Positions 1 to 64,000 are shown, counted from the stretch's first letter. The stretch: DNA of 64,000 nt from Syntrophorhabdales bacterium (GCA_049521495.1 JBEKOT010000002.1:36206-100205), one strand, 5' to 3'. The notes: generated by a model not told the origin, from the sequence alone. Translations and numbers: made by a program.

Positions 1-1
1 G

Positions 2-1603
2 ATTCCGGTCGCCCTGAAAACAGTCCACTTTCATGCCTTCGATGATTGGAGAGAAGTTCTCCAGGGTTTCATAAGGGAAGCGAAAATCTGGATTCAGCTC
101 GGCCAAAGGCGAAACCTTGTCAGTGTCTATCGGATAGTGAATGTTGAAACCGACCAAGGCCTTTGCCCGTTGGTCGTGACCGAGTTGGTGAAAGGACACC
201 CGGAGTTCGGGACTTCACTCGCCGGATGGATTCGGCATTCCGGCCTTGACATGCAACTGATAGTGCTCTTCTCCTTTGAAATCTGCATAGGCATGATGGA
301 GGCTCAAAAAGCAATACGGGAGAGTGGGAGGGGCACGGACCTGATCCATTGCGACCTCAATCCGGAGAACATACTCATCAGCGCTGAAGGCGACGTAAAG
401 ATAGCGGACTTCGGCATGGCGAGGATTTTCGGTCCCTCCGGGGTCCTCACTTTCCCGTTGCTGAGCTCAGCTAGGTTCAATACCTTCGGCTGCACAAATG
501 CACGCTGGGGCACACCGCCCTATATGTCTCCAGAGCAATGTTCGGGGGACTCTCTTACCATCCGGTCCGACATTTACTCTTTCGGGTGCACCCTTTATGA
601 AATGTGCACCGGCAGGCATATATTTGATGCTGCTTCCTCTGAAGAGTTTATTGACAGGCATGTCCATAAGCCCCACATTCCCGTTCTTGCGAGAAACTCG
701 AAAATCCCCCGAGGCGTCGCATCTCTTATCGAGCACTGTCTTCAAAAGGATCCTTTGAAACGTCCGTCCGATTTTTCGGCCGTCAAAGACCTGATCGATA
801 AGCTGATTACCGAAGCTCATTACCCCTTACTTATTTTTGATCTGTGCGGTTTTTCCGGCCTCTCTAATGAACCGCGAGTCAAGAAAAGCTGGGATGTCTC
901 ACGGGAGACTGAGATTTGGCTTCTCGATGCGATACGTGGTCCCGACTATGTGGTGAAACAGGGGCTCGCGCGTGATGTTGAGGAAGTTGCAGCCGTCGTT
1001 GACAACATCCGCAACAGGAAAGACGGCGAGAATGCGGAAGAGGTGAAAGAAAAACGCCTGAAGAAAGCTTATGAGAGTCTCCTAGTCGGGGATTCCTTTT
1101 TCAAACTGTCTGAAACCGAGGAATCAATGGAGCCGGGACGGCAGGAGGAGCTGCTGCGGCTGGCTCTGTCCCAATATGTCATGGCCCAGGAGATCGCACC
1201 AGGTGATCCACGAACAGGTTTCAGGCTCGGAATGACCTACAACATGCTTGCGCACTTAGTCAGGGAGGAGAAGCGCCAGCTGAGTGATGGCTTTCTTGCC
1301 CTCGCCCGGCAAGAATATACGGACATCATCGAATCGAACATTGCTCCTTTCGGCGATGAAATTGGAAACACCTATTACTTTTCCCCATATCATGTCTGGT
1401 ATCATAGGGCAGCGACCTATTTTACTGAGGACAATGTGACGAAGGCGGCCGAGGAGTGGCGCTCTTTGCTCTGCCTGATTGACCGGGATTTTAACACAGC
1501 TTTACCAAATTGGCAAAAAGTCTTGCGTCTGATTAAACGGGACGTTGAGCACGTGCTTGAAGTCGCTAAAGAGTGTCTGCCTACTCCTGATGAAAATGAA
1601 TGA
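2..1603 (+). CDS. Hanks-type Ser/Thr protein kinase, 5' end cut by window edge, with long helical (TPR-like) C-terminal region
   Basis: Frame of ORF 137..1603 stays open back to nt 2 (IPVALKTVHF...). Kinase motifs VALK, HCDLNPENILI, DFG, GTPPYMSPEQ, SDIYSFG. Confidence 0.85.
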   Translation: MPVALKTVHFHAFDDWREVLQGFIREAKIWIQLGQRRNLVSVYRIVNVETDQGLCPLVVTELVKGHPEFGTSLAGWIRHSGLDMQLIVLFSFEICIGMMEAQKAIRESGRGTDLIHCDLNPENILISAEGDVKIADFGMARIFGPSGVLTFPLLSSARFNTFGCTNARWGTPPYMSPEQCSGDSLTIRSDIYSFGCTLYEMCTGRHIFDAASSEEFIDRHVHKPHIPVLARNSKIPRGVASLIEHCLQKDPLKRPSDFSAVKDLIDKLITEAHYPLLIFDLCGFSGLSNEPRVKKSWDVSRETEIWLLDAIRGPDYVVKQGLARDVEEVAAVVDNIRNRKDGENAEEVKEKRLKKAYESLLVGDSFFKLSETEESMEPGRQEELLRLALSQYVMAQEIAPGDPRTGFRLGMTYNMLAHLVREEKRQLSDGFLALARQEYTDIIESNIAPFGDEIGNTYYFSPYHVWYHRAATYFTEDNVTKAAEEWRSLLCLIDRDFNTALPNWQKVLRLIKRDVEHVLEVAKECLPTPDENE

Positions 1604-1633
1604 CGAAGGCCTTTTGTGTTGAAAGAAACCTGC

Positions 1634-1708
1634 ATGAAAGCCCACGCACCCTTCTTTTTCAAACAGCGGGGGGGGCGAACAAGGAGACTTGAAGGGGATG
1701 GCCTGTAA
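1634..1708 (+). pseudogene. possible remnant of a DUF5131 (phage Gp37/Gp68-like) gene C-terminus
   Basis: 24-codon ORF MKAHAPFFFKQRGGRTRRLEGDGL. PFFFKQ(W/R)GG resembles the conserved C-terminal motif I recall for that family. The rest of the gene is absent. Confidence 0.2.
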
Positions 1709-2062
1709 AACCACCCCTCCGGACCCTCCGAAGTCTCGCCCTGGAGGCGCTGAGGGGACGCAGGGCCCTCCATCCCGCCTCGCCGGACGCCCTCACGCGC
1801 CCCAGGAAGAGGGGCAGGGCCCCGTTTCCGGCTGCCATCGACTTGGGGGCCGATCCTTTACCCCTTCGAGGCAGAGAAACGAACTCTAAACGTCCCTAAA
1901 ATCCTCTTTTCGGGGAGGGGGTGCCACTACTACCCTCTGAGGTCCACCGGGACGCCTGCAGCACACGCTACGCTGTGCGCTATAGGGACAAAAGGCTGGA
2001 CTATCGATGGAAGACCTTGCAATTTTTTCAAGAGGATAGGAGACTGTGATAGGGGTGTTGAG

Positions 2063-2677
2063 ATGTACGGCAGGGCAGCAAAGCAAAGGCGCAGGGATAG
2101 GCCCAAAGTTCAAGACCGTATCTTTTATGTTCACCACTGCAGCAGTTGCCCCTTTCTCTACGTGGACTCAACGTGGCCAGAAAGAAAATACGTAATTTAC
2201 GGATGCAGGCTGATTCCTATGGCCGGAGGTGTTAGAAAAACCACTAAGGAAAATGAGGAGAGACAATTAAGGATAAGAGAAATGTTTCGAAACGACACTT
2301 GGGTCTCTCAAACCTGGATTCCCGATTATTGCCCCTTGCGTCAGCCTGGGCACGGCGCCATTACCGTTATGTATGCCGAATCCGGCGATCATCAGCTGAT
2401 CGCGGATAAAGTGAGAATCGAGGATCATTATTGCTCCATGGCCAGGGAGGAAGAGGAGGCTAGGCTTCGGGTAGAAGCAAGGAAGCGGGAAATAGAAGAA
2501 AGAAAGCAGAAGAAGGAGGCTGGGCAACGGGAACGGGAAGAGGCCAGGCGCAGGAAGGAGGCTGAATCGATAGAAAGAGAAAACGTCAGGCGCCAGAAAA
2601 AGGCCGAAGCAGCAGACAGACAGACGGCACGCAGAAAAGAAAAAGAGGAGAGCGATAAAAAGGGATCACCCTCCTAA
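2063..2677 (+). CDS. hypothetical protein with Cys-containing N-terminal part and E/K/R-rich charged C-terminal tail
   Basis: ORF only. The last ~85 aa are almost entirely E/K/R/A (REEEEARLRVEARKREIEERKQKKEAG...). No family recognised and the start is uncertain. Confidence 0.4.
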   Translation: MYGRAAKQRRRDRPKVQDRIFYVHHCSSCPFLYVDSTWPERKYVIYGCRLIPMAGGVRKTTKENEERQLRIREMFRNDTWVSQTWIPDYCPLRQPGHGAITVMYAESGDHQLIADKVRIEDHYCSMAREEEEARLRVEARKREIEERKQKKEAGQREREEARRRKEAESIERENVRRQKKAEAADRQTARRKEKEESDKKGSPS

Positions 2678-2803
2678 AAGCATGTATTCTCGCGTGATCC
2701 TCCCCTATTGAAGGGTGCTTCACGTCCCCCCCGTAGACTCACGGGAAAAGGCAGTAAGGGCGTCGATTGTGCGAGATTATAAGGCAGCGGAGGACGGCTA
2801 AGA

Positions 2804-3109
2804 CTACTTGAGAAGTATGATTCTTCCCGGTCGTAATTTGTTTAATAACGCTGCGTCGCGTTGAACCTCGTCTTTGACCAACGCGATTACCTTGACACTA
2901 TGTTTATGGCCTATTTTCCGAATGTGCTCTTCGACCACTTGAACAGATAGGTCCCCTTGGGAAACGCCCAATCTTTTCGCAAGATCAACATTCAAATCAG
3001 CGGAGTATCCAAAAAATGGATGTGATATATCGATTACTGTGCCTATAAAAACACGGGGGTTTTCTTCGAGGTCTTCTAATATTGAATCACTGAAGGCGAA
3101 GTCTATCAC
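2804..3109 (-). CDS. hypothetical small protein, co-transcribed downstream of argB
   Basis: Starts directly after the argB stop on the same strand. No family recognised. Confidence 0.45.
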   Translation of the reverse strand: MIDFAFSDSILEDLEENPRVFIGTVIDISHPFFGYSADLNVDLAKRLGVSQGDLSVQVVEEHIRKIGHKHSVKVIALVKDEVQRDAALLNKLRPGRIILLK

Positions 3110-4027
3110 TCAGGCGGTTTGGTGGCTTACTTGAATAGTCTGATCTGAAACAAATTCAGTCCCAACGCCCTCGTCGGTTAAAATCTCATCAATGAACGAA
3201 TGTACGCTACCTTTCACTATATGGCATTTCTTGGCGCCGCCTTTTAGGGCGTCGAGGCACGTCTGGACCTTAGGTATCATACCCCCGTAAATGACATTCC
3301 TTTTTATCAGCTCTTCAACCTGGCTTACGGTCAAACTTGAGATGAGATTCCCGTTTTCGTCCAACACTCCGTCCACATCGGTCATGAAAATGACCTTCTC
3401 TGCCCCGATCTTGGACGCAATGATCCCGGCAACGTCATCCGCATTCACGTTGAAACCAACATCGTCCGGTTTTGTCCCCGCTGTTACGGCCGAGACTATT
3501 GGGATAACGTCATCCGCAAGACCGTTCAAAAGCGAAACGTCAACTTCCTTGGGTATGCCGACGAAGCCCAATCCCAGCGATACGTCAGTTTGCTCCGACT
3601 TTACAAGCCCCGATTGACGCCCAAAAACTACGGATTTATACCCATGCTTCGCAATTTCCTTCTTTATTGCTTGGCTGATTTTTGCAAAGACGACGGCGGC
3701 AATCTCAAGTACCTCTCTGGATGTAACCCGTAGGCCGTCAACTGACTCTACCTGTAGGTTGTGCCTCGCCATCTCTTCGTTGAGTTGTCGGGAACCACCA
3801 TGAACAAGAATTACGCTGATGCCGACCTTTTTCAGAAATACTACGTCCTCAATGAGCGATGGCAAAAGACTCAAATCATTTAAGACAGAGCCGCCGATTT
3901 TCAGCACAAAACGCTTACCAGAAAATGCGTTTATGTACGGAATTGCTTCCCTTAGCCTGGGTCCGGAAAGATCGTGTTTTTTAACCAGTTCTCTAGCGGT
4001 CTTTATGAGAGAGAGTTGTGTGGTCAC
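3110..4027 (-). CDS. argB: N-acetylglutamate kinase
   Basis: 305 aa amino-acid-kinase fold. Motifs FVLKIGGSV, VILVHGGSRQ, GFNVNADDVAG; length typical of ArgB. Confidence 0.9.
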   Translation of the reverse strand: MTTQLSLIKTARELVKKHDLSGPRLREAIPYINAFSGKRFVLKIGGSVLNDLSLLPSLIEDVVFLKKVGISVILVHGGSRQLNEEMARHNLQVESVDGLRVTSREVLEIAAVVFAKISQAIKKEIAKHGYKSVVFGRQSGLVKSEQTDVSLGLGFVGIPKEVDVSLLNGLADDVIPIVSAVTAGTKPDDVGFNVNADDVAGIIASKIGAEKVIFMTDVDGVLDENGNLISSLTVSQVEELIKRNVIYGGMIPKVQTCLDALKGGAKKCHIVKGSVHSFIDEILTDEGVGTEFVSDQTIQVSHQTA

Positions 4028-4674
4028 TTATCCCCTATCCCGGTTTCGTCATTACCTGGAGAGACGCCGGCAATCTCCATGGTTTTAAAATCGATCCTGC
4101 GCACAGGGTATAATAAATAGTAAAAATTGTCAAGCATTTTTGTGTTAAAAATCACAAACACTCCTATTGGGGCGGTTATTCAAGGGCTTCATTTCCCAGA
4201 AGTCCTTGAACTTTGTATACAATCGGCATCTCGAACAGTATTATCGCTGATTAAGTGTAATCCTTAAGTAAGCATTTTTCACGTAGAGTCAAGGAGGCAG
4301 CCTGTCAGAGACCGTAAAATTACGCTAGCTCGAAACATGAAACGAACTATTTTCAAGGTTTAAAGACAGTTGTCGTCTTGACCGTCTAGCTATTTGTGAC
4401 ACTGGGCCAGCGGCCTTTCCGTATCCTGTGCCTTTGCTACATCCTGAATGCCTTTAAGTGTGAGCTGCGGGCTGAAATAAATGGTCGGTGGGAAGTCATG
4501 TCAAGGGGTGAGAAACCGTTGCGATAGCCGGGGGCTCCTTTGCCGTCCACGCCTCCTCTCTCCTCCCCCACTACGGCCCTGCCGGTGGCACGCTGGAGCG
4601 CCCTGAAGGCGATAGAAGGACCGGCAGAGGGAAGTTTATAGCACTCCGCTGAGAAGCACGATCCGGGGGGCAGC

Positions 4675-4857
4675 CTATGCGGTCGTTTCCGAGGTTTTCA
4701 GGAAGCGGTCTATCTCGTCTTTCCGAACGTAGACAATCCGGCGTGATAGCTTAACAGCTGTGAGTTTTCCGTCTTTGATCCATCGCCAAAGGGTGACCTT
4801 CGAAATGCCTAATTTGTCGGCCGCTTCCTGGAGAGTTAGAAGGCTTTCATCTACCAT
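4675..4857 (-). CDS. excisionase-type (MerR-superfamily) helix-turn-helix DNA-binding protein
   Basis: 60 aa; LLTLQEAADKLGISKVTLWRWIKDGKLTAVKL... is the typical Xis/AlpA-like HTH. Divergent from the serine recombinase gene. Confidence 0.8.
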   Translation of the reverse strand: MVDESLLTLQEAADKLGISKVTLWRWIKDGKLTAVKLSRRIVYVRKDEIDRFLKTSETTA

Positions 4858-4987
4858 CTTTAAAAGATAAAAGATTTCAATACCCTTGTCAACATTTCAA
4901 TCAATTACATATTTCTCTTGACAGCCATCTTAGGATATTGTAACTTAATGAAAGCCAATGAAAGTAAAAAGGCCAGGGTAAACAGAC

Positions 4988-5728
4988 ATGGCGAAGGCCG
5001 TCGGCTACATCCGAGTCTCCACCGAAGAGCAGGCCCGGGAGGGCGTGAGCCTCGACAACCAGAAGGCGAGGATCGAGCAGTACTGCGCCTATCGAAGTTT
5101 CTCCTTGTCTGATATCATTGCCGACGCCGGCATCTCGGGAGGGAAGAACAAGACAAGGCCCGGGTTCATCGAGCTTCTCGATAGGGTCGAGGCCGGACAG
5201 GCCGACGTCATTGTCCTCTACTCTCTTGAACGGCTCTCCCGTGACATGCTCACCTTGCTTGCCATCGAACGGCTGTTTAATGAGAAGGGTATCGAGCTCC
5301 ACACTGTCGAGGGGCAGGTTGATACAAGCTCCCCCGACGGATGGCTGAACTTTGCCATGAAGGCCTTCCTGGGCGAGATGGAAAGACGACAGGTAAGGTA
5401 CCGGACAAAGCGGGCCATGGAGTTCAAGAAGAACCAGGGCGCCATTGTCGGTTCCATACCATACGGGTACAGGAGAAACGGTCACACCCTGGAGGAGAAC
5501 CCCCAAGAGCAGGTCGTGATCCGTGCGGTGAATGACCTCTACAGGGACTCTTCACGGCTCGTCGACGTGTGCAGGTTCCTCAAGGAAGCAAACATCAAGG
5601 CACGGAACGGGAAGAGCTTCACCCCGCAGCAGGTGAAGCGCCTCATACACGGCTATCAAAACTCCTTCGCCAAAGGACACGGTAAGCTTGGCCGCCACAT
5701 CAGGCGGTTCATCGAGGCCGTTGCATAA
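4988..5728 (+). CDS. serine recombinase (resolvase/invertase catalytic domain plus short recombinase-type domain)
   Basis: N-terminus AVGYIRVSTEEQ (catalytic Ser), VIVLYSLERLSRD; C-terminal IPYGYRR... recombinase-domain-like segment. Only 246 aa, so no zinc-ribbon/coiled-coil typical of large serine integrases. Confidence 0.9.
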   Translation: MAKAVGYIRVSTEEQAREGVSLDNQKARIEQYCAYRSFSLSDIIADAGISGGKNKTRPGFIELLDRVEAGQADVIVLYSLERLSRDMLTLLAIERLFNEKGIELHTVEGQVDTSSPDGWLNFAMKAFLGEMERRQVRYRTKRAMEFKKNQGAIVGSIPYGYRRNGHTLEENPQEQVVIRAVNDLYRDSSRLVDVCRFLKEANIKARNGKSFTPQQVKRLIHGYQNSFAKGHGKLGRHIRRFIEAVA

Positions 5729-6231
5729 AACACGCATTTGTTCTGACTGACATTACGCCGACAGTGCTGTAACATATGAGGAACAGAGCGTCTTCAAAAC
5801 TGACTGACCAAAGGGGGAAAGTATGGAGAGCGGTGGAGAGAAGATCACCTGGTTCGGCCAGAAGATAACAACGTCTTCCCATGTCCCCTTAAAATCGGTC
5901 GCAGGCCGGCTCCCCCAATTCATACGCGAGCCTTTCGGGAGTAATGATTATTTGGATGTCATCCTCAGCTGCTGCACGAACCTGCCACATCGTGCGTACG
6001 GGGTTCGACGGCGCCATAGAGGATCCCTTTGAGAAAGCCCTTCCCCATCAGAGGAAGGTAAAGAACGATGTTGAAGTACCAGGGTCCTGTGCGCCGGTCA
6101 GGGACGTGTTTCATTTGAGCCAGGTTCTGAGCTGGATCGCCAGCCATAGGAACACCATTGAGGACAGGCTCGTCAAGACCAGAGAGGTCTACGATCTTGT
6201 CAGCCCTCTCGTCAACTGACACTCACCGAGG

Positions 6232-6263
6232 GAGAATAACAAGGGGAGCCCCTTGTTATTCTC
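6232..6263. repeat. perfect palindrome GAGAATAACAAGGGG-AG-CCCCTTGTTATTCTC (copy 1 of 2)
   Basis: 15-nt arms read directly from the sequence. The core AATAACAAGGGG-NN-CCCCTTGTTATT recurs at 49542..49567. Confidence 0.9.
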
Positions 6264-6832
6264 TCAGCGAGGCAAAGGCTCTAAGCCTCGAGCGTCCACT
6301 CCGATTTCGTTTGTCGCTTTCTTCCTAAAATGTTGCGCCGAGGACTTCAACTGAGAGTACAATCTTTCATGTGGCAATCTTACCTTTGGCTACGACAATT
6401 CTGTTCTTCCTTCTAAGAGCTTACTGCAGGGTTCCGAGAAACCTTTGCCGAAAGACCCAGACCTAAGTCCCAATTGATTCTTGGACTTGGCAGTATTAGT
6501 GTTCATTTTGTGCAGTAATTCGGTGCGACGTGTCGGCACTCACACAATGGGATAGCTTTTACGTAATCGTAGGCTCTGCTGCAGGTGCCTTGATCGGATT
6601 GAAGTTCGTCGTTGTAATGCTCGTTGCCGAAAGACCGGCACTTCGTACGGCTATGGCCGGCGACGCGCGCCCGGGTGCGAAGTGATATGAAAGTTCCTCG
6701 CAAGATCTCTTATCCTGCCTGAACACTGCGACGGATCGCGTATCTCCTTGAGGAAATCTATGCCAAGAGACAGCGCATCAGCCACCCTCTTGCCGGTCGG
6801 CTTTTCCAGCGGCACCACGTGGTCGTCGGTCA

Positions 6833-7204
6833 TTATAATGACACCACGTAGATGTCATAGGGGTAAGGGTTGGGTATGAGCGTCGCCTCTCCCCTCGTCA
6901 GTCTGCCCTCCGGAAGCACGCGGTCCACGAACCGAGGGGTTGACTTTCCTCTCATCTCAAGGCAGAAAGGACACTGCCCCTTAATCTCGGGTCGTTCATA
7001 ATCGTGAAGGAAAAGCCGCTGCGGCCTGATCGCATTGAAGTGCGAGAGATGGCCAGACTTTCCCGTAAGAGGGTCGATTCTTACTTGAAACTCTTCAGTG
7101 TTCTCCGCGAACGCTTTCCGAGGGTCAAGAAATGTGCTGCGGCAATTGACAACTTCGAACTTCACAAGCGTCATGTCTGGCCTGTCTACTTGTGAATTCG
7201 TCAC
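6833..7204 (-). pseudogene. N-terminal fragment of a GalT-like (HIT-superfamily, galactose-1-phosphate uridylyltransferase-like) gene
   Basis: 123 aa with the Zn-knuckle-like QCPFCLEMRG and LIPNPYPY, then a premature stop. The catalytic HxHxQ half is missing and the surrounding 5.7-7.2 kb holds only short broken ORFs. Confidence 0.4.
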
Positions 7205-7361
7205 AACTGTTCGGCCTGCATCACAAAGATCGTATACTTTTCCCGCTGCGTGATATCAGCCGGCCTCAGCCAATGGCCACATCTGTCGTCGAAATAGAGA
7301 GTTGTATGCCCACACCAACTTCCGGGATTTCCGCCACCAGACATCCCTTTGCCTCTCTGCC

Positions 7362-8309
7362 TCACTTGCTCCAGCTCGTTATTATTTGTTCTGCCATCGT
7401 ATAGGGATCGACATGCCTTGCCACCAAATCCGCGAGAATCCTGTCCCATAAATGTTCCCGTTCAATTCTTTCCATCACCTGCTCAGTTATCCTTCCTTCG
7501 AGTATTTTGACGAAAGTTGTTTTCATTCGTTCCTTAACCTTTTGATCAAAACAGCCGCCTTGGAGCAACGCCTCCCTATGGCGATAAACCGCTGACACCA
7601 CTTCCGCAACCCCTTTTCCTGAAATCGCCTCCGTCTTCAAAATGGGAGGAGCCCAGTTATCGTATCTTGCACCTGCGATCTCCAAGGCCAGCCTCAGGTC
7701 CTCTTCCATCTTCCCGGTACCTTCTCGTTCGCACTTGTTGATCACAAAAATATCTCCAATTTCGATAATGCCTGCCTTCATAGCCTGGATCTCGTCTCCC
7801 ATTCCGGGAACTAGTACGACGACGGAGGTGTTTGCTAGATGTGCGACGTCGACCTCGTCCTGACCTACTCCCACCGTCTCGACGAGAATGACATCCTTAC
7901 CCATGGCATCCATGATATTGATGATGTCGTATGTCGCTCTCGATAGCCCTCCCAGGTACCCGCGGGTGGCCAAAGAGCGTATGAAAACACCCTCATCGGT
8001 AGCGTGGCGCTGCATCCGAATTCTGTCGCCTAGAAAGGCGCCTCCCGAGAACGGACTGGAAGGATCTATAGCAACAGCACCGACGGTCTTGCCTTCCTTA
8101 CGAAGCAAATCGATCACCGTATCAACCAATGTCGACTTGCCTGCTCCGGGTGCTCCCGTAATTCCTACCACATACGCCTTCCCTGTATAACGGTACAACT
8201 GCTTTAGAGTTTCGAGTGCCTCGGGTATTCGATCTTCCACATCTCTCATTAATCGGGATGCGGTAAGAATATCCCCGGCTATAACACGGTCAATGGCGTT
8301 CATTGACAC
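7362..8309 (-). CDS. meaB: methylmalonyl-CoA-mutase-associated G-protein chaperone (MeaB/ArgK family)
   Basis: 315 aa; P-loop GITGAPGAGKSTL, DPSSPFSGGAFLGDRIRM, VETVGVGQ, NKCE (NKxD-like). Confidence 0.9.
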   Translation of the reverse strand: MSMNAIDRVIAGDILTASRLMRDVEDRIPEALETLKQLYRYTGKAYVVGITGAPGAGKSTLVDTVIDLLRKEGKTVGAVAIDPSSPFSGGAFLGDRIRMQRHATDEGVFIRSLATRGYLGGLSRATYDIINIMDAMGKDVILVETVGVGQDEVDVAHLANTSVVVLVPGMGDEIQAMKAGIIEIGDIFVINKCEREGTGKMEEDLRLALEIAGARYDNWAPPILKTEAISGKGVAEVVSAVYRHREALLQGGCFDQKVKERMKTTFVKILEGRITEQVMERIEREHLWDRILADLVARHVDPYTMAEQIITSWSK

Positions 8310-8532
8310 AAAGTATCATTATTTTATACACAGAGGCAATAAAAAAATATTCACATCTGAAATTTATGTTGACAAAACCAATGTAACCATATTATCATCG
8401 TTTGTTAGCTACAAAATGGCTATAAAAGAGAAAACAAAGCTAAGCCAGTGACACTATTTATCATACATGGATAATATATTAAGGGTACAGAGTACCATAT
8501 TTTAATATAAAAGACCCGAAGAGGAGGTAATT

Positions 8533-10161
8533 ATGGAGGAATTTTCTACTGCAAGATTTGAGGTTGAATTCAAGAACAGGACAGTCCCTTACCTGGTGCA
8601 GGCGAGAGCCAAGGAGTTGGGAGACAAGGTATTCTTCATGTTTGAGAAGCAGAAAGTCACGTACAAGGAACTCGATGCGAACGTGAACCGTGTTGCCAAC
8701 TCGCTTACCAAAATGGGGTTGAAGAAGGGCGACAAGGTATGCTTTATGATGAAGAATTCAATCGAATTCATTTACTCCTGGTTTGCACTGGGTAAGCTCG
8801 GTATCGTGATGGTGCCGATGAATCCGACGCTGCGGGGGAATCTTCTTCAGTACATCATTCACAATTCTGACGCAACCCTCGCCTTTGTCGACAATGATCT
8901 TGTAGATCGTGTTCAGTTCATAGAGGGTTCTATCCCGAAAATCAACGGTGTTGTGGTCGTGCAAGAGAATCCCGAGCACAAGGAATCAGTCAACTTCAAG
9001 CGGATCAAGGTGACGCCATTCGAGGCATTGTTAAAGGGGTCTCCATCCGCTCCGGGAGTCGAGGTGTTTCCCTGGGAGACGATGTCTATTCTCTACACCT
9101 CTGGAACTACCGGTCCTTCAAAAGGGGCTTTGCTCAGCCATCATTACTATTACAATACCGCTTGGTCAGCCCTCTATTACATGCAGCATTCAGAAAACGA
9201 CGTCTTATACTCCTGTCTTCCCTTTTTCCATGCAAACGCGTCGATGTCCTCTATCTACACAACGTTGCTCGTTAAAGCATCTTTTGCGATGGGAAAGAGG
9301 TTCAGCCTGAGAAGCTTCTGGGACGAGATCGATATGTATAAAGCGACTCACACCGATGTGATGGGTTCCATCCTCGTCCTTCTTATGAAGCAGGATCCAA
9401 AGCCCGACGACGCGAAGAACAGTCTAAAAGTAGTTAACTCTGTCCCGCTGATCCCAGACTCTCTTGAATTCGAGAAGAGGTTCGGGGTGAAACTGATAGG
9501 AATGTTCGGGGCGACAGAGACAAGCATATGCATCGCGTCGCCCTTCAATGAAGAGACAAAGCCTGATTCTTGCGGGAAAAGCCTGCCTCAGTACGAATGC
9601 CGCATCTTCGATGACAACGACATCGAGTGCCCGCCTGGTGTACCTGGGGAGATAGTGGTTCGGGGGAATCAGCCATTTATTCAGATGGATGGCTACTACA
9701 ATCTGCCCGACGTCAGCCTCAGAGTTTTCAGGAACCTCTGGTACCACACGGGAGACTATGGCATGCAGGACGAAAAAGGGTACTTCTATTTCGTAGACCG
9801 GAGGAAGGACTCGATCCGAAGGAGAGGCGAGAACATCTCGTCTTTTGAGGTAGAGGAAGTAGTTAATTCTCATCCGGCAGTACTTGAGTCGGCCGCAATC
9901 GCGATCAAAGACAAAGAAATGACCGAGGATGAAGTGAAGATATGCGTGATATTGAAGGAAGGGCAGACCCTGAATCCAGCTGATCTGATCATGTATTGTA
10001 AGGAACGGATGGCTTACTTCATGGTTCCCCGGTATATCGAATTCATGAAGGAGTTTCCCAAGACACCCAATCAGAAAATCGAGAAGTATAAGCTGCGGGA
10101 AGGAGGCATATCTGCAGCGACCTGGGACAGGGAAGCCGCAGGCATCAAGATCACACGATGA
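8533..10161 (+). CDS. AMP-forming acyl-CoA synthetase/ligase
   Basis: 542 aa; YTSGTTGPSKGA (AMP-binding motif), GDYG...DRRKDSIRRRGENIS. SD GAGGAGG upstream. Confidence 0.9.
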   Translation: MEEFSTARFEVEFKNRTVPYLVQARAKELGDKVFFMFEKQKVTYKELDANVNRVANSLTKMGLKKGDKVCFMMKNSIEFIYSWFALGKLGIVMVPMNPTLRGNLLQYIIHNSDATLAFVDNDLVDRVQFIEGSIPKINGVVVVQENPEHKESVNFKRIKVTPFEALLKGSPSAPGVEVFPWETMSILYTSGTTGPSKGALLSHHYYYNTAWSALYYMQHSENDVLYSCLPFFHANASMSSIYTTLLVKASFAMGKRFSLRSFWDEIDMYKATHTDVMGSILVLLMKQDPKPDDAKNSLKVVNSVPLIPDSLEFEKRFGVKLIGMFGATETSICIASPFNEETKPDSCGKSLPQYECRIFDDNDIECPPGVPGEIVVRGNQPFIQMDGYYNLPDVSLRVFRNLWYHTGDYGMQDEKGYFYFVDRRKDSIRRRGENISSFEVEEVVNSHPAVLESAAIAIKDKEMTEDEVKICVILKEGQTLNPADLIMYCKERMAYFMVPRYIEFMKEFPKTPNQKIEKYKLREGGISAATWDREAAGIKITR

Positions 10162-10207
10162 AGTCTAACTCGAACGCCATTCGCCCGAGGCGGGCTGGAG
10201 GGTAATC

Positions 10208-11905
10208 ATGTTTGACAAAGATTATTTGAAAAAAATAAGAGAAGAAAAAAAGCGCTGGGAGGAAACGGTCGTCAAAGAGAGGTTGGGTCAGGCTAAAGAG
10301 ATGAAGGATCCCTTCAAGACTGATTCGCAGATTGAGGTTAAGAGGTTGTATACTCCTCTTGACCTTGAAGAAGCCGGATTCGATTACCTGGCTGATTCCG
10401 GTTGGCCGGGCGCTTACCCCTTTGCACGGGGTATTGATCCTGTGATGTATCGTACTGCCCCCTGGGTGATGATGCAGTACAGCGGTTTTGGATCGGCTGA
10501 AGAAACCAATAAACGCTTTAAATACCTGCTTGGCCAGGGTGCTACCTCCTTCTCTATCGCTCTTGACTTGCCGACGCACAAGGCGCTTGATTCCGATGAT
10601 CCGCTTGCCGAAGGCGAGGTGGGGAAGACAGGGGTGCCTATCGACTCTCTTAAATCACTTGAGGCCATCTTTGATGAAATCAAGCTGGATTCAGTGAAAA
10701 TGTTCATCTGCGTTGGCATGTCTACAGGCCCTATTATTCTTCCCCTCTTTCTGTCTCTTGCAGAAAAGTCTGGAGTGCCTCCGAGCAACTTCGGGCTATT
10801 TATGACGAATGAATCTCTCATGGAATTTGCGTGTCGAGGAACTCAATTTACTACACCCGAGGGTCATTTCAGGCTCTCCGCCGACGTCGTTGAATACAGC
10901 GCGAAAAATTGTCCTAACTTCTCTCCCTTGCAGCTTTCCGGCTACCATGCTCGAGAAGCGGGAGCTACGGCAATTCAGGAACTCGCTTTTCCGCTGGCTA
11001 ACTGCATTGCCTATATTGAGGAAATGAGTAGAAGAGGTCTCTCGATTGACGATTATGCTGGAAGCTTTTCATGGTTTCTGTCCTCATCGCTTGATTTCTT
11101 AGAAGAGGTTGCTAAGTTCAGGGCTTTTAGAAAAATATGGGCGAAAATAGCGAGAGATCGCTTCGGGGCCAAGAACGCTAAGACCATGCAGGCAAAGATC
11201 ATGATCTACAGTGGAGGCAGTCATCTTACACGCCGTCAGCCCTACATTAACTTGGCCAGAACCACAATTCAGGCGTTAGCCTCCGTCCTGGGCGGTATTC
11301 AGTTTATGAACCTCTCTTCTTTTGATGAAGCTTATCAAATACCCACCCAGGAAGGCGCAACAATGGCTGTTCGCATTCAGCAGATACTGGCTTTCGAGAC
11401 GGGCGTGACGAAGACGGTGGATCCTCTTGCCGGAAGCTACTACATCGAGACGCTTACAAAGAAGATTGAAAACGGGGTCTACGACTATTTGGGAAAGATC
11501 GAGAAGATGGGGGGAGCAATCAAGGCGATTGAAAAGGGCTTTTACCAGTCCGAGATTGCTGAGCAGGCTTATCGCTATAATCGGGAAATCGAGTCAAAGG
11601 ACCGGATCAAGGTGGCCTTGAACGAGTTTGTTATGGATGAGGACGTTCGAGTTGCGCCTCTCCGATATGACCCGGACGCTGAGAGAAAGACGATTGATGC
11701 CCTTATAAGACTCCGTAAGGAAAGAGACAATGCGAAAGTCGAGAAGTGCTTGGACAATGTGAGGCGTGTTCTCAGAAGCAGCGATAATGCGATACCGGCC
11801 ATTCTAGATGCAGTGAAAGCGTATGCGACGGTTGGCGAACTTGGATCAGTTATTCGAGAAGTCTATGGGAGATATGAAGAAGGAATCACGCGGTTCCAAA
11901 TTTGA
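10208..11905 (+). CDS. B12-dependent acyl-CoA mutase, large (substrate-binding TIM-barrel) subunit
   Basis: 565 aa; [36 protein letters not shown]..., [13 protein letters not shown]. Size and architecture match the IcmA/HcmA/MCM large subunit. Substrate cannot be assigned by eye. Confidence 0.9.
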
Positions 11906-11919
11906 TGAGGAGGACGATC

Positions 11920-12324
11920 ATGGGGAGGGCAATCCGTATATTGATAGCGAAGCCAGGTCTAGATGGCCACGACCGGGGTGCGAAGCTAATCTCCAGAGTG
12001 CTTGTGGAGGCCGGCGTTGAAGTCATCTATACCGGAAAGTTCCAGACCCCTGAGCAGATAGTGGGAGCGGCAATCCAGGAGGGTGTGGATGGCATTGGGC
12101 TCAGCATCCTTTCTGGTTCCCACATGACGATGTTTAGGAAGGTACTTGACCTGCTAAAGCAGAAGAAGGTCGACGATGTCGTAGTGTTTGGGGGAGGCGT
12201 GATAATGCCTGATGATATTCCCCAGTTGCAGCAAATGGGCGTCGACAGAATCTTCCCCCCCGACACGCCCACTTCTCAGATTGTCGATTATGTGAAAGGA
12301 GTCAGGACCCGGAGAAATCGGTAG
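11920..12324 (+). CDS. acyl-CoA mutase small subunit, cobalamin-binding domain
   Basis: [17 protein letters not shown] carries the DxHxxG B12-binding motif, plus [12 protein letters not shown] at 11920 sits behind GAGGAGG; the tracked ORF begins at an upstream TTG at 11902. Confidence 0.9.
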
Positions 12325-12348
12325 GCAGGAGAGTCGACTTCCACGATT

Positions 12349-13053
12349 ATGCTAAAGATAGATGATTTACATCTCTTCTTCGGAAAGGCCCATATTTTGA
12401 AGGGCACATCGATTTTCGTGGGCGAGAATGAAATTGTATCGATCGTCGGATCGAATGGAGCAGGAAAAACAACGCTTCTCAATGCGATTTCCAGGCTCAT
12501 TCCTCAGAAGTCCGGAACGATTTTTTTCAACGACCTCTGCCTGGACAGAGTCCGCTACACGTCGGTGGTCCGTCTCGGCTTAATCCACGTTCCTGAAGGA
12601 AGGATGATCATACCTTCCCTCACAGTCAGGGAGAACCTTGATCTAGGTGCCTTTCATGAAGCAGCTAGGAAACGCCGCGGTGAGAGCTTGAAAGACGTGT
12701 ATCGATTGTTTCCTGTTCTGGAAGGGAGAAAGAGCCAGGTAGCAGGTACGCTGAGCGGGGGTGAACAACAGATGCTCGCGATAGGAAGAGGTTTGATGTC
12801 TCTACCAAGACTTTTGATGCTCGATGAGCCGACTCTTGGGCTGGGTCCTCTTGTTGTCGGACACATTTTTGACATTATTCGACAGATCAATGCAAAAGGC
12901 GTCGCTATCCTGTTGGTCGAACAAAACGTCAGGAAGGCGTTAAGCATTTCAACGCGCAGTTATGTGATGGAAAATGGGCACGTAACTCTGGAAGGGGCGG
13001 GGAGCGAGTTATTGGAGAATGAACTGATGAGGAAGGCATTTCTGGGGCTCTGA
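12349..13053 (+). CDS. ABC transporter ATP-binding protein, LivF-like (branched-chain amino acid/organic acid family)
   Basis: 234 aa; Walker A GSNGAGKTT, signature LSGGEQQML, Walker B LLMLDEP. Confidence 0.9.
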   Translation: MLKIDDLHLFFGKAHILKGTSIFVGENEIVSIVGSNGAGKTTLLNAISRLIPQKSGTIFFNDLCLDRVRYTSVVRLGLIHVPEGRMIIPSLTVRENLDLGAFHEAARKRRGESLKDVYRLFPVLEGRKSQVAGTLSGGEQQMLAIGRGLMSLPRLLMLDEPTLGLGPLVVGHIFDIIRQINAKGVAILLVEQNVRKALSISTRSYVMENGHVTLEGAGSELLENELMRKAFLGL

Positions 13054-13125
13054 GTAAGATTTGGACAAACAGCGGGCGGGTTCTTAGGCAAGGGGGTTTG
13101 GAGTCAATCAAAGAAAGGAGGAGTT

Positions 13126-14397
13126 ATGGGAAAAAGAAGCAGAAAGACCAATAGAAGTTTCGTACTGGTATCCATTCTTGTCGGTGTATGTCTATTGCTC
13201 TCAGCGTCAACCCCGATCCTCGCACAGAATCAGCCAAAGGAGATAAAGATTGGGATACTTTATTGCATGACCGGGCCTCTTGCATCGATTGCTCGTCTTT
13301 GTGTCAATGGGCATGAGATGGCGGCGGAAGAGATCAATGCGAAGGGGGGAATTAAGTCTCTCGGAGGAGCCAAGATCAAATTTGTGGTGGGCGATACCGA
13401 AAGCAAGCCCCAGGTAGCGATGTCGGCCGCTGAAAAGCTTATCACAAAGGATAACGTCGTTGCACTGCTTGGCCCGTATTCGAGCGGCATCGCCTTTCCA
13501 TCAACCCAAATCTCCGAAAAATACAAGTGTCCAAACATCCTGTCCGGCCCTGTTGCCAACCAGATCACCGAACGCGGCTTCAAGTATATCTTTCGCACGG
13601 TCTATAACGCGACTACAAATGCTCGGGTAGCTCTCGATTTTGTAAAATGGGTCGGGGACAAGACCGGGCAAAGGCCGAAAAGAGTCGCGATCCTTCACGA
13701 AGATACCCTTTTCGGGCAATCGACAGCGAAGTCGTGGAAGGAAATGTTGCCCAAGTACGGTCTTGAGCTCGTCGCGGAACTCCCTTATCAGAAGACGACC
13801 CAAGACCTCTCAACGACGATAATGAAGTTAAAGGCAGCAAAGCCAGATCTGGTTCTCCAGGTTTCTTACACCAATGACGCAATCCTCGTAACTCGAACGA
13901 TGTACGACCTCGATTTCAACTGTATGGGAAGAATTCCTTCCGGGGGAGGGCATATAGACCCGGCTTTCGCCAAGGCTGTGGGCAAGCTGGCTGACGATCT
14001 TATTGTCAATCACCATTACCATCCCTCTTTCAAGGGACCGAAAAACAAGAACCAAATTGCTAACGAGAAATATAAGAAGAAGTACGGGATTGACATGGAC
14101 GACTATAGCGGACCGGCCTATGACGCCACTTGGGTGCTTGCGGATGCGCTGGAAAGAGCGGGCTCAATGGACAGACAAAAGGTGAGAGACGCCATCGCAG
14201 CCACAGACATCAATTGGAATAATTCGCCGGTGCTGAGGCCATTCCAGTACAAATTTGATGCGACCGGGCAGGCGCCAGCAACGGGTGTCTTCACACAGTT
14301 TCGAGATGGCAAAATGCAGGTGATCTGGCCTGAGGAATATGCTTCTGCGAAGGTTGTATGGCCGATGCGGACGTGGAAAGAGAGAGGCCTCAGGTAA
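13126..14397 (+). CDS. ABC transporter periplasmic substrate-binding protein (type I PBP, LivK/Amino-acid-binding-like), secreted
   Basis: 423 aa; N-terminal signal peptide/TM (FVLVSILVGVCLLLSASTPILA); IKIGILYCMTGPLA... is typical of the Leu/Ile/Val-binding family. Confidence 0.85.
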   Translation: MGKRSRKTNRSFVLVSILVGVCLLLSASTPILAQNQPKEIKIGILYCMTGPLASIARLCVNGHEMAAEEINAKGGIKSLGGAKIKFVVGDTESKPQVAMSAAEKLITKDNVVALLGPYSSGIAFPSTQISEKYKCPNILSGPVANQITERGFKYIFRTVYNATTNARVALDFVKWVGDKTGQRPKRVAILHEDTLFGQSTAKSWKEMLPKYGLELVAELPYQKTTQDLSTTIMKLKAAKPDLVLQVSYTNDAILVTRTMYDLDFNCMGRIPSGGGHIDPAFAKAVGKLADDLIVNHHYHPSFKGPKNKNQIANEKYKKKYGIDMDDYSGPAYDATWVLADALERAGSMDRQKVRDAIAATDINWNNSPVLRPFQYKFDATGQAPATGVFTQFRDGKMQVIWPEEYASAKVVWPMRTWKERGLR

Positions 14398-14409
14398 GCA
14401 AAAAGGGTA

Positions 14410-14448
14410 GGCTGGAAGGAAGCGCCTGCTCCCTTCCAGCCGATTTTA
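14410..14448 (+). terminator. intra-operon hairpin (attenuator/partial terminator) after the binding-protein gene
   Basis: GGCTGGAAGG-12 nt-CCTTCCAGCC is a perfect 10-bp stem followed by GATTTTAT. It sits between the SBP stop and the permease start. Confidence 0.5.
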
Positions 14449-14469
14449 TAAGAGGAAGATTTCGAAAGC

Positions 14470-15342
14470 ATGGATAGCACATTCTTAGGGCAGGTGATCG
14501 TAAGTGGTTTTCTTACCGGAGGACTCTATGCCTTGGTGGCCGTCGGGCTCACCATGATTTTTGGAGTCCTCAAGATCATCAATTTTGCCCATGGGGAATT
14601 CCTGATGCTGGGAATGTATCTTAGCTTCTTCTTGACAACCTATCTGCATCTGGATCCCTACATCAGTCTTCTGGTAATTATTCCTGTCTTCTTTCTCTTC
14701 GGTGCCTTCGTTCAATATGGGTTGATCAACCGGATACTTTCGTCGACGTCAGATATACACATACTCTTTACGCTTGGCCTTTCCATGTTCCTTCAAAATG
14801 CCATGCTCTTCATATTTGGTCCGTACATGAGAAGCATCCAGACAAGCTACCTGAAGAAGGTCTACACTCTAGGCTCTTTGAATATCAACAGCACCCGCTT
14901 AATTGCCTTCATCTTTGCTCTGGTTATTACGGCAATTCTGTACCTATTTCTTAAAGAAAGCAATATAGGGAGGGCAATAAGGGCATGTGCTGATGAGAGA
15001 AAAGGCGCCAGGGTAGTCGGGATAGACATAGAGAGAATGTATCTTATTGCCTTTGGCATAGGTACCGCTTGTGCGGGGGCAGCAGGAGGACTCCTCATGC
15101 CATTTTGCTATGCTGACCCCCATGTTGGAACAACATTCATATTGGTCGCTTTTGTCGTTGTCGTTTTGGGTGGTATCGGTAACTTCATGGGCGCACTGAT
15201 AGGCGGTTTCATCATAGGATTTGCCGAGGCCTTTGGCTCCGTTGTCCTTCCCGATTCGCTGAAACAGGTCGTCACCTTCGGGATTCTGGTGCTGATTCTT
15301 TTTTTCAGGCCTACTGGTTTATTCGGAAAGGGAAGAGCATGA
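14470..15342 (+). CDS. ABC transporter permease, LivH-like
   Basis: 290 aa polytopic membrane protein. INFAHGEF motif near the N-terminus is typical of LivH. Confidence 0.9.
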   Translation: MDSTFLGQVIVSGFLTGGLYALVAVGLTMIFGVLKIINFAHGEFLMLGMYLSFFLTTYLHLDPYISLLVIIPVFFLFGAFVQYGLINRILSSTSDIHILFTLGLSMFLQNAMLFIFGPYMRSIQTSYLKKVYTLGSLNINSTRLIAFIFALVITAILYLFLKESNIGRAIRACADERKGARVVGIDIERMYLIAFGIGTACAGAAGGLLMPFCYADPHVGTTFILVAFVVVVLGGIGNFMGALIGGFIIGFAEAFGSVVLPDSLKQVVTFGILVLILFFRPTGLFGKGRA

Positions 15343-16364
15343 TGAAAAGTGTTGTCAGAAGCAGATCTTCTCTCGTTTTGGTTGCTCTCGGAATTGTTTG
15401 TCTCTTCCTGCCTGCAATCCTGGGCGAATACTTGATACATGTGATGATCCTGATCTTTTTCTATGCATATCTCGGGCAGTGCTGGAATATTCTTGGCGGC
15501 TATGCAGGACAACTTTCTATCGGCCATGCCGCATATTATGGGATCGGAGCTTATACTTCAACTCTTTTGTTTACACACCTCGGCCTCACGCCTTGGCTCG
15601 GCATGATTGCAGGGGGTGTGGCGGCAATGATGCTTGGCCTCTTTACCGGGTATCTTTGTTTCCGTTTCGGTCTCAAGGGACCTTACTTTGCACTGGCTAC
15701 TCTGGGCTTTGCCGAAATACTTCGGCTGATTTGTCTCAATATGACATCAATCGGGGGCGCACAGGGTATCCTAATCCCTCTTCTCGGCCAGGACTTCTTG
15801 AAGTTTCAATTTATGGAGCGAAAGTTCTTTTACTATATAGTCTTCGGAATGCTGATACTCTCGATCGCCGTTGTAACGAGAATTGAGAAAAGCAGAATGG
15901 GCTACTATTTCAGAGCCCTGCATCAGAATGAGGATGCGGCAGAAGCGCTTGGTATTGATATTACCCGCTACAAACTGATCGCGGTTGGCCTGAGCTCCTT
16001 CCTTACCGCCCTCGGCGGTACCTTCTATGCTCAGTATACGATGTATATTGAACCTGAAATCATGTTCGGTTCCTTCACATCCGTAGATATTCTTCTCAGA
16101 ACCATCATCGGGGGCGCGGGGACCGTGTACGGCCCCGTCATAGGTTCGTTTATCCTGACGCCTGTGTCGGAAATAATGCGTAATGTCGTGGGAGGCGGCA
16201 AATCGGGGATCAATATAATGGTCTTCGGTATTATTGTCATGCTTATCTGTATTTTCATGCAAAAGGGGATATTGCCCTGGTTGAAAGCCAGGGTGAGCAA
16301 TTATTTCGGCAGCGAAAACGAGGACAGCGCTTCCGAATATGTTATCAAGGAGGGGACATCATGA
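15339..16364 (+). CDS. ABC transporter permease, LivM-like
   Basis: 341 aa polytopic membrane protein; GQLSIGHAAYYGIGAY motif; ATGA overlap with the upstream permease. Confidence 0.9.
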   Translation: MMKSVVRSRSSLVLVALGIVCLFLPAILGEYLIHVMILIFFYAYLGQCWNILGGYAGQLSIGHAAYYGIGAYTSTLLFTHLGLTPWLGMIAGGVAAMMLGLFTGYLCFRFGLKGPYFALATLGFAEILRLICLNMTSIGGAQGILIPLLGQDFLKFQFMERKFFYYIVFGMLILSIAVVTRIEKSRMGYYFRALHQNEDAAEALGIDITRYKLIAVGLSSFLTALGGTFYAQYTMYIEPEIMFGSFTSVDILLRTIIGGAGTVYGPVIGSFILTPVSEIMRNVVGGGKSGINIMVFGIIVMLICIFMQKGILPWLKARVSNYFGSENEDSASEYVIKEGTS

Positions 16365-17530
16365 AACAGAAGAGGGTTGCTATTGTGGCAGCGGGTATAA
16401 CTCGCTTTGGAAATCGTCAGGCAACATTCAGAGACTTGATCGCTGAAGCCGGAAAGGCGACTTTCGACAACAACAAGAATATCAAGCCAAAGGACTTGCA
16501 ATCGTTTATTCTTTCGGCCGTGTATCCCGAAAGAGCCGCCTTTCAGGGACACCCCGCCCCGCTTGCGGCAGAGTGGTGCGGAGTAAGACCGTCGGAATTT
16601 CACTGTCGGGTAGAAAATCAATGTGGTAGTGGAACAACAGCGATTAGAACAGCGTATTGTGTGATCCTGTCAGGGCTTACTGATATGGTCATGGTCGTGG
16701 GTGCAGAGAAGGTCATGGTCCCTTCCCATGGAGAGATATTTCTCAACGCGATGGCCGGCTGTGACCGCGAGTGGGAAGGGTGCTTCGGTGTAACACCCCC
16801 TCCCCTTTTTGCCATGGTGGCCCAAGCACACATGAAAAAGTACGGGACGACGGAAGAGCAACTCGCCCTAGTTTCAGTAAAGAACCATAATCATTCTGTC
16901 AACAACCCCTATGCACATCACCAGAAGGGCGCGAGTCTCGAGCAGGTGATGAAGTCCAGGCCAATCGCGAAACCCCTCAAGCTCTTTGATTGTTCAACCA
17001 ATACTGACGGGGCGGCTGGTGTTATTTTGACAACGGAGGAGAGGGCCAGGGATTACACCGATAAGCCTATCTATATACTTGGTACGGCGCAAATAAATGA
17101 CGGATATCCGTGGGTGAACTACCCAAAGGACTGGTCGAGTTGGCCGGCACTCAAGATTGCCGCCCAAAAGGCTTACGACATGGCAGGCATAAGCCCGATG
17201 GATATTGACGTAGCGGAGGTACACGATTGTTTCACCATTTCGGAAATAATTGAATGCGAAGAGCTGGGTTTCTGCGAGAAAGGCCAGGGTGGCAGGTTTG
17301 TGCAGGAAGGGCTGTCGGATCATGGCGGCCAGGTGGTGGTGAATCCAAGCGGTGGGTTGATCGCTTGCGGACACCCGTTCGGTGCGACAGGTGTGCGCCA
17401 GGCATGGGAAGCCTTTATTCAGCTGAGAGGAGAAGCAGGAGTGCGGCAGGTCAAAGATGCCAAGATTGCACTGGGACACAACCTGAGCGGCTTGGGTGAG
17501 CATCATATCCTGATATATGGGAGGAACTAA
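16361..17530 (+). CDS. thiolase-domain protein (SCP-x/BbsB-like non-canonical thiolase)
   Basis: 389 aa; VAIVAAGITRFG, ENQCGSGTTAI (active-site Cys region), NPSGGLIACGHPFGATG. ATGA overlap with the upstream permease gene. Confidence 0.85.
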   Translation: MKQKRVAIVAAGITRFGNRQATFRDLIAEAGKATFDNNKNIKPKDLQSFILSAVYPERAAFQGHPAPLAAEWCGVRPSEFHCRVENQCGSGTTAIRTAYCVILSGLTDMVMVVGAEKVMVPSHGEIFLNAMAGCDREWEGCFGVTPPPLFAMVAQAHMKKYGTTEEQLALVSVKNHNHSVNNPYAHHQKGASLEQVMKSRPIAKPLKLFDCSTNTDGAAGVILTTEERARDYTDKPIYILGTAQINDGYPWVNYPKDWSSWPALKIAAQKAYDMAGISPMDIDVAEVHDCFTISEIIECEELGFCEKGQGGRFVQEGLSDHGGQVVVNPSGGLIACGHPFGATGVRQAWEAFIQLRGEAGVRQVKDAKIALGHNLSGLGEHHILIYGRN

Positions 17531-17991
17531 TGGCAACTACAGACAAGAAATATAATTACATTATACACCCTGATGTTTATATTACCGATCCCGTACCTTT
17601 GCAGACCCCGGATCAAAACCGTGTTTATACTTTCTACGACAACCTGCGTGAAGGGCGCCTGACCACCACCCGCTGTAAAGAGTGCGGCTGCATCGCGTGG
17701 CCTCCCCGTGTTGTCTGTTTCGAATGCATGTCGGACCAGCTTGAGTGGGTGGACTTCCCCGACCCGGGGAGGATCTATGCCTTCACGGTGCAGGAGAACG
17801 GAAATCCCCCCGGTTTTCCTGTACCCACTATCTATGCATTGATAGACTTTGATAATGGGAAGAGAATCATTTCTCCAATTGTCGATTGCGATCCGAGTGA
17901 GGTGACCGTCGGAGCGGAAGTGGCACTCAAGGTTGTGCCGGCTCCCAAGGACCGGGTGCTCTTCTTCTTCACACTGAAAGATAAGAAGTAG
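17530..17991 (+). CDS. DUF35 Zn-ribbon/OB-fold protein (thiolase partner, BbsA-like)
   Basis: 153 aa; CKECGCIAWPPRVVCFEC zinc ribbon followed by an OB-fold-sized segment. TAATG overlap with the thiolase gene. Confidence 0.8.
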   Translation: MATTDKKYNYIIHPDVYITDPVPLQTPDQNRVYTFYDNLREGRLTTTRCKECGCIAWPPRVVCFECMSDQLEWVDFPDPGRIYAFTVQENGNPPGFPVPTIYALIDFDNGKRIISPIVDCDPSEVTVGAEVALKVVPAPKDRVLFFFTLKDKK

Positions 17992-18005
17992 GCAGGCCGA
18001 GGAAG

Positions 18006-18731
18006 ATGCCGATTCTCGATGTAAGAGGAATCTCAAAAGCGTTTGGCGGCCTTCTGGCCGTAAACGATACATCTTTCTACGTTAACGAAGGGGAAATAGT
18101 GGGGTTGATCGGCCCCAACGGCGCCGGGAAGACAACGGTCTTTCACCTTATCTCTGGGTACTATCGCCCTGACAGAGGCGCTGTATTTTTTGAGGAACAG
18201 GATATTACAGGGAAGAGGCCGAGCAAAATTTGCAAGCTCGGCCTCACCAGAACGTTCCAGAAGGTGCAGCCTTTTCCCACGATGACGGTGCTTGAGAATG
18301 TGCTGGTCGGTTGTCTCGGAAGATTTGGTAGAATAAGAGACGCAAGGGTAAAGGCATTGGAAGTCCTGGAGATTACCGAACTGGTGAAGATCAAGGATCG
18401 AATGGGTGAAAGCCTTACTCTTGGGCAATGGAAGTTGCTCGAGATTGCCAAAGCTCTCGCAACTGACCCTTCTCTCTTGCTTTTAGATGAGGTCCTTGCA
18501 GGAATGAATGGAGCCGAGGTAATGGAAGCGTTGATTCTTATTAGACAAATTAAAGATAGAGGGGTTACAATACTGATGGTGGAGCATGTGATGCAGGCAA
18601 TAATGGCGCTTTCGGATCGAATTGTTGTTCTGGCAAATGGGGCGAAGATAGCGGAAGGCTCACCACAGGATGTGACTCAGAATGAACATGTTATTAAAGC
18701 CTATCTTGGCGATGACTTTTTGACGATGTAA
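18006..18731 (+). CDS. ABC transporter ATP-binding protein, LivG-like
   Basis: 241 aa; FGGLLAVNDTSF, Walker A GPNGAGKTT, Walker B LLLLDE. Confidence 0.9.
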   Translation: MPILDVRGISKAFGGLLAVNDTSFYVNEGEIVGLIGPNGAGKTTVFHLISGYYRPDRGAVFFEEQDITGKRPSKICKLGLTRTFQKVQPFPTMTVLENVLVGCLGRFGRIRDARVKALEVLEITELVKIKDRMGESLTLGQWKLLEIAKALATDPSLLLLDEVLAGMNGAEVMEALILIRQIKDRGVTILMVEHVMQAIMALSDRIVVLANGAKIAEGSPQDVTQNEHVIKAYLGDDFLTM

Positions 18732-18750
18732 AAGAAACAAAGGAGATGGT

Positions 18751-19287
18751 GTGAAGATCGGAGAAAAGATCAGAAAGGAAAGGAAACTTGCCCAACTTAC
18801 GATCGAAACACTTGCACAGAAGATAGGTGTCAGCAAAATGACTGTGCAGCGCATTGAGACTGGAAAGACTTCCCCGTCCATTGCAGTGCTCGGGGATATT
18901 GCGCAGACCCTTCGAAAACCCATCACAACTCTTATCAATGAGAGCGAGAGCAGCGGGTATATAAAGATTGTCAGAATGAAAGAACAATTTGTGCTTGCTG
19001 GTGACAAGCTAACCTCGAGAATTCTCTGTCCGCGCGGGTCTCTTAGCATACCAGAGAGCGAAAGCATGGCGGTCTATTATGTTGAGGTCAAAGAGGGAAC
19101 GGAACTGGAGGGCCACAGAAATAAGGGATATGAATGGGTCTTTCAACTGAGCGGGACGACGGAGTTCAGTTATCACAAGAAGAAGTATATATGCAATGAA
19201 GGTGACGTGTTTTTCTACGATGGAACAAGAGTTCACTCAGCCAGATATCTAGGGGACAACAAATTTTTCCTTATTTCTTTTAAATAA
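18751..19287 (+). CDS. XRE-family HTH plus cupin-domain transcriptional regulator
   Basis: 178 aa, GTG start. N-terminus IGEKIRKERKLAQLTIETLAQKIGVSKMTVQRIETGK (HTH_3); C-terminal GHRNKGYEWVFQLSG...GDVFFYDG...H (cupin). Confidence 0.85.
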   Translation: MKIGEKIRKERKLAQLTIETLAQKIGVSKMTVQRIETGKTSPSIAVLGDIAQTLRKPITTLINESESSGYIKIVRMKEQFVLAGDKLTSRILCPRGSLSIPESESMAVYYVEVKEGTELEGHRNKGYEWVFQLSGTTEFSYHKKKYICNEGDVFFYDGTRVHSARYLGDNKFFLISFK

Positions 19288-19411
19288 GGGTTCGGTCCGG
19301 AATTCTGTGTTTGTTGGCCTTACCCTTTGGAACGGAACAAAGCATCCGCGTAATACGATCACGTAACGGTTTATGCTCGATCGAGTCAATCTGCAGGGAG
19401 GAGAAATCGAC

Positions 19412-21298
19412 ATGGCGGGGGCATACGAAGATTCCTACCAAAGATCTATAGCCGATCCCCAGGCATTCTGGGGCGAGGCTGCAAGAGACATTCATTGGTA
19501 CAAACCCTATATTAAGGTCCTTGATGCGGAATCGGCGCCATTCTATAGCTGGTTCAAGGGTGGTGAGTTAAATACCTGCTACAATGCGATTGATGTCCAT
19601 GTGCTTGACGGACGGGGAGATCAAGTAGCACTCATCTACGATAGCCCCGTTACGGATACCATCAAGAAGTTCACCTACAACGAATTGTTGGACCTCGTGT
19701 CGAAGTGTGCGGGTACGCTGGCATCGCTCGGTGTGAAGAAGGGTGACAGAGTTGTTATTTATATGCCAACGATCCCAGAGGCTGCAATTGCGATGCTTGC
19801 TTGTGCAAGGATCGGCGCTATTCACTCTGTGGTCTTCGGCGGCTTTGCGCCTCACGAGCTTGCCATTCGCATTGACGATGCCAAGCCGAAAATAATCATG
19901 TCTGCATCATGCGGAATCGAGGGCAAGAAGATCATCGAGTACAAGCCGCTGTTGGAACAGGCACTTATTGTAGCCCATCATAAGCCTGAGAAGTGCATCG
20001 TTTATCAACGAGAGCAAGCGAAAGCTCGCATGAGCTTAGGCAGGGATCTCGATTGGGCGGACTGTATGGCCGAAGATAGAGCCGCAGATTGTGTTCCCGT
20101 TCGGTCCTCCGATCCCCTTTATATCCTTTACACCTCTGGTACCACAGGCATGCCCAAGGGCGTCGTCCGTGATAACGGAGGCCATGCAGTGGCGCTAAAA
20201 TGGAGCATGAAGAATATTTACGGGGTCGATCCTGGGGATGTTTTCTGGGCCGCGTCTGATGTTGGCTGGGTAGTCGGACATTCCTACATTGTCTATGCAC
20301 CACTTCTCTACGGTTGCACTACGGTGATGTACGAAGGAAAGCCTGTCGGGACTCCGGACCCAGGCGCTTTCTGGAGAGTCATTTCTGATCATAAGGTGAA
20401 GGCGCTATTCACAGCACCAACGGCATTTAGGGCCATAAAGAAAGAGGATCCGAATGGGACCTTCCTAAAAGGTTACGATCTCTCTCACTTCAAATCTCTG
20501 TTTCTCGCCGGGGAGAGGCTGGACCCGGACACCTACTACTGGGCAAGCCAATTACTGCAAAGACCGGTTATCGACCACTGGTGGCAGACGGAAACAGGAT
20601 GGGCTATCGCGGCAAACTGCGTAGGGTTGGAGCAACTGCCGATAAGAGCGGGTTCTCCTACAAAGCCTGTACCAGGATATCAGATAGAGATTATGAGTGA
20701 CAACGGGGCGGTGCTTCCCGCAGGGAAAGAAGGAACCATTGTCATAAAACTTCCTCTTCCTCCTGGCAGCTTCATGACTTTATGGAAACAGGATGCCAAA
20801 TTCAGGGAATCATATACCGATCCTTTCCCACAATACTATTATACGGGCGATGGGGGCTACTTTGACAAGGATGGGTATCTCTATGTGATGGGTCGGGTTG
20901 ATGATGTAATTAATGCGGCAGGGCACCGACTTTCGACCGGAGCGATGGAGGAAGTTATTTCAAAGCATCCCGATATTGCAGAATGCGCCGTGGTAGGCGT
21001 TGAGGATAACCTTAAGGGGCAGTTGCCTTTCGGTTTTGTCGTTATGAAATCTACAGTCGAGACTGAACCGAAGCAAATAATTGAAGAGTTGATCCGAATG
21101 GTAAGAAACCAGATTGGAGCCATTGCTTGTTTCAACCGGGCTGTAGTCGTTAAGCGCCTTCCAAAGACCCGATCTGGAAAGATTCTCAGAAAAAGCCTGA
21201 AGAAGATCGCGGATAATCAACCGTATGACGTGCCTTCAACGATCGATGATCCCGAGAGCCTCAAGGAGATTGAGGATGCCCTAAAAAGTATGGGGTAA
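19412..21298 (+). CDS. propionate/acetate--CoA ligase (PrpE/Acs family)
   Basis: YQRSIADPQAFWGEAARDIHWYKPY..., YTSGTTGMPKGV, WWQTETG, RLPKTRSGKILR. ATG 19412 sits behind GGGAGGAG; the tracked ORF begins at 19373. Confidence 0.9.
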   Translation: MAGAYEDSYQRSIADPQAFWGEAARDIHWYKPYIKVLDAESAPFYSWFKGGELNTCYNAIDVHVLDGRGDQVALIYDSPVTDTIKKFTYNELLDLVSKCAGTLASLGVKKGDRVVIYMPTIPEAAIAMLACARIGAIHSVVFGGFAPHELAIRIDDAKPKIIMSASCGIEGKKIIEYKPLLEQALIVAHHKPEKCIVYQREQAKARMSLGRDLDWADCMAEDRAADCVPVRSSDPLYILYTSGTTGMPKGVVRDNGGHAVALKWSMKNIYGVDPGDVFWAASDVGWVVGHSYIVYAPLLYGCTTVMYEGKPVGTPDPGAFWRVISDHKVKALFTAPTAFRAIKKEDPNGTFLKGYDLSHFKSLFLAGERLDPDTYYWASQLLQRPVIDHWWQTETGWAIAANCVGLEQLPIRAGSPTKPVPGYQIEIMSDNGAVLPAGKEGTIVIKLPLPPGSFMTLWKQDAKFRESYTDPFPQYYYTGDGGYFDKDGYLYVMGRVDDVINAAGHRLSTGAMEEVISKHPDIAECAVVGVEDNLKGQLPFGFVVMKSTVETEPKQIIEELIRMVRNQIGAIACFNRAVVVKRLPKTRSGKILRKSLKKIADNQPYDVPSTIDDPESLKEIEDALKSMG

Positions 21299-21344
21299 CA
21301 TAAATAGCTTTGCGTAGTTCGTTCGGTTTCGTTTCTTCGATAGA

Positions 21345-21988
21345 ATGAAATACCCAAGACTCTTCTCGCCCATAAATATCGGAAGCTGCACGTTGCAGCC
21401 AAATCGCGTGATGATGACAGCCGCAGTCACAAGGCTTGCAGGCGAGGACGGAGATGTAACCCAGCAAATCATTGACAGATACCAACGTATTGCCATGGGT
21501 GGGGTGGGCGCTATTGTTGTTGAAGCAGCGGTCGTCCTCTCCTCCCGAAGCTCATTTAACTTGCGTATCAGTGATGATTCGTTTATCAGTCAGCTGAGAA
21601 ATTTGGTGCGCGCCATAAAGGGGGTCAGAGGTAAAGATCGGCATTCAGCTTATGCACTTCCTCAAGCTTTCCAGAAGGGGATGGAGACAGAAGGTTGAAG
21701 ATCTGACACCTGAAGAGATTGCGGAGATACCCACTCAATTTGCGGCGTCTGTGAGAGCAAGGGCCTCCGGTTTCGATTTTGTTGAGCTTCACATGTCACA
21801 TTTTACGACGCTTGCTTCCTTCCTCTCCTTAAGGAATAAGAGAAATGATGAATACGGTGGCGATCTTCTAGGTAGACTTAGGCTCCCCCACTGAGGTAAT
21901 AGTGGCCACCCGGCAATCTGTGGGAAATGATTACCCTGTCGGCCTGAGAATGCTCGGAGAAGAGTTCATTAAGGAAGGTAACACCCTT
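21345..21988 (+). pseudogene. OYE-family NADH:flavin oxidoreductase, 5' part (frameshifted, then interrupted by IS21-like element)
   Basis: MKYPRLFSPINIGSCTLQPNRV...MGGVGAIVVEA; continues in +1 (IGIQLMHF...NDEYGG) and again in +1 (PTEVIVATRQSVGNDYPVGLRMLGEEFIKEGNTL). The shifts fall at GGGGG (21620-21624) and CCCCC (21885-21889). Confidence 0.85.
21981..21988. repeat. target-site duplication ACACCCTT (left copy)
   Basis: An identical 8-mer abuts the other end of the element at 25941..25948. Confidence 0.85.
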
Positions 21989-22184
21989 AGAAGCACCGGC
22001 CTCAATCGGACCCACCCCTCGCCGGTGAAGAGACCCACCTGACCGGCGTTCGGCCGGCGGCAACGCCGCCGGTTTAGAGACCCACCCCCTCTACCTTCAA
22101 ACCCCCTTAGATTCTCCCGCAAGACTGTTCTCCCAAGCATCTTTGGTCCACACTCTTTCCAACCGACGTGGTTGCGGAGGAGCC

Positions 22185-22610
22185 ATGGAGAAGACGTGCC
22201 CCCACTGCGGGAAGAGGTTTCTCCCCCATCCCGCTGTTCTCAACCAGCAATACTGCGGAAGCGCCGACTGTCAGAGAGCCAGAAAAAGGAAGTGGCAGAA
22301 AGAAAAGCTCAAAAGCGACCCAGACTACCGGGAGAACCAGGCCGCGGCCCAGAAGGCGTGGCGCGAAAGAAACAGGGGCTACTGGAGAGAGTACCGGAAG
22401 AAAAACAAGACCTACAGCGAGCGGAACCGCCTCCGTCAGAGCGAGCGGAACCGTCAGAGGCGCGTGATTGCAAAGATGGACGAGCTTGGAGCAAAAAGCC
22501 TCGTATCTCCAGGCCGCTATCGGCTCGTCCCTCTTTACGGTAAGATTGCAAAGATGGACGAGCTCATCGTCGAAATCGGCGTCGTTGCAGGGGAATGCGC
22601 TGTCGGGTGA
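22185..22610 (+). CDS. Zn-ribbon, Arg/Lys-rich hypothetical protein (IS passenger)
   Basis: MEKTCPHCGKRF...YCGSADCQRARKRKWQKEKLK...; GGAGG before ATG 22185. Contains two copies of IAKMDEL encoded by a 21-bp direct repeat. Confidence 0.55.
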   Translation: MEKTCPHCGKRFLPHPAVLNQQYCGSADCQRARKRKWQKEKLKSDPDYRENQAAAQKAWRERNRGYWREYRKKNKTYSERNRLRQSERNRQRRVIAKMDELGAKSLVSPGRYRLVPLYGKIAKMDELIVEIGVVAGECAVG

Positions 22611-22623
22611 ATGATTGCAAAGA
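22466..22623 (+). repeat. three direct repeats of GATTGCAAAGA(TG)GACGA
   Basis: GATTGCAAAGATGGACGAGCT at 22466-22486 and 22544-22564 (identical 21-mers). A degenerate third copy, GATTGCAAAGAGACGACC, starts at 22613. Confidence 0.85.
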
Positions 22624-22706
22624 GACGACCAGCTTCTCATTTCTTCCGCTCCCCGTTATTCTAAGAGCCGATGGACTGACCTATAGAAGACGTCGCCGTA
22701 TCGAAG

Positions 22707-23498
22707 ATGGGCGAGAGATACGCAGCCTTCAGGATCGTGAGCCCGAAGGCGGACGAGGCCATGGCGAAGTCGATGAAGAAATACGGACAACTGTCCCCCG
22801 TCGTGTGCGCCAAGATCGGCGACGGCTGCGAGCTCGTCGACGGGTTCAAGCGCCTCCGGGCCTGCCGGAGCCTCGGAAAGGAGACGCTCAAGGCGAGGGT
22901 TCTCAACGGAACAGAAAGAGTCTTAAAGGCCGCAATCATACAGTTGAACCGGGGCAGATCGATAAGCGGGCTCGAAGAGGCCATGGTGCTCTCTTCTCTT
23001 TATAGAGACGACGGACTCTCCCAGACGGAGACCGCCGTTCTCCTGGGCAGGCACAAAAGCTGGGTATCAAGAAGGATATCTCTTATAGAGAGACTGAGCG
23101 ACGAGGTGCGACAGGACGTCAGGCTGGGTCTTCTTTCCCAGAGCATGGGCAGGGAGCTCGCGATGTTGCCGCGCGGCAACCAGAAGGAGGCGGCACATGC
23201 GATCATCAAGCACCGGCTCTCCACGAGGGAGGCGGCAAAGCTCATCGCGTATCTTCTGTCCCGCCCGAAGTGGGACTATCATTGCATACTCGCGAGCCCC
23301 TGGAAAGCAGTAGGCCCCCGCGAGCCTCGACCGAAGGGGTTCGCCATACGGCTCGCATCCTTTGCGCGTGTTTGCACTGCGGTTGCGGAAGGGATGAAAA
23401 CGATCGCCCCGGAAGAAGCACAAAGGCTCTCCGGGCTTATAGGCTCCGCCGTCGGCGTTGCGGAAGCCGCCATCGCCGCTCTGAAGGAGGCATTGTGA
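22707..23498 (+). CDS. ParB/Srx-like N-terminal domain plus HTH protein (IS passenger)
   Basis: 263 aa; KKYGQLSPVVCAKIGDGCELVDGFKRLRACRSLG (ParB-box-like, GxxRxxA), then LSQTETAVLLGRHKSWVSRRISLIERL (HTH). Confidence 0.7.
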   Translation: MGERYAAFRIVSPKADEAMAKSMKKYGQLSPVVCAKIGDGCELVDGFKRLRACRSLGKETLKARVLNGTERVLKAAIIQLNRGRSISGLEEAMVLSSLYRDDGLSQTETAVLLGRHKSWVSRRISLIERLSDEVRQDVRLGLLSQSMGRELAMLPRGNQKEAAHAIIKHRLSTREAAKLIAYLLSRPKWDYHCILASPWKAVGPREPRPKGFAIRLASFARVCTAVAEGMKTIAPEEAQRLSGLIGSAVGVAEAAIAALKEAL

Positions 23499-24940
23499 GC
23501 CGGGAGCAGTTCGAGCATACGCTCATCATGATGTACCGGGAGGGCTGGTCGATACGCTCCCTGTCCCGTTACTTTGGCACGTCGAGGAATGCGGTCCGGA
23601 GGATCTTAAGGGTCCACGAGAGGCGGAGGAACATAGGCCGCGATGTTCTCACAAAAAGGCTAAAGAGAGCCAGCAAGCTCGACGCCTTCGAACCAGAGAT
23701 GAAGAGGATCTTCGGCAAATACCCGGACATCACCGCCGTGCGCCTCCTTGAAGAGCTCAAGGAGGCAGGCTACGCCGGAGGGATCACGATACTCCGCGAG
23801 CGGCTCGCCGATATGAGGCCTCATAAGGAGCCGGTCATGCGGTTCGAGACTGAGGCGGGCCTCCAGGGCCAAATGGATTAGAGCCCCTATACGATCCCTT
23901 TCGCGAGGAGCGGCAAGGCAACCGTCCAGTGCTTCTCCTACATCCTCGGCTTCTCCCGCAGGCAGTACGTCGACTTTACGACGAGGAGAGACTTCTTTAG
24001 CCTTATCCGCAGGCACGAGGACGCCTTCCAATACTATAACGGCGTTCCCAGGGAATGTCTGTACGATAACGAAAAGACCGTCGTCCTCCGGTGAGAGGCG
24101 GGCAAGCCCGTCTTCAACCCGGCGTTTGTCAGCTTTATTACGCACTACAACTGCAAGCCCGTCGCGTGCCGGCCTGGGCGGCCTGAAACGAAGGGGAAGA
24201 TCAAGGCGCCGTTTAAATACGTAGAATTGAACCTTTTAGGCGGCAGGGAGTTCGAGGACCTGGAGGATTTGAGGAGAGTCGCTCGGTGGTGGCTGAAGGA
24301 GAAGTCAGACCTCCACGTCCACCGCACCACGGGAAAGCCTCCCCTTGAACTCTTCGAGGAGGAGAATTTCCAGCCTCTGCCCGCCCATCCCTACGATACT
24401 GCGGAAGTTGCATTGCGGGTCTGCGACGCGGAAGGATTTGTAGCCTTCGAGACGAACCGATACTCCGCGCCCTCGGACTACATCGCCGACATCCTCACGA
24501 TAAAGGCGACGGAGCATGAGATCCTCATCTTCAGTCCCGAGATCGACCTTATCGCCCGGTATGAAAGACTCCCCGCGGGCCAGGGCAAAAAGGTCGAGAA
24601 CCCCGACCACTTCGCGCCGAAGTGCGTTCGCTACGGCCTGGAGCCGGTGAGGGAGGCCTTCATCGCCCTGGGAGAAGCGGCAGACGAGTTCTTGAAAGGG
24701 CTAGTCGAAAAGCACCCGAGGAGGTGCGGCTTCCATGCAAGGTATATCCTCCGGATGAAAGAACACTATGAGAGCGGCGACATCCACGGCGCCGTCGAGC
24801 ACGCCCTCAAGTACGGCGCCTTCGACGCCCATGCGGTCGAAAGGATCCTGAAAGCGAAGGCCGAGCCCCGCACGCTCGAGTCCGCGAGAAACGAGAAGGC
24901 CCGGAAGGACCTAGAAAAGGCGCTGCCGAGGATCGCGTAG
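23495..24940 (+). pseudogene. istA: IS21-family transposase IstA with two in-frame stop codons
   Basis: GTG 23495 (GTGA overlap with the upstream gene). N-terminal HTH, then ...GLQGQMD-TAG(23879)-SPYTIPF...YDNEKTVVLR-TGA(24092)-EAGKPVFNP...KGKIKAPFKY...HVHRTTGKPPLELFEEE, all in one frame. Both stops sit where Trp (TGG) is expected. Confidence 0.85.
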
Positions 24941-24980
24941 CGGCCGCTCGACGAGTACAGCGAACTTCTGGAGAAGGACG

Positions 24981-25772
24981 ATGAAAGCTATGCCGGAAGA
25001 AACCCTGACGAGGATCAGGGGCCATCTGAAGACCTTGCGCCTGACGGCGATGGAGAAAGCCCTTGAGAAGGAGCTGTCGGAGGCGGCGAAGAAAGCGCTT
25101 GCTCCCATGGACCTCCTCGAGCGGCTTCTATCCATCGAGGCCAACGCGCTCATCGAACGAAGGATAGAGCGAAGGGTAAGGGAGTCGAAGCTCCCCGAGA
25201 GAAAGCTCCTCGCCGACCTCGACTTCGCCTTCCAGACGGGCGTCGACAAGGCCCAGATCATGGAGATCGCGAAGCTCGACTTCGTGGAGCGCAAGCAAGG
25301 ACTTGTCGTTGCGGGGAACTCGGGCACAGGGAAGAGCCACATTGCGAAAGCGCTGCTTCTTCTTGCCTGCGCGAGGCTTTACCGCTGCAGATATACCACT
25401 GCCGCCGGCATGCTCGCCGACCTCATGGCAAGCAGGGCGGACAACACCCTCCCTATGAAGCTTAAGGCCTACACCTCTCCCGACTTCCTACTCATCGACG
25501 AGGTGGGCTTCGATCGGCTGGAGCAGGAGGACGCGAGGAACGCTTCCCTATTCTTCAAAGTTATCGACGGCAGGTACTGCAAGGGGTCGACGCTCATTAC
25601 AACGAACATTGACTTTAGTCAGCTCGGGGACTATCTCGGCGATCCCGTCGTCACCACCGCCATCGTCGATCGCATGGTGCATCACTCCATTATCATCACC
25701 ATCCAGGGGCCGAGCTGGAGGATGCACGAGTCGAAGAAGCTGAACGCCAGGACAGGCAAAGCCAAGTCGTAA
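24981..25772 (+). CDS. istB: IS21-family helper ATPase IstB
   Basis: 263 aa; Walker A GNSGTGKSHIA, Walker B LLIDEVG, TTNIDFSQ. Confidence 0.9.
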   Translation: MKAMPEETLTRIRGHLKTLRLTAMEKALEKELSEAAKKALAPMDLLERLLSIEANALIERRIERRVRESKLPERKLLADLDFAFQTGVDKAQIMEIAKLDFVERKQGLVVAGNSGTGKSHIAKALLLLACARLYRCRYTTAAGMLADLMASRADNTLPMKLKAYTSPDFLLIDEVGFDRLEQEDARNASLFFKVIDGRYCKGSTLITTNIDFSQLGDYLGDPVVTTAIVDRMVHHSIIITIQGPSWRMHESKKLNARTGKAKS

Positions 25773-25940
25773 TCCCTCCAATCTTGCCTTAGAAGCAGAG
25801 GACGACCCACTGCGGCGATGGCGCGCCAGGGGGCGGGTCCTCAAACCGGCGCTAAACGTCCCCCTTAACTCAAGAACATGCAACTATTGGGTGGGTCCGT
25901 TCGTGTGGGCAAGGTGGGTTCATTCTTAAACGATGACTCT

Positions 25941-26404
25941 ACACCCTTCTCCAGAGCGAGCCGATCGCAAAGCGTTTCGCATTGCTTGACGTCGATTTTA
26001 TTAGTGTTTCTGCAGGCGAACGGTTTGAGGATGCAGAACAACCACGAGCGAATATGCCGATTTTTGCTGGAACGGGATATAGCGGGCACCGGATGAGCCC
26101 GAGGTGGTGGAGCCCCGATGGGACCCAGGTGTATTTGGCAGAAGGCATTCGGAATGCAGTAAGGGAAGTGGGGAAAGAGGTGCCAATCGTTACAGCCGGG
26201 AAGATCCGTATGCCTGGCCTGGCAGAAGAAATCCTTGAAAAGGAAAAGGCTGACATAATTGGTATGGCGCGAACCTTGTTGGCAGATCCAGATTGGCCCA
26301 ACAAGGCGAAGGCGGGAAGAGCCGAAGAAATTGTGAAGTGTGCGGCGCCCTTTTTTCTTGATTTTTTTCTTGACTTCCAAAGCTATATTATAGCTATAAT
26401 ATAA
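25941..26404 (+). pseudogene. OYE-family oxidoreductase, 3' remainder (after IS), 3'-truncated
   Basis: LLQSEPIAKRFALLDVDFISVSAGERFED...IVTAGKIRMPGLAEEILEKEKADIIGMARTLLADPDWPNKAKAG...EEIVKC. Reads on into promoter DNA (PFFLDFFLDF...) instead of the CxxCxxC Fe-S/FAD-NAD half present in the paralog 26463..28442. Confidence 0.85.
26370..26400 (+). promoter_or_regulatory. candidate sigma70-type promoter with operator-like AGCTATA-NN-ATAGCTATA element
   Basis: TTGACT (26370-75), TATAAT (26395-400, 19-bp spacer). AGCTATATTATAGCTATA at 26381-98 includes the perfect 14-bp palindrome ATTATAGCTATAAT. The same architecture recurs at 35980-36009. Confidence 0.45.
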
Positions 26405-26462
26405 CTAGCATGAAAAACCGGATGGTTTTGAGATCACTATTAAATAAATATAGGAGGTTACA

Positions 26463-28442
26463 ATGGGTAATCAGGCGAAATGGGATTACACACAATTCCC
26501 GGGCTATAAGAAATACCCGCATCTGTTCAAGCCGATCCAGATCGGTAAATTGACTATCCCGAACCGCATCAAGTATGCGGCCACCGAGGATAACCTGAAC
26601 GATAAGAACGGCTTTGTCACCGATGCAGACGTAGCTTATATCCGGGAGAGGGCCAAGGGCGTCGTGGGCGGCATTTGCACTATGCAGGGGGTTTACATGG
26701 ATGAGCCCCGGCAGGGTCAGGGCTATGTGGGCCAGGCTGCCTGCTGGGATGACAAGTACATACCCGGGCTGAAACGCCTCGCCGACGCGATCAAGGAGGA
26801 GGGCGCGATTGCCGCAACCCAGCTGATGCACTGCGGCCGTGTCGGGGCGGTAGACGTCGCTCAGTGTCAAGGCCCCTCGCCTGTTCCCCAGAGGCTGAGG
26901 ATCTTTCGGCCCGTCCAGGTGATGACGAAGGAAGATATCAGACAGAGCATCAAGGAGCACGTCGATGCGACGATCAGGCTGGTGAAAGCCGGTTTTGAGA
27001 TCGTGGAGATATCGGGCATCGTGGGTTACCTCATTTCAAATTTCATTTCGAGTTACACCAACAAGCGAACAGATGAATATGGTGGGGATATCAAAGGAAG
27101 GATGCGGTTCGTCACAGAAATCATCAAGGAGTGCAAGGCCGTCCTCGGTGACATCCCCCTCGGCATCAGGCTTTGCTCGGACGAGCTTCTGGATGACGTG
27201 CGAGGTAACACGCCTGAGGAATCGATGATCACTTACCAGATGGCCGAGGAAGCCGGTGTCGATTACATGAGCGTCACTCTGGGCTGGCAGGAATCCATCT
27301 ACCCCGTTATTTCCCGGGATATACCCCAGGGAAACTGGCTGCACCTGGCCAAGCGGGCGAAAGACCACATAAAGATACCCGTCATGATGGCCTACCGCCT
27401 CTTCGACCCGGCCATCCCCAACAAAGCAATAGGCGAAGGCATGACCGATATGTGGGAGATGTGCCGTCCTATGATCGCCGATCCACTCCTTCCGAAGAAG
27501 GTGCTCGAAGGGAACGAGGACGAGATCCGCTGGTGCGTGGCATGCAACGTGTGCCTCGCCAGGCTCTTCAGGGACGCACCCATGACCTGCTACATCAATC
27601 CGGTCTGTGCCCATGAGTGGGACCCCAGGTTCCAGATCAAGCCTGCCGATGTGAAAAAGAAGGTTATGGTAGTCGGTGCCGGAGCAGCGGGTATGGAGGC
27701 GGCCTGGGTTGCGGCCGAGCGGGGACACGAGGTCCATGTCTACGACAAACGGGGTGAACTGGGCGGAACGCTTCTCGAAGCGAGAAGGGCGCCTTATGGT
27801 GATGACGAACTCTATTCCGCAATCAACTTCGCAAGGGCCAAGGGCGAGAAAGCAGGCGTGGAGTACCACATGGAGACCCCAGTAACGCCGGAACTGATCG
27901 AAGAAGAAGCACCTGACACTGTTGTCCTTGCTCTTGGGGCGAAACACATAAAAGGCACCGCACCCGGATTTGAAAGGGAAAACGTGGTAGGCGTCCACGA
28001 CGTTCTCGCAGGCAAGGCAAAGGTCGGTGAGAACGTGGTCGTGTGGGGGAACTACAAGCCCGGCGTGGGCGTCGCCCTCTTCCTTGCGAAACAGGGGAAG
28101 AAAGTGACCATAGTGGGTAAGCACAAGGATTTCGCCATCGACGTCAATCCCTCTTTTCGTTGGCGTTATGCGGCCTTCCTCAGACAGAACGGCGTGAACG
28201 TATACAACGACTGCGACATCGCGGAGATTACAGGTGAAGGTGTTACGGTAGCCACCTATGACGGTTACAAGTTCCCTTTGAAAGCCGATACTGTGGTCTG
28301 CACCGAAAGGGCGCCCAACAAGGATCTCCAGGACGCAGTGAAGGAGCAGGGCATCGAGCTCTATACGGTTGGGGATATGGTAACACCACGTAACCTGTCG
28401 AGTGCCGTGCACGACGGGTACAAGATAGGGCTGAAGATATAA
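26463..28442 (+). CDS. OYE-domain / [4Fe-4S] / FAD-NAD(P)-binding oxidoreductase (2,4-dienoyl-CoA reductase / 2-enoate reductase family)
   Basis: 659 aa; N-terminal OYE TIM barrel (PNRIKYAAT..., QLMHCGR, TNKRTDEYGG), Cys cluster CVACNVCLARLFRDAPMTC, then VMVVGAGAAGMEAA Rossmann domains. Confidence 0.9.
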   Translation: MGNQAKWDYTQFPGYKKYPHLFKPIQIGKLTIPNRIKYAATEDNLNDKNGFVTDADVAYIRERAKGVVGGICTMQGVYMDEPRQGQGYVGQAACWDDKYIPGLKRLADAIKEEGAIAATQLMHCGRVGAVDVAQCQGPSPVPQRLRIFRPVQVMTKEDIRQSIKEHVDATIRLVKAGFEIVEISGIVGYLISNFISSYTNKRTDEYGGDIKGRMRFVTEIIKECKAVLGDIPLGIRLCSDELLDDVRGNTPEESMITYQMAEEAGVDYMSVTLGWQESIYPVISRDIPQGNWLHLAKRAKDHIKIPVMMAYRLFDPAIPNKAIGEGMTDMWEMCRPMIADPLLPKKVLEGNEDEIRWCVACNVCLARLFRDAPMTCYINPVCAHEWDPRFQIKPADVKKKVMVVGAGAAGMEAAWVAAERGHEVHVYDKRGELGGTLLEARRAPYGDDELYSAINFARAKGEKAGVEYHMETPVTPELIEEEAPDTVVLALGAKHIKGTAPGFERENVVGVHDVLAGKAKVGENVVVWGNYKPGVGVALFLAKQGKKVTIVGKHKDFAIDVNPSFRWRYAAFLRQNGVNVYNDCDIAEITGEGVTVATYDGYKFPLKADTVVCTERAPNKDLQDAVKEQGIELYTVGDMVTPRNLSSAVHDGYKIGLKI

Positions 28443-28461
28443 AACTAACAAGGAGGATACC

Positions 28462-28983
28462 ATGCCTGTTGACGCAGAAAAGGAAATAACGCGGCTGTGG
28501 AGGGCGCTCCACGGGGCACAGGATACGGCCATAAAGAACTTCTACCAGTGGCGTAAAGTGGCGGTCGAGCTTGCCGGGAAGAGCGGCAACGCCATGGAGA
28601 TCGGACTCAAGGGATGGGAAGCGATGGCCCAAGACCTTGGGAAATCCTACCTGCCCCGGCTGAGCTTCAAGAAAGGCGAGCCGGGATTTATTCAGATCGT
28701 GGGGGGATTGATCGCCGGGACGTGGCAGAGCTATGGAGCCGTAGTGGACGTGAAGCTGGGTCGGAGCCCCACTGAAGCGATCATCACGTGGTCGCGGTGC
28801 CCGTGGCCAGCCTTTGCGAAAGAGTTCAATGTGGCTATGAAGGAAGATCTGGCAGGATGCAATCTTGTGATGGCAACGGTTGTTAACATGGCGAATGCCT
28901 TTATGGGCACGGACCTGAAGGTCGAGACGATGAAGGCTATTCCCCGAAGTGAGGGTGCGTGCGTGAGAAGATTGTACAAATAA
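28462..28983 (+). CDS. hypothetical protein, possibly L-2-amino-thiazoline-4-carboxylic-acid-hydrolase-like family
   Basis: 173 aa, AGGAGG SD. C-terminal pattern SRCPW...LAGCNL...EGACVRRL resembles my recollection of that family. Weak call. Confidence 0.35.
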   Translation: MPVDAEKEITRLWRALHGAQDTAIKNFYQWRKVAVELAGKSGNAMEIGLKGWEAMAQDLGKSYLPRLSFKKGEPGFIQIVGGLIAGTWQSYGAVVDVKLGRSPTEAIITWSRCPWPAFAKEFNVAMKEDLAGCNLVMATVVNMANAFMGTDLKVETMKAIPRSEGACVRRLYK

Positions 28984-28993
28984 GGAGGTATAT

Positions 28994-29200
28994 ATGTCAG
29001 CCCAGATAGATCTGGAGAAATGCAAGAGATGCGGCGGCGCGGTGCAGCCACTGTGCGTGGAGATTTGTCCGGACCAGGCGATCAGGATACAGGATGACAG
29101 GCCAGTGGTCACCGAGTTTCTGTGCGAGGACTGCAATGAGTGCGGCTTTGTCTGTCCTGACCATGCCTTAAAGATTCCCCTTGAGAAAGTGACGTTCTAA
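28994..29200 (+). CDS. 2x[4Fe-4S] ferredoxin
   Basis: 68 aa; CKRCGGAVQPLCVEICP and CEDCNECGFVCP motifs; AGGAGG SD. Confidence 0.85.
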   Translation: MSAQIDLEKCKRCGGAVQPLCVEICPDQAIRIQDDRPVVTEFLCEDCNECGFVCPDHALKIPLEKVTF

Positions 29201-29216
29201 GACCAGGAGGTATTGA

Positions 29217-29633
29217 GTGAAGATCAATAAAATAGACCATCTGTGCATTGCGGTGAAGGACCTCGAAGAGGCAAGGAAGCATTGGGAGCCCATCCTTGGA
29301 AAAGGGCCCGACGATTCTTACGTTGACGAGCTTGAAAAGATAAAGGTTGCCAGATACTGGCTGGGTGGTGTCGGCTTCGAGTTGATGCAGTCGACGGCAC
29401 CCGACGGCGATGTGGCAAAATGGATCGAGAAGAGAGGTGAAGGTATCATGCTCATCGGCTTCAACGTGGACAACACGCGTGAAGCAATGGCGGAGCTCAA
29501 GCCCAAAGACTACCCCTTTATCGGAGGGGCGAGGCCGTGGCGGGACTGCGAGTTTGCCTTCGTCCATCCCAAGGCAGTCAACGGCGTGCTTCTCGAGCTC
29601 ATCGATTATAAGTGGAATGAGCTTAAGAAGTGA
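29217..29633 (+). CDS. VOC-superfamily protein, methylmalonyl-CoA epimerase-like
   Basis: 138 aa, GTG start behind AGGAGG; IDHLCIAVKDLEEARKHW..., FELMQSTAPDGDVAKWIEKRGEGI, AFVHPKAVNGVLLELI. Confidence 0.75.
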   Translation: MKINKIDHLCIAVKDLEEARKHWEPILGKGPDDSYVDELEKIKVARYWLGGVGFELMQSTAPDGDVAKWIEKRGEGIMLIGFNVDNTREAMAELKPKDYPFIGGARPWRDCEFAFVHPKAVNGVLLELIDYKWNELKK

Positions 29634-29702
29634 GAAGCAAGAAGGGCTCGCGGGGAGGGAGGTGCAAGCGTTTCGCCCCGCGAGTTTCAGGGGGTCAACG
29701 GC

Positions 29703-31049
29703 ATGGCTGATGCGATTCTGGTGATCGGCGGCGGTGTAGCGGGCATCCACGTTGCACTCAACGCAGCCGAGTACGGGAGCAAGGTGTACCTTGTGGATGA
29801 TACGGCAAGTATCGGGGGCATGATGGCCCGTCTGGACAAGACATTTCCCACAAACGACTGCTCCATCTGTATCGAAGCGCCCCGGATGTACGAAGTGGAC
29901 AACCACGAGAACATAGAGATCCTCACCAACACGGAGGTCAGACGCATACAACGGGTTAATGGCGATTTCAAGGTCCGCATGGTGAGAAAGGCAAAGTATG
30001 TAGATGAGGAGAAGTGTACTGGGTGCGGTGCGTGCGTGCAGGCGTGCCCCGTTGCACTCCCCGATGATATGGACGGTAAAATCGGAGGAACGAGGAAGCT
30101 CATCTCCATGCCTTTTCCCCAGGCGGTGCCGAATATGGGGGTAGTAGATCCCCGCTGCCGGGGAGGGAAGATGCGGGAGAAGGGCGCCTGCGTGGGAGGC
30201 TGCGTAGTCGACTGCAGCCAGTGCACCGAGTGCCCCATCGCCCTTTGTGTCAAGGCGTGCATTAAGGAAGGAAAGAACGCGGTCGTGCTGTGGGACAAGG
30301 ACAAGCCAATCGACGTGGAGGTCAAAAGCATCGTTGTTGCGTCAGGTATCAGGGCCCCTGTCCCTCCGGACGGCACTTATGGCTACAACGTCTATCCCAA
30401 TGTGATCACCAACCTCCAGTTCGAGCGCCTCATGAACGCGGGAGGACCGACAGGGGGTGATATCATAAGGCCTTCGGACCGGAGACACCCGAAGAGGATC
30501 GGGTGGATCCAATGTGTGGGACGGGGCCTGAAGGAAGGGCTCAGATACTGCTCAAAGGTTTGCTGCATGATTGCGGCCAAACAGACGATCATCACGAAAG
30601 AGCACGGGGCAAAGGTGGATACGGTCATCTTCTACAACGATCTCAAGGCGTACGGTAAAGGGATGTGGTCCTTCTACAGGAAGGCCATCGAGCACGGGGT
30701 CCGATACGTCCGCGGCCGCCCCTTCGATGTGACGGAAGACCCGGACCGCAACCTCACTGTCAGGTACGAACACCTGGACACGGGAGAGATAAAGGAGGAG
30801 AAGCTCGATCTCCTTGTCCTTTCCATGGGGCTGGAGGCGGCGGAGCGGAACAGAAAGCTGGGGAAGGTGTTGGGGATCGAGGTCGACGAAGACGGCTTTT
30901 TCAAGGAAAAGGACCCTCTGATGGCGCCGCTGGAGACGAATGTGGAGGGGATTTACCTTTGCGGCGGAGCAACCGGGCCGATCGATATTTCAGAATCCGT
31001 AATCCAGGCATCTGCTGCGGGTCTGAAGGCGGTGTCGAGGCAATCATGA
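29703..31049 (+). CDS. HdrA-like FAD/Fe-S oxidoreductase (lacks the N-terminal HdrA domain)
   Basis: 448 aa; ILVIGGGVAGIHVALNAAEYG, DKTFPTNDCSICI, KCTGCGACVQACP; C-terminal GIYLCGGATGPIDISESV. Confidence 0.8.
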   Translation: MADAILVIGGGVAGIHVALNAAEYGSKVYLVDDTASIGGMMARLDKTFPTNDCSICIEAPRMYEVDNHENIEILTNTEVRRIQRVNGDFKVRMVRKAKYVDEEKCTGCGACVQACPVALPDDMDGKIGGTRKLISMPFPQAVPNMGVVDPRCRGGKMREKGACVGGCVVDCSQCTECPIALCVKACIKEGKNAVVLWDKDKPIDVEVKSIVVASGIRAPVPPDGTYGYNVYPNVITNLQFERLMNAGGPTGGDIIRPSDRRHPKRIGWIQCVGRGLKEGLRYCSKVCCMIAAKQTIITKEHGAKVDTVIFYNDLKAYGKGMWSFYRKAIEHGVRYVRGRPFDVTEDPDRNLTVRYEHLDTGEIKEEKLDLLVLSMGLEAAERNRKLGKVLGIEVDEDGFFKEKDPLMAPLETNVEGIYLCGGATGPIDISESVIQASAAGLKAVSRQS

Positions 31050-33094
31050 GTGAGATCAGGGTAGGCGTCTTCATCTGTAACTGCGGGTCCAACATCGGAG
31101 GATTCCTTAGCGTGCCGGAAGTGGTCGAGTATGCCCGAACCCTTCCGGACGTCGCCTTTGCGGACGAGAGTAAATGGTCCTGCTCGGTAGACGCCCTTTC
31201 CCAGCTGCAGAAGTCCATACAGGAGCATGGGATCAACCGGGTGGTCGTTGCTGCATGCACGCCCAGAACACACGAGCCGCTCTTCAAAAGGACCGTCAAG
31301 GAAGTGGGCCTTAACCCGTACCTTCTCGATTTCGTAAGCATCAGGGAGCAGGATTCGTGGGTGCACATGAACGATGCGCGGGTGGCCACGGAGAAGGCGA
31401 AAGATCTGGTGAGGATGAGTGTCGCCAAGGCCCGGCTACTCGAAGAAGGCCACGAGATCAAGTTGCCGGTGAGCAGGGACTGCGTCGTCATCGGCGGGGG
31501 CGTGGCAGGTATGACGGCCGCCGTCCATCTCGCAAGGCAGGGTTTCAATGTGACGATCGTCGAGAGGGAGCCCGAATTGGGCGGGCTTTTGAACAAGCTC
31601 GATTCGCTTTCTGAGGGCCTAACCCCTGCGGAACTGATGAACGCAAAGATAGCAGAGGTGCAGCGATATACGAATATTAAGGTCTATACCGGGACGGTCA
31701 TCGAGCATGTTGCCGGTTACATAGGCAATTACAAAATCACCGTGAAAGGGCAAAGCGGCGAGAGTGGAACCTTCGATACCTCTACTGTGATTGTGGCCAC
31801 GGGTATGCAGGAGGTGGAACCAACCGGCCAGTTCTGCTACGGAGAGAACGACCGCGTGGTCACCCAGCTTCAGCTTGAAGGGTTGCTCAGGCAAGGGAAG
31901 GTAGAGGGTGTCAAGGACCTTGTCATGGTCAACTGCGTGAACTCGATGAATGGGAACAGGGGCTGCTGTACCATCGGCTGTCTGGTGGCCGTGAAGAATG
32001 CGCTGGCGGTGAAGAAGCTTATCAAAGATGCACGCGTCTCTATCCTCTTCCGGAACCTGTGCATGGTAAAGGGCGAGCGAGAAATCATCGAGGAGGCAAA
32101 AAAAGCGGGCATAAAATTCATCCGCTTCCCCGATGACCGCTATCCCCAGGTGTCGAATAACGGCGTGCTTTCCCTCAAGGCTTTTGATACACTTCTTGGG
32201 CGGGAGCTGACCATTCCGGCAGACCTCCTTGTCCTGACTACGGCCTACGAAGGTGACAGGAGTGTCGACGAGGTCAAGGGGCAGCTCAAGGTTTCCAGCA
32301 ATCCCGAGGGTTTTTTTCAGGAGGCCCACATCAAGCTCGGCCCCCTCGATTTCCCTGCCGACGGTGTCTTCCTTTGCGGCGGGGCCCGTTCACCGAAGAG
32401 CATCAAGGACGCATGTGAAGAGGCCGTCGGCGCTGCCATGCGCGCCTCTATTCCCATGAAGAGGGGCTATATCGAGGCAGAAGGCATTGTGGCCGGTATT
32501 GACCTCGGTGCATGCAACGGGTGCGGACTCTGTGTGAAGAACTGCCCCTACGGGGCCATAACGTGGAAGACAGACAAGGAACCTGAGGTCATTCAGGCGC
32601 TCTGCAAGGGATGCGGCCTCTGCGCGGCCGATTGCCCAAAGAATGCCTTACAGATCGTCCATTTCTCCGATAGTCAGATCCTGGCACAGGTGGAGGCAGC
32701 ACTGCAGGAGAGCCCAACCGATAAGATCGTGGGGTTTGTCTGCCATTGGTGCTGCCACGGCGCAGTAGACATGGCAGGTGTGAGCCGGCTCCAGTATCCG
32801 CCCCACGCGCGGCTGATACGCGTCATGTGTTCGGCCCGTGTCTCATCCGCGCATGTGGAGCGGGCCTTCGAGCTCGGCGCGGCAGGGGTCTTCGTAGGTG
32901 GGTGCGAGTTTCCGACCTGCCACTACATCGTGGGCAACTACAAGGCGGAAAAGAGGATGGAGCGGGTCAGAAAGAGTCTTGCAAAAAAAGGGTTCGACCC
33001 GGCGAGGCTGTGGGTGGGATGGTGTTCAGCGGCAGATGGGCCAAAGTTTGCGCATATCATGCGGGGCATGGTGAAAGAGCTTAATCTGGAGTGA
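31046..33094 (+). CDS. HdrA-like flavoprotein fused to MvhD-like domain
   Basis: ATG 31046 (ATGA overlap with the upstream stop); the tracked ORF's upstream extension overlaps the previous gene. IRVGVFICNCGSNIGG...VVVAACTPRTHE...REQDSWVH, VVIGGGVAGMTAA, CNGCGLCVKNCP/CKGCGLCAADCP; C-terminal IVGFVCHWCCHGAVDMAG...VMCSARV... (MvhD). Confidence 0.85.
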   Translation: MSEIRVGVFICNCGSNIGGFLSVPEVVEYARTLPDVAFADESKWSCSVDALSQLQKSIQEHGINRVVVAACTPRTHEPLFKRTVKEVGLNPYLLDFVSIREQDSWVHMNDARVATEKAKDLVRMSVAKARLLEEGHEIKLPVSRDCVVIGGGVAGMTAAVHLARQGFNVTIVEREPELGGLLNKLDSLSEGLTPAELMNAKIAEVQRYTNIKVYTGTVIEHVAGYIGNYKITVKGQSGESGTFDTSTVIVATGMQEVEPTGQFCYGENDRVVTQLQLEGLLRQGKVEGVKDLVMVNCVNSMNGNRGCCTIGCLVAVKNALAVKKLIKDARVSILFRNLCMVKGEREIIEEAKKAGIKFIRFPDDRYPQVSNNGVLSLKAFDTLLGRELTIPADLLVLTTAYEGDRSVDEVKGQLKVSSNPEGFFQEAHIKLGPLDFPADGVFLCGGARSPKSIKDACEEAVGAAMRASIPMKRGYIEAEGIVAGIDLGACNGCGLCVKNCPYGAITWKTDKEPEVIQALCKGCGLCAADCPKNALQIVHFSDSQILAQVEAALQESPTDKIVGFVCHWCCHGAVDMAGVSRLQYPPHARLIRVMCSARVSSAHVERAFELGAAGVFVGGCEFPTCHYIVGNYKAEKRMERVRKSLAKKGFDPARLWVGWCSAADGPKFAHIMRGMVKELNLE

Positions 33095-33097
33095 TTT

Positions 33098-34852
33098 ATG
33101 GAGGCTGGAAACGAGGCGAGAGAGAGCGGCAGGTTTGAAATGGAAGAAAAGGTGTACGACGCGTCCCTGTTCCGCGTCTGCGAGCAATGCGGTTGCTGTA
33201 GTTCTGCCTGCCCCCTGACCGGTAAGGACGGCTTCAATATCCGGCGCATCATACGCCATCTCGAGCTCGACCTCGCCGAGGAAGTAACCCGTTCGCACCT
33301 GCCATGGTTCTGCACCACCTGCGGACGCTGCGAGGACGCGTGCCCTAATGGTATCAAAATCCTCGATCTCGTACGCTATGTACGGAGCAGGTCTCCTGCA
33401 ATCCCCGAGAGCGCGCCCTGTGTCGAGGCGTGCCCGGTGCATATCGATATCCCCGAGTATGTCCGGCTTATTGCCGAGGGGAAGCGGGATGAGGCCTACG
33501 GAGTGATCCGCCAAAAGGTACCCTTTCCGGCAATTCTGGGCCGGGTGTGCACGCGGTTCTGCGAGGAAAAGTGCCGACGGAAAGAGGTGAACGGAGCAGT
33601 ATCCATCTGCGCGCTGAAGCGCTACGCGGCGGACTGTCGAGACAGAACGGGCGAGCAGGTCCGTACGGCGGCGCCTGGTACAGGAAAGAAGGTGGCCGTC
33701 GTGGGCGCAGGCCCGGCCGGCCTTACCGCTGCCTTTTATCTCAGACAGAAGGGGCACGAGGTAACGCTGTTCGAGGAGAGAGAAGAGGCGGGCGGGATGA
33801 TGCGGTTCTCGATCCCCGCCTATCGGCTGCCTCCCGATGTCCTCCGCAGGGAAATCCAGGATGTACTCGATGCTGGAATCGAGCTGCGGACAGGTAAGCG
33901 ACTGGGGCGGGACTTCGATCTGGCCTCGTTGAAGAACGATTATGCGGCGGTCTTTGTTTCGACTGGCGCCCAACTGAGCCGAAGGATCTCCCTTCTCGGC
34001 GCTGATCTGGACGGGGTCCTGTGGGGCCTCGATTTTCTCTTCGCTGTAAAGGAGAACCGGGTAACCACGGTCAAGAACAAGGTGGTGGTGATCGGGGGTG
34101 GAAACGTCGCTATCGACGTTGCCCTTACCGCCCTCCGCCTGGGCGCTGAAAGGGTTGTTCTTGCATGCCTTGAGACGTTTGAGAAGATGCCGGCAAACCG
34201 CTGGGAGATCGATCAGGCCGTCGAAGAGGGTATAACGATCATGACTTCATGGGGACCTGAGCGTGTGATCGGAACCGGCTCGGTTTCAGCTGTAGAGCTG
34301 GTTCGCTGTACCTCCGCATTTGACGAGGAAGGGAAATTCAATCCGATCTATGATACGGACACGAAGACGACAATCGATACTTCCCAGGTGATCCTTGCCG
34401 TCGGTCAGGCTTCAGACCTATCTTTCAACAGTCGAGAGACGGAACCGATCCCGGTTGAGGCAGGATTACTCGCGGCCGACCCCGATACGCAGGCGACGGG
34501 GATAGAAGGTGTGTTCGCAGGCGGCGACGTGGCAAAGGCCCCGGGTACCATCATCGAAGCCATCGCCGCAGGACGAAAGGCCGCGTCCGCGATCGACATA
34601 TATCTTGGCGGCAACGGCGTCCTGAGCGGAAGCGCGGTAGAGCGGGTCGGGCGGATCATCTCCGAAAGGAGAGAGAAGGGCTTCGCCGACCGCAAGAGGA
34701 TTGAACCCATCAGGATTCCCGTAGAAGAGAGGAAAGAAACCTTTCACGAGGTGGAAGCGACGTTCGAGGAAGCTGAAGCCGTGAGGGAGGGGAGTCGATG
34801 CTTCGGTTGCGATCTGGAAATAGAACGCTGCAGGCAGAGAAGACTTTTATAG
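33098..34852 (+). CDS. Fe-S cluster domain fused to GltD/NfnB-like NAD(P)H-dependent FAD oxidoreductase
   Basis: 584 aa; CEQCGCCSSACP...CTTCGRCEDACP; PCVEACPVHIDIPEY...RVCTRFCEEKC (GltD N-terminal cluster); VAVVGAGPAGLTAAFYL, VVVIGGGNVAIDVA, GVFAGGDV. Confidence 0.85.
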   Translation: MEAGNEARESGRFEMEEKVYDASLFRVCEQCGCCSSACPLTGKDGFNIRRIIRHLELDLAEEVTRSHLPWFCTTCGRCEDACPNGIKILDLVRYVRSRSPAIPESAPCVEACPVHIDIPEYVRLIAEGKRDEAYGVIRQKVPFPAILGRVCTRFCEEKCRRKEVNGAVSICALKRYAADCRDRTGEQVRTAAPGTGKKVAVVGAGPAGLTAAFYLRQKGHEVTLFEEREEAGGMMRFSIPAYRLPPDVLRREIQDVLDAGIELRTGKRLGRDFDLASLKNDYAAVFVSTGAQLSRRISLLGADLDGVLWGLDFLFAVKENRVTTVKNKVVVIGGGNVAIDVALTALRLGAERVVLACLETFEKMPANRWEIDQAVEEGITIMTSWGPERVIGTGSVSAVELVRCTSAFDEEGKFNPIYDTDTKTTIDTSQVILAVGQASDLSFNSRETEPIPVEAGLLAADPDTQATGIEGVFAGGDVAKAPGTIIEAIAAGRKAASAIDIYLGGNGVLSGSAVERVGRIISERREKGFADRKRIEPIRIPVEERKETFHEVEATFEEAEAVREGSRCFGCDLEIERCRQRRLL

Positions 34853-35287
34853 ATCTTTCTCCAGGTAGATTAGGGGGGAGCGGTCGAAACCGATAGATTT
34901 AAGGAAGGAAAGGATATCCACTGCATCCCAGCGGGCAGCAGTATACACATGCTCCACATGGTTTTTTTTGAAGCAGTCGAAAAGCTTGCGCGCTAGGGTT
35001 TTTCCGATGCCTTCACCCATGAAGCGCGGATATACGCCTATAAACTCGATCCATCCGCTCATTTCTATGCCGAATCCAGGGCCTTTGATCTCTCCCGTTA
35101 TGTACCCTACGACCTTACCACCCTTTACTGCCACAAAGCCTACCACTTCGCGTCTCAGCACATGCCCTTCCATACCCCTGGCCCACGCCTGGGATACCCT
35201 CTCCTTCGTGATCGATTCCTGAATGTCTATGATCGTAGGGATGTCACCGGCTGTAATCTTCCTTATGCTGCGAGTCCTCCCCATCAC
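34847..35287 (-). CDS. GNAT-family N-acetyltransferase
   Basis: 146 aa; FIGVYPRFMGEGIGKTLARKL is the acetyl-CoA-binding Q/RxxGxG/A-like motif. Confidence 0.8.
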   Translation of the reverse strand: MMGRTRSIRKITAGDIPTIIDIQESITKERVSQAWARGMEGHVLRREVVGFVAVKGGKVVGYITGEIKGPGFGIEMSGWIEFIGVYPRFMGEGIGKTLARKLFDCFKKNHVEHVYTAARWDAVDILSFLKSIGFDRSPLIYLEKDL

Positions 35288-35296
35288 CGTTCCTCC

Positions 35297-35479
35297 TTAA
35301 TCCACGCGAATGATCTTGATCTTCTTCCCTATCCATTCCGGAGGAAGGTAAACACGGCCGCTGTTGCCGCTCTGTTTAACTTCCTTTTCAAGCATTTCCC
35401 TCCCGTAGACCTCAAACTTCACTTTCTCCGCGATACCCTTGCTTTCTACAGCTTGAATCCTTTTTTTTCTCTCAGCCAT
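35297..35479 (-). CDS. DUF2080-like small protein (putative transposon-associated family)
   Basis: 60 aa; ...KEVKQSGNSGRVYLPPEWIGKKIKIIRV matches my recollection of the GNSGRVYVP..W.GK.V motif. Confidence 0.45.
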   Translation of the reverse strand: MAERKKRIQAVESKGIAEKVKFEVYGREMLEKEVKQSGNSGRVYLPPEWIGKKIKIIRVD

Positions 35480-35694
35480 ATATTACCCTCTGTTGGAGCT
35501 ACGTTATAGCTTGGTTATAGTTATACAACTTACCTTGGGTTTGTCAATATCTTAGCGGTGCCCGTCGGTTCTGTTAGTCCAATTAGATATCGATTGACAA
35601 TAGACTAAAGAGCATCCTAAAATCGCTGAAAAGCTTATGTTGGGCCGACGAGAGACTCAAGGGGCCGAGTGACGATAATGGTAAGCAGCACCAG

Positions 35695-35919
35695 ATGTTT
35701 CAGCGGATCTGGGAGACAAGCAAGACGACAATGAGACTGCATATAGTGCGTTCACTCTGCAATTCTTGCGGTTTATGCATCAGGGTCTGCCCGTGTGATG
35801 TTTTTTTCGAAGACGATGGCCTCATCATCGTGCTCGATGCGGATGCCTGTATCGGGTGTCGCTCTTGTGCCGATGAGTGTCCTAATGCCGCCATTTCCGT
35901 CGAAGCCTATAGCGATTAA
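35695..35919 (+). CDS. 2x[4Fe-4S] ferredoxin
   Basis: CNSCGLCIRVCP and CIGCRSCADECP. Real start may be the internal ATG at 35731 (MRLHIV...). Confidence 0.75.
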   Translation: MFQRIWETSKTTMRLHIVRSLCNSCGLCIRVCPCDVFFEDDGLIIVLDADACIGCRSCADECPNAAISVEAYSD

Positions 35920-35979
35920 TCTTCCATAAAGAGACAAGCTTTTTTGAATAACCAGTGAAAGGTATGTCAAATATTTGTC

Positions 35980-36009
35980 TTGACAATGTAGCTATAACAT
36001 AGCTATACG
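35980..36009 (+). promoter_or_regulatory. second copy of promoter/operator-like module (TTGACA + AGCTATA-NN-ATAGCTATA)
   Basis: TTGACA 35980-85; AGCTATAACATAGCTATA 35990-36007. Same order and spacing as at 26370-26398. Confidence 0.4.
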
Positions 36010-36061
36010 TTAAACAATGCTCTTAGGTGACTTCAAACTAAAGAATTTCAAAGAGGTTACA

Positions 36062-36100
36062 ATGGGTAATCAGGCGGTGAGGAGAAGGTTCAAGAAGTGA
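36062..36100 (+). pseudogene. 12-codon stub of a paralog of the OYE/FAD reductase gene (MGNQA...)
   Basis: 23-nt identity AGGTTACAATGGGTAATCAGGCG with 26455-26477 (SD plus the first 5 codons of ORF 26463). Diverges and stops after MGNQAVRRRFKK. Confidence 0.6.
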
Positions 36101-36120
36101 GAACTCCAAGCTATATAGGG

Positions 36121-36155
36121 GGGCAGGGATCAGAGACGGTTCCTGCCCTTTTCTT
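36121..36155 (+). terminator. rho-independent terminator
   Basis: GGGCAGGGA-loop-TTCCTGCCC stem followed by TTTTCTT. Confidence 0.6.
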
Positions 36156-36659
36156 ACCCCTATCGAGGATTACCAGTTCGATTCCAGTATAAGGCGAAAA
36201 AGTCACGCTGCAACGCCTTCAGGAAGGAAGAGTCGGCCCAACCAACAGCGCCATGCCTCGCTGGAAGACACCAAAACCGAGTCAGGAACATTAACATACG
36301 GCACCGTATGTTATTCTTCACTACCAATGTCCACCTGATTTTGTGGCAGTGGGTGACCACTACCGATTTTGTGGACTGCTTCCTCCTACCTTCAATTCCT
36401 TTATAACTTTATTTGTCGCACTATTTCGCACTAGAGGATGGGATGGCCCTGTAAGAGTGGGGGTTCCACCGGGGTGCGGAATATCGATCCGGTCGCATTC
36501 GATCCTCACTATTTTTCCCGCATTACTCCCAGTCATAACCGGGTCAAAAGAGATTCGCCCACTGCGGCCTGGAAAACGCACAGTATACGCAAGCGGCAGA
36601 AGGTTTTTTCGGACTCTCTAAGTTTAGATATGTTTACCCCAAATAGGGGATGTTTTTAT

Positions 36660-36764
36660 ATGGCCGCGTTACATTTTGGTTACACTGTGAAAGACGTTGA
36701 CGAAGGTCTAAAAAAGATGGCGTCCGTTTCTCATCGGGTATGCGACTATAAGCCGGGGACGTAA
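36660..36764 (+). pseudogene. possible N-terminal stub of a VOC/glyoxalase-type gene
   Basis: MAALHFGYTVKDVDEGLKKM... resembles a VOC N-terminal beta-alpha unit, then stops after 34 codons. Confidence 0.2.
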
Positions 36765-37384
36765 ATCGGACTCTGTAACACAACAGGTTGTGATTGTCTA
36801 ATTCTGTCAAGGTTGGCTTTCAGTATCAAGGTAATCTCAGCATTGTTTCCGTATAGATTTACGCTTATCTTGAGGCCTTCCGTAAAATACTCGATTGCCT
36901 TTCTATGGCTTTCTTGGGATCGTCTGCCTCGCGCCAAGCTCTGCCGAGGTAGTTGTAAATCTGTTCGACATCTTCATGTTTATCTCCGTAAAGCTCACGC
37001 TTGATGTCCAAGGCCATATCAAAATAATCAGGGGTTAGCTCTATCTCGAGACCTTTCGTCCAGCATTCAATAGCCTTTTTGAGGTCCCCAAAGAGGTATT
37101 CCGCACCGCCTAGGGCAGAGAGGTTATCGGGATTCTGCGGGTTTAATCGCACTGCCGGCTCGTAATACAACATGGCCCCGGCGAAGCGCCTTAAGCTTGA
37201 TAAGAGTAGTAATGATGGCTGCGAAAAGCATGACAACAAACCCTACTAAGACAAGCGGTTCTCTTAGATGTGTAATCCATATAGAAACTGAGGCTGCTCT
37301 CATACTTAAATCCCCCAAAATAGATTCAGGGAGACATAGCTGCCCTGACTTTATTGTGAAGTACCTGCCGCACGGGTTCTGCAC
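36746..37384 (-). pseudogene. membrane-anchored TPR-repeat protein, broken into three frames
   Basis: ORFs 37124..37384 (TM helix LVLVGFVVMLFAAIITTLI), 36865..37239 (TPR-like AVRLNPQNPDNLSALGGAEYLFGDLKKAIECW...) and 36746..36937 (KAIEYFTEGLKI...). The last shift coincides with an 11-nt imperfect tandem duplication (AAAGCCATAGAA/AGGCAATCGAG). Confidence 0.6.
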
Positions 37385-45814: not shown

Positions 45815-45856
45815 GCTGAAGCGGATTGCGGCCGTGTCGGGCCGCTCCCGCTTAGT
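45815..45856 (+). terminator. bulged double hairpin element, copy B, followed by T-rich tract
   Basis: GCTGAAGCGG...CCGCTTAG outer stem; inner GCGGCC-GTGTCG-GGCCGC; then TTTCTTCGTT. Confidence 0.5.
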
Positions 45857-46134
45857 TTCTTCGTTACCTTCACATGGTAATGCGTGATTCAGGGCTTTCA
45901 GCCCGACGCCTGACTCGTAGGTGTTTTTGAGAAGGCAACTGTTGCAGATTCAGAGGAGAGTTGTAAGGACCGATTGGGCTACATTAGTCCGTCAATATTA
46001 AGACTTATGGTCTATGCTTGGGGGAAAGGGAGAACAGGAGCCGAAAAGTGGCCGTCTTAAACTTGCGTCTCATCCCCTCCCTCTCCTCACTACATTGTAC
46101 ACTCTTTATGCCTCGGGCAACGCGAGAATGGCAG

Positions 46135-46719
46135 CTATAAAAACCGGAGGGTCCCGCACTTACCGTTGAAGGTTCTGCCCGGCCTTGCCGAATCCTTGAG
46201 GCTGTGAGTCCCTTCGAGCACCTTTGCCGGGAGAATTCCGAAATCCTGTATCTCCGCCAGTGACAGGATGTGGGAGCGCAAATTGATCTTCTTTGCCCCG
46301 ATACCCAGCTTTCTTCGCAGGTTATAGCGATGTGTGTCCACAGCGCGAGGCGACAGATTAAGAAATCGCGCAATTTGCTTAGTTGTCTTGCCTTCCCTGA
46401 TCAGGTAAGCGACCTCTATTTCTCGCCGTGTTAGATTGAGCGTTCTCGATGATATGCGGATGGCAAAAGGCGACACGATATAAGCCAGTCCTCGCTGTAT
46501 GATGTCAACATACTCTGTTTGAGTTTGATCCAGTTTTGTCCTTCTCAGTTTTTCCAGGTATGGAACGATCATTTCTCTTACGTTCGTCAGGACCCCTTCC
46601 CGAAGCTGCGCCCGGTCTTCGTGGTACCTTTCAAGGAGAACGCTAAGTGCGGTATGCGCTTCCTCTAGGCGCCTGGATTTCTCGCTTAATGCCTTGTCCG
46701 CGGCTCTTTCCCCTTCCAT
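46135..46719 (-). CDS. LuxR/FixJ-type HTH transcriptional regulator without recognisable sensor domain
   Basis: 194 aa; coiled-coil-like N-terminus, LTRREIEVAYLIREGKTTKQIARFLNLSPRAVDTHRYNLRRKLG (GerE/LuxR_C HTH). Confidence 0.8.
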   Translation of the reverse strand: MEGERAADKALSEKSRRLEEAHTALSVLLERYHEDRAQLREGVLTNVREMIVPYLEKLRRTKLDQTQTEYVDIIQRGLAYIVSPFAIRISSRTLNLTRREIEVAYLIREGKTTKQIARFLNLSPRAVDTHRYNLRRKLGIGAKKINLRSHILSLAEIQDFGILPAKVLEGTHSLKDSARPGRTFNGKCGTLRFL

Positions 46720-46829
46720 CCCGTCTGTTTATAACCACATGAATCCGTCTGTCGACGTGAAGTGTAGAGGCTCCCCCCTCTCATCGAAAAAGGTTGCGGC
46801 GACGTTACTATACGGGATATCGAACCGAA

Positions 46830-46857
46830 AATCACCTACCCAAACGGGTAGGTGATT
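46830..46857. promoter_or_regulatory. lux-box-like perfect palindrome upstream of the LuxI-like gene
   Basis: AATCACCTACCC-AAAC-GGGTAGGTGATT (12-nt perfect arms). TAATAT/TATAAA -10-like hexamers lie 13-17 bp downstream, which puts the dyad centre near -40. Confidence 0.5.
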
Positions 46858-46942
46858 CTTCTAGGCCCCCTAATATAAAAGTGATGGAGATACTTCTCGG
46901 ATTACGAATCGGCCGCGAATTAAGCGGCAAAAGGAGAACACC

Positions 46943-47695
46943 ATGCGATCAGAATCGCAAATGGCGGACTCTTGGAATGCCGACACTCCGGCGGTTCGAG
47001 ATATATTCTTTCAAGAAGCCGGGTTTGTGATAAAAAGTGTATTCAGCACCGATGAGAGGACTCAGGCATATGAGTTGAGGCATAGAATTTATTGTGAGGA
47101 ACTCGGCTGGGTTCCTCGCTCAGAGTCCCTTATGGAAATCGACCAATACGACAGCCAGACTGCTTTCATCGGTGTGTTCGATCAAGCCGATTCACTTCTC
47201 GGCTTTATCAGAATGGCCCTGCCCGGAGCTCCTTTCATGATAGAAAGGGAATTCTCGTGCCTTATAAGCCCGTGGCATAAAATCCGGAAAGAACTGGATA
47301 CATCGGAGGCGACCAGGGCGTGTGTGGCCCAGGGAGCCCGCGGGGTATTGGTGCGCGGAAGTTTTGGCGCCCATCGGCTGTTCATGCTCGTGTGTAGAGG
47401 TATCTACCATTGGTGTTGTTTGAATAACGTCAGATACGTTTATATGGTCGTGGAAGACATAATGTACAGGATGTTACGAGCGAAAGGGTTTCACGGTCAT
47501 CTGGTCGGCGAGCCCGTAACGATGGCGGATGGATGCGTGGCAATGGCAGCCGTCATAGACTGGAAGGAATATATATCGACCAACAGCTTGAAGCGCCCTG
47601 AGTTCACGAAATGGTTCAGTCAATACCGATCAGACCATTATGAAGAGCCACGGCCACGGCCTGAACTCTACTCACCACCCCGAGTTTTCCCATGA
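46943..47695 (+). CDS. LuxI-family acyl-homoserine-lactone synthase-like / related N-acyl amino acid synthase
   Basis: 250 aa; YELRHRIYCEELGWVPRSESLMEIDQYDSQTAFIGVF...GFIRMALPGAPFMIEREF...TSEATRACV follows the LuxI pattern (R..vF...LgW, E.DqyD, RL.P, E.SRf.V). AGGAG SD. Confidence 0.7.
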   Translation: MRSESQMADSWNADTPAVRDIFFQEAGFVIKSVFSTDERTQAYELRHRIYCEELGWVPRSESLMEIDQYDSQTAFIGVFDQADSLLGFIRMALPGAPFMIEREFSCLISPWHKIRKELDTSEATRACVAQGARGVLVRGSFGAHRLFMLVCRGIYHWCCLNNVRYVYMVVEDIMYRMLRAKGFHGHLVGEPVTMADGCVAMAAVIDWKEYISTNSLKRPEFTKWFSQYRSDHYEEPRPRPELYSPPRVFP

Positions 47696-48374
47696 TGTTC
47701 TTCAGATGAAATTTCACCGTATTACTGCTAATCGAAAGTATCTTGGAAATCTCCCACGTACTCTTACCATCTTTGGCCCAGGTCAAGACTTCCTTCTCTC
47801 TCGACGATAGCTCCACGGTCAAGCGGCGTGACTCCCTGTTTGCTCTTTCCACGATTCGATTAAATGCCTGGTCCAGATGAGGGATGGCGTATTCCAGTAT
47901 TATGTTTATACGAGGATGGCGCCTGACACGAGGTCCGGCGAAAGAAAAAAGCGATCTTCTATCCCCTTTGACTGTCATTGCACCGTGAGAATAACCCTCT
48001 TTGAGTCCGAAATCCTCGGCAGCGTATCTGAAGGATTTAGCGTTGTATTTCTTATAGGTGTCCGTCCAGTATTGGATTCCTTGACTATTTCTTGCACTTT
48101 CGTGCATGATCGGATCAACCTTGTCAAATCCTTTCTCGACGTAAAGTCTGCACCATTCAGGAGGGAAACCCGCGTTGATGAAGTGTCTTGTGTCCATGGC
48201 GGCCTCGGTTCTGACGAGAGCGCAGACTGCATTCTCATACTCGAATAGGTTTCTTAAACGGGATATGTTCGCCACCAGTTGTTCTTCAGTATTGCAGGAT
48301 AGGCTGGAATGAATCACTTCAATTAGGACGCACAGGTCTTCTTTGGAAAAGAGATTTCCCGTGCTCATACCCAT
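47616..48374 (-). CDS. LuxR-family regulator with autoinducer-binding domain
   Basis: 252 aa; FINAGFPPEWCRLYVEKGFDKVDPIM (autoinducer-binding domain pattern); C-terminal LSSREKEVLTWAKDGKSTWEISKILSISSNTVKFHLKNIMGKLG. Confidence 0.8.
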   Translation of the reverse strand: MGMSTGNLFSKEDLCVLIEVIHSSLSCNTEEQLVANISRLRNLFEYENAVCALVRTEAAMDTRHFINAGFPPEWCRLYVEKGFDKVDPIMHESARNSQGIQYWTDTYKKYNAKSFRYAAEDFGLKEGYSHGAMTVKGDRRSLFSFAGPRVRRHPRINIILEYAIPHLDQAFNRIVERANRESRRLTVELSSREKEVLTWAKDGKSTWEISKILSISSNTVKFHLKNIMGKLGVVSRVQAVAVALHNGLIGID

Positions 48375-48628
48375 CGTTCATCCACCGAAAGATGCTAAAA
48401 CAAGGCCGACATAAAGTACAAACATGCGAGTCGGGCTCGCTTTGCTTCCCTATTCTGCAAGACAGTGGTGTTCTGGGTTGCTTTAATTCTCATATAAGCC
48501 ATCAACTATGTCAAGGGAAAATACTTGGATGCCCTCCGTATTGTTGCCTATCGGTGGCTTTACAACACGGGTTCTTTCCAAAACCTGCAGACACTTATTA
48601 TTAGGATGGTACTGGTACAAAGTGAGCT

Positions 48629-49276
48629 TTACATGCCAATAAAGACGACCTTTTGCAGGGTAGCCCGTTCGCTCACTTCTTTGCTAATTGTGCTCCCCCT
48701 CCCTAGGCCTTTGAACAAGATCATCTTCCCATCACTAATCAACTCAACCTCTTTGATGGCGCCCGGCCCGTCGCCGTCAGTATAGACAACGAGGTCGTCA
48801 TTTCGGATGGCGGAGACAGGCAAGGTGATGATGTAAAGGTACGAGTTGCGACGAAGATGAGGATAAAGAGCATCTGTCGAAACCTTGAAGCAGACTACAT
48901 GATCAGATTTATGTCCGGGCAGCGACGCCACATGCTCCACTTCATGCTCGGGTCCCTGCATCACCATTGTGCCTTTCTCAATGACCATGGCGACAACTGG
49001 TATACCCGCATCAGGTCTGCTCAGGAATTCGGCCCTGTCCACCTTGAATATCCGCGACCACTTCTGTTGCGCCCTGGTACCGAAGTTGACAGCAGCCGTC
49101 TCCACCTTGCCAACATAGCTTACGGTTGCCTCCCCCAATTCTGCGGCCTGGGCTTGAGTGAGTCCAAGGTTCTTTCGAATTCTAATAAAGTTCCGCGCAA
49201 TCAGTACGCCGTCCGGGGCAGAGGCTAACTCCGTGAATGTCATGTCTTTTATCCTTCTACGCTCTTTTCTTCTCAC
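48629..49276 (-). CDS. CI/LexA-like repressor (XRE HTH plus S24-peptidase-like domain)
   Basis: 215 aa; IRKNLGLTQAQAAELGEATVSYVGKVE (HTH); C-terminal beta-rich domain with VSTDALYP in place of GDSMxP and a later K (AIKEVEL). Confidence 0.6.
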   Translation of the reverse strand: MRRKERRRIKDMTFTELASAPDGVLIARNFIRIRKNLGLTQAQAAELGEATVSYVGKVETAAVNFGTRAQQKWSRIFKVDRAEFLSRPDAGIPVVAMVIEKGTMVMQGPEHEVEHVASLPGHKSDHVVCFKVSTDALYPHLRRNSYLYIITLPVSAIRNDDLVVYTDGDGPGAIKEVELISDGKMILFKGLGRGSTISKEVSERATLQKVVFIGM

Positions 49277-49541
49277 AGCACTATATTATCAAACTTCTGG
49301 TTTTCCTTCCCGCATTATCAGTCGCAACGGACAAAGTTATCAATCGGCCGCTATCCAATTGTCGGTGCGCTCGAAAGAATAACGGCATGATTCAGCAATT
49401 TTGTTGCATCTTGCGGATGGCATTCCTCGCCCGGTACAGGAGGCTGAACGCCTTTAGTTGTAGGTGAAGCAGAGATGCGCGAATCCTTGTCACGCGTTCA
49501 ACATTACGGGGTTAAAAACTACAACCATACCTCCTTAAGAG

Positions 49542-49567
49542 AATAACAAGGGGTTCCCCTTGTTATT
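49542..49567. repeat. perfect palindrome AATAACAAGGGG-TT-CCCCTTGTTATT (copy 2 of 2)
   Basis: 12-nt arms; the left side shares GAGAATAACAAGGGG with 6232-6246. Confidence 0.9.
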
Positions 49568-50146
49568 GTTCTGAGCGTTCGACTGTCAGCTGTCACCCAC
49601 CGTCCAGTAAGTACGGAAGGGAAGACCAGGAACTTTCAGAGGAAGACTCACTATAGCTGCGGTATAATGTGACTTATGGGATAGACCGACGGGCCGAAAA
49701 GCGCTTTCTCTGGGCGCCTGCCCGTGATTCATAGGGGGGACCATTTGGAGACGGGGAAATGGAAATACAGGACGGGACCACGAGAAAGTCACGGCGTGGC
49801 TTGCGAACCCTGATCATACGAGGGCGGAGTGGACAAAGATCATGAAGAAGGCGGGGGATTCAACAGGAGCATAATCGCCGGCAGATACGTGGGCGAGATC
49901 GCGCCTATAAAGATCAGCGCCTTGAGGCTCCAGGGCAAGGGAATGATGGCGCCCTCGAAGCAGGAAAGGGCGAGGCTGGCAAAGTGAAAGACTTGACAAG
50001 GGGACCGAAGCGTGAAAGAATAATGCTATGACTTAAAACAATGAAAAACAGCGCATAGAGGCACGAGGACCCATAGATGGCCCGGCCAGAGAGACCTAAA
50101 CTCTCCGTCGGGCCATTTTCTTTTGCCGTGAAAGGAAGGAGGACTC

Positions 50147-50434
50147 ATGAGAAGGAGCGATGAGCAAGGCAACCAATCCGCATGTTCTACGTTTTCCACG
50201 CTTGATGCATACCTGGCCGGTTTTCTCTCAATCAACGGATGCAAACCTACCCTTAAAACAGAACGCAGCGGTAAGATAGCCTTTCACTTCGAAGCGTCAG
50301 ACACGCTTTATCAACGCATTTCCGAGTATAACGCCGGCGCTACGTGCGTAGCTCTGCAACTGGCGTTAACGGTCAAGAATCTGAAGAGTCAAATCTTTTC
50401 GAGAAGGAGCGATGATGAGAAAAACGACGGGTAA
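50147..50434 (+). CDS. DUF5659-like small protein
   Basis: 95 aa; TLDAYLAGFLSINGCKP...GKIAFHFE...YNAG pattern as I recall for DUF5659. Confidence 0.45.
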   Translation: MRRSDEQGNQSACSTFSTLDAYLAGFLSINGCKPTLKTERSGKIAFHFEASDTLYQRISEYNAGATCVALQLALTVKNLKSQIFSRRSDDEKNDG

Positions 50435-50551
50435 ACACGCACCAAATAGCGCTTACTCTTTTTTTCTCAACGGCAGCCCCAAAGTTGATTTCCTTGTTCG
50501 GCTCGCTTTGGAGGACTTCAGAGCCGAGATGATCATGCGGCGGGGGCAGAA

Positions 50552-51154
50552 ATGAACCCCCTCCACCTTGAAGATCTCAAGAGGAGCGGGCTCTCAGATC
50601 AGACCATCATTGAAGCCGGAATTGAGACCGTAAGGCCGCAGGACATAGCGAAGTCGTTGGGCTTCGATCATCAGGGCATCCAGAGTGCGTACAGAATCCC
50701 CTATCCTGGTTGCGATGGCTTTTCGCGATACAAGGTTTTCTATCGGGACGATTACCAAGGTAAAAAACCGAAGTACCTTCAGCGTAAGGACACGGGCAAT
50801 CATCTCTACATTCCGGACTCGGTGAGGGCAGTATTAAAGGACGCGACCACCCCGTTGTACTTCACCGAGGGCGAAAAGAAGGCGCTCAAGGCGTGTCAGG
50901 AAGGCCTCTATTGCATCGGTCTTTCGGGCCTGTGGAACTGGAGCGACGGCAACAAAAAACTCATAGCGGATTTCAATCTTATCAATCTCAAAGGGAGAAT
51001 AGTTTACATAGTCCCTGATTCGGACTGGAGGGACCCTAACAAACATGGGTACGCGAAGAACCTCGTTCAGGCCGTTTACGGCCTTGCCGGGAAACTGAAG
51101 GAACGGCAGGTACGGGTGTTTGTTGTGGAACTGCCTGAGGGGTTGAAGCCATGA
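50552..51154 (+). CDS. Toprim-domain protein (DUF3854-like, primase-associated)
   Basis: 200 aa; LEDLKRSGLSDQTI N-terminus; Toprim Glu (LYFTEGEKKA) and DxD (IVPDSDW). Confidence 0.65.
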   Translation: MNPLHLEDLKRSGLSDQTIIEAGIETVRPQDIAKSLGFDHQGIQSAYRIPYPGCDGFSRYKVFYRDDYQGKKPKYLQRKDTGNHLYIPDSVRAVLKDATTPLYFTEGEKKALKACQEGLYCIGLSGLWNWSDGNKKLIADFNLINLKGRIVYIVPDSDWRDPNKHGYAKNLVQAVYGLAGKLKERQVRVFVVELPEGLKP

Positions 51155-52998
51155 AGACGGGGCTTGACGATTTCCTTATAGACCACACCATTGAAGAACT
51201 GCGGGCACTACCGACGACAGAGTTTACAACCCTGTCGGAACGCATTGCAGCCCTGCCGGACAACGCCGATTTCCCTACGCTTATTCAACCCCTTATCACC
51301 GAGATTTCGAGCTTAGAAAGTGAGTCCGAGAAGGCTCTTCACATCGCCCGGCTATCAGACAAGACCGGCATAGACAAACGCTCCCTCACAAGGGATGTGA
51401 AGAAACACGGCGAGAAGAGGACGATTTATTTAGTAAATGAGAATGCCTTAGTTGCACACCCGTCCTACGAGGTAAACAGCCATTTTGTTAGCCTCGGATT
51501 CAAGGAGACTGTGATCGTAAATGATGGTGCGCAAGATCGAAATATCTATGTCCTTGTACATAATGGCAATATCGCACTTATCGACAAGCCGGTCGCTCAG
51601 ATAGGACCATTGAAGATCATCTTCGATGAAAGGGACAGGGTCCTCATTACCCTCAACGACAAATGGAGCAAGAAAAGATTGAAGGAGTTTGTCGGCAATC
51701 CCGTTGGGCCTACGGGCTTATACCGGGAAGTCAGAGAGATACTCACAAAATATATCGAGTTTCAGAAAGAACCATTCTACGGGCTTGTTGCGGCGTGGAT
51801 CGTCGCCACCTACTTCCACCGGATATTCTATGCCTTTCCTTTCCTCAACTTTCCCGGAAAGAAACAGTCCGGGAAGACCAGGACCCTCGAACTTCTCTTT
51901 CTTCTTTCGTTCAATGCATTTAAAGTCAAGGGCGTTTCGATTCCTTCATTGGCCGATTCCATAGACGGACAGCGGTGCACTTTCATCATGGACCAGGCTG
52001 AGCTGCTCTCCGACAAGCGAAACGTGGAGCTTCTCGGAATTCTTGCCGATTCCTACACCATCGGGGGCGGCAAGCGAAGGATCGTCAATATTACCAACAA
52101 AAGCAGGAGGGTCCTTGAGTTTGAAACATATGCGCCGAAGGCGTTCGCCACTACCAAGGAACTGGACACGGACCTTAGAGACAGGACAATTGAGATCGTG
52201 ATGATCCGGGCCGAGAAAGAGTATCCGTATCCCGAAGCCTTCCATCCCGTCTGGGCGGAACTGCGAGACAAGCTGTACCGTCTTCTTCTTACCAAATGGG
52301 AGGAAGTACGGGAAATCTATCAGAATGCCGGCCCGGGGGTTACTCAGCGTGTACGGGAGCTATGGAAGCCTATAGATACCATTCTGACATTGGAACATGT
52401 GGACGACAATGAAAGGCGGGAAATCAGGGACGTCTTCCTAGACGCCATGGCCGAGACGCAGACCGGGCTAACCGAGCTCGAAGACAGGCTTGTTCAGGCC
52501 CTGCTTTCGCTGCTCCCGGATAACGGGCAAGCCATACTCACGGTGACCGACATAGTTGAGAAGATGGGCATACCGGAAACCGATTCCTTCAAGAAGACGG
52601 CACAGACCAAGTGGGCCGGGAAGACGATCAACAGATTGCAGTTGTTCACCAGGAAGGAGGGCAAGGGGGACAGTGGAAGGCATAGATACCGGTTTGAGAA
52701 GGCACGGATTGAAAATATCTCCAATCGTTATAGAACTGATGGTTTCAATGGTAGCAATGGTTTTTCACAGGAAAATAGCCAGTCTTCAGACGACCATCAA
52801 GAAAACGGTAATGGTGGCAATGGCAGAGGTGATGGCAGTGCCGACCATCAAGACCATCAACCAGATTCTAATGGTAGTCCGGAAAGTGTTGTCTCAGACC
52901 AGCAAAACCATTCGACCAATAAAACCGTCAATTTTATGGAAGATGAAGACTTTCCGCACGAAGAAGAAGACCAGGAGTTGAACCGATGGAACTACTAG
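51151..52998 (+). CDS. P-loop NTPase (DUF3631-like, replication/helicase-type) with low-complexity N/G/D/H/Q-rich C-terminus
   Basis: 615 aa; Walker A FPGKKQSGKT, Walker B-like CTFIMDQAE; tail NGSNGFSQENSQSSDDHQENGNGGNGRGDGSADHQDHQ. ATGA overlap with the upstream gene. Confidence 0.6.
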   Translation: MKTGLDDFLIDHTIEELRALPTTEFTTLSERIAALPDNADFPTLIQPLITEISSLESESEKALHIARLSDKTGIDKRSLTRDVKKHGEKRTIYLVNENALVAHPSYEVNSHFVSLGFKETVIVNDGAQDRNIYVLVHNGNIALIDKPVAQIGPLKIIFDERDRVLITLNDKWSKKRLKEFVGNPVGPTGLYREVREILTKYIEFQKEPFYGLVAAWIVATYFHRIFYAFPFLNFPGKKQSGKTRTLELLFLLSFNAFKVKGVSIPSLADSIDGQRCTFIMDQAELLSDKRNVELLGILADSYTIGGGKRRIVNITNKSRRVLEFETYAPKAFATTKELDTDLRDRTIEIVMIRAEKEYPYPEAFHPVWAELRDKLYRLLLTKWEEVREIYQNAGPGVTQRVRELWKPIDTILTLEHVDDNERREIRDVFLDAMAETQTGLTELEDRLVQALLSLLPDNGQAILTVTDIVEKMGIPETDSFKKTAQTKWAGKTINRLQLFTRKEGKGDSGRHRYRFEKARIENISNRYRTDGFNGSNGFSQENSQSSDDHQENGNGGNGRGDGSADHQDHQPDSNGSPESVVSDQQNHSTNKTVNFMEDEDFPHEEEDQELNRWNY

Positions 52999-53321
52999 TT
53001 GCACTGGAACCTATTGTGATACGGCCGGGGGACATTATCAAACCGGGGGAAATTGTCCAGGCAAGGCGCCCGGAACGGCTTTTATCCGAGGGCAAGGCCC
53101 GCAGGCTGAACAGGGCGGAGAGCCAGCGGATCCTCGACCGATACGTGGCAGAGGCCCGCGAGGTGTTTGAAGCGGAAGGCCCGCTCGTCTGCCATGCGTG
53201 CAAAGGCACGGACTTCTGGACATCAGTCCACGGGGTGGTGGTGTGCCGGAGATGTCACCCGCCGATGCGGGATGGTCTAATCAAAAAGTGGATAGGAGAG
53301 GCTACGGGGAGAACAAAATGA
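52986..53321 (+). CDS. small Zn-ribbon protein
   Basis: 111 aa; CHACKGTDFW...CRRCHPP. Confidence 0.5.
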   Translation: MELLVALEPIVIRPGDIIKPGEIVQARRPERLLSEGKARRLNRAESQRILDRYVAEAREVFEAEGPLVCHACKGTDFWTSVHGVVVCRRCHPPMRDGLIKKWIGEATGRTK

Positions 53322-54205
53322 AGCGATGCTATGCGGAGAACTGTCTGAGAGAGTCTAGTCTAACTTTGGTTGATGAGATAAATCGGATTCTGTCCGATTA
53401 TGAGAGGCGCGGCTATGTTCTCACCGTCCGACAGGTTTATTACCAACTCGTCACGGCCAACATCATTAAGAACAACGAGAAGGAATACAAGCACGTGTCG
53501 AGGCTGATAAATGAGGCCCGCATGGGCGGACTCATCGATTGGGATATGATCGAAGACCGCACCCGTGACTTCTCCCGCCGCCAACGGTGGGTCTCTCCCA
53601 AAGAGATACTCAGTGCCGCTGCCACCAGTTATCATGAAGACCTGTGGAAGGGCCAGACCTATCGTGTTTTTGTCGTGGTCGAGAAAGACGCACTCAGTGG
53701 AGTTCTCGAACCGGCATGTGAGGAACTGGATATCCCTCTGCTGGCGGCTAGAGGGTACGCAAGCACCAGCGTCCTCCATGGATTCGCAGAGGACGATCTT
53801 GTTCCCGCAATAGTGTGTGGTCAGACGCCCGTTGTTCTCTACCTCGGAGACCACGACCCAAGCGGGATCGACATGACACGGGACATATGTGATCGGTTGG
53901 CTACTTTTACAGGTCAGGATGTTCTTGTCCATCGGATCGCGCTCAACATGGATCAAATTAAGGAGATGAACCCGCCCGAGAACCCGGCTAAGACGACGGA
54001 CCGGCGTTTTATGGCCTACATGAGGACGTATGGGACTTCCTCGTGGGAACTCGACGCGTTGGACCCCGACTACCTGGATCGGCTCGTCCGAGATTGTGCG
54101 GAAGAGTATATCGACCATGTATTGTGGAATGAGCGGAAGGCCGCAATAGAAATGACCCGGCAGGGTCTGTGGGAGATCGTGAACGAACGCGGTGGCATAC
54201 GGTGA
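53318..54205 (+). CDS. Topoisomerase-VI-A/Spo11-like protein (5Y-CAP + Toprim; Mini-A-like)
   Basis: ATG 53318 (ATGA overlap). LTVRQVYYQLV (RxxYY catalytic-Tyr-type motif), VFVVVEKDA (Toprim Glu), LYLGDHDPSGIDM (DxD). Confidence 0.65.
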   Translation: MKRCYAENCLRESSLTLVDEINRILSDYERRGYVLTVRQVYYQLVTANIIKNNEKEYKHVSRLINEARMGGLIDWDMIEDRTRDFSRRQRWVSPKEILSAAATSYHEDLWKGQTYRVFVVVEKDALSGVLEPACEELDIPLLAARGYASTSVLHGFAEDDLVPAIVCGQTPVVLYLGDHDPSGIDMTRDICDRLATFTGQDVLVHRIALNMDQIKEMNPPENPAKTTDRRFMAYMRTYGTSSWELDALDPDYLDRLVRDCAEEYIDHVLWNERKAAIEMTRQGLWEIVNERGGIR

Positions 54206-54660
54206 TCCTCTACACCCTCCAAACACCGGGCGTTGACATCACACGTCCACCCGTGAAAATTCCAGAGTCATACTGGCGGGAAGGCGAACCCTATTACGAC
54301 ATGGCGAGGTATCTCCAATGGGATCATTGGATATGGTGTCTCAGACACATTGATGATTTAGAGAACGAGTGGCTGTCCTTTGAAAAGCTGTTGCCTATAA
54401 CCCTCTGGACCCTCGACGTCCCCGAAACTCTTGTGAGATGGTGTTCTCTTGATAGGCAGTGTCAGAACACTGTTCCCATAGATAAGTGGTTCTACAACAG
54501 CGAAGGCGCGATCAGGGACCTAGGTGAGATACCAATGGGTCTTGTGGTCAGCCCTATCTCGCGCCGATATGTGACAGGTCAAACGATGAGAGATGCGTCC
54601 TGCCTGCGTGCGGAACCTGTCAACCGTCGGCGAGTGGCGGGTACCAGTGAAACAAAATGA
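54202..54660 (+). CDS. hypothetical protein
   Basis: ORF only; GTG 54202 overlaps the previous stop (GTGA). The tracked ORF starts at 54169. Confidence 0.4.
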   Translation: MILYTLQTPGVDITRPPVKIPESYWREGEPYYDMARYLQWDHWIWCLRHIDDLENEWLSFEKLLPITLWTLDVPETLVRWCSLDRQCQNTVPIDKWFYNSEGAIRDLGEIPMGLVVSPISRRYVTGQTMRDASCLRAEPVNRRRVAGTSETK

Positions 54661-54765
54661 CGGACATAATTTAGGCATAAAGCCTAAAATGGCTATAAAC
54701 AACGCCATGTTACGAAGGTACATTGGATATGACATCCAGTGCGGGCATAAGGCAGACATAAGGAA

Positions 54766-55005
54766 ATGAGTAGAGCGCAGAAGGTCATCGAGTACAAGAA
54801 GGCCCGGAAGAATCCGGGGGGATCCGCCAAGAGACTCTACAGCGTACCCGAGGCGGCTTTCTACCTGGGGCGCACTGTTGACGCTCTACGTGAAATCATA
54901 TGGGCCGGGAAGCTGCCCTATGTGAAGGACGGGCGGCGCGTACTTGTCGACGTGAAAGACATGGACGAATTTATTGAAAGAAACAAGATGCGGTTTACCT
55001 ATTAA
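54766..55005 (+). CDS. excisionase-family HTH DNA-binding protein
   Basis: 79 aa; LYSVPEAAFYLGRTVDALREIIWAGKLPYVKDGRRVLVDVKDMDEFI. Confidence 0.75.
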   Translation: MSRAQKVIEYKKARKNPGGSAKRLYSVPEAAFYLGRTVDALREIIWAGKLPYVKDGRRVLVDVKDMDEFIERNKMRFTY

Positions 55006-55101
55006 GACAGAAACCGGCTTCAACTTGGAGGGTCCTGTAAACGGGAGGGTCTTGTCTCATATCTCTTTTCCCGATTGTGGAAAGAATTCTCTTGACAACC
55101 A

Positions 55102-55335
55102 ATGGTTATCATATATAATAGTAGTATGACGCCAGAAGAACTCAAAACATGGCGTAAACAGGAAGGATACACGCAACAGAGGCTTGCTGATGCCCTGGGC
55201 GTTACCAAGGTCACGGTGGGCCGATGGGAAACGGGTGTCAGACATATTCCGTCATTCCTTGCTCTTACCCTTAGAGCACTGGAGCTGGAGGGGGGTGAAA
55301 TATCGAAAGGGACAGGAAAAAGGAAAAGGAGGTAA
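55102..55335 (+). CDS. XRE-family HTH protein
   Basis: [37 protein letters not shown] (likely start at ATG 55126). Confidence 0.75.
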
Positions 55336-56444
55336 TGGTCATGGGTAGTATCTTCAAGCAACGCAACAAGCAGACGGGCTGGGAAGGCGACACGTGGTAC
55401 ATTAAGTATTACCGGAACGGGAAGCCATACGTTGAATCCTCGAAATCGAAAAAGAAGGGCGATGCCGAACGGCTGCTCAAGCTGAGAGAGGGACAGATCG
55501 TGGAAGGGAAGTTTCACGGTCTACAGGCCGAGAAGACCCGCTTCGAGGACTTGAAGAAAGACCTTCTGTCCGACTACGAAGTCAACGGCAAGAAATCAAA
55601 ATGGCGGGTAGAGATAAGCATTGCTCACCTTGAGAAGCACTTCGGTGATATGCGAGTGAACGAGATCACCTCGACGCACATCGGGGATTACATCGAGGCT
55701 CGCAGGAAGGAAAAGGCATCGAACGGAACCATCAACAGGGAATTGTCGGCGCTTAAGAGAATGTTTTCGCTGGGGGAAACTGCTACACCGCCCAAGGTCT
55801 TGCACACCCCGCACATACCCAAGCTCAAAGAGAACAACTTTAGAACCGGCTATTTCGAGTACGAAGAGTATGTCAGGCTCAGAGACGAACTTCCCGACTA
55901 TCTCAAGCCGGTACTGACAATGGGCTATTTCACTGGCATGCGGAAGGGCGAGATACTCTCTCTGACGTGGAAGCAGACCAATATCTTTGAGCGGAAGATT
56001 ACCCTTGAGGCAGGAACCACGAAGAATGACGAGGCCCGCGTTATCTACCTTAGCGGGGAACTGTACGATGTCATCTTGGACCAGAAGAAGCTAAGGGACG
56101 CAAAGTATCCCAAGTGTCACCATGTGTTCTTCAGGGGTGGCGAGCCTATCAAGGACTTCCGTGAAGCATGGGACGGTGCATGCACCAGGGCCGAACTCGA
56201 AGACAGACTCTTCCACGATTGCAGGCGGACGGCAGTAAGAAACATGGTGAGAACGGGCACACCGGAACGGGTAGCCATGAAGATCAGTGGACACAAGACC
56301 CGTGCTGTCTTCGACCGGTACAACATCGTGAATGAGGAAGACATAAAGTCAGCTTGTGACCGGCTCGCAAATGCCCACAAACAGATTGAAGAAACCCTCG
56401 ACGGACATAATACGGACATAATCAAGCTAAAGAAGCGCGGTTAA
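55335..56444 (+). CDS. tyrosine-type site-specific integrase
   Basis: 369 aa; [13 protein letters not shown] (Arg I), [11 protein letters not shown] (HxxR), [14 protein letters not shown] (catalytic Tyr). Adjacent to the tRNA. Confidence 0.9.
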
Positions 56445-56485
56445 CATGATGCAGGAAGATCGGAAAGCCTTGATAATAGCGAGAA

Positions 56486-56567
56486 TGCGAGAGAGGGGAC
56501 TTGAACCCCTATGGTGTAACCCGCTGGATCCTAAGTCCAGTGCGTCTGCCAGTTCCGCCACTCTCGC
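56486..56567 (-). tRNA. tRNA-Leu (anticodon UAG), type II with long variable arm, no encoded CCA
   Basis: The reverse complement folds by hand: acceptor GCGAGAG/CTCTCGC, D-stem GCG/CGC, anticodon stem CTGGA/TCCAG with loop CT-TAG-GA, 13-nt variable arm, T-arm AGGGG-TTCAAGT-CCCCT, discriminator A. Confidence 0.9.
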
Positions 56568-56621
56568 ATGCCTTATTTTATGCGGTTTCATGTTAGGTGT
56601 CAAACCCGGTTCCCGCGCCTG

Positions 56622-58316
56622 ATGGCGACGAAGCGTCTGTCGCGCATCACCAGGGAACAGCTCGTCGAGGCGCTCGAGATACAGAAGGAGGAAGGGGGGA
56701 AGCTGGGACAGATACTCGTCAAAATGGGCCTTCTGTCCGAAGAGGAGATCCTGAAGGCGCTGTCCGTCAAGCTTGGCATCCCCCTGGTCGACCTCACCAC
56801 TACCGAGATAGACGAGAGCGTCATAAAGATGGTCCCCCTCGTCATGGTGCGGCGCTTTAACATTATCCCAATAAGCAGGAAGGGCAACTGCCTCTCTCTG
56901 GCGATAGCCGACCCCACCCGCATTTCGGATACAAAGGCGATCAAGCTCCTGACGGGCTGCGAGATACAGCCTTTTCTCACGAGCGAGTCACAGATCGAGG
57001 AGGCCATAGGCCGGCACTACGAAGCGCCCCACACGGTAGATATGAAGCAGTTCATGTCGGACTTCGACATAAGCATGGAAAACATGCTTGAGGTCGTGCA
57101 GGACGATGAGAAAGACGATGTGGCGACGCTGGAGGCCGACTCCAGGCAGCCGCCGGTGGTGAGGCTGGTCAACCACTGCTTCATCGAGGCGATAAGGGCG
57201 GGTGCGAGCGACATACACATAGAGCCTTACGAAAGCGTGCTCAGAGTGCGCTTCAGGATAGACGGGGTCCTCTTCGAAATCTTAAAAGTTCCTGTCAAGC
57301 TTAAGGATGGAGTCATATCGAGGCTGAAGGTACTGTCCAAGATGGACATCGCCGAGAAGCGCACTCCCCAGGACGGGAGGATAAAGCTCCAGGTAAACGT
57401 TGACGGCCGGGTGCGCAGCCTCGACGTGCGCGTCTCCACGACGCCCACGCTCTTCGGCGAGAAGATCGTTATGCGCCTCCTCGACAAGGAAGGCCTGATG
57501 CTCGATATGAGCCGTCTCGGTTTCGAGCAGGACAGCCTCAAAAGGTTCGAAGAGGCTATTTTCAGACCCTGGGGCATGGTGCTCGTCACGGGCCCCACGG
57601 GCTCGGGGAAGACCAATACCCTCTACAGCGCGATCAGCCGTCTCAACACGCCCGTCTCCAACATCATGACCGTCGAAGACCCTGTCGAATTCAACATCTA
57701 CGGCATCAATCAGGTGCAGGTCCACGAATCGATCGACCTGACCTTCGCGTCGGTCCTGCGCTCGTTCTTGAGGCAGGACCCGAACATCATACTCGTAGGG
57801 GAAATCCGCGACAACGAAACCGCATCGATTGCCGTAAAGGCGTCTCTCACCGGCCACCTCGTGCTCTCTACCCTCCACACGAACGACGCGCCTTCGGCAG
57901 TCAGCCGGCTTGTAGATATGGACATAGACCCCTACCTGGTTGCCACCTCGGTGATCCTCGTCGCCGCCCAGCGCCTGGTGAGAAGGATTTGCACTCACTG
58001 CAAGGAAAAGGTGGAGCTGCCCCGCAAGGCGCTCATCAACCTGGGCTTTACGGAGGAAGAGGCCGACACGACGGAGATCTACGCGGGGAGGGGATGCGGC
58101 AAGTGCAACAACACGGGCTACAAGGGGCGCATCGGGCTCTATGAGGTGATGCCCGTTTCTTCCACCATCAGAGACCTCATATTCGCAAACGCGTCCACAG
58201 CGGAAATCAGGAAGAAAGGCATCGAGGAAGGCATGATAACCTTGCGCCGAAGCGGCCTTTACAAGATCAAGGGCGGGATAACGACCATAGAAGAGGTATT
58301 CAGGGAAACCTTCTAA
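56622..58316 (+). CDS. type II secretion / type IV pilus assembly ATPase (GspE/PilB family) with MshEN-type N-terminal domain
   Basis: Start at ATG 56622; the tracked upstream extension abuts the tRNA. LGQILVKMGLLSEEEILKALSVKLGIP, Walker A GPTGSGKTNT, LRQDPNIILVGEIRD, tetra-Cys CTHCKE...CGKCNNTGYKGR. Confidence 0.9.
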   Translation: MATKRLSRITREQLVEALEIQKEEGGKLGQILVKMGLLSEEEILKALSVKLGIPLVDLTTTEIDESVIKMVPLVMVRRFNIIPISRKGNCLSLAIADPTRISDTKAIKLLTGCEIQPFLTSESQIEEAIGRHYEAPHTVDMKQFMSDFDISMENMLEVVQDDEKDDVATLEADSRQPPVVRLVNHCFIEAIRAGASDIHIEPYESVLRVRFRIDGVLFEILKVPVKLKDGVISRLKVLSKMDIAEKRTPQDGRIKLQVNVDGRVRSLDVRVSTTPTLFGEKIVMRLLDKEGLMLDMSRLGFEQDSLKRFEEAIFRPWGMVLVTGPTGSGKTNTLYSAISRLNTPVSNIMTVEDPVEFNIYGINQVQVHESIDLTFASVLRSFLRQDPNIILVGEIRDNETASIAVKASLTGHLVLSTLHTNDAPSAVSRLVDMDIDPYLVATSVILVAAQRLVRRICTHCKEKVELPRKALINLGFTEEEADTTEIYAGRGCGKCNNTGYKGRIGLYEVMPVSSTIRDLIFANASTAEIRKKGIEEGMITLRRSGLYKIKGGITTIEEVFRETF

Positions 58317-58412
58317 AGAAACGGAACGACACATAATTTGCCCGCTTTATTCCCTGCCGCTGGTTGACAATAAATGTAGTCGGCACCATGTTATGAGCTA
58401 AGGAGGACGAAC

Positions 58413-59471
58413 ATGGGCCAACTGCCAATCTTCATAAATCCCATTGAAGACCCAGATTGGGATCGGTTCGTAGGAAGCCATCGACTCGGTGCCATATACC
58501 ATCACTCCTCATGGCTGAAGGTGCTTCGTTTCAGCTATCCTCAACTCTCCCTTGCCGCCTTTGTCGTCAAGGGCCCGGACGGTCGTATACGTTCCGCCCT
58601 GCCGTTCTGTATCGTCAAGAACAGGAGAAAGGCGATATCGATGCCTTTTACACCCTATTGCGACCCGTTAATAGAGAGAAGGGAGGATGCGGACTTGCTC
58701 TTCGGCGCCGTCGCCGGATTAGTCGACGCCAATATCGTTTCTTCTTACGAGTTGCGCTCTCTGCACGCGCATGACTTCACGAGGACAGGGCTTGTAAAGG
58801 CAGATTACCGTCACAAAACTAATGTTCTCAGTCTCGACGGGGGAATTCAGAAGGTGAGGAAGTCGTTCCACAGGACCTGTGTCAGCCAACCCATAAAAAA
58901 AGCGATAAAGCTCGGGGTAGTCATACGGGAAGCCTCATCGGAAGCAGACCTGAAAGTGTTTGTTCTGTTGCACGCAAGAACGAGGAAGCGGCTCGGCCTT
59001 CCCATCCAGCCTATTTCCTTCTTCAGCAACATGTGGCGCTTTATGCACCCGGAGCGGCTGACGCTTCATATCGCAGAATACAGGGAGAAGCCTATCGGCT
59101 CGTTTCTCACCCTCAACTACAAGGAGACCGTGTGGCTCGAATACATCGGCTACGACATACGCGAGGTGCTCGTCCATCCCAATCATCTTCTCTATTTCAG
59201 GGCTATAGAAAAAGCTTGTAACGAGGGATTTTCTTTCGTCGACTTCGGAAGGACGTCTACAGGCAACGAATCGCTCCTCCGGTTCAAGAGGAGATGGGGA
59301 ACAGAAGAGAATGACATTTCCTATCTCTATTACCCTGCCGTCCCGAAAAGCAGCTCCGTCAACGACGGTAAGCTGACAAGAAAACTGTTCAGCTTCATAA
59401 ACCGCACCCTTCCTTTCCCCATTGCCCGAGAGGCCGGAAAAGTGATTTATCGATATATAGGCGTCGGGTAG
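58413..59471 (+). CDS. FemAB-family / BioF2-like acyltransferase-domain protein
   Basis: 352 aa; N-terminal DWDRFV...IYHHSSWLKVL and C-terminal FVDFGRTSTGNESLLRFKRRWG, typical of FemAB-like (peptidoglycan/EPS-associated) GNAT-fold proteins. Confidence 0.65.
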   Translation: MGQLPIFINPIEDPDWDRFVGSHRLGAIYHHSSWLKVLRFSYPQLSLAAFVVKGPDGRIRSALPFCIVKNRRKAISMPFTPYCDPLIERREDADLLFGAVAGLVDANIVSSYELRSLHAHDFTRTGLVKADYRHKTNVLSLDGGIQKVRKSFHRTCVSQPIKKAIKLGVVIREASSEADLKVFVLLHARTRKRLGLPIQPISFFSNMWRFMHPERLTLHIAEYREKPIGSFLTLNYKETVWLEYIGYDIREVLVHPNHLLYFRAIEKACNEGFSFVDFGRTSTGNESLLRFKRRWGTEENDISYLYYPAVPKSSSVNDGKLTRKLFSFINRTLPFPIAREAGKVIYRYIGVG

Positions 59472-59478
59472 GGACGAC

Positions 59479-60285
59479 CTATCCCTCGGCAGCCGTGCGG
59501 GCAGGCCCGTTCACCGACGCATGTTCTCCTTTCGGCCGCTGCCAGCCTGCCTCCAGACTTTCGCACTCCCCCCTGCTTAGCGGGCTAAAGGACAGTCGGC
59601 GCCGGAACGCACGCCATATTGCCCTTTTTTTCAGGTAGGGTTGAAAGCCGCACGCCAGGCAGCCGCGAATCGACGGGAGGTTCGATTCCTCGACCCAGGT
59701 GATGGCCCAGCGGGCGCCCGTTGTTCTCGCTTTTGCCGCGACCTGTGCCATCGCGCAGACCATGATACCTTTACCCCGGTGACGCTCCGGTACAAATGCC
59801 CCTTCCAGCAGTACCTCGTCCCGAGCCAGGGATGGAAAATACCCGTTGTAATGGGTGGTCAGCCTGTCGTTTTTGTCAGGCGAGATGAGCCATTGAAGGA
59901 AGCATGGAGAGCCGTCGGACGTTACGGCAACGTAGACCGCCGAAGGGATGCCCGCCTCTATCGTATGGATTCTCGACAAGCGGTCAATTACCGACTTCGT
60001 CAGGTCTTGCCCCATATCGTCGAGGGCAAGAAGCGCCATATCACTCCTCTCGAAGTGTCTGAGGGTAATCGGGACACTGGCGGACCGCGTTTTTACGGGG
60101 AGGCTCAAGTCCGCGCGAAAACCGTAGCTCGTCTCCTCAGACCAGAGTTCTCTTCCGACCTCTTCGACGAGGGCGCCGACATGTCCGCGGGAAAGAAGGT
60201 AAAACCCTGCTTTGATCTTCTGAAAAGGATTTTCCATTTCACCCCCTCCGCTGAGTATACCGGCCTGTCCCGGCATAAGCATCAA
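59479..60285 (-). CDS. GNAT-family acetyltransferase-like protein
   Basis: C-terminal FVPERHRGKGIMVCAMAQVAAKA...ITWVEESNLPSIRGCLACGF; start uncertain. Confidence 0.55.
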   Translation of the reverse strand: MMLMPGQAGILSGGGEMENPFQKIKAGFYLLSRGHVGALVEEVGRELWSEETSYGFRADLSLPVKTRSASVPITLRHFERSDMALLALDDMGQDLTKSVIDRLSRIHTIEAGIPSAVYVAVTSDGSPCFLQWLISPDKNDRLTTHYNGYFPSLARDEVLLEGAFVPERHRGKGIMVCAMAQVAAKARTTGARWAITWVEESNLPSIRGCLACGFQPYLKKRAIWRAFRRRLSFSPLSRGECESLEAGWQRPKGEHASVNGPARTAAEG

Positions 60286-60290
60286 AGTTT

Positions 60291-60926
60291 TTATTTTCTT
60301 GCTTTGACGATATAGCCCAACGGAAACCCGGTGCTTGCAAAACCGATCCTCGCGATGAGCGGGTTCAAGATATTAAGAACGACCCTGGTAGCCCTGTAAT
60401 CATTATTGACCATATGCCAAGCTGCTTGAACGGCGTTGCCGTGCGGCTCTATGTATACGTACGAAAAGTCGGAGCAGAGGACCTTAAGGGAGTCGGGCGT
60501 GTACCTGTAGTAATCGTGGGGGTCGGGGTGATAGCGATAGATGAAACGCGTAGAGGCGACCAGCGTGCCTCCGGGCTTGAGCACCCTGTAAATCTCCCGG
60601 ACGGCCCTTTGCGGCTCGTAGAGATGCTCCAATACCTCCAGTGCAATGACCGCATCGAAATAATTGGATACTACCGAAATATCGTGGAGGTCGCAGCAGA
60701 CATCGGGTTTTGTTTCCGGGCAGATATCGAGCGTTACGTAGTCGGTGCAGTTTATTAACCGCCTGTACGGTGAATCCTTCGCGCCCACGTCAAGAAGCCG
60801 TCCGACCTCCAGGGAAGAAAGGATGGGCGCGAGGCGGAGCATGAGACCCGTCCTGACGACGGAGGGGATCTTCAAGGTAGGACAGGCATCGAATACTCTT
60901 TTTAACCGCTGCCGCCTGTCGTCCAT
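60291..60926 (-). CDS. class I SAM-dependent methyltransferase
   Basis: 211 aa; LLDVGAKDSPY (motif I-like), VIALEVLEHLYEPQRAVREIYRVLKPGGTLV. Confidence 0.8.
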   Translation of the reverse strand: MDDRRQRLKRVFDACPTLKIPSVVRTGLMLRLAPILSSLEVGRLLDVGAKDSPYRRLINCTDYVTLDICPETKPDVCCDLHDISVVSNYFDAVIALEVLEHLYEPQRAVREIYRVLKPGGTLVASTRFIYRYHPDPHDYYRYTPDSLKVLCSDFSYVYIEPHGNAVQAAWHMVNNDYRATRVVLNILNPLIARIGFASTGFPLGYIVKARK

Positions 60927-61301
60927 CGGGCCTGCTTACTCCTATCTACCCGACCCTGTGAGGGAGACATTGACCATCGGCGAATGTCACGGGCCCCGTT
61001 CCCCAGGTGTTGTCCTTCATGATCGTTATGGGCTAAGAAGAGGCGCCGCCCCGTACCAGTCGGAGCTTATGGTGCTCTTGCCATGAAAAACGCGATCGAA
61101 GAGCGCCCCGCCTGCCCCTTATGGATCAATCTGTGCACGGAACATTTGTTTGTCAACCGGCAGTTACAGGGGTTTGCGCCTATGGACAGGGGCAACTCCC
61201 GGGCGGACCCGGTACGGGGCCCGGGCAGCGTCCTTTCATGCCCGCCTGCCCGGGGGTGCCGGCCAAATTAACCCGGCCGCATGCCCAGGTCCAGTAATCG
61301 C

Positions 61302-61330
61302 TTGACAAGAAGGCCCCAAATCCTTATATT
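61302..61330 (+). promoter_or_regulatory. sigma70-type promoter for yceD-rpmF-plsX
   Basis: TTGACA (61302-07), 17-bp spacer, TATATT (61325-30), 27 nt upstream of the yceD-like ATG. Confidence 0.6.
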
Positions 61331-61356
61331 GTTAGACTCTAAATGGGAAACAATCA

Positions 61357-61878
61357 ATGATTATCAAACTTTACGATATACGGGAGAGCCTGTCGGTAAA
61401 GGGATCGTTCGACGGCGCCAAGTTCAAGAGGCCCGAGGACAGCGATATCTCCTTTCTGTCGCCTGTCGAATACGAGATCACCGTCCAGAAGGCGGGGGAG
61501 AGCGTGTGGCTCCGGGGCCCGGTGCGGGGCAGGCTCTCGCTGGCCTGCTCCCGCTGCCTCGATCAGTTTGCTTATTCAGTCTCATCGAGACTCGACATAG
61601 AGCTTCTTCCCAGGGAAAAGGCGCCCGCCTCCCCCGAAGTCGAGCTCAAGACGGAGGAGACGAACGTCTACTATTTCGAAGGCGAAGAGATAGACATCGA
61701 CCCCTACGTGTTCGAGGAGGTCATGCTCAACATGCCCATAAAGCCCCTCTGCTCCGAAGCGTGCAAGGGCATATGCCCGACCTGCGGGAAAAACCTGAAC
61801 GTCGAGGAATGCCGCTGCCAGAAAATGGGCACAACGGCCTTGGGAGAAAAGCTGAGACCATTTCTTAAAGACCTGTAA
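61357..61878 (+). CDS. yceD: YceD/DUF177 family protein (large-subunit rRNA accumulation protein)
   Basis: 173 aa; CSRCLDQF ... [17 protein letters not shown]; conserved position upstream of rpmF. Confidence 0.85.
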
Positions 61879-61888
61879 GGAGAAGACA

Positions 61889-62071
61889 ATGCCTGTCCCA
61901 AAAAGGAAGACATCGAAGTCGAGGAGAGATAAGAGGAGGACACACTATAAACTGTCATCTCCAGGCGTGATCCTCTGTCCGAACTGCAAGGAGCCGACCC
62001 TGGCCCACCGCGTATGCGCTAAATGCGGCACTTACAAGGGCAAGAAGTACCTCACCGTCGAAGAACTCTAG
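61889..62071 (+). CDS. rpmF: 50S ribosomal protein L32
   Basis: 60 aa; [19 protein letters not shown]...CPNCKEP...[13 protein letters not shown]. Confidence 0.95.
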
Positions 62072-62076
62072 CACAT

Positions 62077-63081
62077 ATGGTGAGAATAGCAATCGATGCC
62101 ATGGGCGGGGACCATGCGCCCATCGCAGTTGTGAGAGGCGCTGAAGCGGCGAGTGCGGAAGGGGCCGGGGAACTCGTCCTCGTAGGCGATGAGGGTAAGA
62201 TCGGGCCGCTTCTCACGAGGAGGTCCGGCATAGAAATCGTCCACGCCCCCTCAGTCGTCGAGATGAAGGAATCACCGTCCACGGCGCTGCGGCGGAAGAG
62301 GGATTCTTCCATCAGCAAGGCCTTTAGCCTGCTGAAAGAGGGCGACGTGCAGGCTGTGGTCTCGGCCGGTAATTCCGGTGCTGCCCTGGCCTTCGCCATC
62401 TTCACGCTGGGACGCATACCCGGCGTCGAAAGGCCGGCTATCCTGACCATACACCCGAACGTTAAAGGCACAAAATCGATACTCCTCGATGCGGGCGGGA
62501 CAGTAGACTGCCGGCCGTCGCACCTTGTCCAGTTCGCGATAATGGGCAGCGTGTTCGCCAGGCATGTCCTTGGCGTAGAGGCGCCGAGGGTAGGGATCTT
62601 GAGCAACGGGGAGGAGGAAACAAAGGGAAACGAGCTCACCCGCGAGACCCATGCGCTCCTTTTAAACGCCGGTCTCAACTATACGGGCTATGTAGAAGGG
62701 ACGGACCTGTACAACGGGATGGCGGACGTGGTGGTCACGGACGGCTTTGTGGGCAACGTAGTCCTGAAGGTGAGCGAAGGCATGGCCGAGGCTATCGTAG
62801 GCATCCTGAAAGAGAAGATAGCCCGGAGCACAAGGGCGAAAATCGGCTATAAGCTCATGGCCGGTGTTTTCAAGACCCTTTTCCGGATGGTAGACTATTC
62901 CGAATACGGGGGCGCCCCGCTGGTCGGCGTCGACGGGGTCTGCGTCATCTGTCACGGTAAGTCGAACGAGCGGGCGATCAAGAACGCAATCATGCAGGCA
63001 AAGGGCTTTGTCGGAAAGAACGTGAACGGGCATATAAAAGACGCTATGGCAGTGTCACTTGCGAGGAACAAGGAGAGCTGA
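62077..63081 (+). CDS. plsX: phosphate acyltransferase PlsX
   Basis: Start at ATG 62077 (MVRIAIDAMGGDHAP); SAGNSGA, TDGFVGNV, GAPLVGVDGVCVICHG. Confidence 0.95.
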   Translation: MVRIAIDAMGGDHAPIAVVRGAEAASAEGAGELVLVGDEGKIGPLLTRRSGIEIVHAPSVVEMKESPSTALRRKRDSSISKAFSLLKEGDVQAVVSAGNSGAALAFAIFTLGRIPGVERPAILTIHPNVKGTKSILLDAGGTVDCRPSHLVQFAIMGSVFARHVLGVEAPRVGILSNGEEETKGNELTRETHALLLNAGLNYTGYVEGTDLYNGMADVVVTDGFVGNVVLKVSEGMAEAIVGILKEKIARSTRAKIGYKLMAGVFKTLFRMVDYSEYGGAPLVGVDGVCVICHGKSNERAIKNAIMQAKGFVGKNVNGHIKDAMAVSLARNKES

Positions 63082-64000
63082 ATGGATTATTTTCTGACGG
63101 ACGACCAAAAGGAGATCAGGAAGCTCGCGAGAAGGATCGCCCAGGAGAAGGTGATACCCGTAAGGGCCGAGCTCGACGAGACGGAGACTTTTCCTTGGGA
63201 GATCATGCGGTCTTGCGCGGAAACAGGCCTCTTCAGCGTCAGCATACCGGAAGCGTACGGCGGCCTGGGCGGCGGGGCCTTCGAGAACTGCATCGTCGTC
63301 GAGGAGTTAAGCAGGGCCTGCTTGGGAGTATCGGTGAGCTACGCGGCCAGTCTGCTGGGTTCCTACCCGATTCTCCTCGGGGGAAGCGAAGATCAGAAAA
63401 GCAAGTACCTGCCCGATATAGCCAGCGGCAGACGGCTTGCGGCCTTCGGCCTGACCGAGGCGAATGCCGGCAGCGACGCGGCGGGCATCAGGACGGAAGC
63501 ACGCCGGGCCGGGGATTACTATATCCTGAACGGCACCAAACAATGGATCACCAATGGCGGGGAGGCGGAGATATATTCGGTCATCGCCATGACCGACCGC
63601 TCCAAGGGGGGCAGGGGGGCAACGGCCTTCATTCTGGAAAAGGGGATGGAAGGTTTCTCCTTTGGGAAGAAGGAGAAGAAGCTGGGCATCAGGGCCTCGG
63701 CAACGAGGGAGCTTGTTTTTCAGGATTGCAAAGTCCCGAAGGAAAATGTTATAGGTAGGGAGGGCCTGGGGTTCATCCTTGCCATGAGAACCTTTGACCG
63801 TACCCGTCCCGGCATCGGCGCCCAGGGAGTGGGGGTTGCCCAGGGAGCCCTTGAAGCCGCGGTGGCCTATGCAAGAGAAAGGGAGCAGTTCGAGAAGAAG
63901 ATCATATCCTTCCAGGCCGTGCAGCACATGCTTGCGGATATGGCGATACAGGTGGAGGCGGCACGGGCCCTGGTTTACGCCGTTGCGCGCTATATAGACT
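63082..64000 (+). CDS. acyl-CoA dehydrogenase (short/medium-chain type), 3' end beyond window
   Basis: Not in the ORF track because no stop is reached. My translation from ATG 63082 is open to nt 64000: MDYFLTDDQKEIRKLARRIAQEKV...FGLTEANAGSDAAG...GTKQWITNGG...RTFDRTRPGIGAQ. Confidence 0.85.
   Translation, partial: MDYFLTDDQKEIRKLARRIAQEKVIPVRAELDETETFPWEIMRSCAETGLFSVSIPEAYGGLGGGAFENCIVVEELSRACLGVSVSYAASLLGSYPILLGGSEDQKSKYLPDIASGRRLAAFGLTEANAGSDAAGIRTEARRAGDYYILNGTKQWITNGGEAEIYSVIAMTDRSKGGRGATAFILEKGMEGFSFGKKEKKLGIRASATRELVFQDCKVPKENVIGREGLGFILAMRTFDRTRPGIGAQGVGVAQGALEAAVAYAREREQFEKKIISFQAVQHMLADMAIQVEAARALVYAVARYID

Follow-up and report, generated by a model that had tools for sequence, protein, structure and literature searches.

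The two palindromes that lie 43 kb apart in the window, a 64,000-nt stretch of DNA from a Syntrophorhabdales bacterium, are probably copies of a DNA site that serine recombinases from an uncharacterised family (~245 aa) recognise, one of these enzymes being encoded beside the first copy. Judged from sequence, it is very probable that the 12-2-12 palindrome represents a site for dimer binding or crossover and that it is tied to this adjacent recombinase. Both copies described in an earlier, sequence-only reading of this DNA were recovered when the sequence was re-read, namely copy 1, AATAACAAGGGG-AG-CCCCTTGTTATT, at 6235-6260 with perfect 15-nt arms (6232-6263), and copy 2, AATAACAAGGGG-TT-CCCCTTGTTATT, at 49542-49567. 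They are the sole 26-bp matches in the window at ≤3 mismatches, and the palindrome found no match in 100 shuffles at the same threshold, so that none is expected by chance. However, the claim that only two copies exist overlooked a third, diverged site at 36289-36316. The sites belong to a family GAATAACAAGGGG-NN-CCCCTTGTTATTC of 28-36 bp with a 13-2-13 layout, in which two inverted half-sites enclose a non-palindromic 2-bp centre, flanked by purine-rich and pyrimidine-rich DNA; together with the linkage to a recombinase gene, this is the layout of a crossover site. All three sites (Table 1) scored far above the top score of 6.3 obtained by the profile scan in shuffled sequence, and the right arm of site 3 is identical to that of the recombinase-linked sites in the loci L021, L022 and L035.

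Table 1. Recombinase module, sites and island features, with positions in the window
Feature	Position	Strand	Description
HTH_17 gene (excisionase/AlpA-type)	4675..4857	-	Divergent from recombinase gene; Pfam PF12728, E = 1.3e-14
'Mini' serine recombinase, 246 aa	4988..5728	+	Catalytic domain, alpha-E helix, recombinase-domain-like C-terminus
DUF932 pseudogene, internal deletion	5823..6219	+	Residues 1-48 and 226-308 kept
Site 1 (copy 1)	6230..6265	.	Core 6234-6261; GAATAACAAGGGG-AG-CCCCTTGTTATTC; L-L type, centre AG; profile score 51.7
Site 3 (new)	36285..36320	.	Core 36289-36316; CATTAACATACGG-CA-CCGTATGTTATTC; R-R type, centre CA; profile score 35.1
Type II CBASS operon (JAB, ThiF/Cap2, SMODS, SAVED)	37462..42418	-	Within the 13-kb block from site 3 to site 2; Pfam and gene calls
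Site 2 (copy 2)	49537..49572	.	Core 49541-49568; GAATAACAAGGGG-TT-CCCCTTGTTATTG; L-L type, centre TT (AA on other strand); profile score 48.8
int-alpA RNA motif (Rfam RF02996)	49674..49739	+	39.7 bits vs gathering score 35.8
Small integrative element	49829..56444	+	52-aa ORF, DUF5659, DUF3854, 615-aa protein, small ORFs, HTH_17, HTH_3, tyrosine integrase (55335-56444); Pfam and gene calls
tRNA-Leu	56485..56568	-	Directly adjoins tyrosine integrase gene; ARAGORN and Rfam tRNA

The linkage between site and recombinase recurs within the family. Downstream DNA was readable for nine other recombinases (56-89% identical), giving ten contexts with the window, and a clear site followed the gene in eight of these nine (nine of the ten contexts), while the ninth, L031, whose recombinase is the 56% identical one, possesses a weaker relative in which both arms changed together to ..ACACAC... 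The distance varies by clade. In the more distant members L020 (70% identical), L025 (67%), L024 (64%) and L026-30 (64%), the site begins 1-8 nt after the recombinase stop codon. Among the closer relatives that form a subclade with the window, the distance grows to 0.5-2.8 kb, and the site follows DUF932 or other genes instead of adjoining the recombinase gene: 506 nt in the window, which agrees with the ~500 bp given earlier, 686 nt in L021 (79%), 1003 nt in L035 (89%), 1247 nt in L019 (88%) and 2747 nt in L022 (85%). Profile scanning of ~250 kb of fetched DNA that had not been targeted for sites yielded only two further ones. Furthermore, all seven asymmetric (L-R) sites carry their L arm (..CAAGGGG) on the side of the recombinase gene. 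When the window is compared with L019 at the nucleotide level, only the recombinase ORF (85%) and a 31-nt site are homologous, with nothing in between, and the site is conserved better than the gene. In L020, L024 and L025, codons 2-11 of a conserved small ORF coincide with the site, whose conservation there could partly reflect coding. Solo perfect palindromes at X/Y, L014 and L017 have no recombinase gene in their readable flanks. Only single dimer sites were seen, and no additional half-site rose above chance near the recombinase gene in the window, L019, L035 or L020; likewise, a weak half-site proposed earlier at 4882-4893 dissolved into chance, scoring 1.3 on the half-site profile against 1.7 for the 99.9th percentile of shuffled sequence.

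Both the recombinase and its divergent HTH_17 partner, as previously read from the sequence, were confirmed by Pfam. The same divergent pair occurs among the called genes of L020, L021 and L022, and in L019 the HTH_17-like partner is an uncalled reading frame that was found by tblastn; the window, L035 and L019 have the module HTH_17, recombinase, DUF932 and site in common. In the window, the DUF932 gene is reduced to two pieces that match the intact 308-aa protein of L035 with 54% and 78% identity (tblastn). The recombinase itself comprises a Resolvase domain (E = 2e-36) followed by the first half of PF07508 (positions 1-50 of 102), with neither zinc ribbon nor coiled coil in its domains and model, and no HTH_7 in Pfam. 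This short form is typical, as nearly all of 953 homologues measure 244-247 aa, with a mode of 245 aa. Y7, R9, the catalytic S11, R82, R85, D86 and other residues are invariant in 30 family members including the window protein, which thus carries the serine of the Y-x-R-V-S-T motif and the invariant arginines and aspartate that its sequence should have for catalytic competence. In the AlphaFold2 model (pLDDT 80.5) the chain ends after the recombinase-domain-like helical region, and its best PDB matches were Bxb1, the serine integrase-RDF complex 9dxd, which we take to contain the SPbeta integrase, and phiC31 integrase (232-245 aligned columns), covering their catalytic and recombinase domains only. 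Hence, of the hix-like site tied to a neighbouring recombinase that had been proposed, the tie is upheld in the ten contexts read, but the enzyme is not Hin/Gin-like, given its lack of HTH_7 and its match to integrase folds.

The anatomy of the sites is consistent with such an enzyme. Conservation is strongest at positions 7-13 from the centre and gone by ~position 16. In the structure of LI integrase bound to attP, the helix of the recombinase domain touches positions 9-11, and positions 16-24 are taken up by the zinc-ribbon motif (PMC3783163). An end of conservation at ~position 16 is therefore as expected for a protein with a recombinase domain and no zinc ribbon. Half-sites are combined as L-L, L-R and R-R, and the site is precisely where homology ends for X versus Y, for L026, and for the window versus L035, the last of which share the DUF932 3' end up to the site. 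None of 17 centres is self-complementary (AG, AC, AA/TT, CA/TG and GA/TC), for which the chance is ~0.02 (0.75^13) if ~13 lineages are taken as independent. We propose that a recombinase dimer would bind the symmetric outer GAATAACA / TGTTATTC motifs through the recombinase domain, thereby setting its two catalytic serines over the central dinucleotide, and that, in the manner of other serine recombinases, the enzyme might then cut two sites sharing one non-palindromic centre with a 2-nt stagger, rotate them and rejoin them. The best-preserved elements possess one site directly after the recombinase gene and are small integrative and replicative elements that also encode a tyrosine integrase, which points to multimer or cointegrate resolution, or to site-to-site integration, as the primary job of the recombinase.

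An alternative, which the sequence-only reading had raised as a caveat, is that the palindromes act as intrinsic terminators in both directions, or as REP-like hairpin repeats, and spread with mobile DNA, with the recombinase uninvolved. The perfect copies do look the part: on either strand their GGGG..CCCC core leads into TTGTTATTCTCT, the terminator scan flagged them on both, and they fold as stable RNA hairpins (-20 to -34 kcal/mol, z -2.4 to -5.6), so that they have the GC-rich hairpin and U tract of an intrinsic terminator with the variable centre acting like a loop. Convergent genes flank most of them (sites 1 and 3, X, Y and L019), and similar palindromes occur sporadically in unrelated taxa. 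However, the members beside recombinase genes form weak hairpins or none (as DNA, only -0.4 to -5.7 kcal/mol; z = 0.33 in L026), and are located inside operons, at the start of a co-transcribed ORF; thus, the hairpin is not the conserved feature. Nor would a terminator need 28-bp identity across unrelated loci and genomes, tied to a single recombinase family whose members are 56-89% identical. Copy 2 lies between divergently transcribed genes, for which reason the short ORFs once noted beside it are probably spurious, and the short ORF before copy 1 is actually the 3' remnant of the DUF932 gene. REP/RAYT families run to tens or even hundreds of copies in one genome and come with a Y1 transposase; our counts cover 64 kb of this genome, with three copies, the metagenomes scanned, with seven contigs, and 185,579 species genomes, with none from this lineage, and as far as they reach the copy number is low. 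No RAYT-like gene is evident near the window sites; one Y1_Tnp gene was seen, in L020, ~9 kb from its site. Altogether we regard this explanation as improbable.

It also appears unlikely that the site is a regulatory operator for the downstream small ORF or DUF932 gene, bound by HTH_17, by another protein or by the recombinase as a mere repressor, and with no DNA exchange. There is a precedent in the resolvases of Tn3/gamma-delta, which autoregulate through their res sites; moreover, the site overlaps the start-codon region of the gene after the recombinase in L020, L024 and L025 (ATGA overlap), and copy 2, which is 107 nt away from the int-alpA RNA, falls where two divergent genes would have their promoters. 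Yet HTH_17 is missing beside the site in L024, L026 and L031 while the recombinase is present every time, an operator would be of no use at the 3' ends of unrelated genes where solo copies reside, and exchange better suits the breakpoints lying exactly at the sites, together with the L/R half-site mosaics. The conservation of all catalytic residues also argues against this reading.

Returning to a site recognised by the recombinase, the three copies partition the region into the module of the recombinase, a catabolic block of 30 kb, a 13-kb block with CBASS and quorum-sensing genes, and a tRNA-Leu integrative element, the start of which we take to be the int-alpA RNA motif. Site 3 occupies a 950-bp gap between convergent genes that divides the catabolic block from TPR and CBASS genes, and site 2 separates the integrative-element operon from a CI-like HTH gene that diverges from it on the minus strand (48629-49276). 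The similarity of copies 1 and 2 is confined to ~30-38 bp and is longest in inverted alignment (6235-6272 versus 49530-49567, 38 nt, 89%), where the centres are AG and AA, one base apart. This, the 12-2-12 layout and a recombinase gene beside one site but outside the interval, as with gin, speak for the model of the earlier reading, in which hixL/hixR-like partners let the adjacent recombinase invert or excise the 43 kb between them. That model is very unlikely to be right, as the enzyme has no Hin-type HTH domain, the centres differ, as had already been noted (AG versus TT), and site 3, with a CA centre, lies in between. It is well established that non-identical centres block productive exchange by serine recombinases (PMC3783163), and therefore the three sites cannot exchange productively with each other. 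In keeping with this, three anchor genes, each read in ~20 long contigs from an index of ~150 sample blocks, showed one arrangement in a single orientation and no deletion, although these are consensus assemblies that rare variants would escape. For annotation of the window, the practical result is negative: the 43-kb segment should not be described as phase-variable.

Site 1 would then be the recombinase module's own site, and sites 3 and 2 further copies at the seams between blocks, in our view relics of an earlier joining of modules. Extending this, the mini serine recombinase and its 28-bp site might constitute a module-exchange system, in which sites act as junctions and the central dinucleotide as an address, so that gene blocks are captured, swapped and locked into the genomic islands of Syntrophorhabdales and of anaerobes related to them; wrong-orientation exchange between L-R sites could then give rise to perfect L-L and R-R palindromes. 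Although pdif modules and integron cassettes would thereby gain a counterpart based on a serine recombinase, we consider such a system a doubtful, speculative extension. The blocks seen comprise restriction-modification, an HNH and ATPase pair, CBASS with quorum sensing, and catabolic operons. Like the pdif sites of Acinetobacter plasmids (XerC/D) and integron attC sites, ours are short, conserved and palindromic and border potentially exchangeable modules including defence genes. However, those systems employ tyrosine recombinases and 6-8-bp spacers or a folded single-stranded attC, and, unlike there, module exchange is suggested here by homology breakpoints and half-site mosaics.

Among serine recombinases, Hin, Gin, Cin and Pin with their 26-bp hix/gix sites share the 12-2-12 bp layout, a recombinase gene beside one site, and a central dinucleotide that would set polarity here too. 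They differ in being ~190-aa enzymes with an HTH_7-type C-terminus, in having inverted sites with identical centres that are found in both orientations (for the window, a single one in consensus assemblies), and in an interval of 1-4 kb versus 30-43 kb. Inversion of this type also involves a recombinational enhancer bound by Fis. The resolvase/res systems (Tn3/gamma-delta, Sin, beta, and ParA of RP4) likewise pair a small serine recombinase with one cognate locus next to its own gene, on a mobile element that replicates, and multimer resolution is a plausible role for the mini recombinase. In contrast to a Tn3-type res, where accessory subsites II and III accompany the crossover site, the site described here consists of one dimer site; it lies downstream instead of upstream of the gene, and the C-terminal domain of the enzyme is another one.

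The closest resemblance in architecture is to the large serine recombinases (phage and ICE integrases such as Bxb1, phiC31, SPbeta and A118/LI), with which the window protein has the catalytic domain, alpha-E helix and recombinase-domain fold in common. In their sites, too, inverted half-sites enclose a central dinucleotide that is not palindromic, and the positions conserved in our half-sites are those at which their recombinase-domain helix binds (PMC3783163). Instead of four domains and 450-700 aa (>400 aa being characteristic of large serine integrases), the 246-aa protein has the N-terminal two-thirds of that architecture. Having neither zinc ribbon nor coiled coil, it lacks the known basis for attP/attB discrimination and directionality, and its sites differ from theirs as they span ~28-36 bp, may be perfectly symmetric and have no conserved motif at positions 16-24. 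Since the elements also encode a tyrosine integrase next to a tRNA gene, the mini recombinase is probably not their main integrase. If the pairing holds, it would provide a compact candidate of ~245 aa with catalytic and recombinase domains only, acting on a nearly symmetric 28-bp site with polarity from the central dinucleotide alone: a "minimal" relative of the large serine integrases of genome engineering, by which the contribution of the zinc-ribbon and coiled-coil domains of the large enzymes could be directly tested. Likewise, the sites at the seams of the catabolic, CBASS and quorum-sensing, and integrative-element blocks would offer a testable route of island assembly in uncultured syntrophic anaerobes.

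The three dimeric sites of the window divide the region into blocks (Table), and the first two of them, both perfect palindromes, were recovered in sequence and coordinates exactly as the sequence-only reading had described them. Its statement that these are the only copies holds at up to 3 mismatches, where the window gives two matches and 100 shuffles gave 0, but not for diverged sites. A half-site profile built from recombinase-linked and palindrome sites, with a top score of 6.3 in shuffled sequence, detected three such dimeric sites and no more across the window: site 1 (51.7), site 2 (48.8), and a new one, site 3 (35.1). The right arm of site 3 is the R arm, one of the two arm types (L and R) of this site family, as it occurs at three fetched loci carrying relatives of the recombinase (L021, L022, and L035); site 3 is therefore R-R, and sites 1 and 2 are L-L. 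The half-site profile gave no isolated half-sites in the window, neither additional half-sites nor accessory ones close to the recombinase gene, and only a chance-level score for the weak half-site-like string at 4882-4893 to which attention had been drawn earlier.

Likeness between the loci of copies 1 and 2 is limited to 30-38 bp and is longest in inverted orientation (6235-6272 versus 49530-49567, 38 nt, 89 %), in which the centres read AG and AA; comparison of 300 bp on each side revealed no other homology. Site 3 is located within a 950-bp gap between convergent genes, with the catabolic block on one side and the TPR and CBASS genes on the other, and the three sites thus delimit four parts, namely a recombinase module, a 30-kb catabolic part, a 13-kb CBASS/quorum-sensing part, and a tRNA-Leu element. 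The ribosome-binding site of the Oxidored_FMN gene, together with its first five codons, recurs as an exact 24-nt duplicate (26454-26477 and 36053-36076), each copy being preceded by the operator-like palindrome TAGCTATAAyATArCTAT. The second of these copies, an orphan situated about 210 nt to the left of site 3, points to an earlier rearrangement at that place. A single peat contig (L015) likewise carries two sites (761-788 and 9903-9930), a perfect one with a TG centre and a degenerate one with a TC centre; they lie 9.1 kb apart and, like those of the window, enclose a segment of several genes.

Order and positions of genes, RNAs, and dimeric sites in the window
Feature	Position	Strand	Remarks
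Protein kinase and argB			First in gene order, before HTH_17
HTH_17	4675-4857	minus	Adjoins serine recombinase gene
Serine recombinase, 246 aa	4988-5728		
DUF932 pseudogene (two "short ORFs")	5823-6219		Between recombinase gene and copy 1
Site 1 (copy 1)	6235-6260		AATAACAAGGGG-AG-CCCCTTGTTATT; perfect 15-nt arms span 6232-6263
Catabolic block, ~30 kb			Right of copy 1; MeaB, CoA ligase, mutase, ABC transporter, flavin and Fe-S oxidoreductases
GNAT + DUF2080 pair, small ferredoxin			After catabolic genes, before TPR gene
Site 3	36289-36316		CATTAACATACGG-CA-CCGTATGTTATTC; diverged palindrome, absent from the sequence-only reading
TPR gene			Followed by type II CBASS operon
Type II CBASS operon, complete	37462-42418	minus	Prok-JAB/Cap3, ThiF/Cap2, SMODS cyclase, SAVED-domain effector
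Genes without known function, LuxI/LuxR pair			Between CBASS operon and CI-like HTH gene
CI-like HTH gene	48629-49276	minus	Before copy 2
Site 2 (copy 2)	49542-49567		AATAACAAGGGG-TT-CCCCTTGTTATT
int-alpA RNA	49674-49739	plus	Rfam RF02996, 39.7 bits; 107 nt right of copy 2
Small integrative element			DUF5659, DUF3854, 615-aa protein, HTH_17, HTH_3, tyrosine integrase (55335-56444)
tRNA-Leu	56485-56568	minus	

The pairing of the recombinase with an excisionase-type HTH gene was borne out by this gene order. The "short ORF" proposed to end before copy 1 was not: two short ORFs there represent one DUF932 gene that has lost about 177 internal codons and of which L035 has an intact version. The quorum-sensing genes (46135-48374) encode a LuxI-type autoinducer synthase, a LuxR receptor, and an additional GerE-type regulator; acyl-homoserine-lactone-type quorum sensing seems unusual for a lineage of strictly anaerobic syntrophs. 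The int-alpA RNA probably lies where the tRNA-Leu integrative element begins. To define the left end of the island, a second occurrence of the 3' end of tRNA-Leu was sought near copy 2 and near 4-5 kb, but no match exceeded 10-15 nt. Beside the tRNA-Leu, at 56638, the window lacks 95 nt held by sister assemblies (L004, 16088-16182), which in those assemblies carry the ribosome-binding site and ATG of a PilB-like T2SSE gene along with its first ~11 codons; the gene is therefore 5'-truncated or re-started in this strain. About 150 sample blocks in the assembly index contain this Syntrophorhabdales MAG population, and many of the JGI samples holding it are, judged from accession names, peat metagenomes.

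A site of the same family lies 3' of the recombinase gene at every neighbourhood of a relative that was fetched (Table). As the profile found only two further sites in ~250 kb of DNA fetched without regard to sites, the linkage of site and recombinase is far beyond chance. All seven asymmetric sites have their L arm on the side of the recombinase gene, and none of 17 sites has a self-complementary centre. Within the subclade of the window the site is 0.5-2.8 kb away from the recombinase gene; nucleotide homology between the window and L019 is confined to the recombinase ORF (85 %) and to the site itself (31 nt), and homology with L035 extends past the 3' end of DUF932 and breaks off at the site. 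Furthermore, a metagenome scan for the palindrome yielded seven peat contigs, in which the palindrome occupies at least four more contexts (X, Y, L014, and L017), none related to the window, with perfect arms GAATAACAAGGGG / CCCCTTGTTATTC and varying centres (TG, TG, TG, and AA).

Family sites at loci carrying relatives of the recombinase, with percent identity of each recombinase
Locus	Recombinase	Site	Location
L035	89 %	GAATAACAAGGGG-AG-CCGTATGTTATTC	14 nt past intact DUF932 gene
L019	88 %	Perfect palindrome, AG centre	Past two DUF932 ORFs
L022	85 %	Right arm CCGTATGTTATTC, AC centre	2747 nt downstream
L021	79 %	Right arm CCGTATGTTATTC, AC centre	686 nt downstream
L020	70 %	GAATGACAAACGG-AA-CGGTAAGTTATTC	1-8 nt past stop codon
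L025	67 %	GAATAACAAGGGG-AC-CGGTACGTTATTC	1-8 nt past stop codon
L024	64 %	GAATAACAAGGGG-AA-CGGTGTGTTATTC	1-8 nt past stop codon
L026-30	64 %	GATTAACGAGGGG-GA-CGGTATGTTATTT	1-8 nt past stop codon
L031	56 %	AATTAACACACGG-GT-CGGTGTGTGAATC; weaker relative of the family, both arms altered together	Begins at last base of stop codon

In L020 (10735-10881), L025 (10735-10926), and L024 (from 10741), the recombinase gene is followed by a conserved small ORF (MKxNNKGxGxLFSxELKxxVKR...), which begins in an ATGA overlap with the stop codon and whose codons 2-11 are formed by the site. On the other side of the module, ~100 nt beyond the HTH_17 gene, L019 (~9575-9610) and L035 (~9585-9620) share a conserved ~30-nt string like a tRNA 3' end (...CTCCnTCCGCCATATTT), with a full tRNA-Lys 130 nt further left in L019. 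This string may be a left att remnant of the recombinase module, of which a degenerate look-alike may be present at window 4548-4573.

That the palindromes could be bidirectional terminators or REP-type repeats, a caveat raised from the outset, applies in part: the perfect palindromes do resemble bidirectional terminators and mostly lie between convergent genes. However, the recombinase-adjacent sites show weak DNA folding (-0.4 to -5.7 kcal/mol, L026 being no better than shuffles) and sit where a co-transcribed small ORF begins, the ATG of which overlaps the stop codon of the recombinase gene, and copy 2 lies between divergent genes. Given the weak folding and the setting of copy 2, the hairpin is not the conserved feature; what is conserved are the symmetric outer motifs GAATAACA / TGTTATTC. 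Among 185,579 species genomes the scan gave only six sporadic look-alikes, in unrelated taxa and none of this lineage, and viral contigs gave no copy of the palindrome.

The recombinase gene is full and not truncated. It has 953 homologues (E <= 1e-10), nearly all of 244-247 aa, with named matches in Syntrophus, Syntrophorhabdales, Deltaproteobacteria, and Nitrospirae. Pfam assigns a Resolvase catalytic domain and, of the "Recombinase" domain, the first half only, and the catalytic Ser and other hallmark residues are invariant. The closest structure matches of its AlphaFold2 model (pLDDT 80.5) are the large serine integrases Bxb1, 9dxd (a serine integrase-RDF complex, which we take to be that of SPbeta), and phiC31, over 232-245 aligned columns corresponding to the catalytic and recombinase domains; zinc ribbon and coiled coil are both absent from the model. 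This integrase-like match confined to two domains therefore indicates neither a small recombinase of the Hin/Gin/resolvase type nor a full large serine recombinase, and the enzyme is a widespread, uncharacterised short variant of the large-serine-recombinase fold. Neither the recombinase nor the 615-aa protein has a close relative among viral contigs, a profile search of which contributed one useful locus (L031), and the plasmid collection held only relatives of <=40 % identity annotated "recombinase family protein". A literature search on this recombinase architecture, on DUF932 with serine recombinases, and on int-alpA found nothing specific. The recombinase is usually terminal in small elements of an integrative, replicative kind (L020, L025, and L019), which also possess a tyrosine integrase or are situated beside tRNA genes; the primary job of the enzyme may therefore be to resolve multimers or cointegrates, or to integrate DNA from site to site.

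Switching or excision of the 43-kb interval, as suggested by the sequence-only reading, found no support. The centres AG, CA, and TT include no equal or complementary pair, and serine recombinases give ligatable products from matching centres only (PMC3783163). Look-ups from three anchors (recombinase, CBASS JAB gene, and DUF3854 gene) covered 23 contigs each, of which ~20 per anchor span the relevant junction with identical order and orientation throughout, these being consensus assemblies from which rare variants could escape; structural variants at the sites left no sign among them.

We propose that a recombinase dimer would grip the outer arms through the recombinase domain, with crossover predicted at the central dinucleotide. 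Crossover there fits the L-L, L-R, and R-R mosaics, the lack of self-complementary centres, and the homology breakpoints, which fall exactly at sites (X versus Y, L026, and window versus L035). The site would work like a serine-recombinase crossover site. Sites 2 and 3 can be read as relic junctions of an earlier joining of modules, presumably locked now by their mismatched centres. A less probable reading, drawn from breakpoints and arm mosaics, is a module-exchange system that would build defence and catabolic islands. Between L013/L016 and L015 (sites at L016 5242 and L015 761), the 3' ends of two type IIG-like restriction-modification methyltransferase genes are 90.6 % identical through the palindrome, beyond which the contigs are wholly different: one continues with an IS110 fragment, the other with a DUF362-like gene.

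Specific routes to the present order fared less well. An antiparallel L-R x L-R exchange predicts L-L and R-R products, as in sites 1 and 3, but its predicted AG/CT centres are only half matched, since AG of site 1 fits and CA of site 3 does not. By reasoning, a single inversion between observed sites cannot turn an L024-like order into the present one. Finally, the recombinase module and the tRNA-Leu element might be halves of one element, split by a 43-kb insertion at its site. The architecture would be analogous to that of L020, L025, and L024, in which the recombinase and a tyrosine integrase or DUF5659 module occupy opposite ends, but none of the proteins of the element has homology to theirs beyond generic HTH_17 and integrase families, and the idea is speculative.

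Among known systems, the hix- or site-I-type reading of the palindromes stands for their layout and falls for membership, as the defining features of Hin/Gin and of Tn3-type resolvase/res systems do not agree with those found here; the same is true of full large serine recombinases. In the structure of LI integrase on attP, a recombinase-domain helix reads positions 9-11 and a zinc-ribbon motif covers 16-24 (PMC3783163). That second motif has no matching domain in the window recombinase, and conservation of the present site family is highest at positions 7-13 and is lost by about 16.

Follow-up and report, generated by a model that had tools for sequence, protein, structure and literature searches.

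A conserved cluster of an NCR-type OYE reductase and complementary HdrA proteins: a candidate confurcating or bifurcating redox system

Seven adjacent genes in a 64,000-nucleotide stretch of DNA from a Syntrophorhabdales bacterium (the window) encode an OYE reductase of the 2-naphthoyl-CoA reductase (NCR) type together with two HdrA proteins and an HdrC-GltD fusion, and this combination is conserved in other bacteria. We propose, with confidence about evenly balanced, that the seven genes specify one redox system of two modules, in which NADH and ferredoxin would drive reduction by the OYE enzyme below the potential of NADH through an HdrA-type confurcating or bifurcating complex. The cluster, found in many anaerobic bacteria, may be a natural electron supply for the hard reductions carried out by NCR-type enzymes.

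All seven ORFs are intact and lie on the plus strand between positions 26463 and 34852, where the initial annotation had placed them and with the domain families that it had described (Table 1); profile searches put these assignments far above the level of chance. Packing is tight, with intergenic distances of 19, 10, 16, 69 and 3 bp and an ATGA overlap (31046-31049) that joins the short HdrA gene to the long HdrA-MvhD gene, so the gaps of 10-70 bp and single overlap first reported hold except for the final gap of 3 bp. HdrB is absent from the cluster, as is any CCG domain.

Table 1. Genes of the cluster, with positions in the window.
Product	Position	Strand	Family matches
NCR-like OYE/[4Fe-4S]/FAD three-domain reductase, 659 aa, predicted catalytic subunit	26463..28442	+	
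173-aa accessory protein, conserved, weakly ATC_hydrolase-like	28462..28983	+	
Fd-A, 2x[4Fe-4S] ferredoxin, 68 aa	28994..29200	+	Fer4 family matches
VOC/glyoxalase-fold protein, 138 aa, GTG start	29217..29633	+	Glyoxalase_4 5e-16
Short HdrA, 448 aa, proposed bifurcating subunit	29703..31049	+	HdrA2 model 7e-136
Long HdrA-MvhD fusion, 682 aa	31046..33094	+	HdrA2 model 1.7e-188, FlpD/MvhD 1.6e-43
HdrC-GltD fusion, 584 aa	33098..34852	+	HdrC model 6e-18 (residues 26-97), Fer4_20, Pyr_redox_2

The OYE reductase and its accessory proteins

The OYE protein contains the Pfam domains Oxidored_FMN (2e-58) and Pyr_redox_2 (5e-26). Its top PDB match is NCR (6qkg; E = 8e-142, 477 bits, 41% identity over the full length), whereas E. 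coli FadH (1PS9) reached only 260 bits in the same search, a difference that disfavors a FadH- or enoate-reductase-type enzyme. Of the enoate, dienoyl-CoA and aromatic-CoA reductases that the initial annotation had considered together, it is thus the aromatic-CoA kind that stands, and we classify the protein on its sequence as an NCR (type III aryl-CoA reductase) kind of enzyme. The three-domain OYE/[4Fe-4S]/FAD architecture is common to this group (NCR, DHNCR, AprB-E), and Cys358, Cys361, Cys364 and Cys376 are invariant in 20 orthologues. NCR residues Y197, R245, E341, T280, G282 and Y320 are retained, and with them the catalytic Tyr, the Glu opposing the FMN-binding Arg and most of the enolate-stabilizing residues. 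This Glu, which counteracts the Arg and lowers the FMN potential, is specific to NCR and is missing from FadH. In contrast, W459, N247, H284 and two of the three Phe-cluster residues (F375 and F573) are changed, as are the acidic surroundings of the FAD (W459 to E, E446 to T, E541 to K). Because several features that tune the NCR FAD to low potential have changed, the working potential of the enzyme may be higher than that of NCR.

With FadH the protein shares its superfamily, its domain order and, as proposed here, CoA-ester substrates, but the position of FadH His26 (Val38 in NCR) is taken by Glu (E42), the GxGxxG NADPH motif of FadH is degenerate (G-N-Y-K-P-G) and the alignment with FadH fails beyond residue 560. 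Neither this protein nor NCR has a canonical NAD(P)H motif, and electrons are expected to come singly from an external donor of low potential. The clade is separate from NCR, at the modest identity given above, and very large (>2000 homologues at E <1e-60, the best 120 all at least 68% identical within the family); identity to a DHNCR-like paralogue is only 32%. Three accessory genes always follow the OYE gene here, whereas the bona fide NCR locus lacks them and carries a NuoE/NuoF-type protein and no HdrA, so the link to Hdr genes is not general to NCR-type enzymes.

In 85 of the 95 OYE-carrying loci surveyed, the gene after OYE encodes the 173-aa protein. The copy in the window has no sequence match in Pfam, NCBIfam or the PDB, in keeping with its earlier description as unknown, but 9 of 12 orthologues match PF14196 (ATC_hydrolase) weakly (best E = 9.6e-5). 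It has an invariant motif (R-C-P-W-P ... A-I-P-x-G), and AF2 run on the single sequence gave a poor model (pLDDT 53). Fd-A is a 2x[4Fe-4S] ferredoxin, as first described: none of its eight Cys varies among 66 orthologues, and its gene always lies inside the OYE module. The VOC protein, whose gene is part of the conserved core, had been called methylmalonyl-CoA-epimerase-like. The relationship is real, its PDB matches being such epimerases (5e-9 to 4e-4), but the score of 74.9 bits against TIGR03081 is below the NCBIfam cut-off of 114.95, and GIMLIG replaces the GIHHIA of the best PDB match, 3oa4 (annotated as a glyoxalase).

An HdrA-type module of three proteins

Short HdrA aligns with residues 146-561 of HdrA (5odc) and has equivalents of K409, C386/399/403/404 and C194/C197. 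Its FAD core, which resembles thioredoxin reductase and contains the hallmark Lys, is accompanied by an adjacent [4Fe-4S] site, a CxxC motif and an inserted ferredoxin domain that is enlarged, with 12 Cys (8 in HdrA); every one of the 19 Cys of the protein is invariant across 33 orthologues. Its N-terminal HdrA domain is missing, as had been noted, and so is the C-terminal one. Long HdrA-MvhD aligns with 5odc over residues 1-235 and 321-651 only; it has the N-terminal cluster domain, the FAD core, a C-terminal 2x[4Fe-4S] domain and an MvhD [2Fe-2S] domain. The MvhD fusion reported for this protein is therefore correct, but it is not a full HdrA, since the inserted ferredoxin domain and CxxC motif are missing. 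Because the missing domains are complementary between the two proteins, we reject a pairing of one truncated with one complete copy; to judge from their domain composition, each is one half of a single HdrA unit, the two complementing each other as in BamE or QmoA/QmoB. BamE is a fused HdrA dimer in which only one FAD bifurcates (10.64898/2026.04.10.717634), and the split between short and long HdrA corresponds to this division of labor.

The 584-aa protein proved to combine a dicluster with a GltD/NfnB-type module, as the initial annotation had stated, and the N-terminal dicluster is specifically HdrC-like. Its PDB matches are HdrC (8rvv_C, 1.8e-15), NfnA (9n5u, 7e-102) and 4ylf_B (5.5e-72). 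The C-terminal 480 residues have the 2x[4Fe-4S]/FAD/pyridine-nucleotide layout of NfnAB and GltD, but differ from these systems in having no NfnA/PyrK-type partner, in the added HdrC-like domain and in the NADPH site, where Leu-Glu replaces Arg-Arg (CLET where five NADP-dependent relatives read YRR(T/S)). The GltD part is probably NADH-specific, which narrows the NAD(P)H coupling originally suggested to the NADH type. The HdrC-type clusters of HdrA and BamE carry the high-potential electron (10.64898/2026.04.10.717634). By analogy, NAD would be on the high-potential arm here, given that the NAD module is joined to an HdrC-like domain, and this would favor a reaction below the NADH potential over an ordinary exergonic enoyl-CoA reduction.

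No complex of this composition turned up in the searchable literature, in agreement with the initial annotation, which had assigned the cluster to none. Class II benzoyl-CoA reductase (BamB-I, with BamDEF) likewise joins a CoA-ester reductase to an HdrA-type module of two HdrA units, one of which has the bifurcation hallmarks, with an MvhD-type adaptor and an HdrC-type high-potential exit (10.64898/2026.04.10.717634). In contrast, the cluster here lacks the tungsten AOR-type BamB, BamC, the NuoEFG-like BamGHI and the HdrB-like CCG domain, its two HdrA units are separate proteins, and the fusion partner of its HdrC-like domain is a GltD flavoprotein, which would make NAD, not ETF, the high-potential partner. 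MvhADG-HdrABC and HdrA2B2C2 have in common with it the HdrA FAD core with Lys409, the cluster cysteines and CxxC motif, the HdrC-like dicluster domain and, as in HdrA2, a fused MvhD; they differ in that the cluster, having neither HdrB nor a CCG domain, offers no heterodisulfide site, that hydrogenase, formate dehydrogenase and F420 modules are all missing, and that its HdrA is divided between two proteins. In domain architecture only, short HdrA presumably parallels QmoA, HdrA with its MvhD-like C-terminus QmoB, and the HdrC-like dicluster fused to a module contacting an external redox pool QmoC. In QmoABC-AprAB, as in the system proposed here, electrons reach the flavoenzyme via a 2x[4Fe-4S] ferredoxin-like protein. 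Here, however, the complex would be soluble, with an NADH-type GltD flavoprotein replacing the membrane haem-b part, and the partner would be OYE rather than APS reductase; the surroundings of the cluster contain neither apr nor sat genes.

Conservation and gene neighborhoods

The initial annotation had made its reading depend on the genes being conserved together elsewhere, and they are. Of 68 orthologous loci for which 1.4 kb or more of downstream sequence is available, 67 have every gene of the core (OYE, 173-aa protein, Fd-A and VOC); of 54 whose sequence extends 3 kb or more past VOC, 42 carry genes of the Hdr module, and in a reciprocal test all 3 loci picked by HdrC-GltD homologues (57-59% identity) also had the OYE core. 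The cluster recurs, in several rearranged forms, in Syntrophaceae, Desulfobacteraceae, Syntrophorhabdaceae, Desulfatiglandales and Dehalococcoidia assemblies, and three gene arrangements were found: collinear, with a beta-oxidation trio interposed, or with the Hdr genes inverted on the opposite strand. Because 9 of the 54 loci have the OYE module without an Hdr module within the available sequence, the OYE module can be encoded alone, at least locally. In a Bacillota clade (~50% identity), the OYE, 173-aa protein and ferredoxin genes adjoin a 2-oxoacid:ferredoxin oxidoreductase and no Hdr module, a context consistent with ferredoxin dependence. A second conserved ferredoxin, Fd-B, is encoded directly upstream of short HdrA in 25 of 38 loci; the window has only the 69-bp gap at this point.

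Common neighbors are a 3HCDH/ECH fusion, a thiolase with a DUF35/HMGCS-like protein, CoA-transferase, Etf and acyl-CoA dehydrogenase. The beta-oxidation, Etf and acyl-CoA dehydrogenase neighbors fit an ordinary dienoyl-CoA reductase step equally well, which we counted against the proposal.

Proposed electron flow and competing explanations

In the proposed system, the OYE enzyme, 173-aa protein, Fd-A and VOC protein would form a CoA-thioester reductase of the NCR type. Single electrons would enter the surface FAD of OYE and pass through the [4Fe-4S] cluster to a low-potential FMN, to leave as hydride; Fd-A would be a wire or shuttle dedicated to this FAD, and the VOC protein probably epimerizes or isomerizes the product at the alpha-carbon. 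The other module, short HdrA, HdrA-MvhD and HdrC-GltD, would associate into a soluble Qmo- or BamE-like complex, with the two HdrA proteins as an asymmetric heterodimer whose one complete bifurcating FAD site lies in short HdrA. By analogy with the HdrA and BamE structures we assign three ports, whose roles could be permuted: the highest-potential port would run from the HdrC-like clusters through the GltD FAD to NAD+/NADH, the middle one would be the C-terminal ferredoxin domain with MvhD, and the lowest the inserted ferredoxin domain of short HdrA. Fd-B, NAD and OYE/Fd-A would be the three partners that bifurcation needs. NADH and reduced ferredoxin would feed OYE at about -400 mV (confurcation, the reverse of canonical Hdr), supplying electrons beyond the reach of NADH alone. 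In a variant that we rate nearly equal, reduced ferredoxin would be the donor, and its electrons would go partly to NAD+ and partly to an OYE substrate of still lower potential, as the earlier model of class II benzoyl-CoA reductase had it. Both variants put the OYE reaction below the NAD+/NADH potential, and the substrate would therefore be a resonance-stabilized (aromatic or conjugated cyclic dienoyl) acyl-CoA, the product then entering beta-oxidation through the genes commonly found with the cluster.

Alternatively, NADH might drive bifurcation, with OYE reducing a high-potential enoyl-CoA or 2,4-dienoyl-CoA (E0' near 0 mV) and the surplus reducing ferredoxin, in a functional analogue of Bcd-EtfAB or CarCDE with HdrA in place of Etf. 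The very frequent location of the cluster amid beta-oxidation genes, a TetR regulator gene upstream of OYE in 23 loci, the placement of OYE in the FadH superfamily, FAD surroundings less negative than those of NCR, and the Fd-B gene adjoining short HdrA, the protein with the inserted domain at which ferredoxin is canonically reduced, all agree with this. We nevertheless regard it as unlikely, because the NAD module is fused to an HdrC-like domain, the high-potential output and not the donor input in every solved HdrA-type complex, because the FMN site has the NCR-type Glu plus an extra Glu, which should lower its potential, where FadH has His, and because NCR is far closer to OYE than FadH is.

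A non-bifurcating role for the Hdr-like trimer appears more doubtful still: the trimer would then work as a linear NADH:ferredoxin/OYE oxidoreductase, in effect a soluble QmoABC with the GltD flavoprotein in place of the membrane quinol site, passing NADH electrons via Fe-S clusters and FAD to Fd-A and on to OYE. Qmo is thought to feed AprAB, and both the presumed parallel to QmoA, QmoB and QmoC and a weak match of Fd-A to the AprB model (E = 2.4e-5) fit such a wire. Moreover, not all HdrA- or Etf-containing complexes bifurcate (PMC5861303). However, the flavin-site hallmarks of bifurcating HdrA are all strictly conserved in short HdrA, and the conserved Fd-B gene suggests a third partner. Since FadH binds NADPH directly, ~1700 residues of additional flavin and Fe-S protein would also be needless for simple NADH-to-OYE transfer. 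Finally, the modules could be co-regulated neighbors only, the trimer acting as an Nfn-like NADH/ferredoxin balancer or serving the beta-oxidation/Etf genes while OYE draws on the cellular ferredoxin pool. Several arrangements in which the Hdr genes and beta-oxidation trio form one transcription unit on the strand opposite the OYE module are consistent with this idea, as are the nine loci and the Bacillota clade without Hdr genes, but we consider it quite improbable given the outcome of the reciprocal test, the lack of an NfnA-type partner in the cluster and an OYE-Hdr linkage kept across three gene orders and several phyla.

Gene content of the cluster and its OYE subunit

In reverse complement, the window corresponds to a stretch of JGI metagenome contig Ga0116108_1000051 (3300009519; 101,875 bp). 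Seven intact ORFs occupy the + strand between 26463 and 34852, separated by gaps of 19, 10, 16, 69 and 3 bp and joined once by an ATGA overlap. ORF calls together with Pfam and NCBIfam searches bore out the gene content listed in the initial annotation in all essentials: an OYE/[4Fe-4S]/FAD protein (OYE), a 173-aa protein, a ferredoxin (Fd-A) and a VOC protein, here called the OYE core, followed by an Hdr module of a short HdrA, an HdrA-MvhD fusion and an HdrC-GltD fusion. A promoter and terminator scan of the 25.7-35.6 kb region returned matches no commoner than in shuffled sequences and did not inform the operon limits.

Features of the cluster and of its surroundings in the window
Feature	Coordinates	Strand	Size	Remarks
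OYE	26463-28442	+	659 aa	Oxidored_FMN (2e-58), then Pyr_redox_2 (Pfam)
173-aa protein		+	173 aa	no Pfam/NCBIfam match for the window copy
Fd-A		+	68 aa	2x[4Fe-4S] ferredoxin
VOC/glyoxalase protein		+	138 aa	methylmalonyl-CoA epimerase model TIGR03081, 74.9 bits
Short HdrA		+	448 aa	spans HdrA2 model positions 141-557
HdrA-MvhD fusion		+	682 aa	HdrA-like, C-terminal MvhD/FlpD domain (1.6e-43)
HdrC-GltD fusion		+	584 aa	HdrC-like dicluster at residues 26-97 (6e-18), then GltD/NfnB-type Fer4_20 and FAD/NAD(P) module
Possible ferredoxin ORF	35695-35919	+	74 aa	two CxxCxxCxxxCP motifs
Upstream acyl-CoA operon	7362-21298
MeaB	7362-8309	-		acyl-CoA operon
CoA ligase	8533-10161			acyl-CoA operon
Methylmalonyl-CoA-mutase-family enzyme	10208-12324			large and B12-binding subunits
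Thiolase and DUF35/ChsH2-like protein	16361-17991			acyl-CoA operon
HTH-cupin regulator				acyl-CoA operon
Acetyl-CoA-synthetase-like ligase	19373-21298			acyl-CoA operon
Short OYE pseudogene	21345-21698, 21652-21894, 25982-26404			Oxidored_FMN model positions 2-91, 140-204, 264-341
IS21-family element	~22020-25851			inserted in OYE pseudogene
Inverted repeats	22067-22090 and 25828-25851		24 nt	IS21-family element; repeated end motif 22020-22039
ParB-HTH ORF	22707-23498			IS21-family element
IstA remnant	23270-23881, 24227-24940			IS21-family element; HTH ORF and Mu-transposase C domain
IstB	24981-25772			IS21-family element
Type II CBASS	37462-42418	-		complete
CBASS JAB/Cap3 protein	37462-37953	-
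CBASS E1-E2/Cap2 protein	37957-39876	-
CBASS CD-NTase cyclase	39762-40886	-
CBASS SAVED-endonuclease effector	40904-42418	-
Autoinducer-synthase (LuxI-type) domain ORF	46943-47695			E 1.8e-12; inside mobile island
DUF3854 protein	50552-51154			island
Tyrosine integrase	55335-56444			island

When all PDB sequences were searched, the best match to OYE was 2-naphthoyl-CoA reductase (NCR; PDB 6qkg), which aligned end-to-end (OYE residues 18-659 to 6qkg 14-670; E 8e-142, 477 bits), and the NCR-type architecture of TIM barrel, [4Fe-4S] linker, FAD domain and second alpha/beta domain is present. E. coli FadH (1ps9) came next with 260 bits, in an alignment that breaks beyond residue 560; FadH or an enoate reductase was set aside as closest relative. 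The FadH NADPH motif GxGxxG (G-C-G-G-I-G in 1ps9) reads G-N-Y-K-P-G in OYE, and the position of FadH His26 (Val38 in NCR) is held by a near-invariant Glu (E42). The former description as an enoate- or dienoyl-CoA-reductase-type enzyme thus holds for the OYE-[4Fe-4S]-FAD architecture but not for the closest relative, nor for the FadH motifs. By BLASTP, OYE is 41% identical to NCR and 32% identical to the DHNCR-like paralogue that adjoins NCR in an N47-like metagenome-assembled genome (MAG). Its cluster ligands C358, C361, C364 and C376 are invariant in 20 orthologues.

Functional residues of NCR (PMC6502838) were mapped onto OYE by alignment. NCR Y197, the proton donor, the enolate contacts T280, G282 and Y320, and R245 with its counter-charge E341, which lowers the FMN potential in NCR and is absent from FadH (PMC6502838), are all kept (Y189, T272, G274, Y311, R236 and E332 in OYE), as are I194, V195 and F379. 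OYE has Cys in place of the remaining enolate contact, N247, and Gln in place of H284; F375 and F573 are likewise changed. In NCR, W459 obstructs the NADPH site (PMC6502838); it aligns with Glu beside an indel in OYE, and within the acidic FAD surroundings E446 is replaced by Thr and E541 by Lys, with D649 alone kept. On this alignment, the FMN site appears to be tuned as in NCR and the FAD surface to differ. We do not file OYE as an NCR orthologue, and conclude that it belongs to a distinct clade related to type III aryl-CoA reductases. This clade is large: of the candidates scored, 2114 proteins fall below 1e-60. The top 120 are all 659-663 aa long and at least 68% identical, come from MAGs of Syntrophorhabdaceae, Desulfatiglandales, Dehalococcoidia and Desulfobacteraceae, and are named in their sources merely 'FAD-dependent oxidoreductase' or '2,4-dienoyl-CoA reductase'.

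A PDB sequence search with the 173-aa protein gave no match, and its AlphaFold2 single-sequence model had a pLDDT of 53. The VOC protein had been called methylmalonyl-CoA-epimerase-like and is related to that family, but its score (74.9 bits) lies below the NCBIfam equivalog cut-off of 114.95, and the 'GIHHIA' stretch of its best PDB match (3oa4, annotated as a glyoxalase), which we take to contain a metal-ligand His, reads 'GIMLIG'. Identity as a methylmalonyl-CoA epimerase was dropped on these two grounds.

Split HdrA pair, HdrC-GltD fusion and ferredoxins

The solved structure of MvhADG-HdrABC supplied the reference HdrA (5odc_A), to which both HdrA-like proteins were aligned. The short HdrA, encoded at 29703-31049, aligns to residues 146-561 and keeps the N5 Lys (Lys409, as CCMIAAK), the cysteines of the [4Fe-4S] cluster adjacent to the FAD (C386/399/403/404) and the CxxC pair C194/C197 (as NDCSIC). 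Its inserted ferredoxin domain has 12 cysteines versus 8 in 5odc HdrA, and all 19 cysteines of the protein are 100% conserved in 33 orthologues. The four extra invariant cysteines (C152, C163, C167 and C171) fall within residues 149-171 and would be enough for an additional Fe-S cluster absent from solved HdrA structures. The HdrA-MvhD fusion aligns only to residues 1-235 and 321-651, and consists of an N-terminal cluster domain, an FAD core in which the Lys is kept and the Cys set permuted, a C-terminal 2x[4Fe-4S] domain and the fused MvhD. Since the alignment reveals neither an inserted ferredoxin domain nor the CxxC in this 682-aa protein, its description as a 'full HdrA' fused to MvhD had to be abandoned. 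With the inserted domain found only in the short HdrA and the N- and C-terminal domains only in the fusion, the two proteins are complementary and jointly make up one complete HdrA unit.

A split into a short HdrA and a long HdrA/MvhD protein is found in QmoA and QmoB of sulfate reducers, and the first two subunits of QmoABC resemble the pair described here in architecture. QmoC combines an HdrC-like part with a membrane haem-b domain, and QmoABC is genetically linked to aprAB, whereas the last protein of our cluster is a GltD fusion; no apr genes were found among the neighbouring genes scanned. BamE offers a second likeness, being a fused HdrA dimer with bifurcation hallmarks at one FAD only (cryo-EM preprint 10.64898/2026.04.10.717634). 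Electrons enter BamE through the C-terminal ferredoxin domain and an MvhD-type adaptor, the high-potential electron passes via the FAD-adjacent cluster into the HdrC-like part of BamD, and the catalytic subunits receive the low-potential electron via the inserted ferredoxin domain (10.64898/2026.04.10.717634). The catalytic subunit of class II benzoyl-CoA reductase, BamB, is a tungsten AOR-type protein, and no AOR-family counterpart was found among the window genes scanned, those of the cluster included. Neither the seven genes nor their neighbours encode an HdrB/CCG-domain protein, the carrier of the non-cubane clusters and the disulfide site, and a heterodisulfide reductase proper was excluded for this reason.

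The HdrC-like domain of the HdrC-GltD fusion carries two CxxCxxCxxxCP motifs, all invariant. The GltD part has an FAD motif, a nucleotide-binding motif and eight further conserved cysteines, leaving room for two [4Fe-4S] clusters. Where five NADP-dependent relatives (T. maritima NfnB, P. furiosus NfnI, 9n5u, 8oh5 and 9bov) read Y-R-R-(T/S), following strand two of the nucleotide fold, the window protein reads C-L-E-T. An Arg pair lost and an acidic residue gained usually mark a preference for NADH, and we infer that the fusion prefers NADH. It shares the GltD/NfnB-type part with NfnAB but not the Arg-Arg NADPH site or the NfnA partner, as no NfnA-type (PyrK-like [2Fe-2S]/FAD) gene lies among the cluster genes and neighbours.

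Of 38 loci, 25 encode a further conserved ferredoxin (Fd-B, ~68 aa) immediately upstream of the short HdrA. In the complete system, NAD(H), Fd-B and OYE with Fd-A are the three partners required for flavin-based bifurcation. The window lacks Fd-B at this place, because just 69 bp separate the VOC and short HdrA genes. Some 840 bp past the cluster is an unannotated ORF with two canonical CxxCxxCxxxCP motifs, where the source annotation places a 65-aa gene on the other strand. This ORF may encode a 2x[4Fe-4S] ferredoxin, though its similarity to Fd-B of orthologous loci is only weak.

Conservation of the cluster and its gene order

We collected 104 loci, not de-replicated and all except three reached through OYE, and placed the partner genes by tblastn. 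A scan of a genome collection with a single OYE sequence contributed 13 loci, and a metagenome scan with an alignment was far more productive. The 173-aa protein, ferredoxin and VOC genes all follow OYE in 67 of 68 loci with OYE of at least 66% identity and at least 1.4 kb downstream. Hdr-module genes are present in 42 of the 54 loci with at least 3 kb past VOC; in three more, the flank is taken up by a beta-oxidation trio (a 3HCDH/ECH fusion, a DUF35/HMGCS-like protein and a thiolase) that elsewhere precedes the Hdr genes. Within the flank examined, Hdr genes were not found in the other nine, which sit amid housekeeping genes, close to an AbfD/HpaB-like gene. With O for OYE, u for the 173-aa protein, f for ferredoxin, V for VOC, a for short HdrA, A for HdrA-MvhD, G for HdrC-GltD and H-D-T for the trio, three gene orders recur: O-u-f-V-a-A-G, as in the window; O-u-f-V-H-D-T-a-A-G; and O-u-f-V followed by an H-D-T-a-A-G unit on the opposite strand. 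In a reciprocal test, three HdrC-GltD homologues (57-59% identity) were picked solely for their long contigs, and the O-u-f-V module lay beside all three (one convergent, one collinear and one with an ABC transporter and a ligase between). The gene-neighbourhood survey proposed with the initial annotation thus shows the cluster to be co-conserved. In a Bacillota clade, the O-u-f module adjoins a 2-oxoacid:ferredoxin oxidoreductase without an Hdr module; this clade and the nine Hdr-less loci demonstrate that the OYE module is able to stand alone.

Recurrent neighbours include the 3HCDH/ECH fusion, thiolase with the DUF35/HMGCS-like protein, CoA-transferase, Etf, acyl-CoA dehydrogenase, TetR/GntR regulators, TRAP or Liv-type transporters and CoA ligases. 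These point to catabolism of a carboxylic acid through its CoA ester, often in aromatic-linked organisms or contexts. Some loci also contain UbiD/UbiX with a PaaK-like ligase, Hcr-like molybdoenzymes (Hcr/xanthine-dehydrogenase-like trios), hydantoinase A/B (hydantoinase-type carboxylases), an AbfD-like protein or IorAB. None of the substrate-telling neighbours (TRAP, UbiD/UbiX, Hcr-like, hydantoinase, AbfD-like, IorAB) is constant across loci, so no substrate can be assigned from context.

Proposed electron flow, significance and surroundings

The cofactor-binding motifs, complementary HdrA split, HdrC-NAD fusion and genetic linkage were found directly; by analogy with the wiring of HdrA and BamE, NAD would sit at the high-potential port, which would put both other couples below -320 mV. 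Two canonical arrangements fit. In one, NADH and reduced Fd-B would confurcate at the FAD of the short HdrA, and Fd-A and OYE would receive the electron pair by way of MvhD and the C-terminal ferredoxin domain, with a substrate at ~-350 to -420 mV. In the other, reduced ferredoxin would enter at the MvhD side and be split between NAD+ and OYE, the latter reached via the inserted domain and Fd-A, with a substrate below ~-500 mV. We slightly prefer confurcation because Fd-B is encoded beside the subunit that carries the inserted domain, because the FAD surroundings of OYE are less negative than in NCR, and because the ferredoxin cost is lower. Either arrangement would achieve a reduction beyond the reach of NADH alone.

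A more conventional explanation is that NADH drives bifurcation during an ordinary exergonic dienoyl-CoA reduction, as in Bcd/Etf. We consider this improbable despite its agreement with the beta-oxidation context, since it would use the ports in a non-canonical order and is at odds with the low-potential FMN features of OYE. It is also possible that the Hdr module is a non-bifurcating, Qmo-like wire, but the strictly conserved bifurcation hallmarks and Fd-B would then be left unexplained. The occurrence of the OYE module alone, in the nine Hdr-less loci and the Bacillota clade, would suit mere co-regulation of two independent modules; this is unlikely given the outcome of the reciprocal test (3 of 3) and a linkage that outlasts rearrangements.

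In the open literature searched in full text, OYE, dienoyl-CoA reductase or NCR together with HdrA, MvhD or heterodisulfide reductase led to no description of this cluster, in keeping with the initial view that it matches no described complex, and neither the isophthalate-cluster paper nor the D. multivorans genome paper provides a link to it. Measured against this literature, an HdrA-based complex with an OYE partner enzyme, a split HdrA and an HdrC-GltD fusion appears new, and the few HdrA-based bifurcating complexes on record would gain a partner enzyme and a subunit layout. No hydride transfer in biology is known at lower potentials than that of type III (old-yellow-enzyme) aryl-CoA reductases. 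What serves them as natural electron donor has been a question since 2013, with papers to 2026 stating 'most likely a ferredoxin'. The cluster is a concrete candidate power source for such an enzyme, with a dedicated ferredoxin and a split HdrA/MvhD/HdrC-GltD module that would link it to NADH and a second ferredoxin. Metagenomes from sediment, peat and aquifers contain the system in abundance, and it occurs in syntrophic and sulfate-reducing anaerobes of several phyla. Anaerobic carbon turnover therefore probably includes its reaction as a common step, for which current annotations give no more than 'FAD-dependent oxidoreductase' or '2,4-dienoyl-CoA reductase'. A bolder reading, which we regard as a long shot, is that the cluster represents a widespread flavin/Fe-S-only (metal-cofactor-free) counterpart of class II benzoyl-CoA reductase, in which a bifurcating HdrA-type module would drive an NCR-like OYE to dearomatise monocyclic or other hard aryl-CoA substrates without ATP or tungsten. 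If true, this would make a fourth way of reducing rings anaerobically and the first physiological electron-donor system identified for OYE-type aryl-CoA reductases.

The setting is different for the genuine NCR gene of the N47-like MAG (GCA_018817425.1), whose product shares 95% identity with the crystallised enzyme. Its neighbours at this locus (5745-16284) encode a molybdopterin oxidoreductase, an FAD_binding_2 flavoprotein, a second, DHNCR-like OYE (34% identical to NCR) and a fused NuoE/NuoF-type protein. No HdrA is encoded there, and NCR itself may have in these flanking genes another candidate module for electron input.

Well upstream in the window, an acyl-CoA operon encodes two CoA ligases, a B12-dependent mutase and its MeaB, a Liv-type ABC transporter, and thiolase with DUF35. 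Directly upstream of the cluster, a short (TIM-barrel only) OYE pseudogene has a frame break and, between its second and third fragments, a ~4-kb insertion that contains the IS21-family element. The G+C content is 55-59% over this element and the cluster (22000-34000) compared with ~48-50% in the flanks (8-22 kb and 34-38 kb), which would fit horizontal acquisition of the cluster as a block. Downstream, a convergent GNAT gene is followed by an island with an integrase and the type II CBASS anti-phage system, all parts of which were recognised by PADLOC (E 1e-51 to 5e-174).
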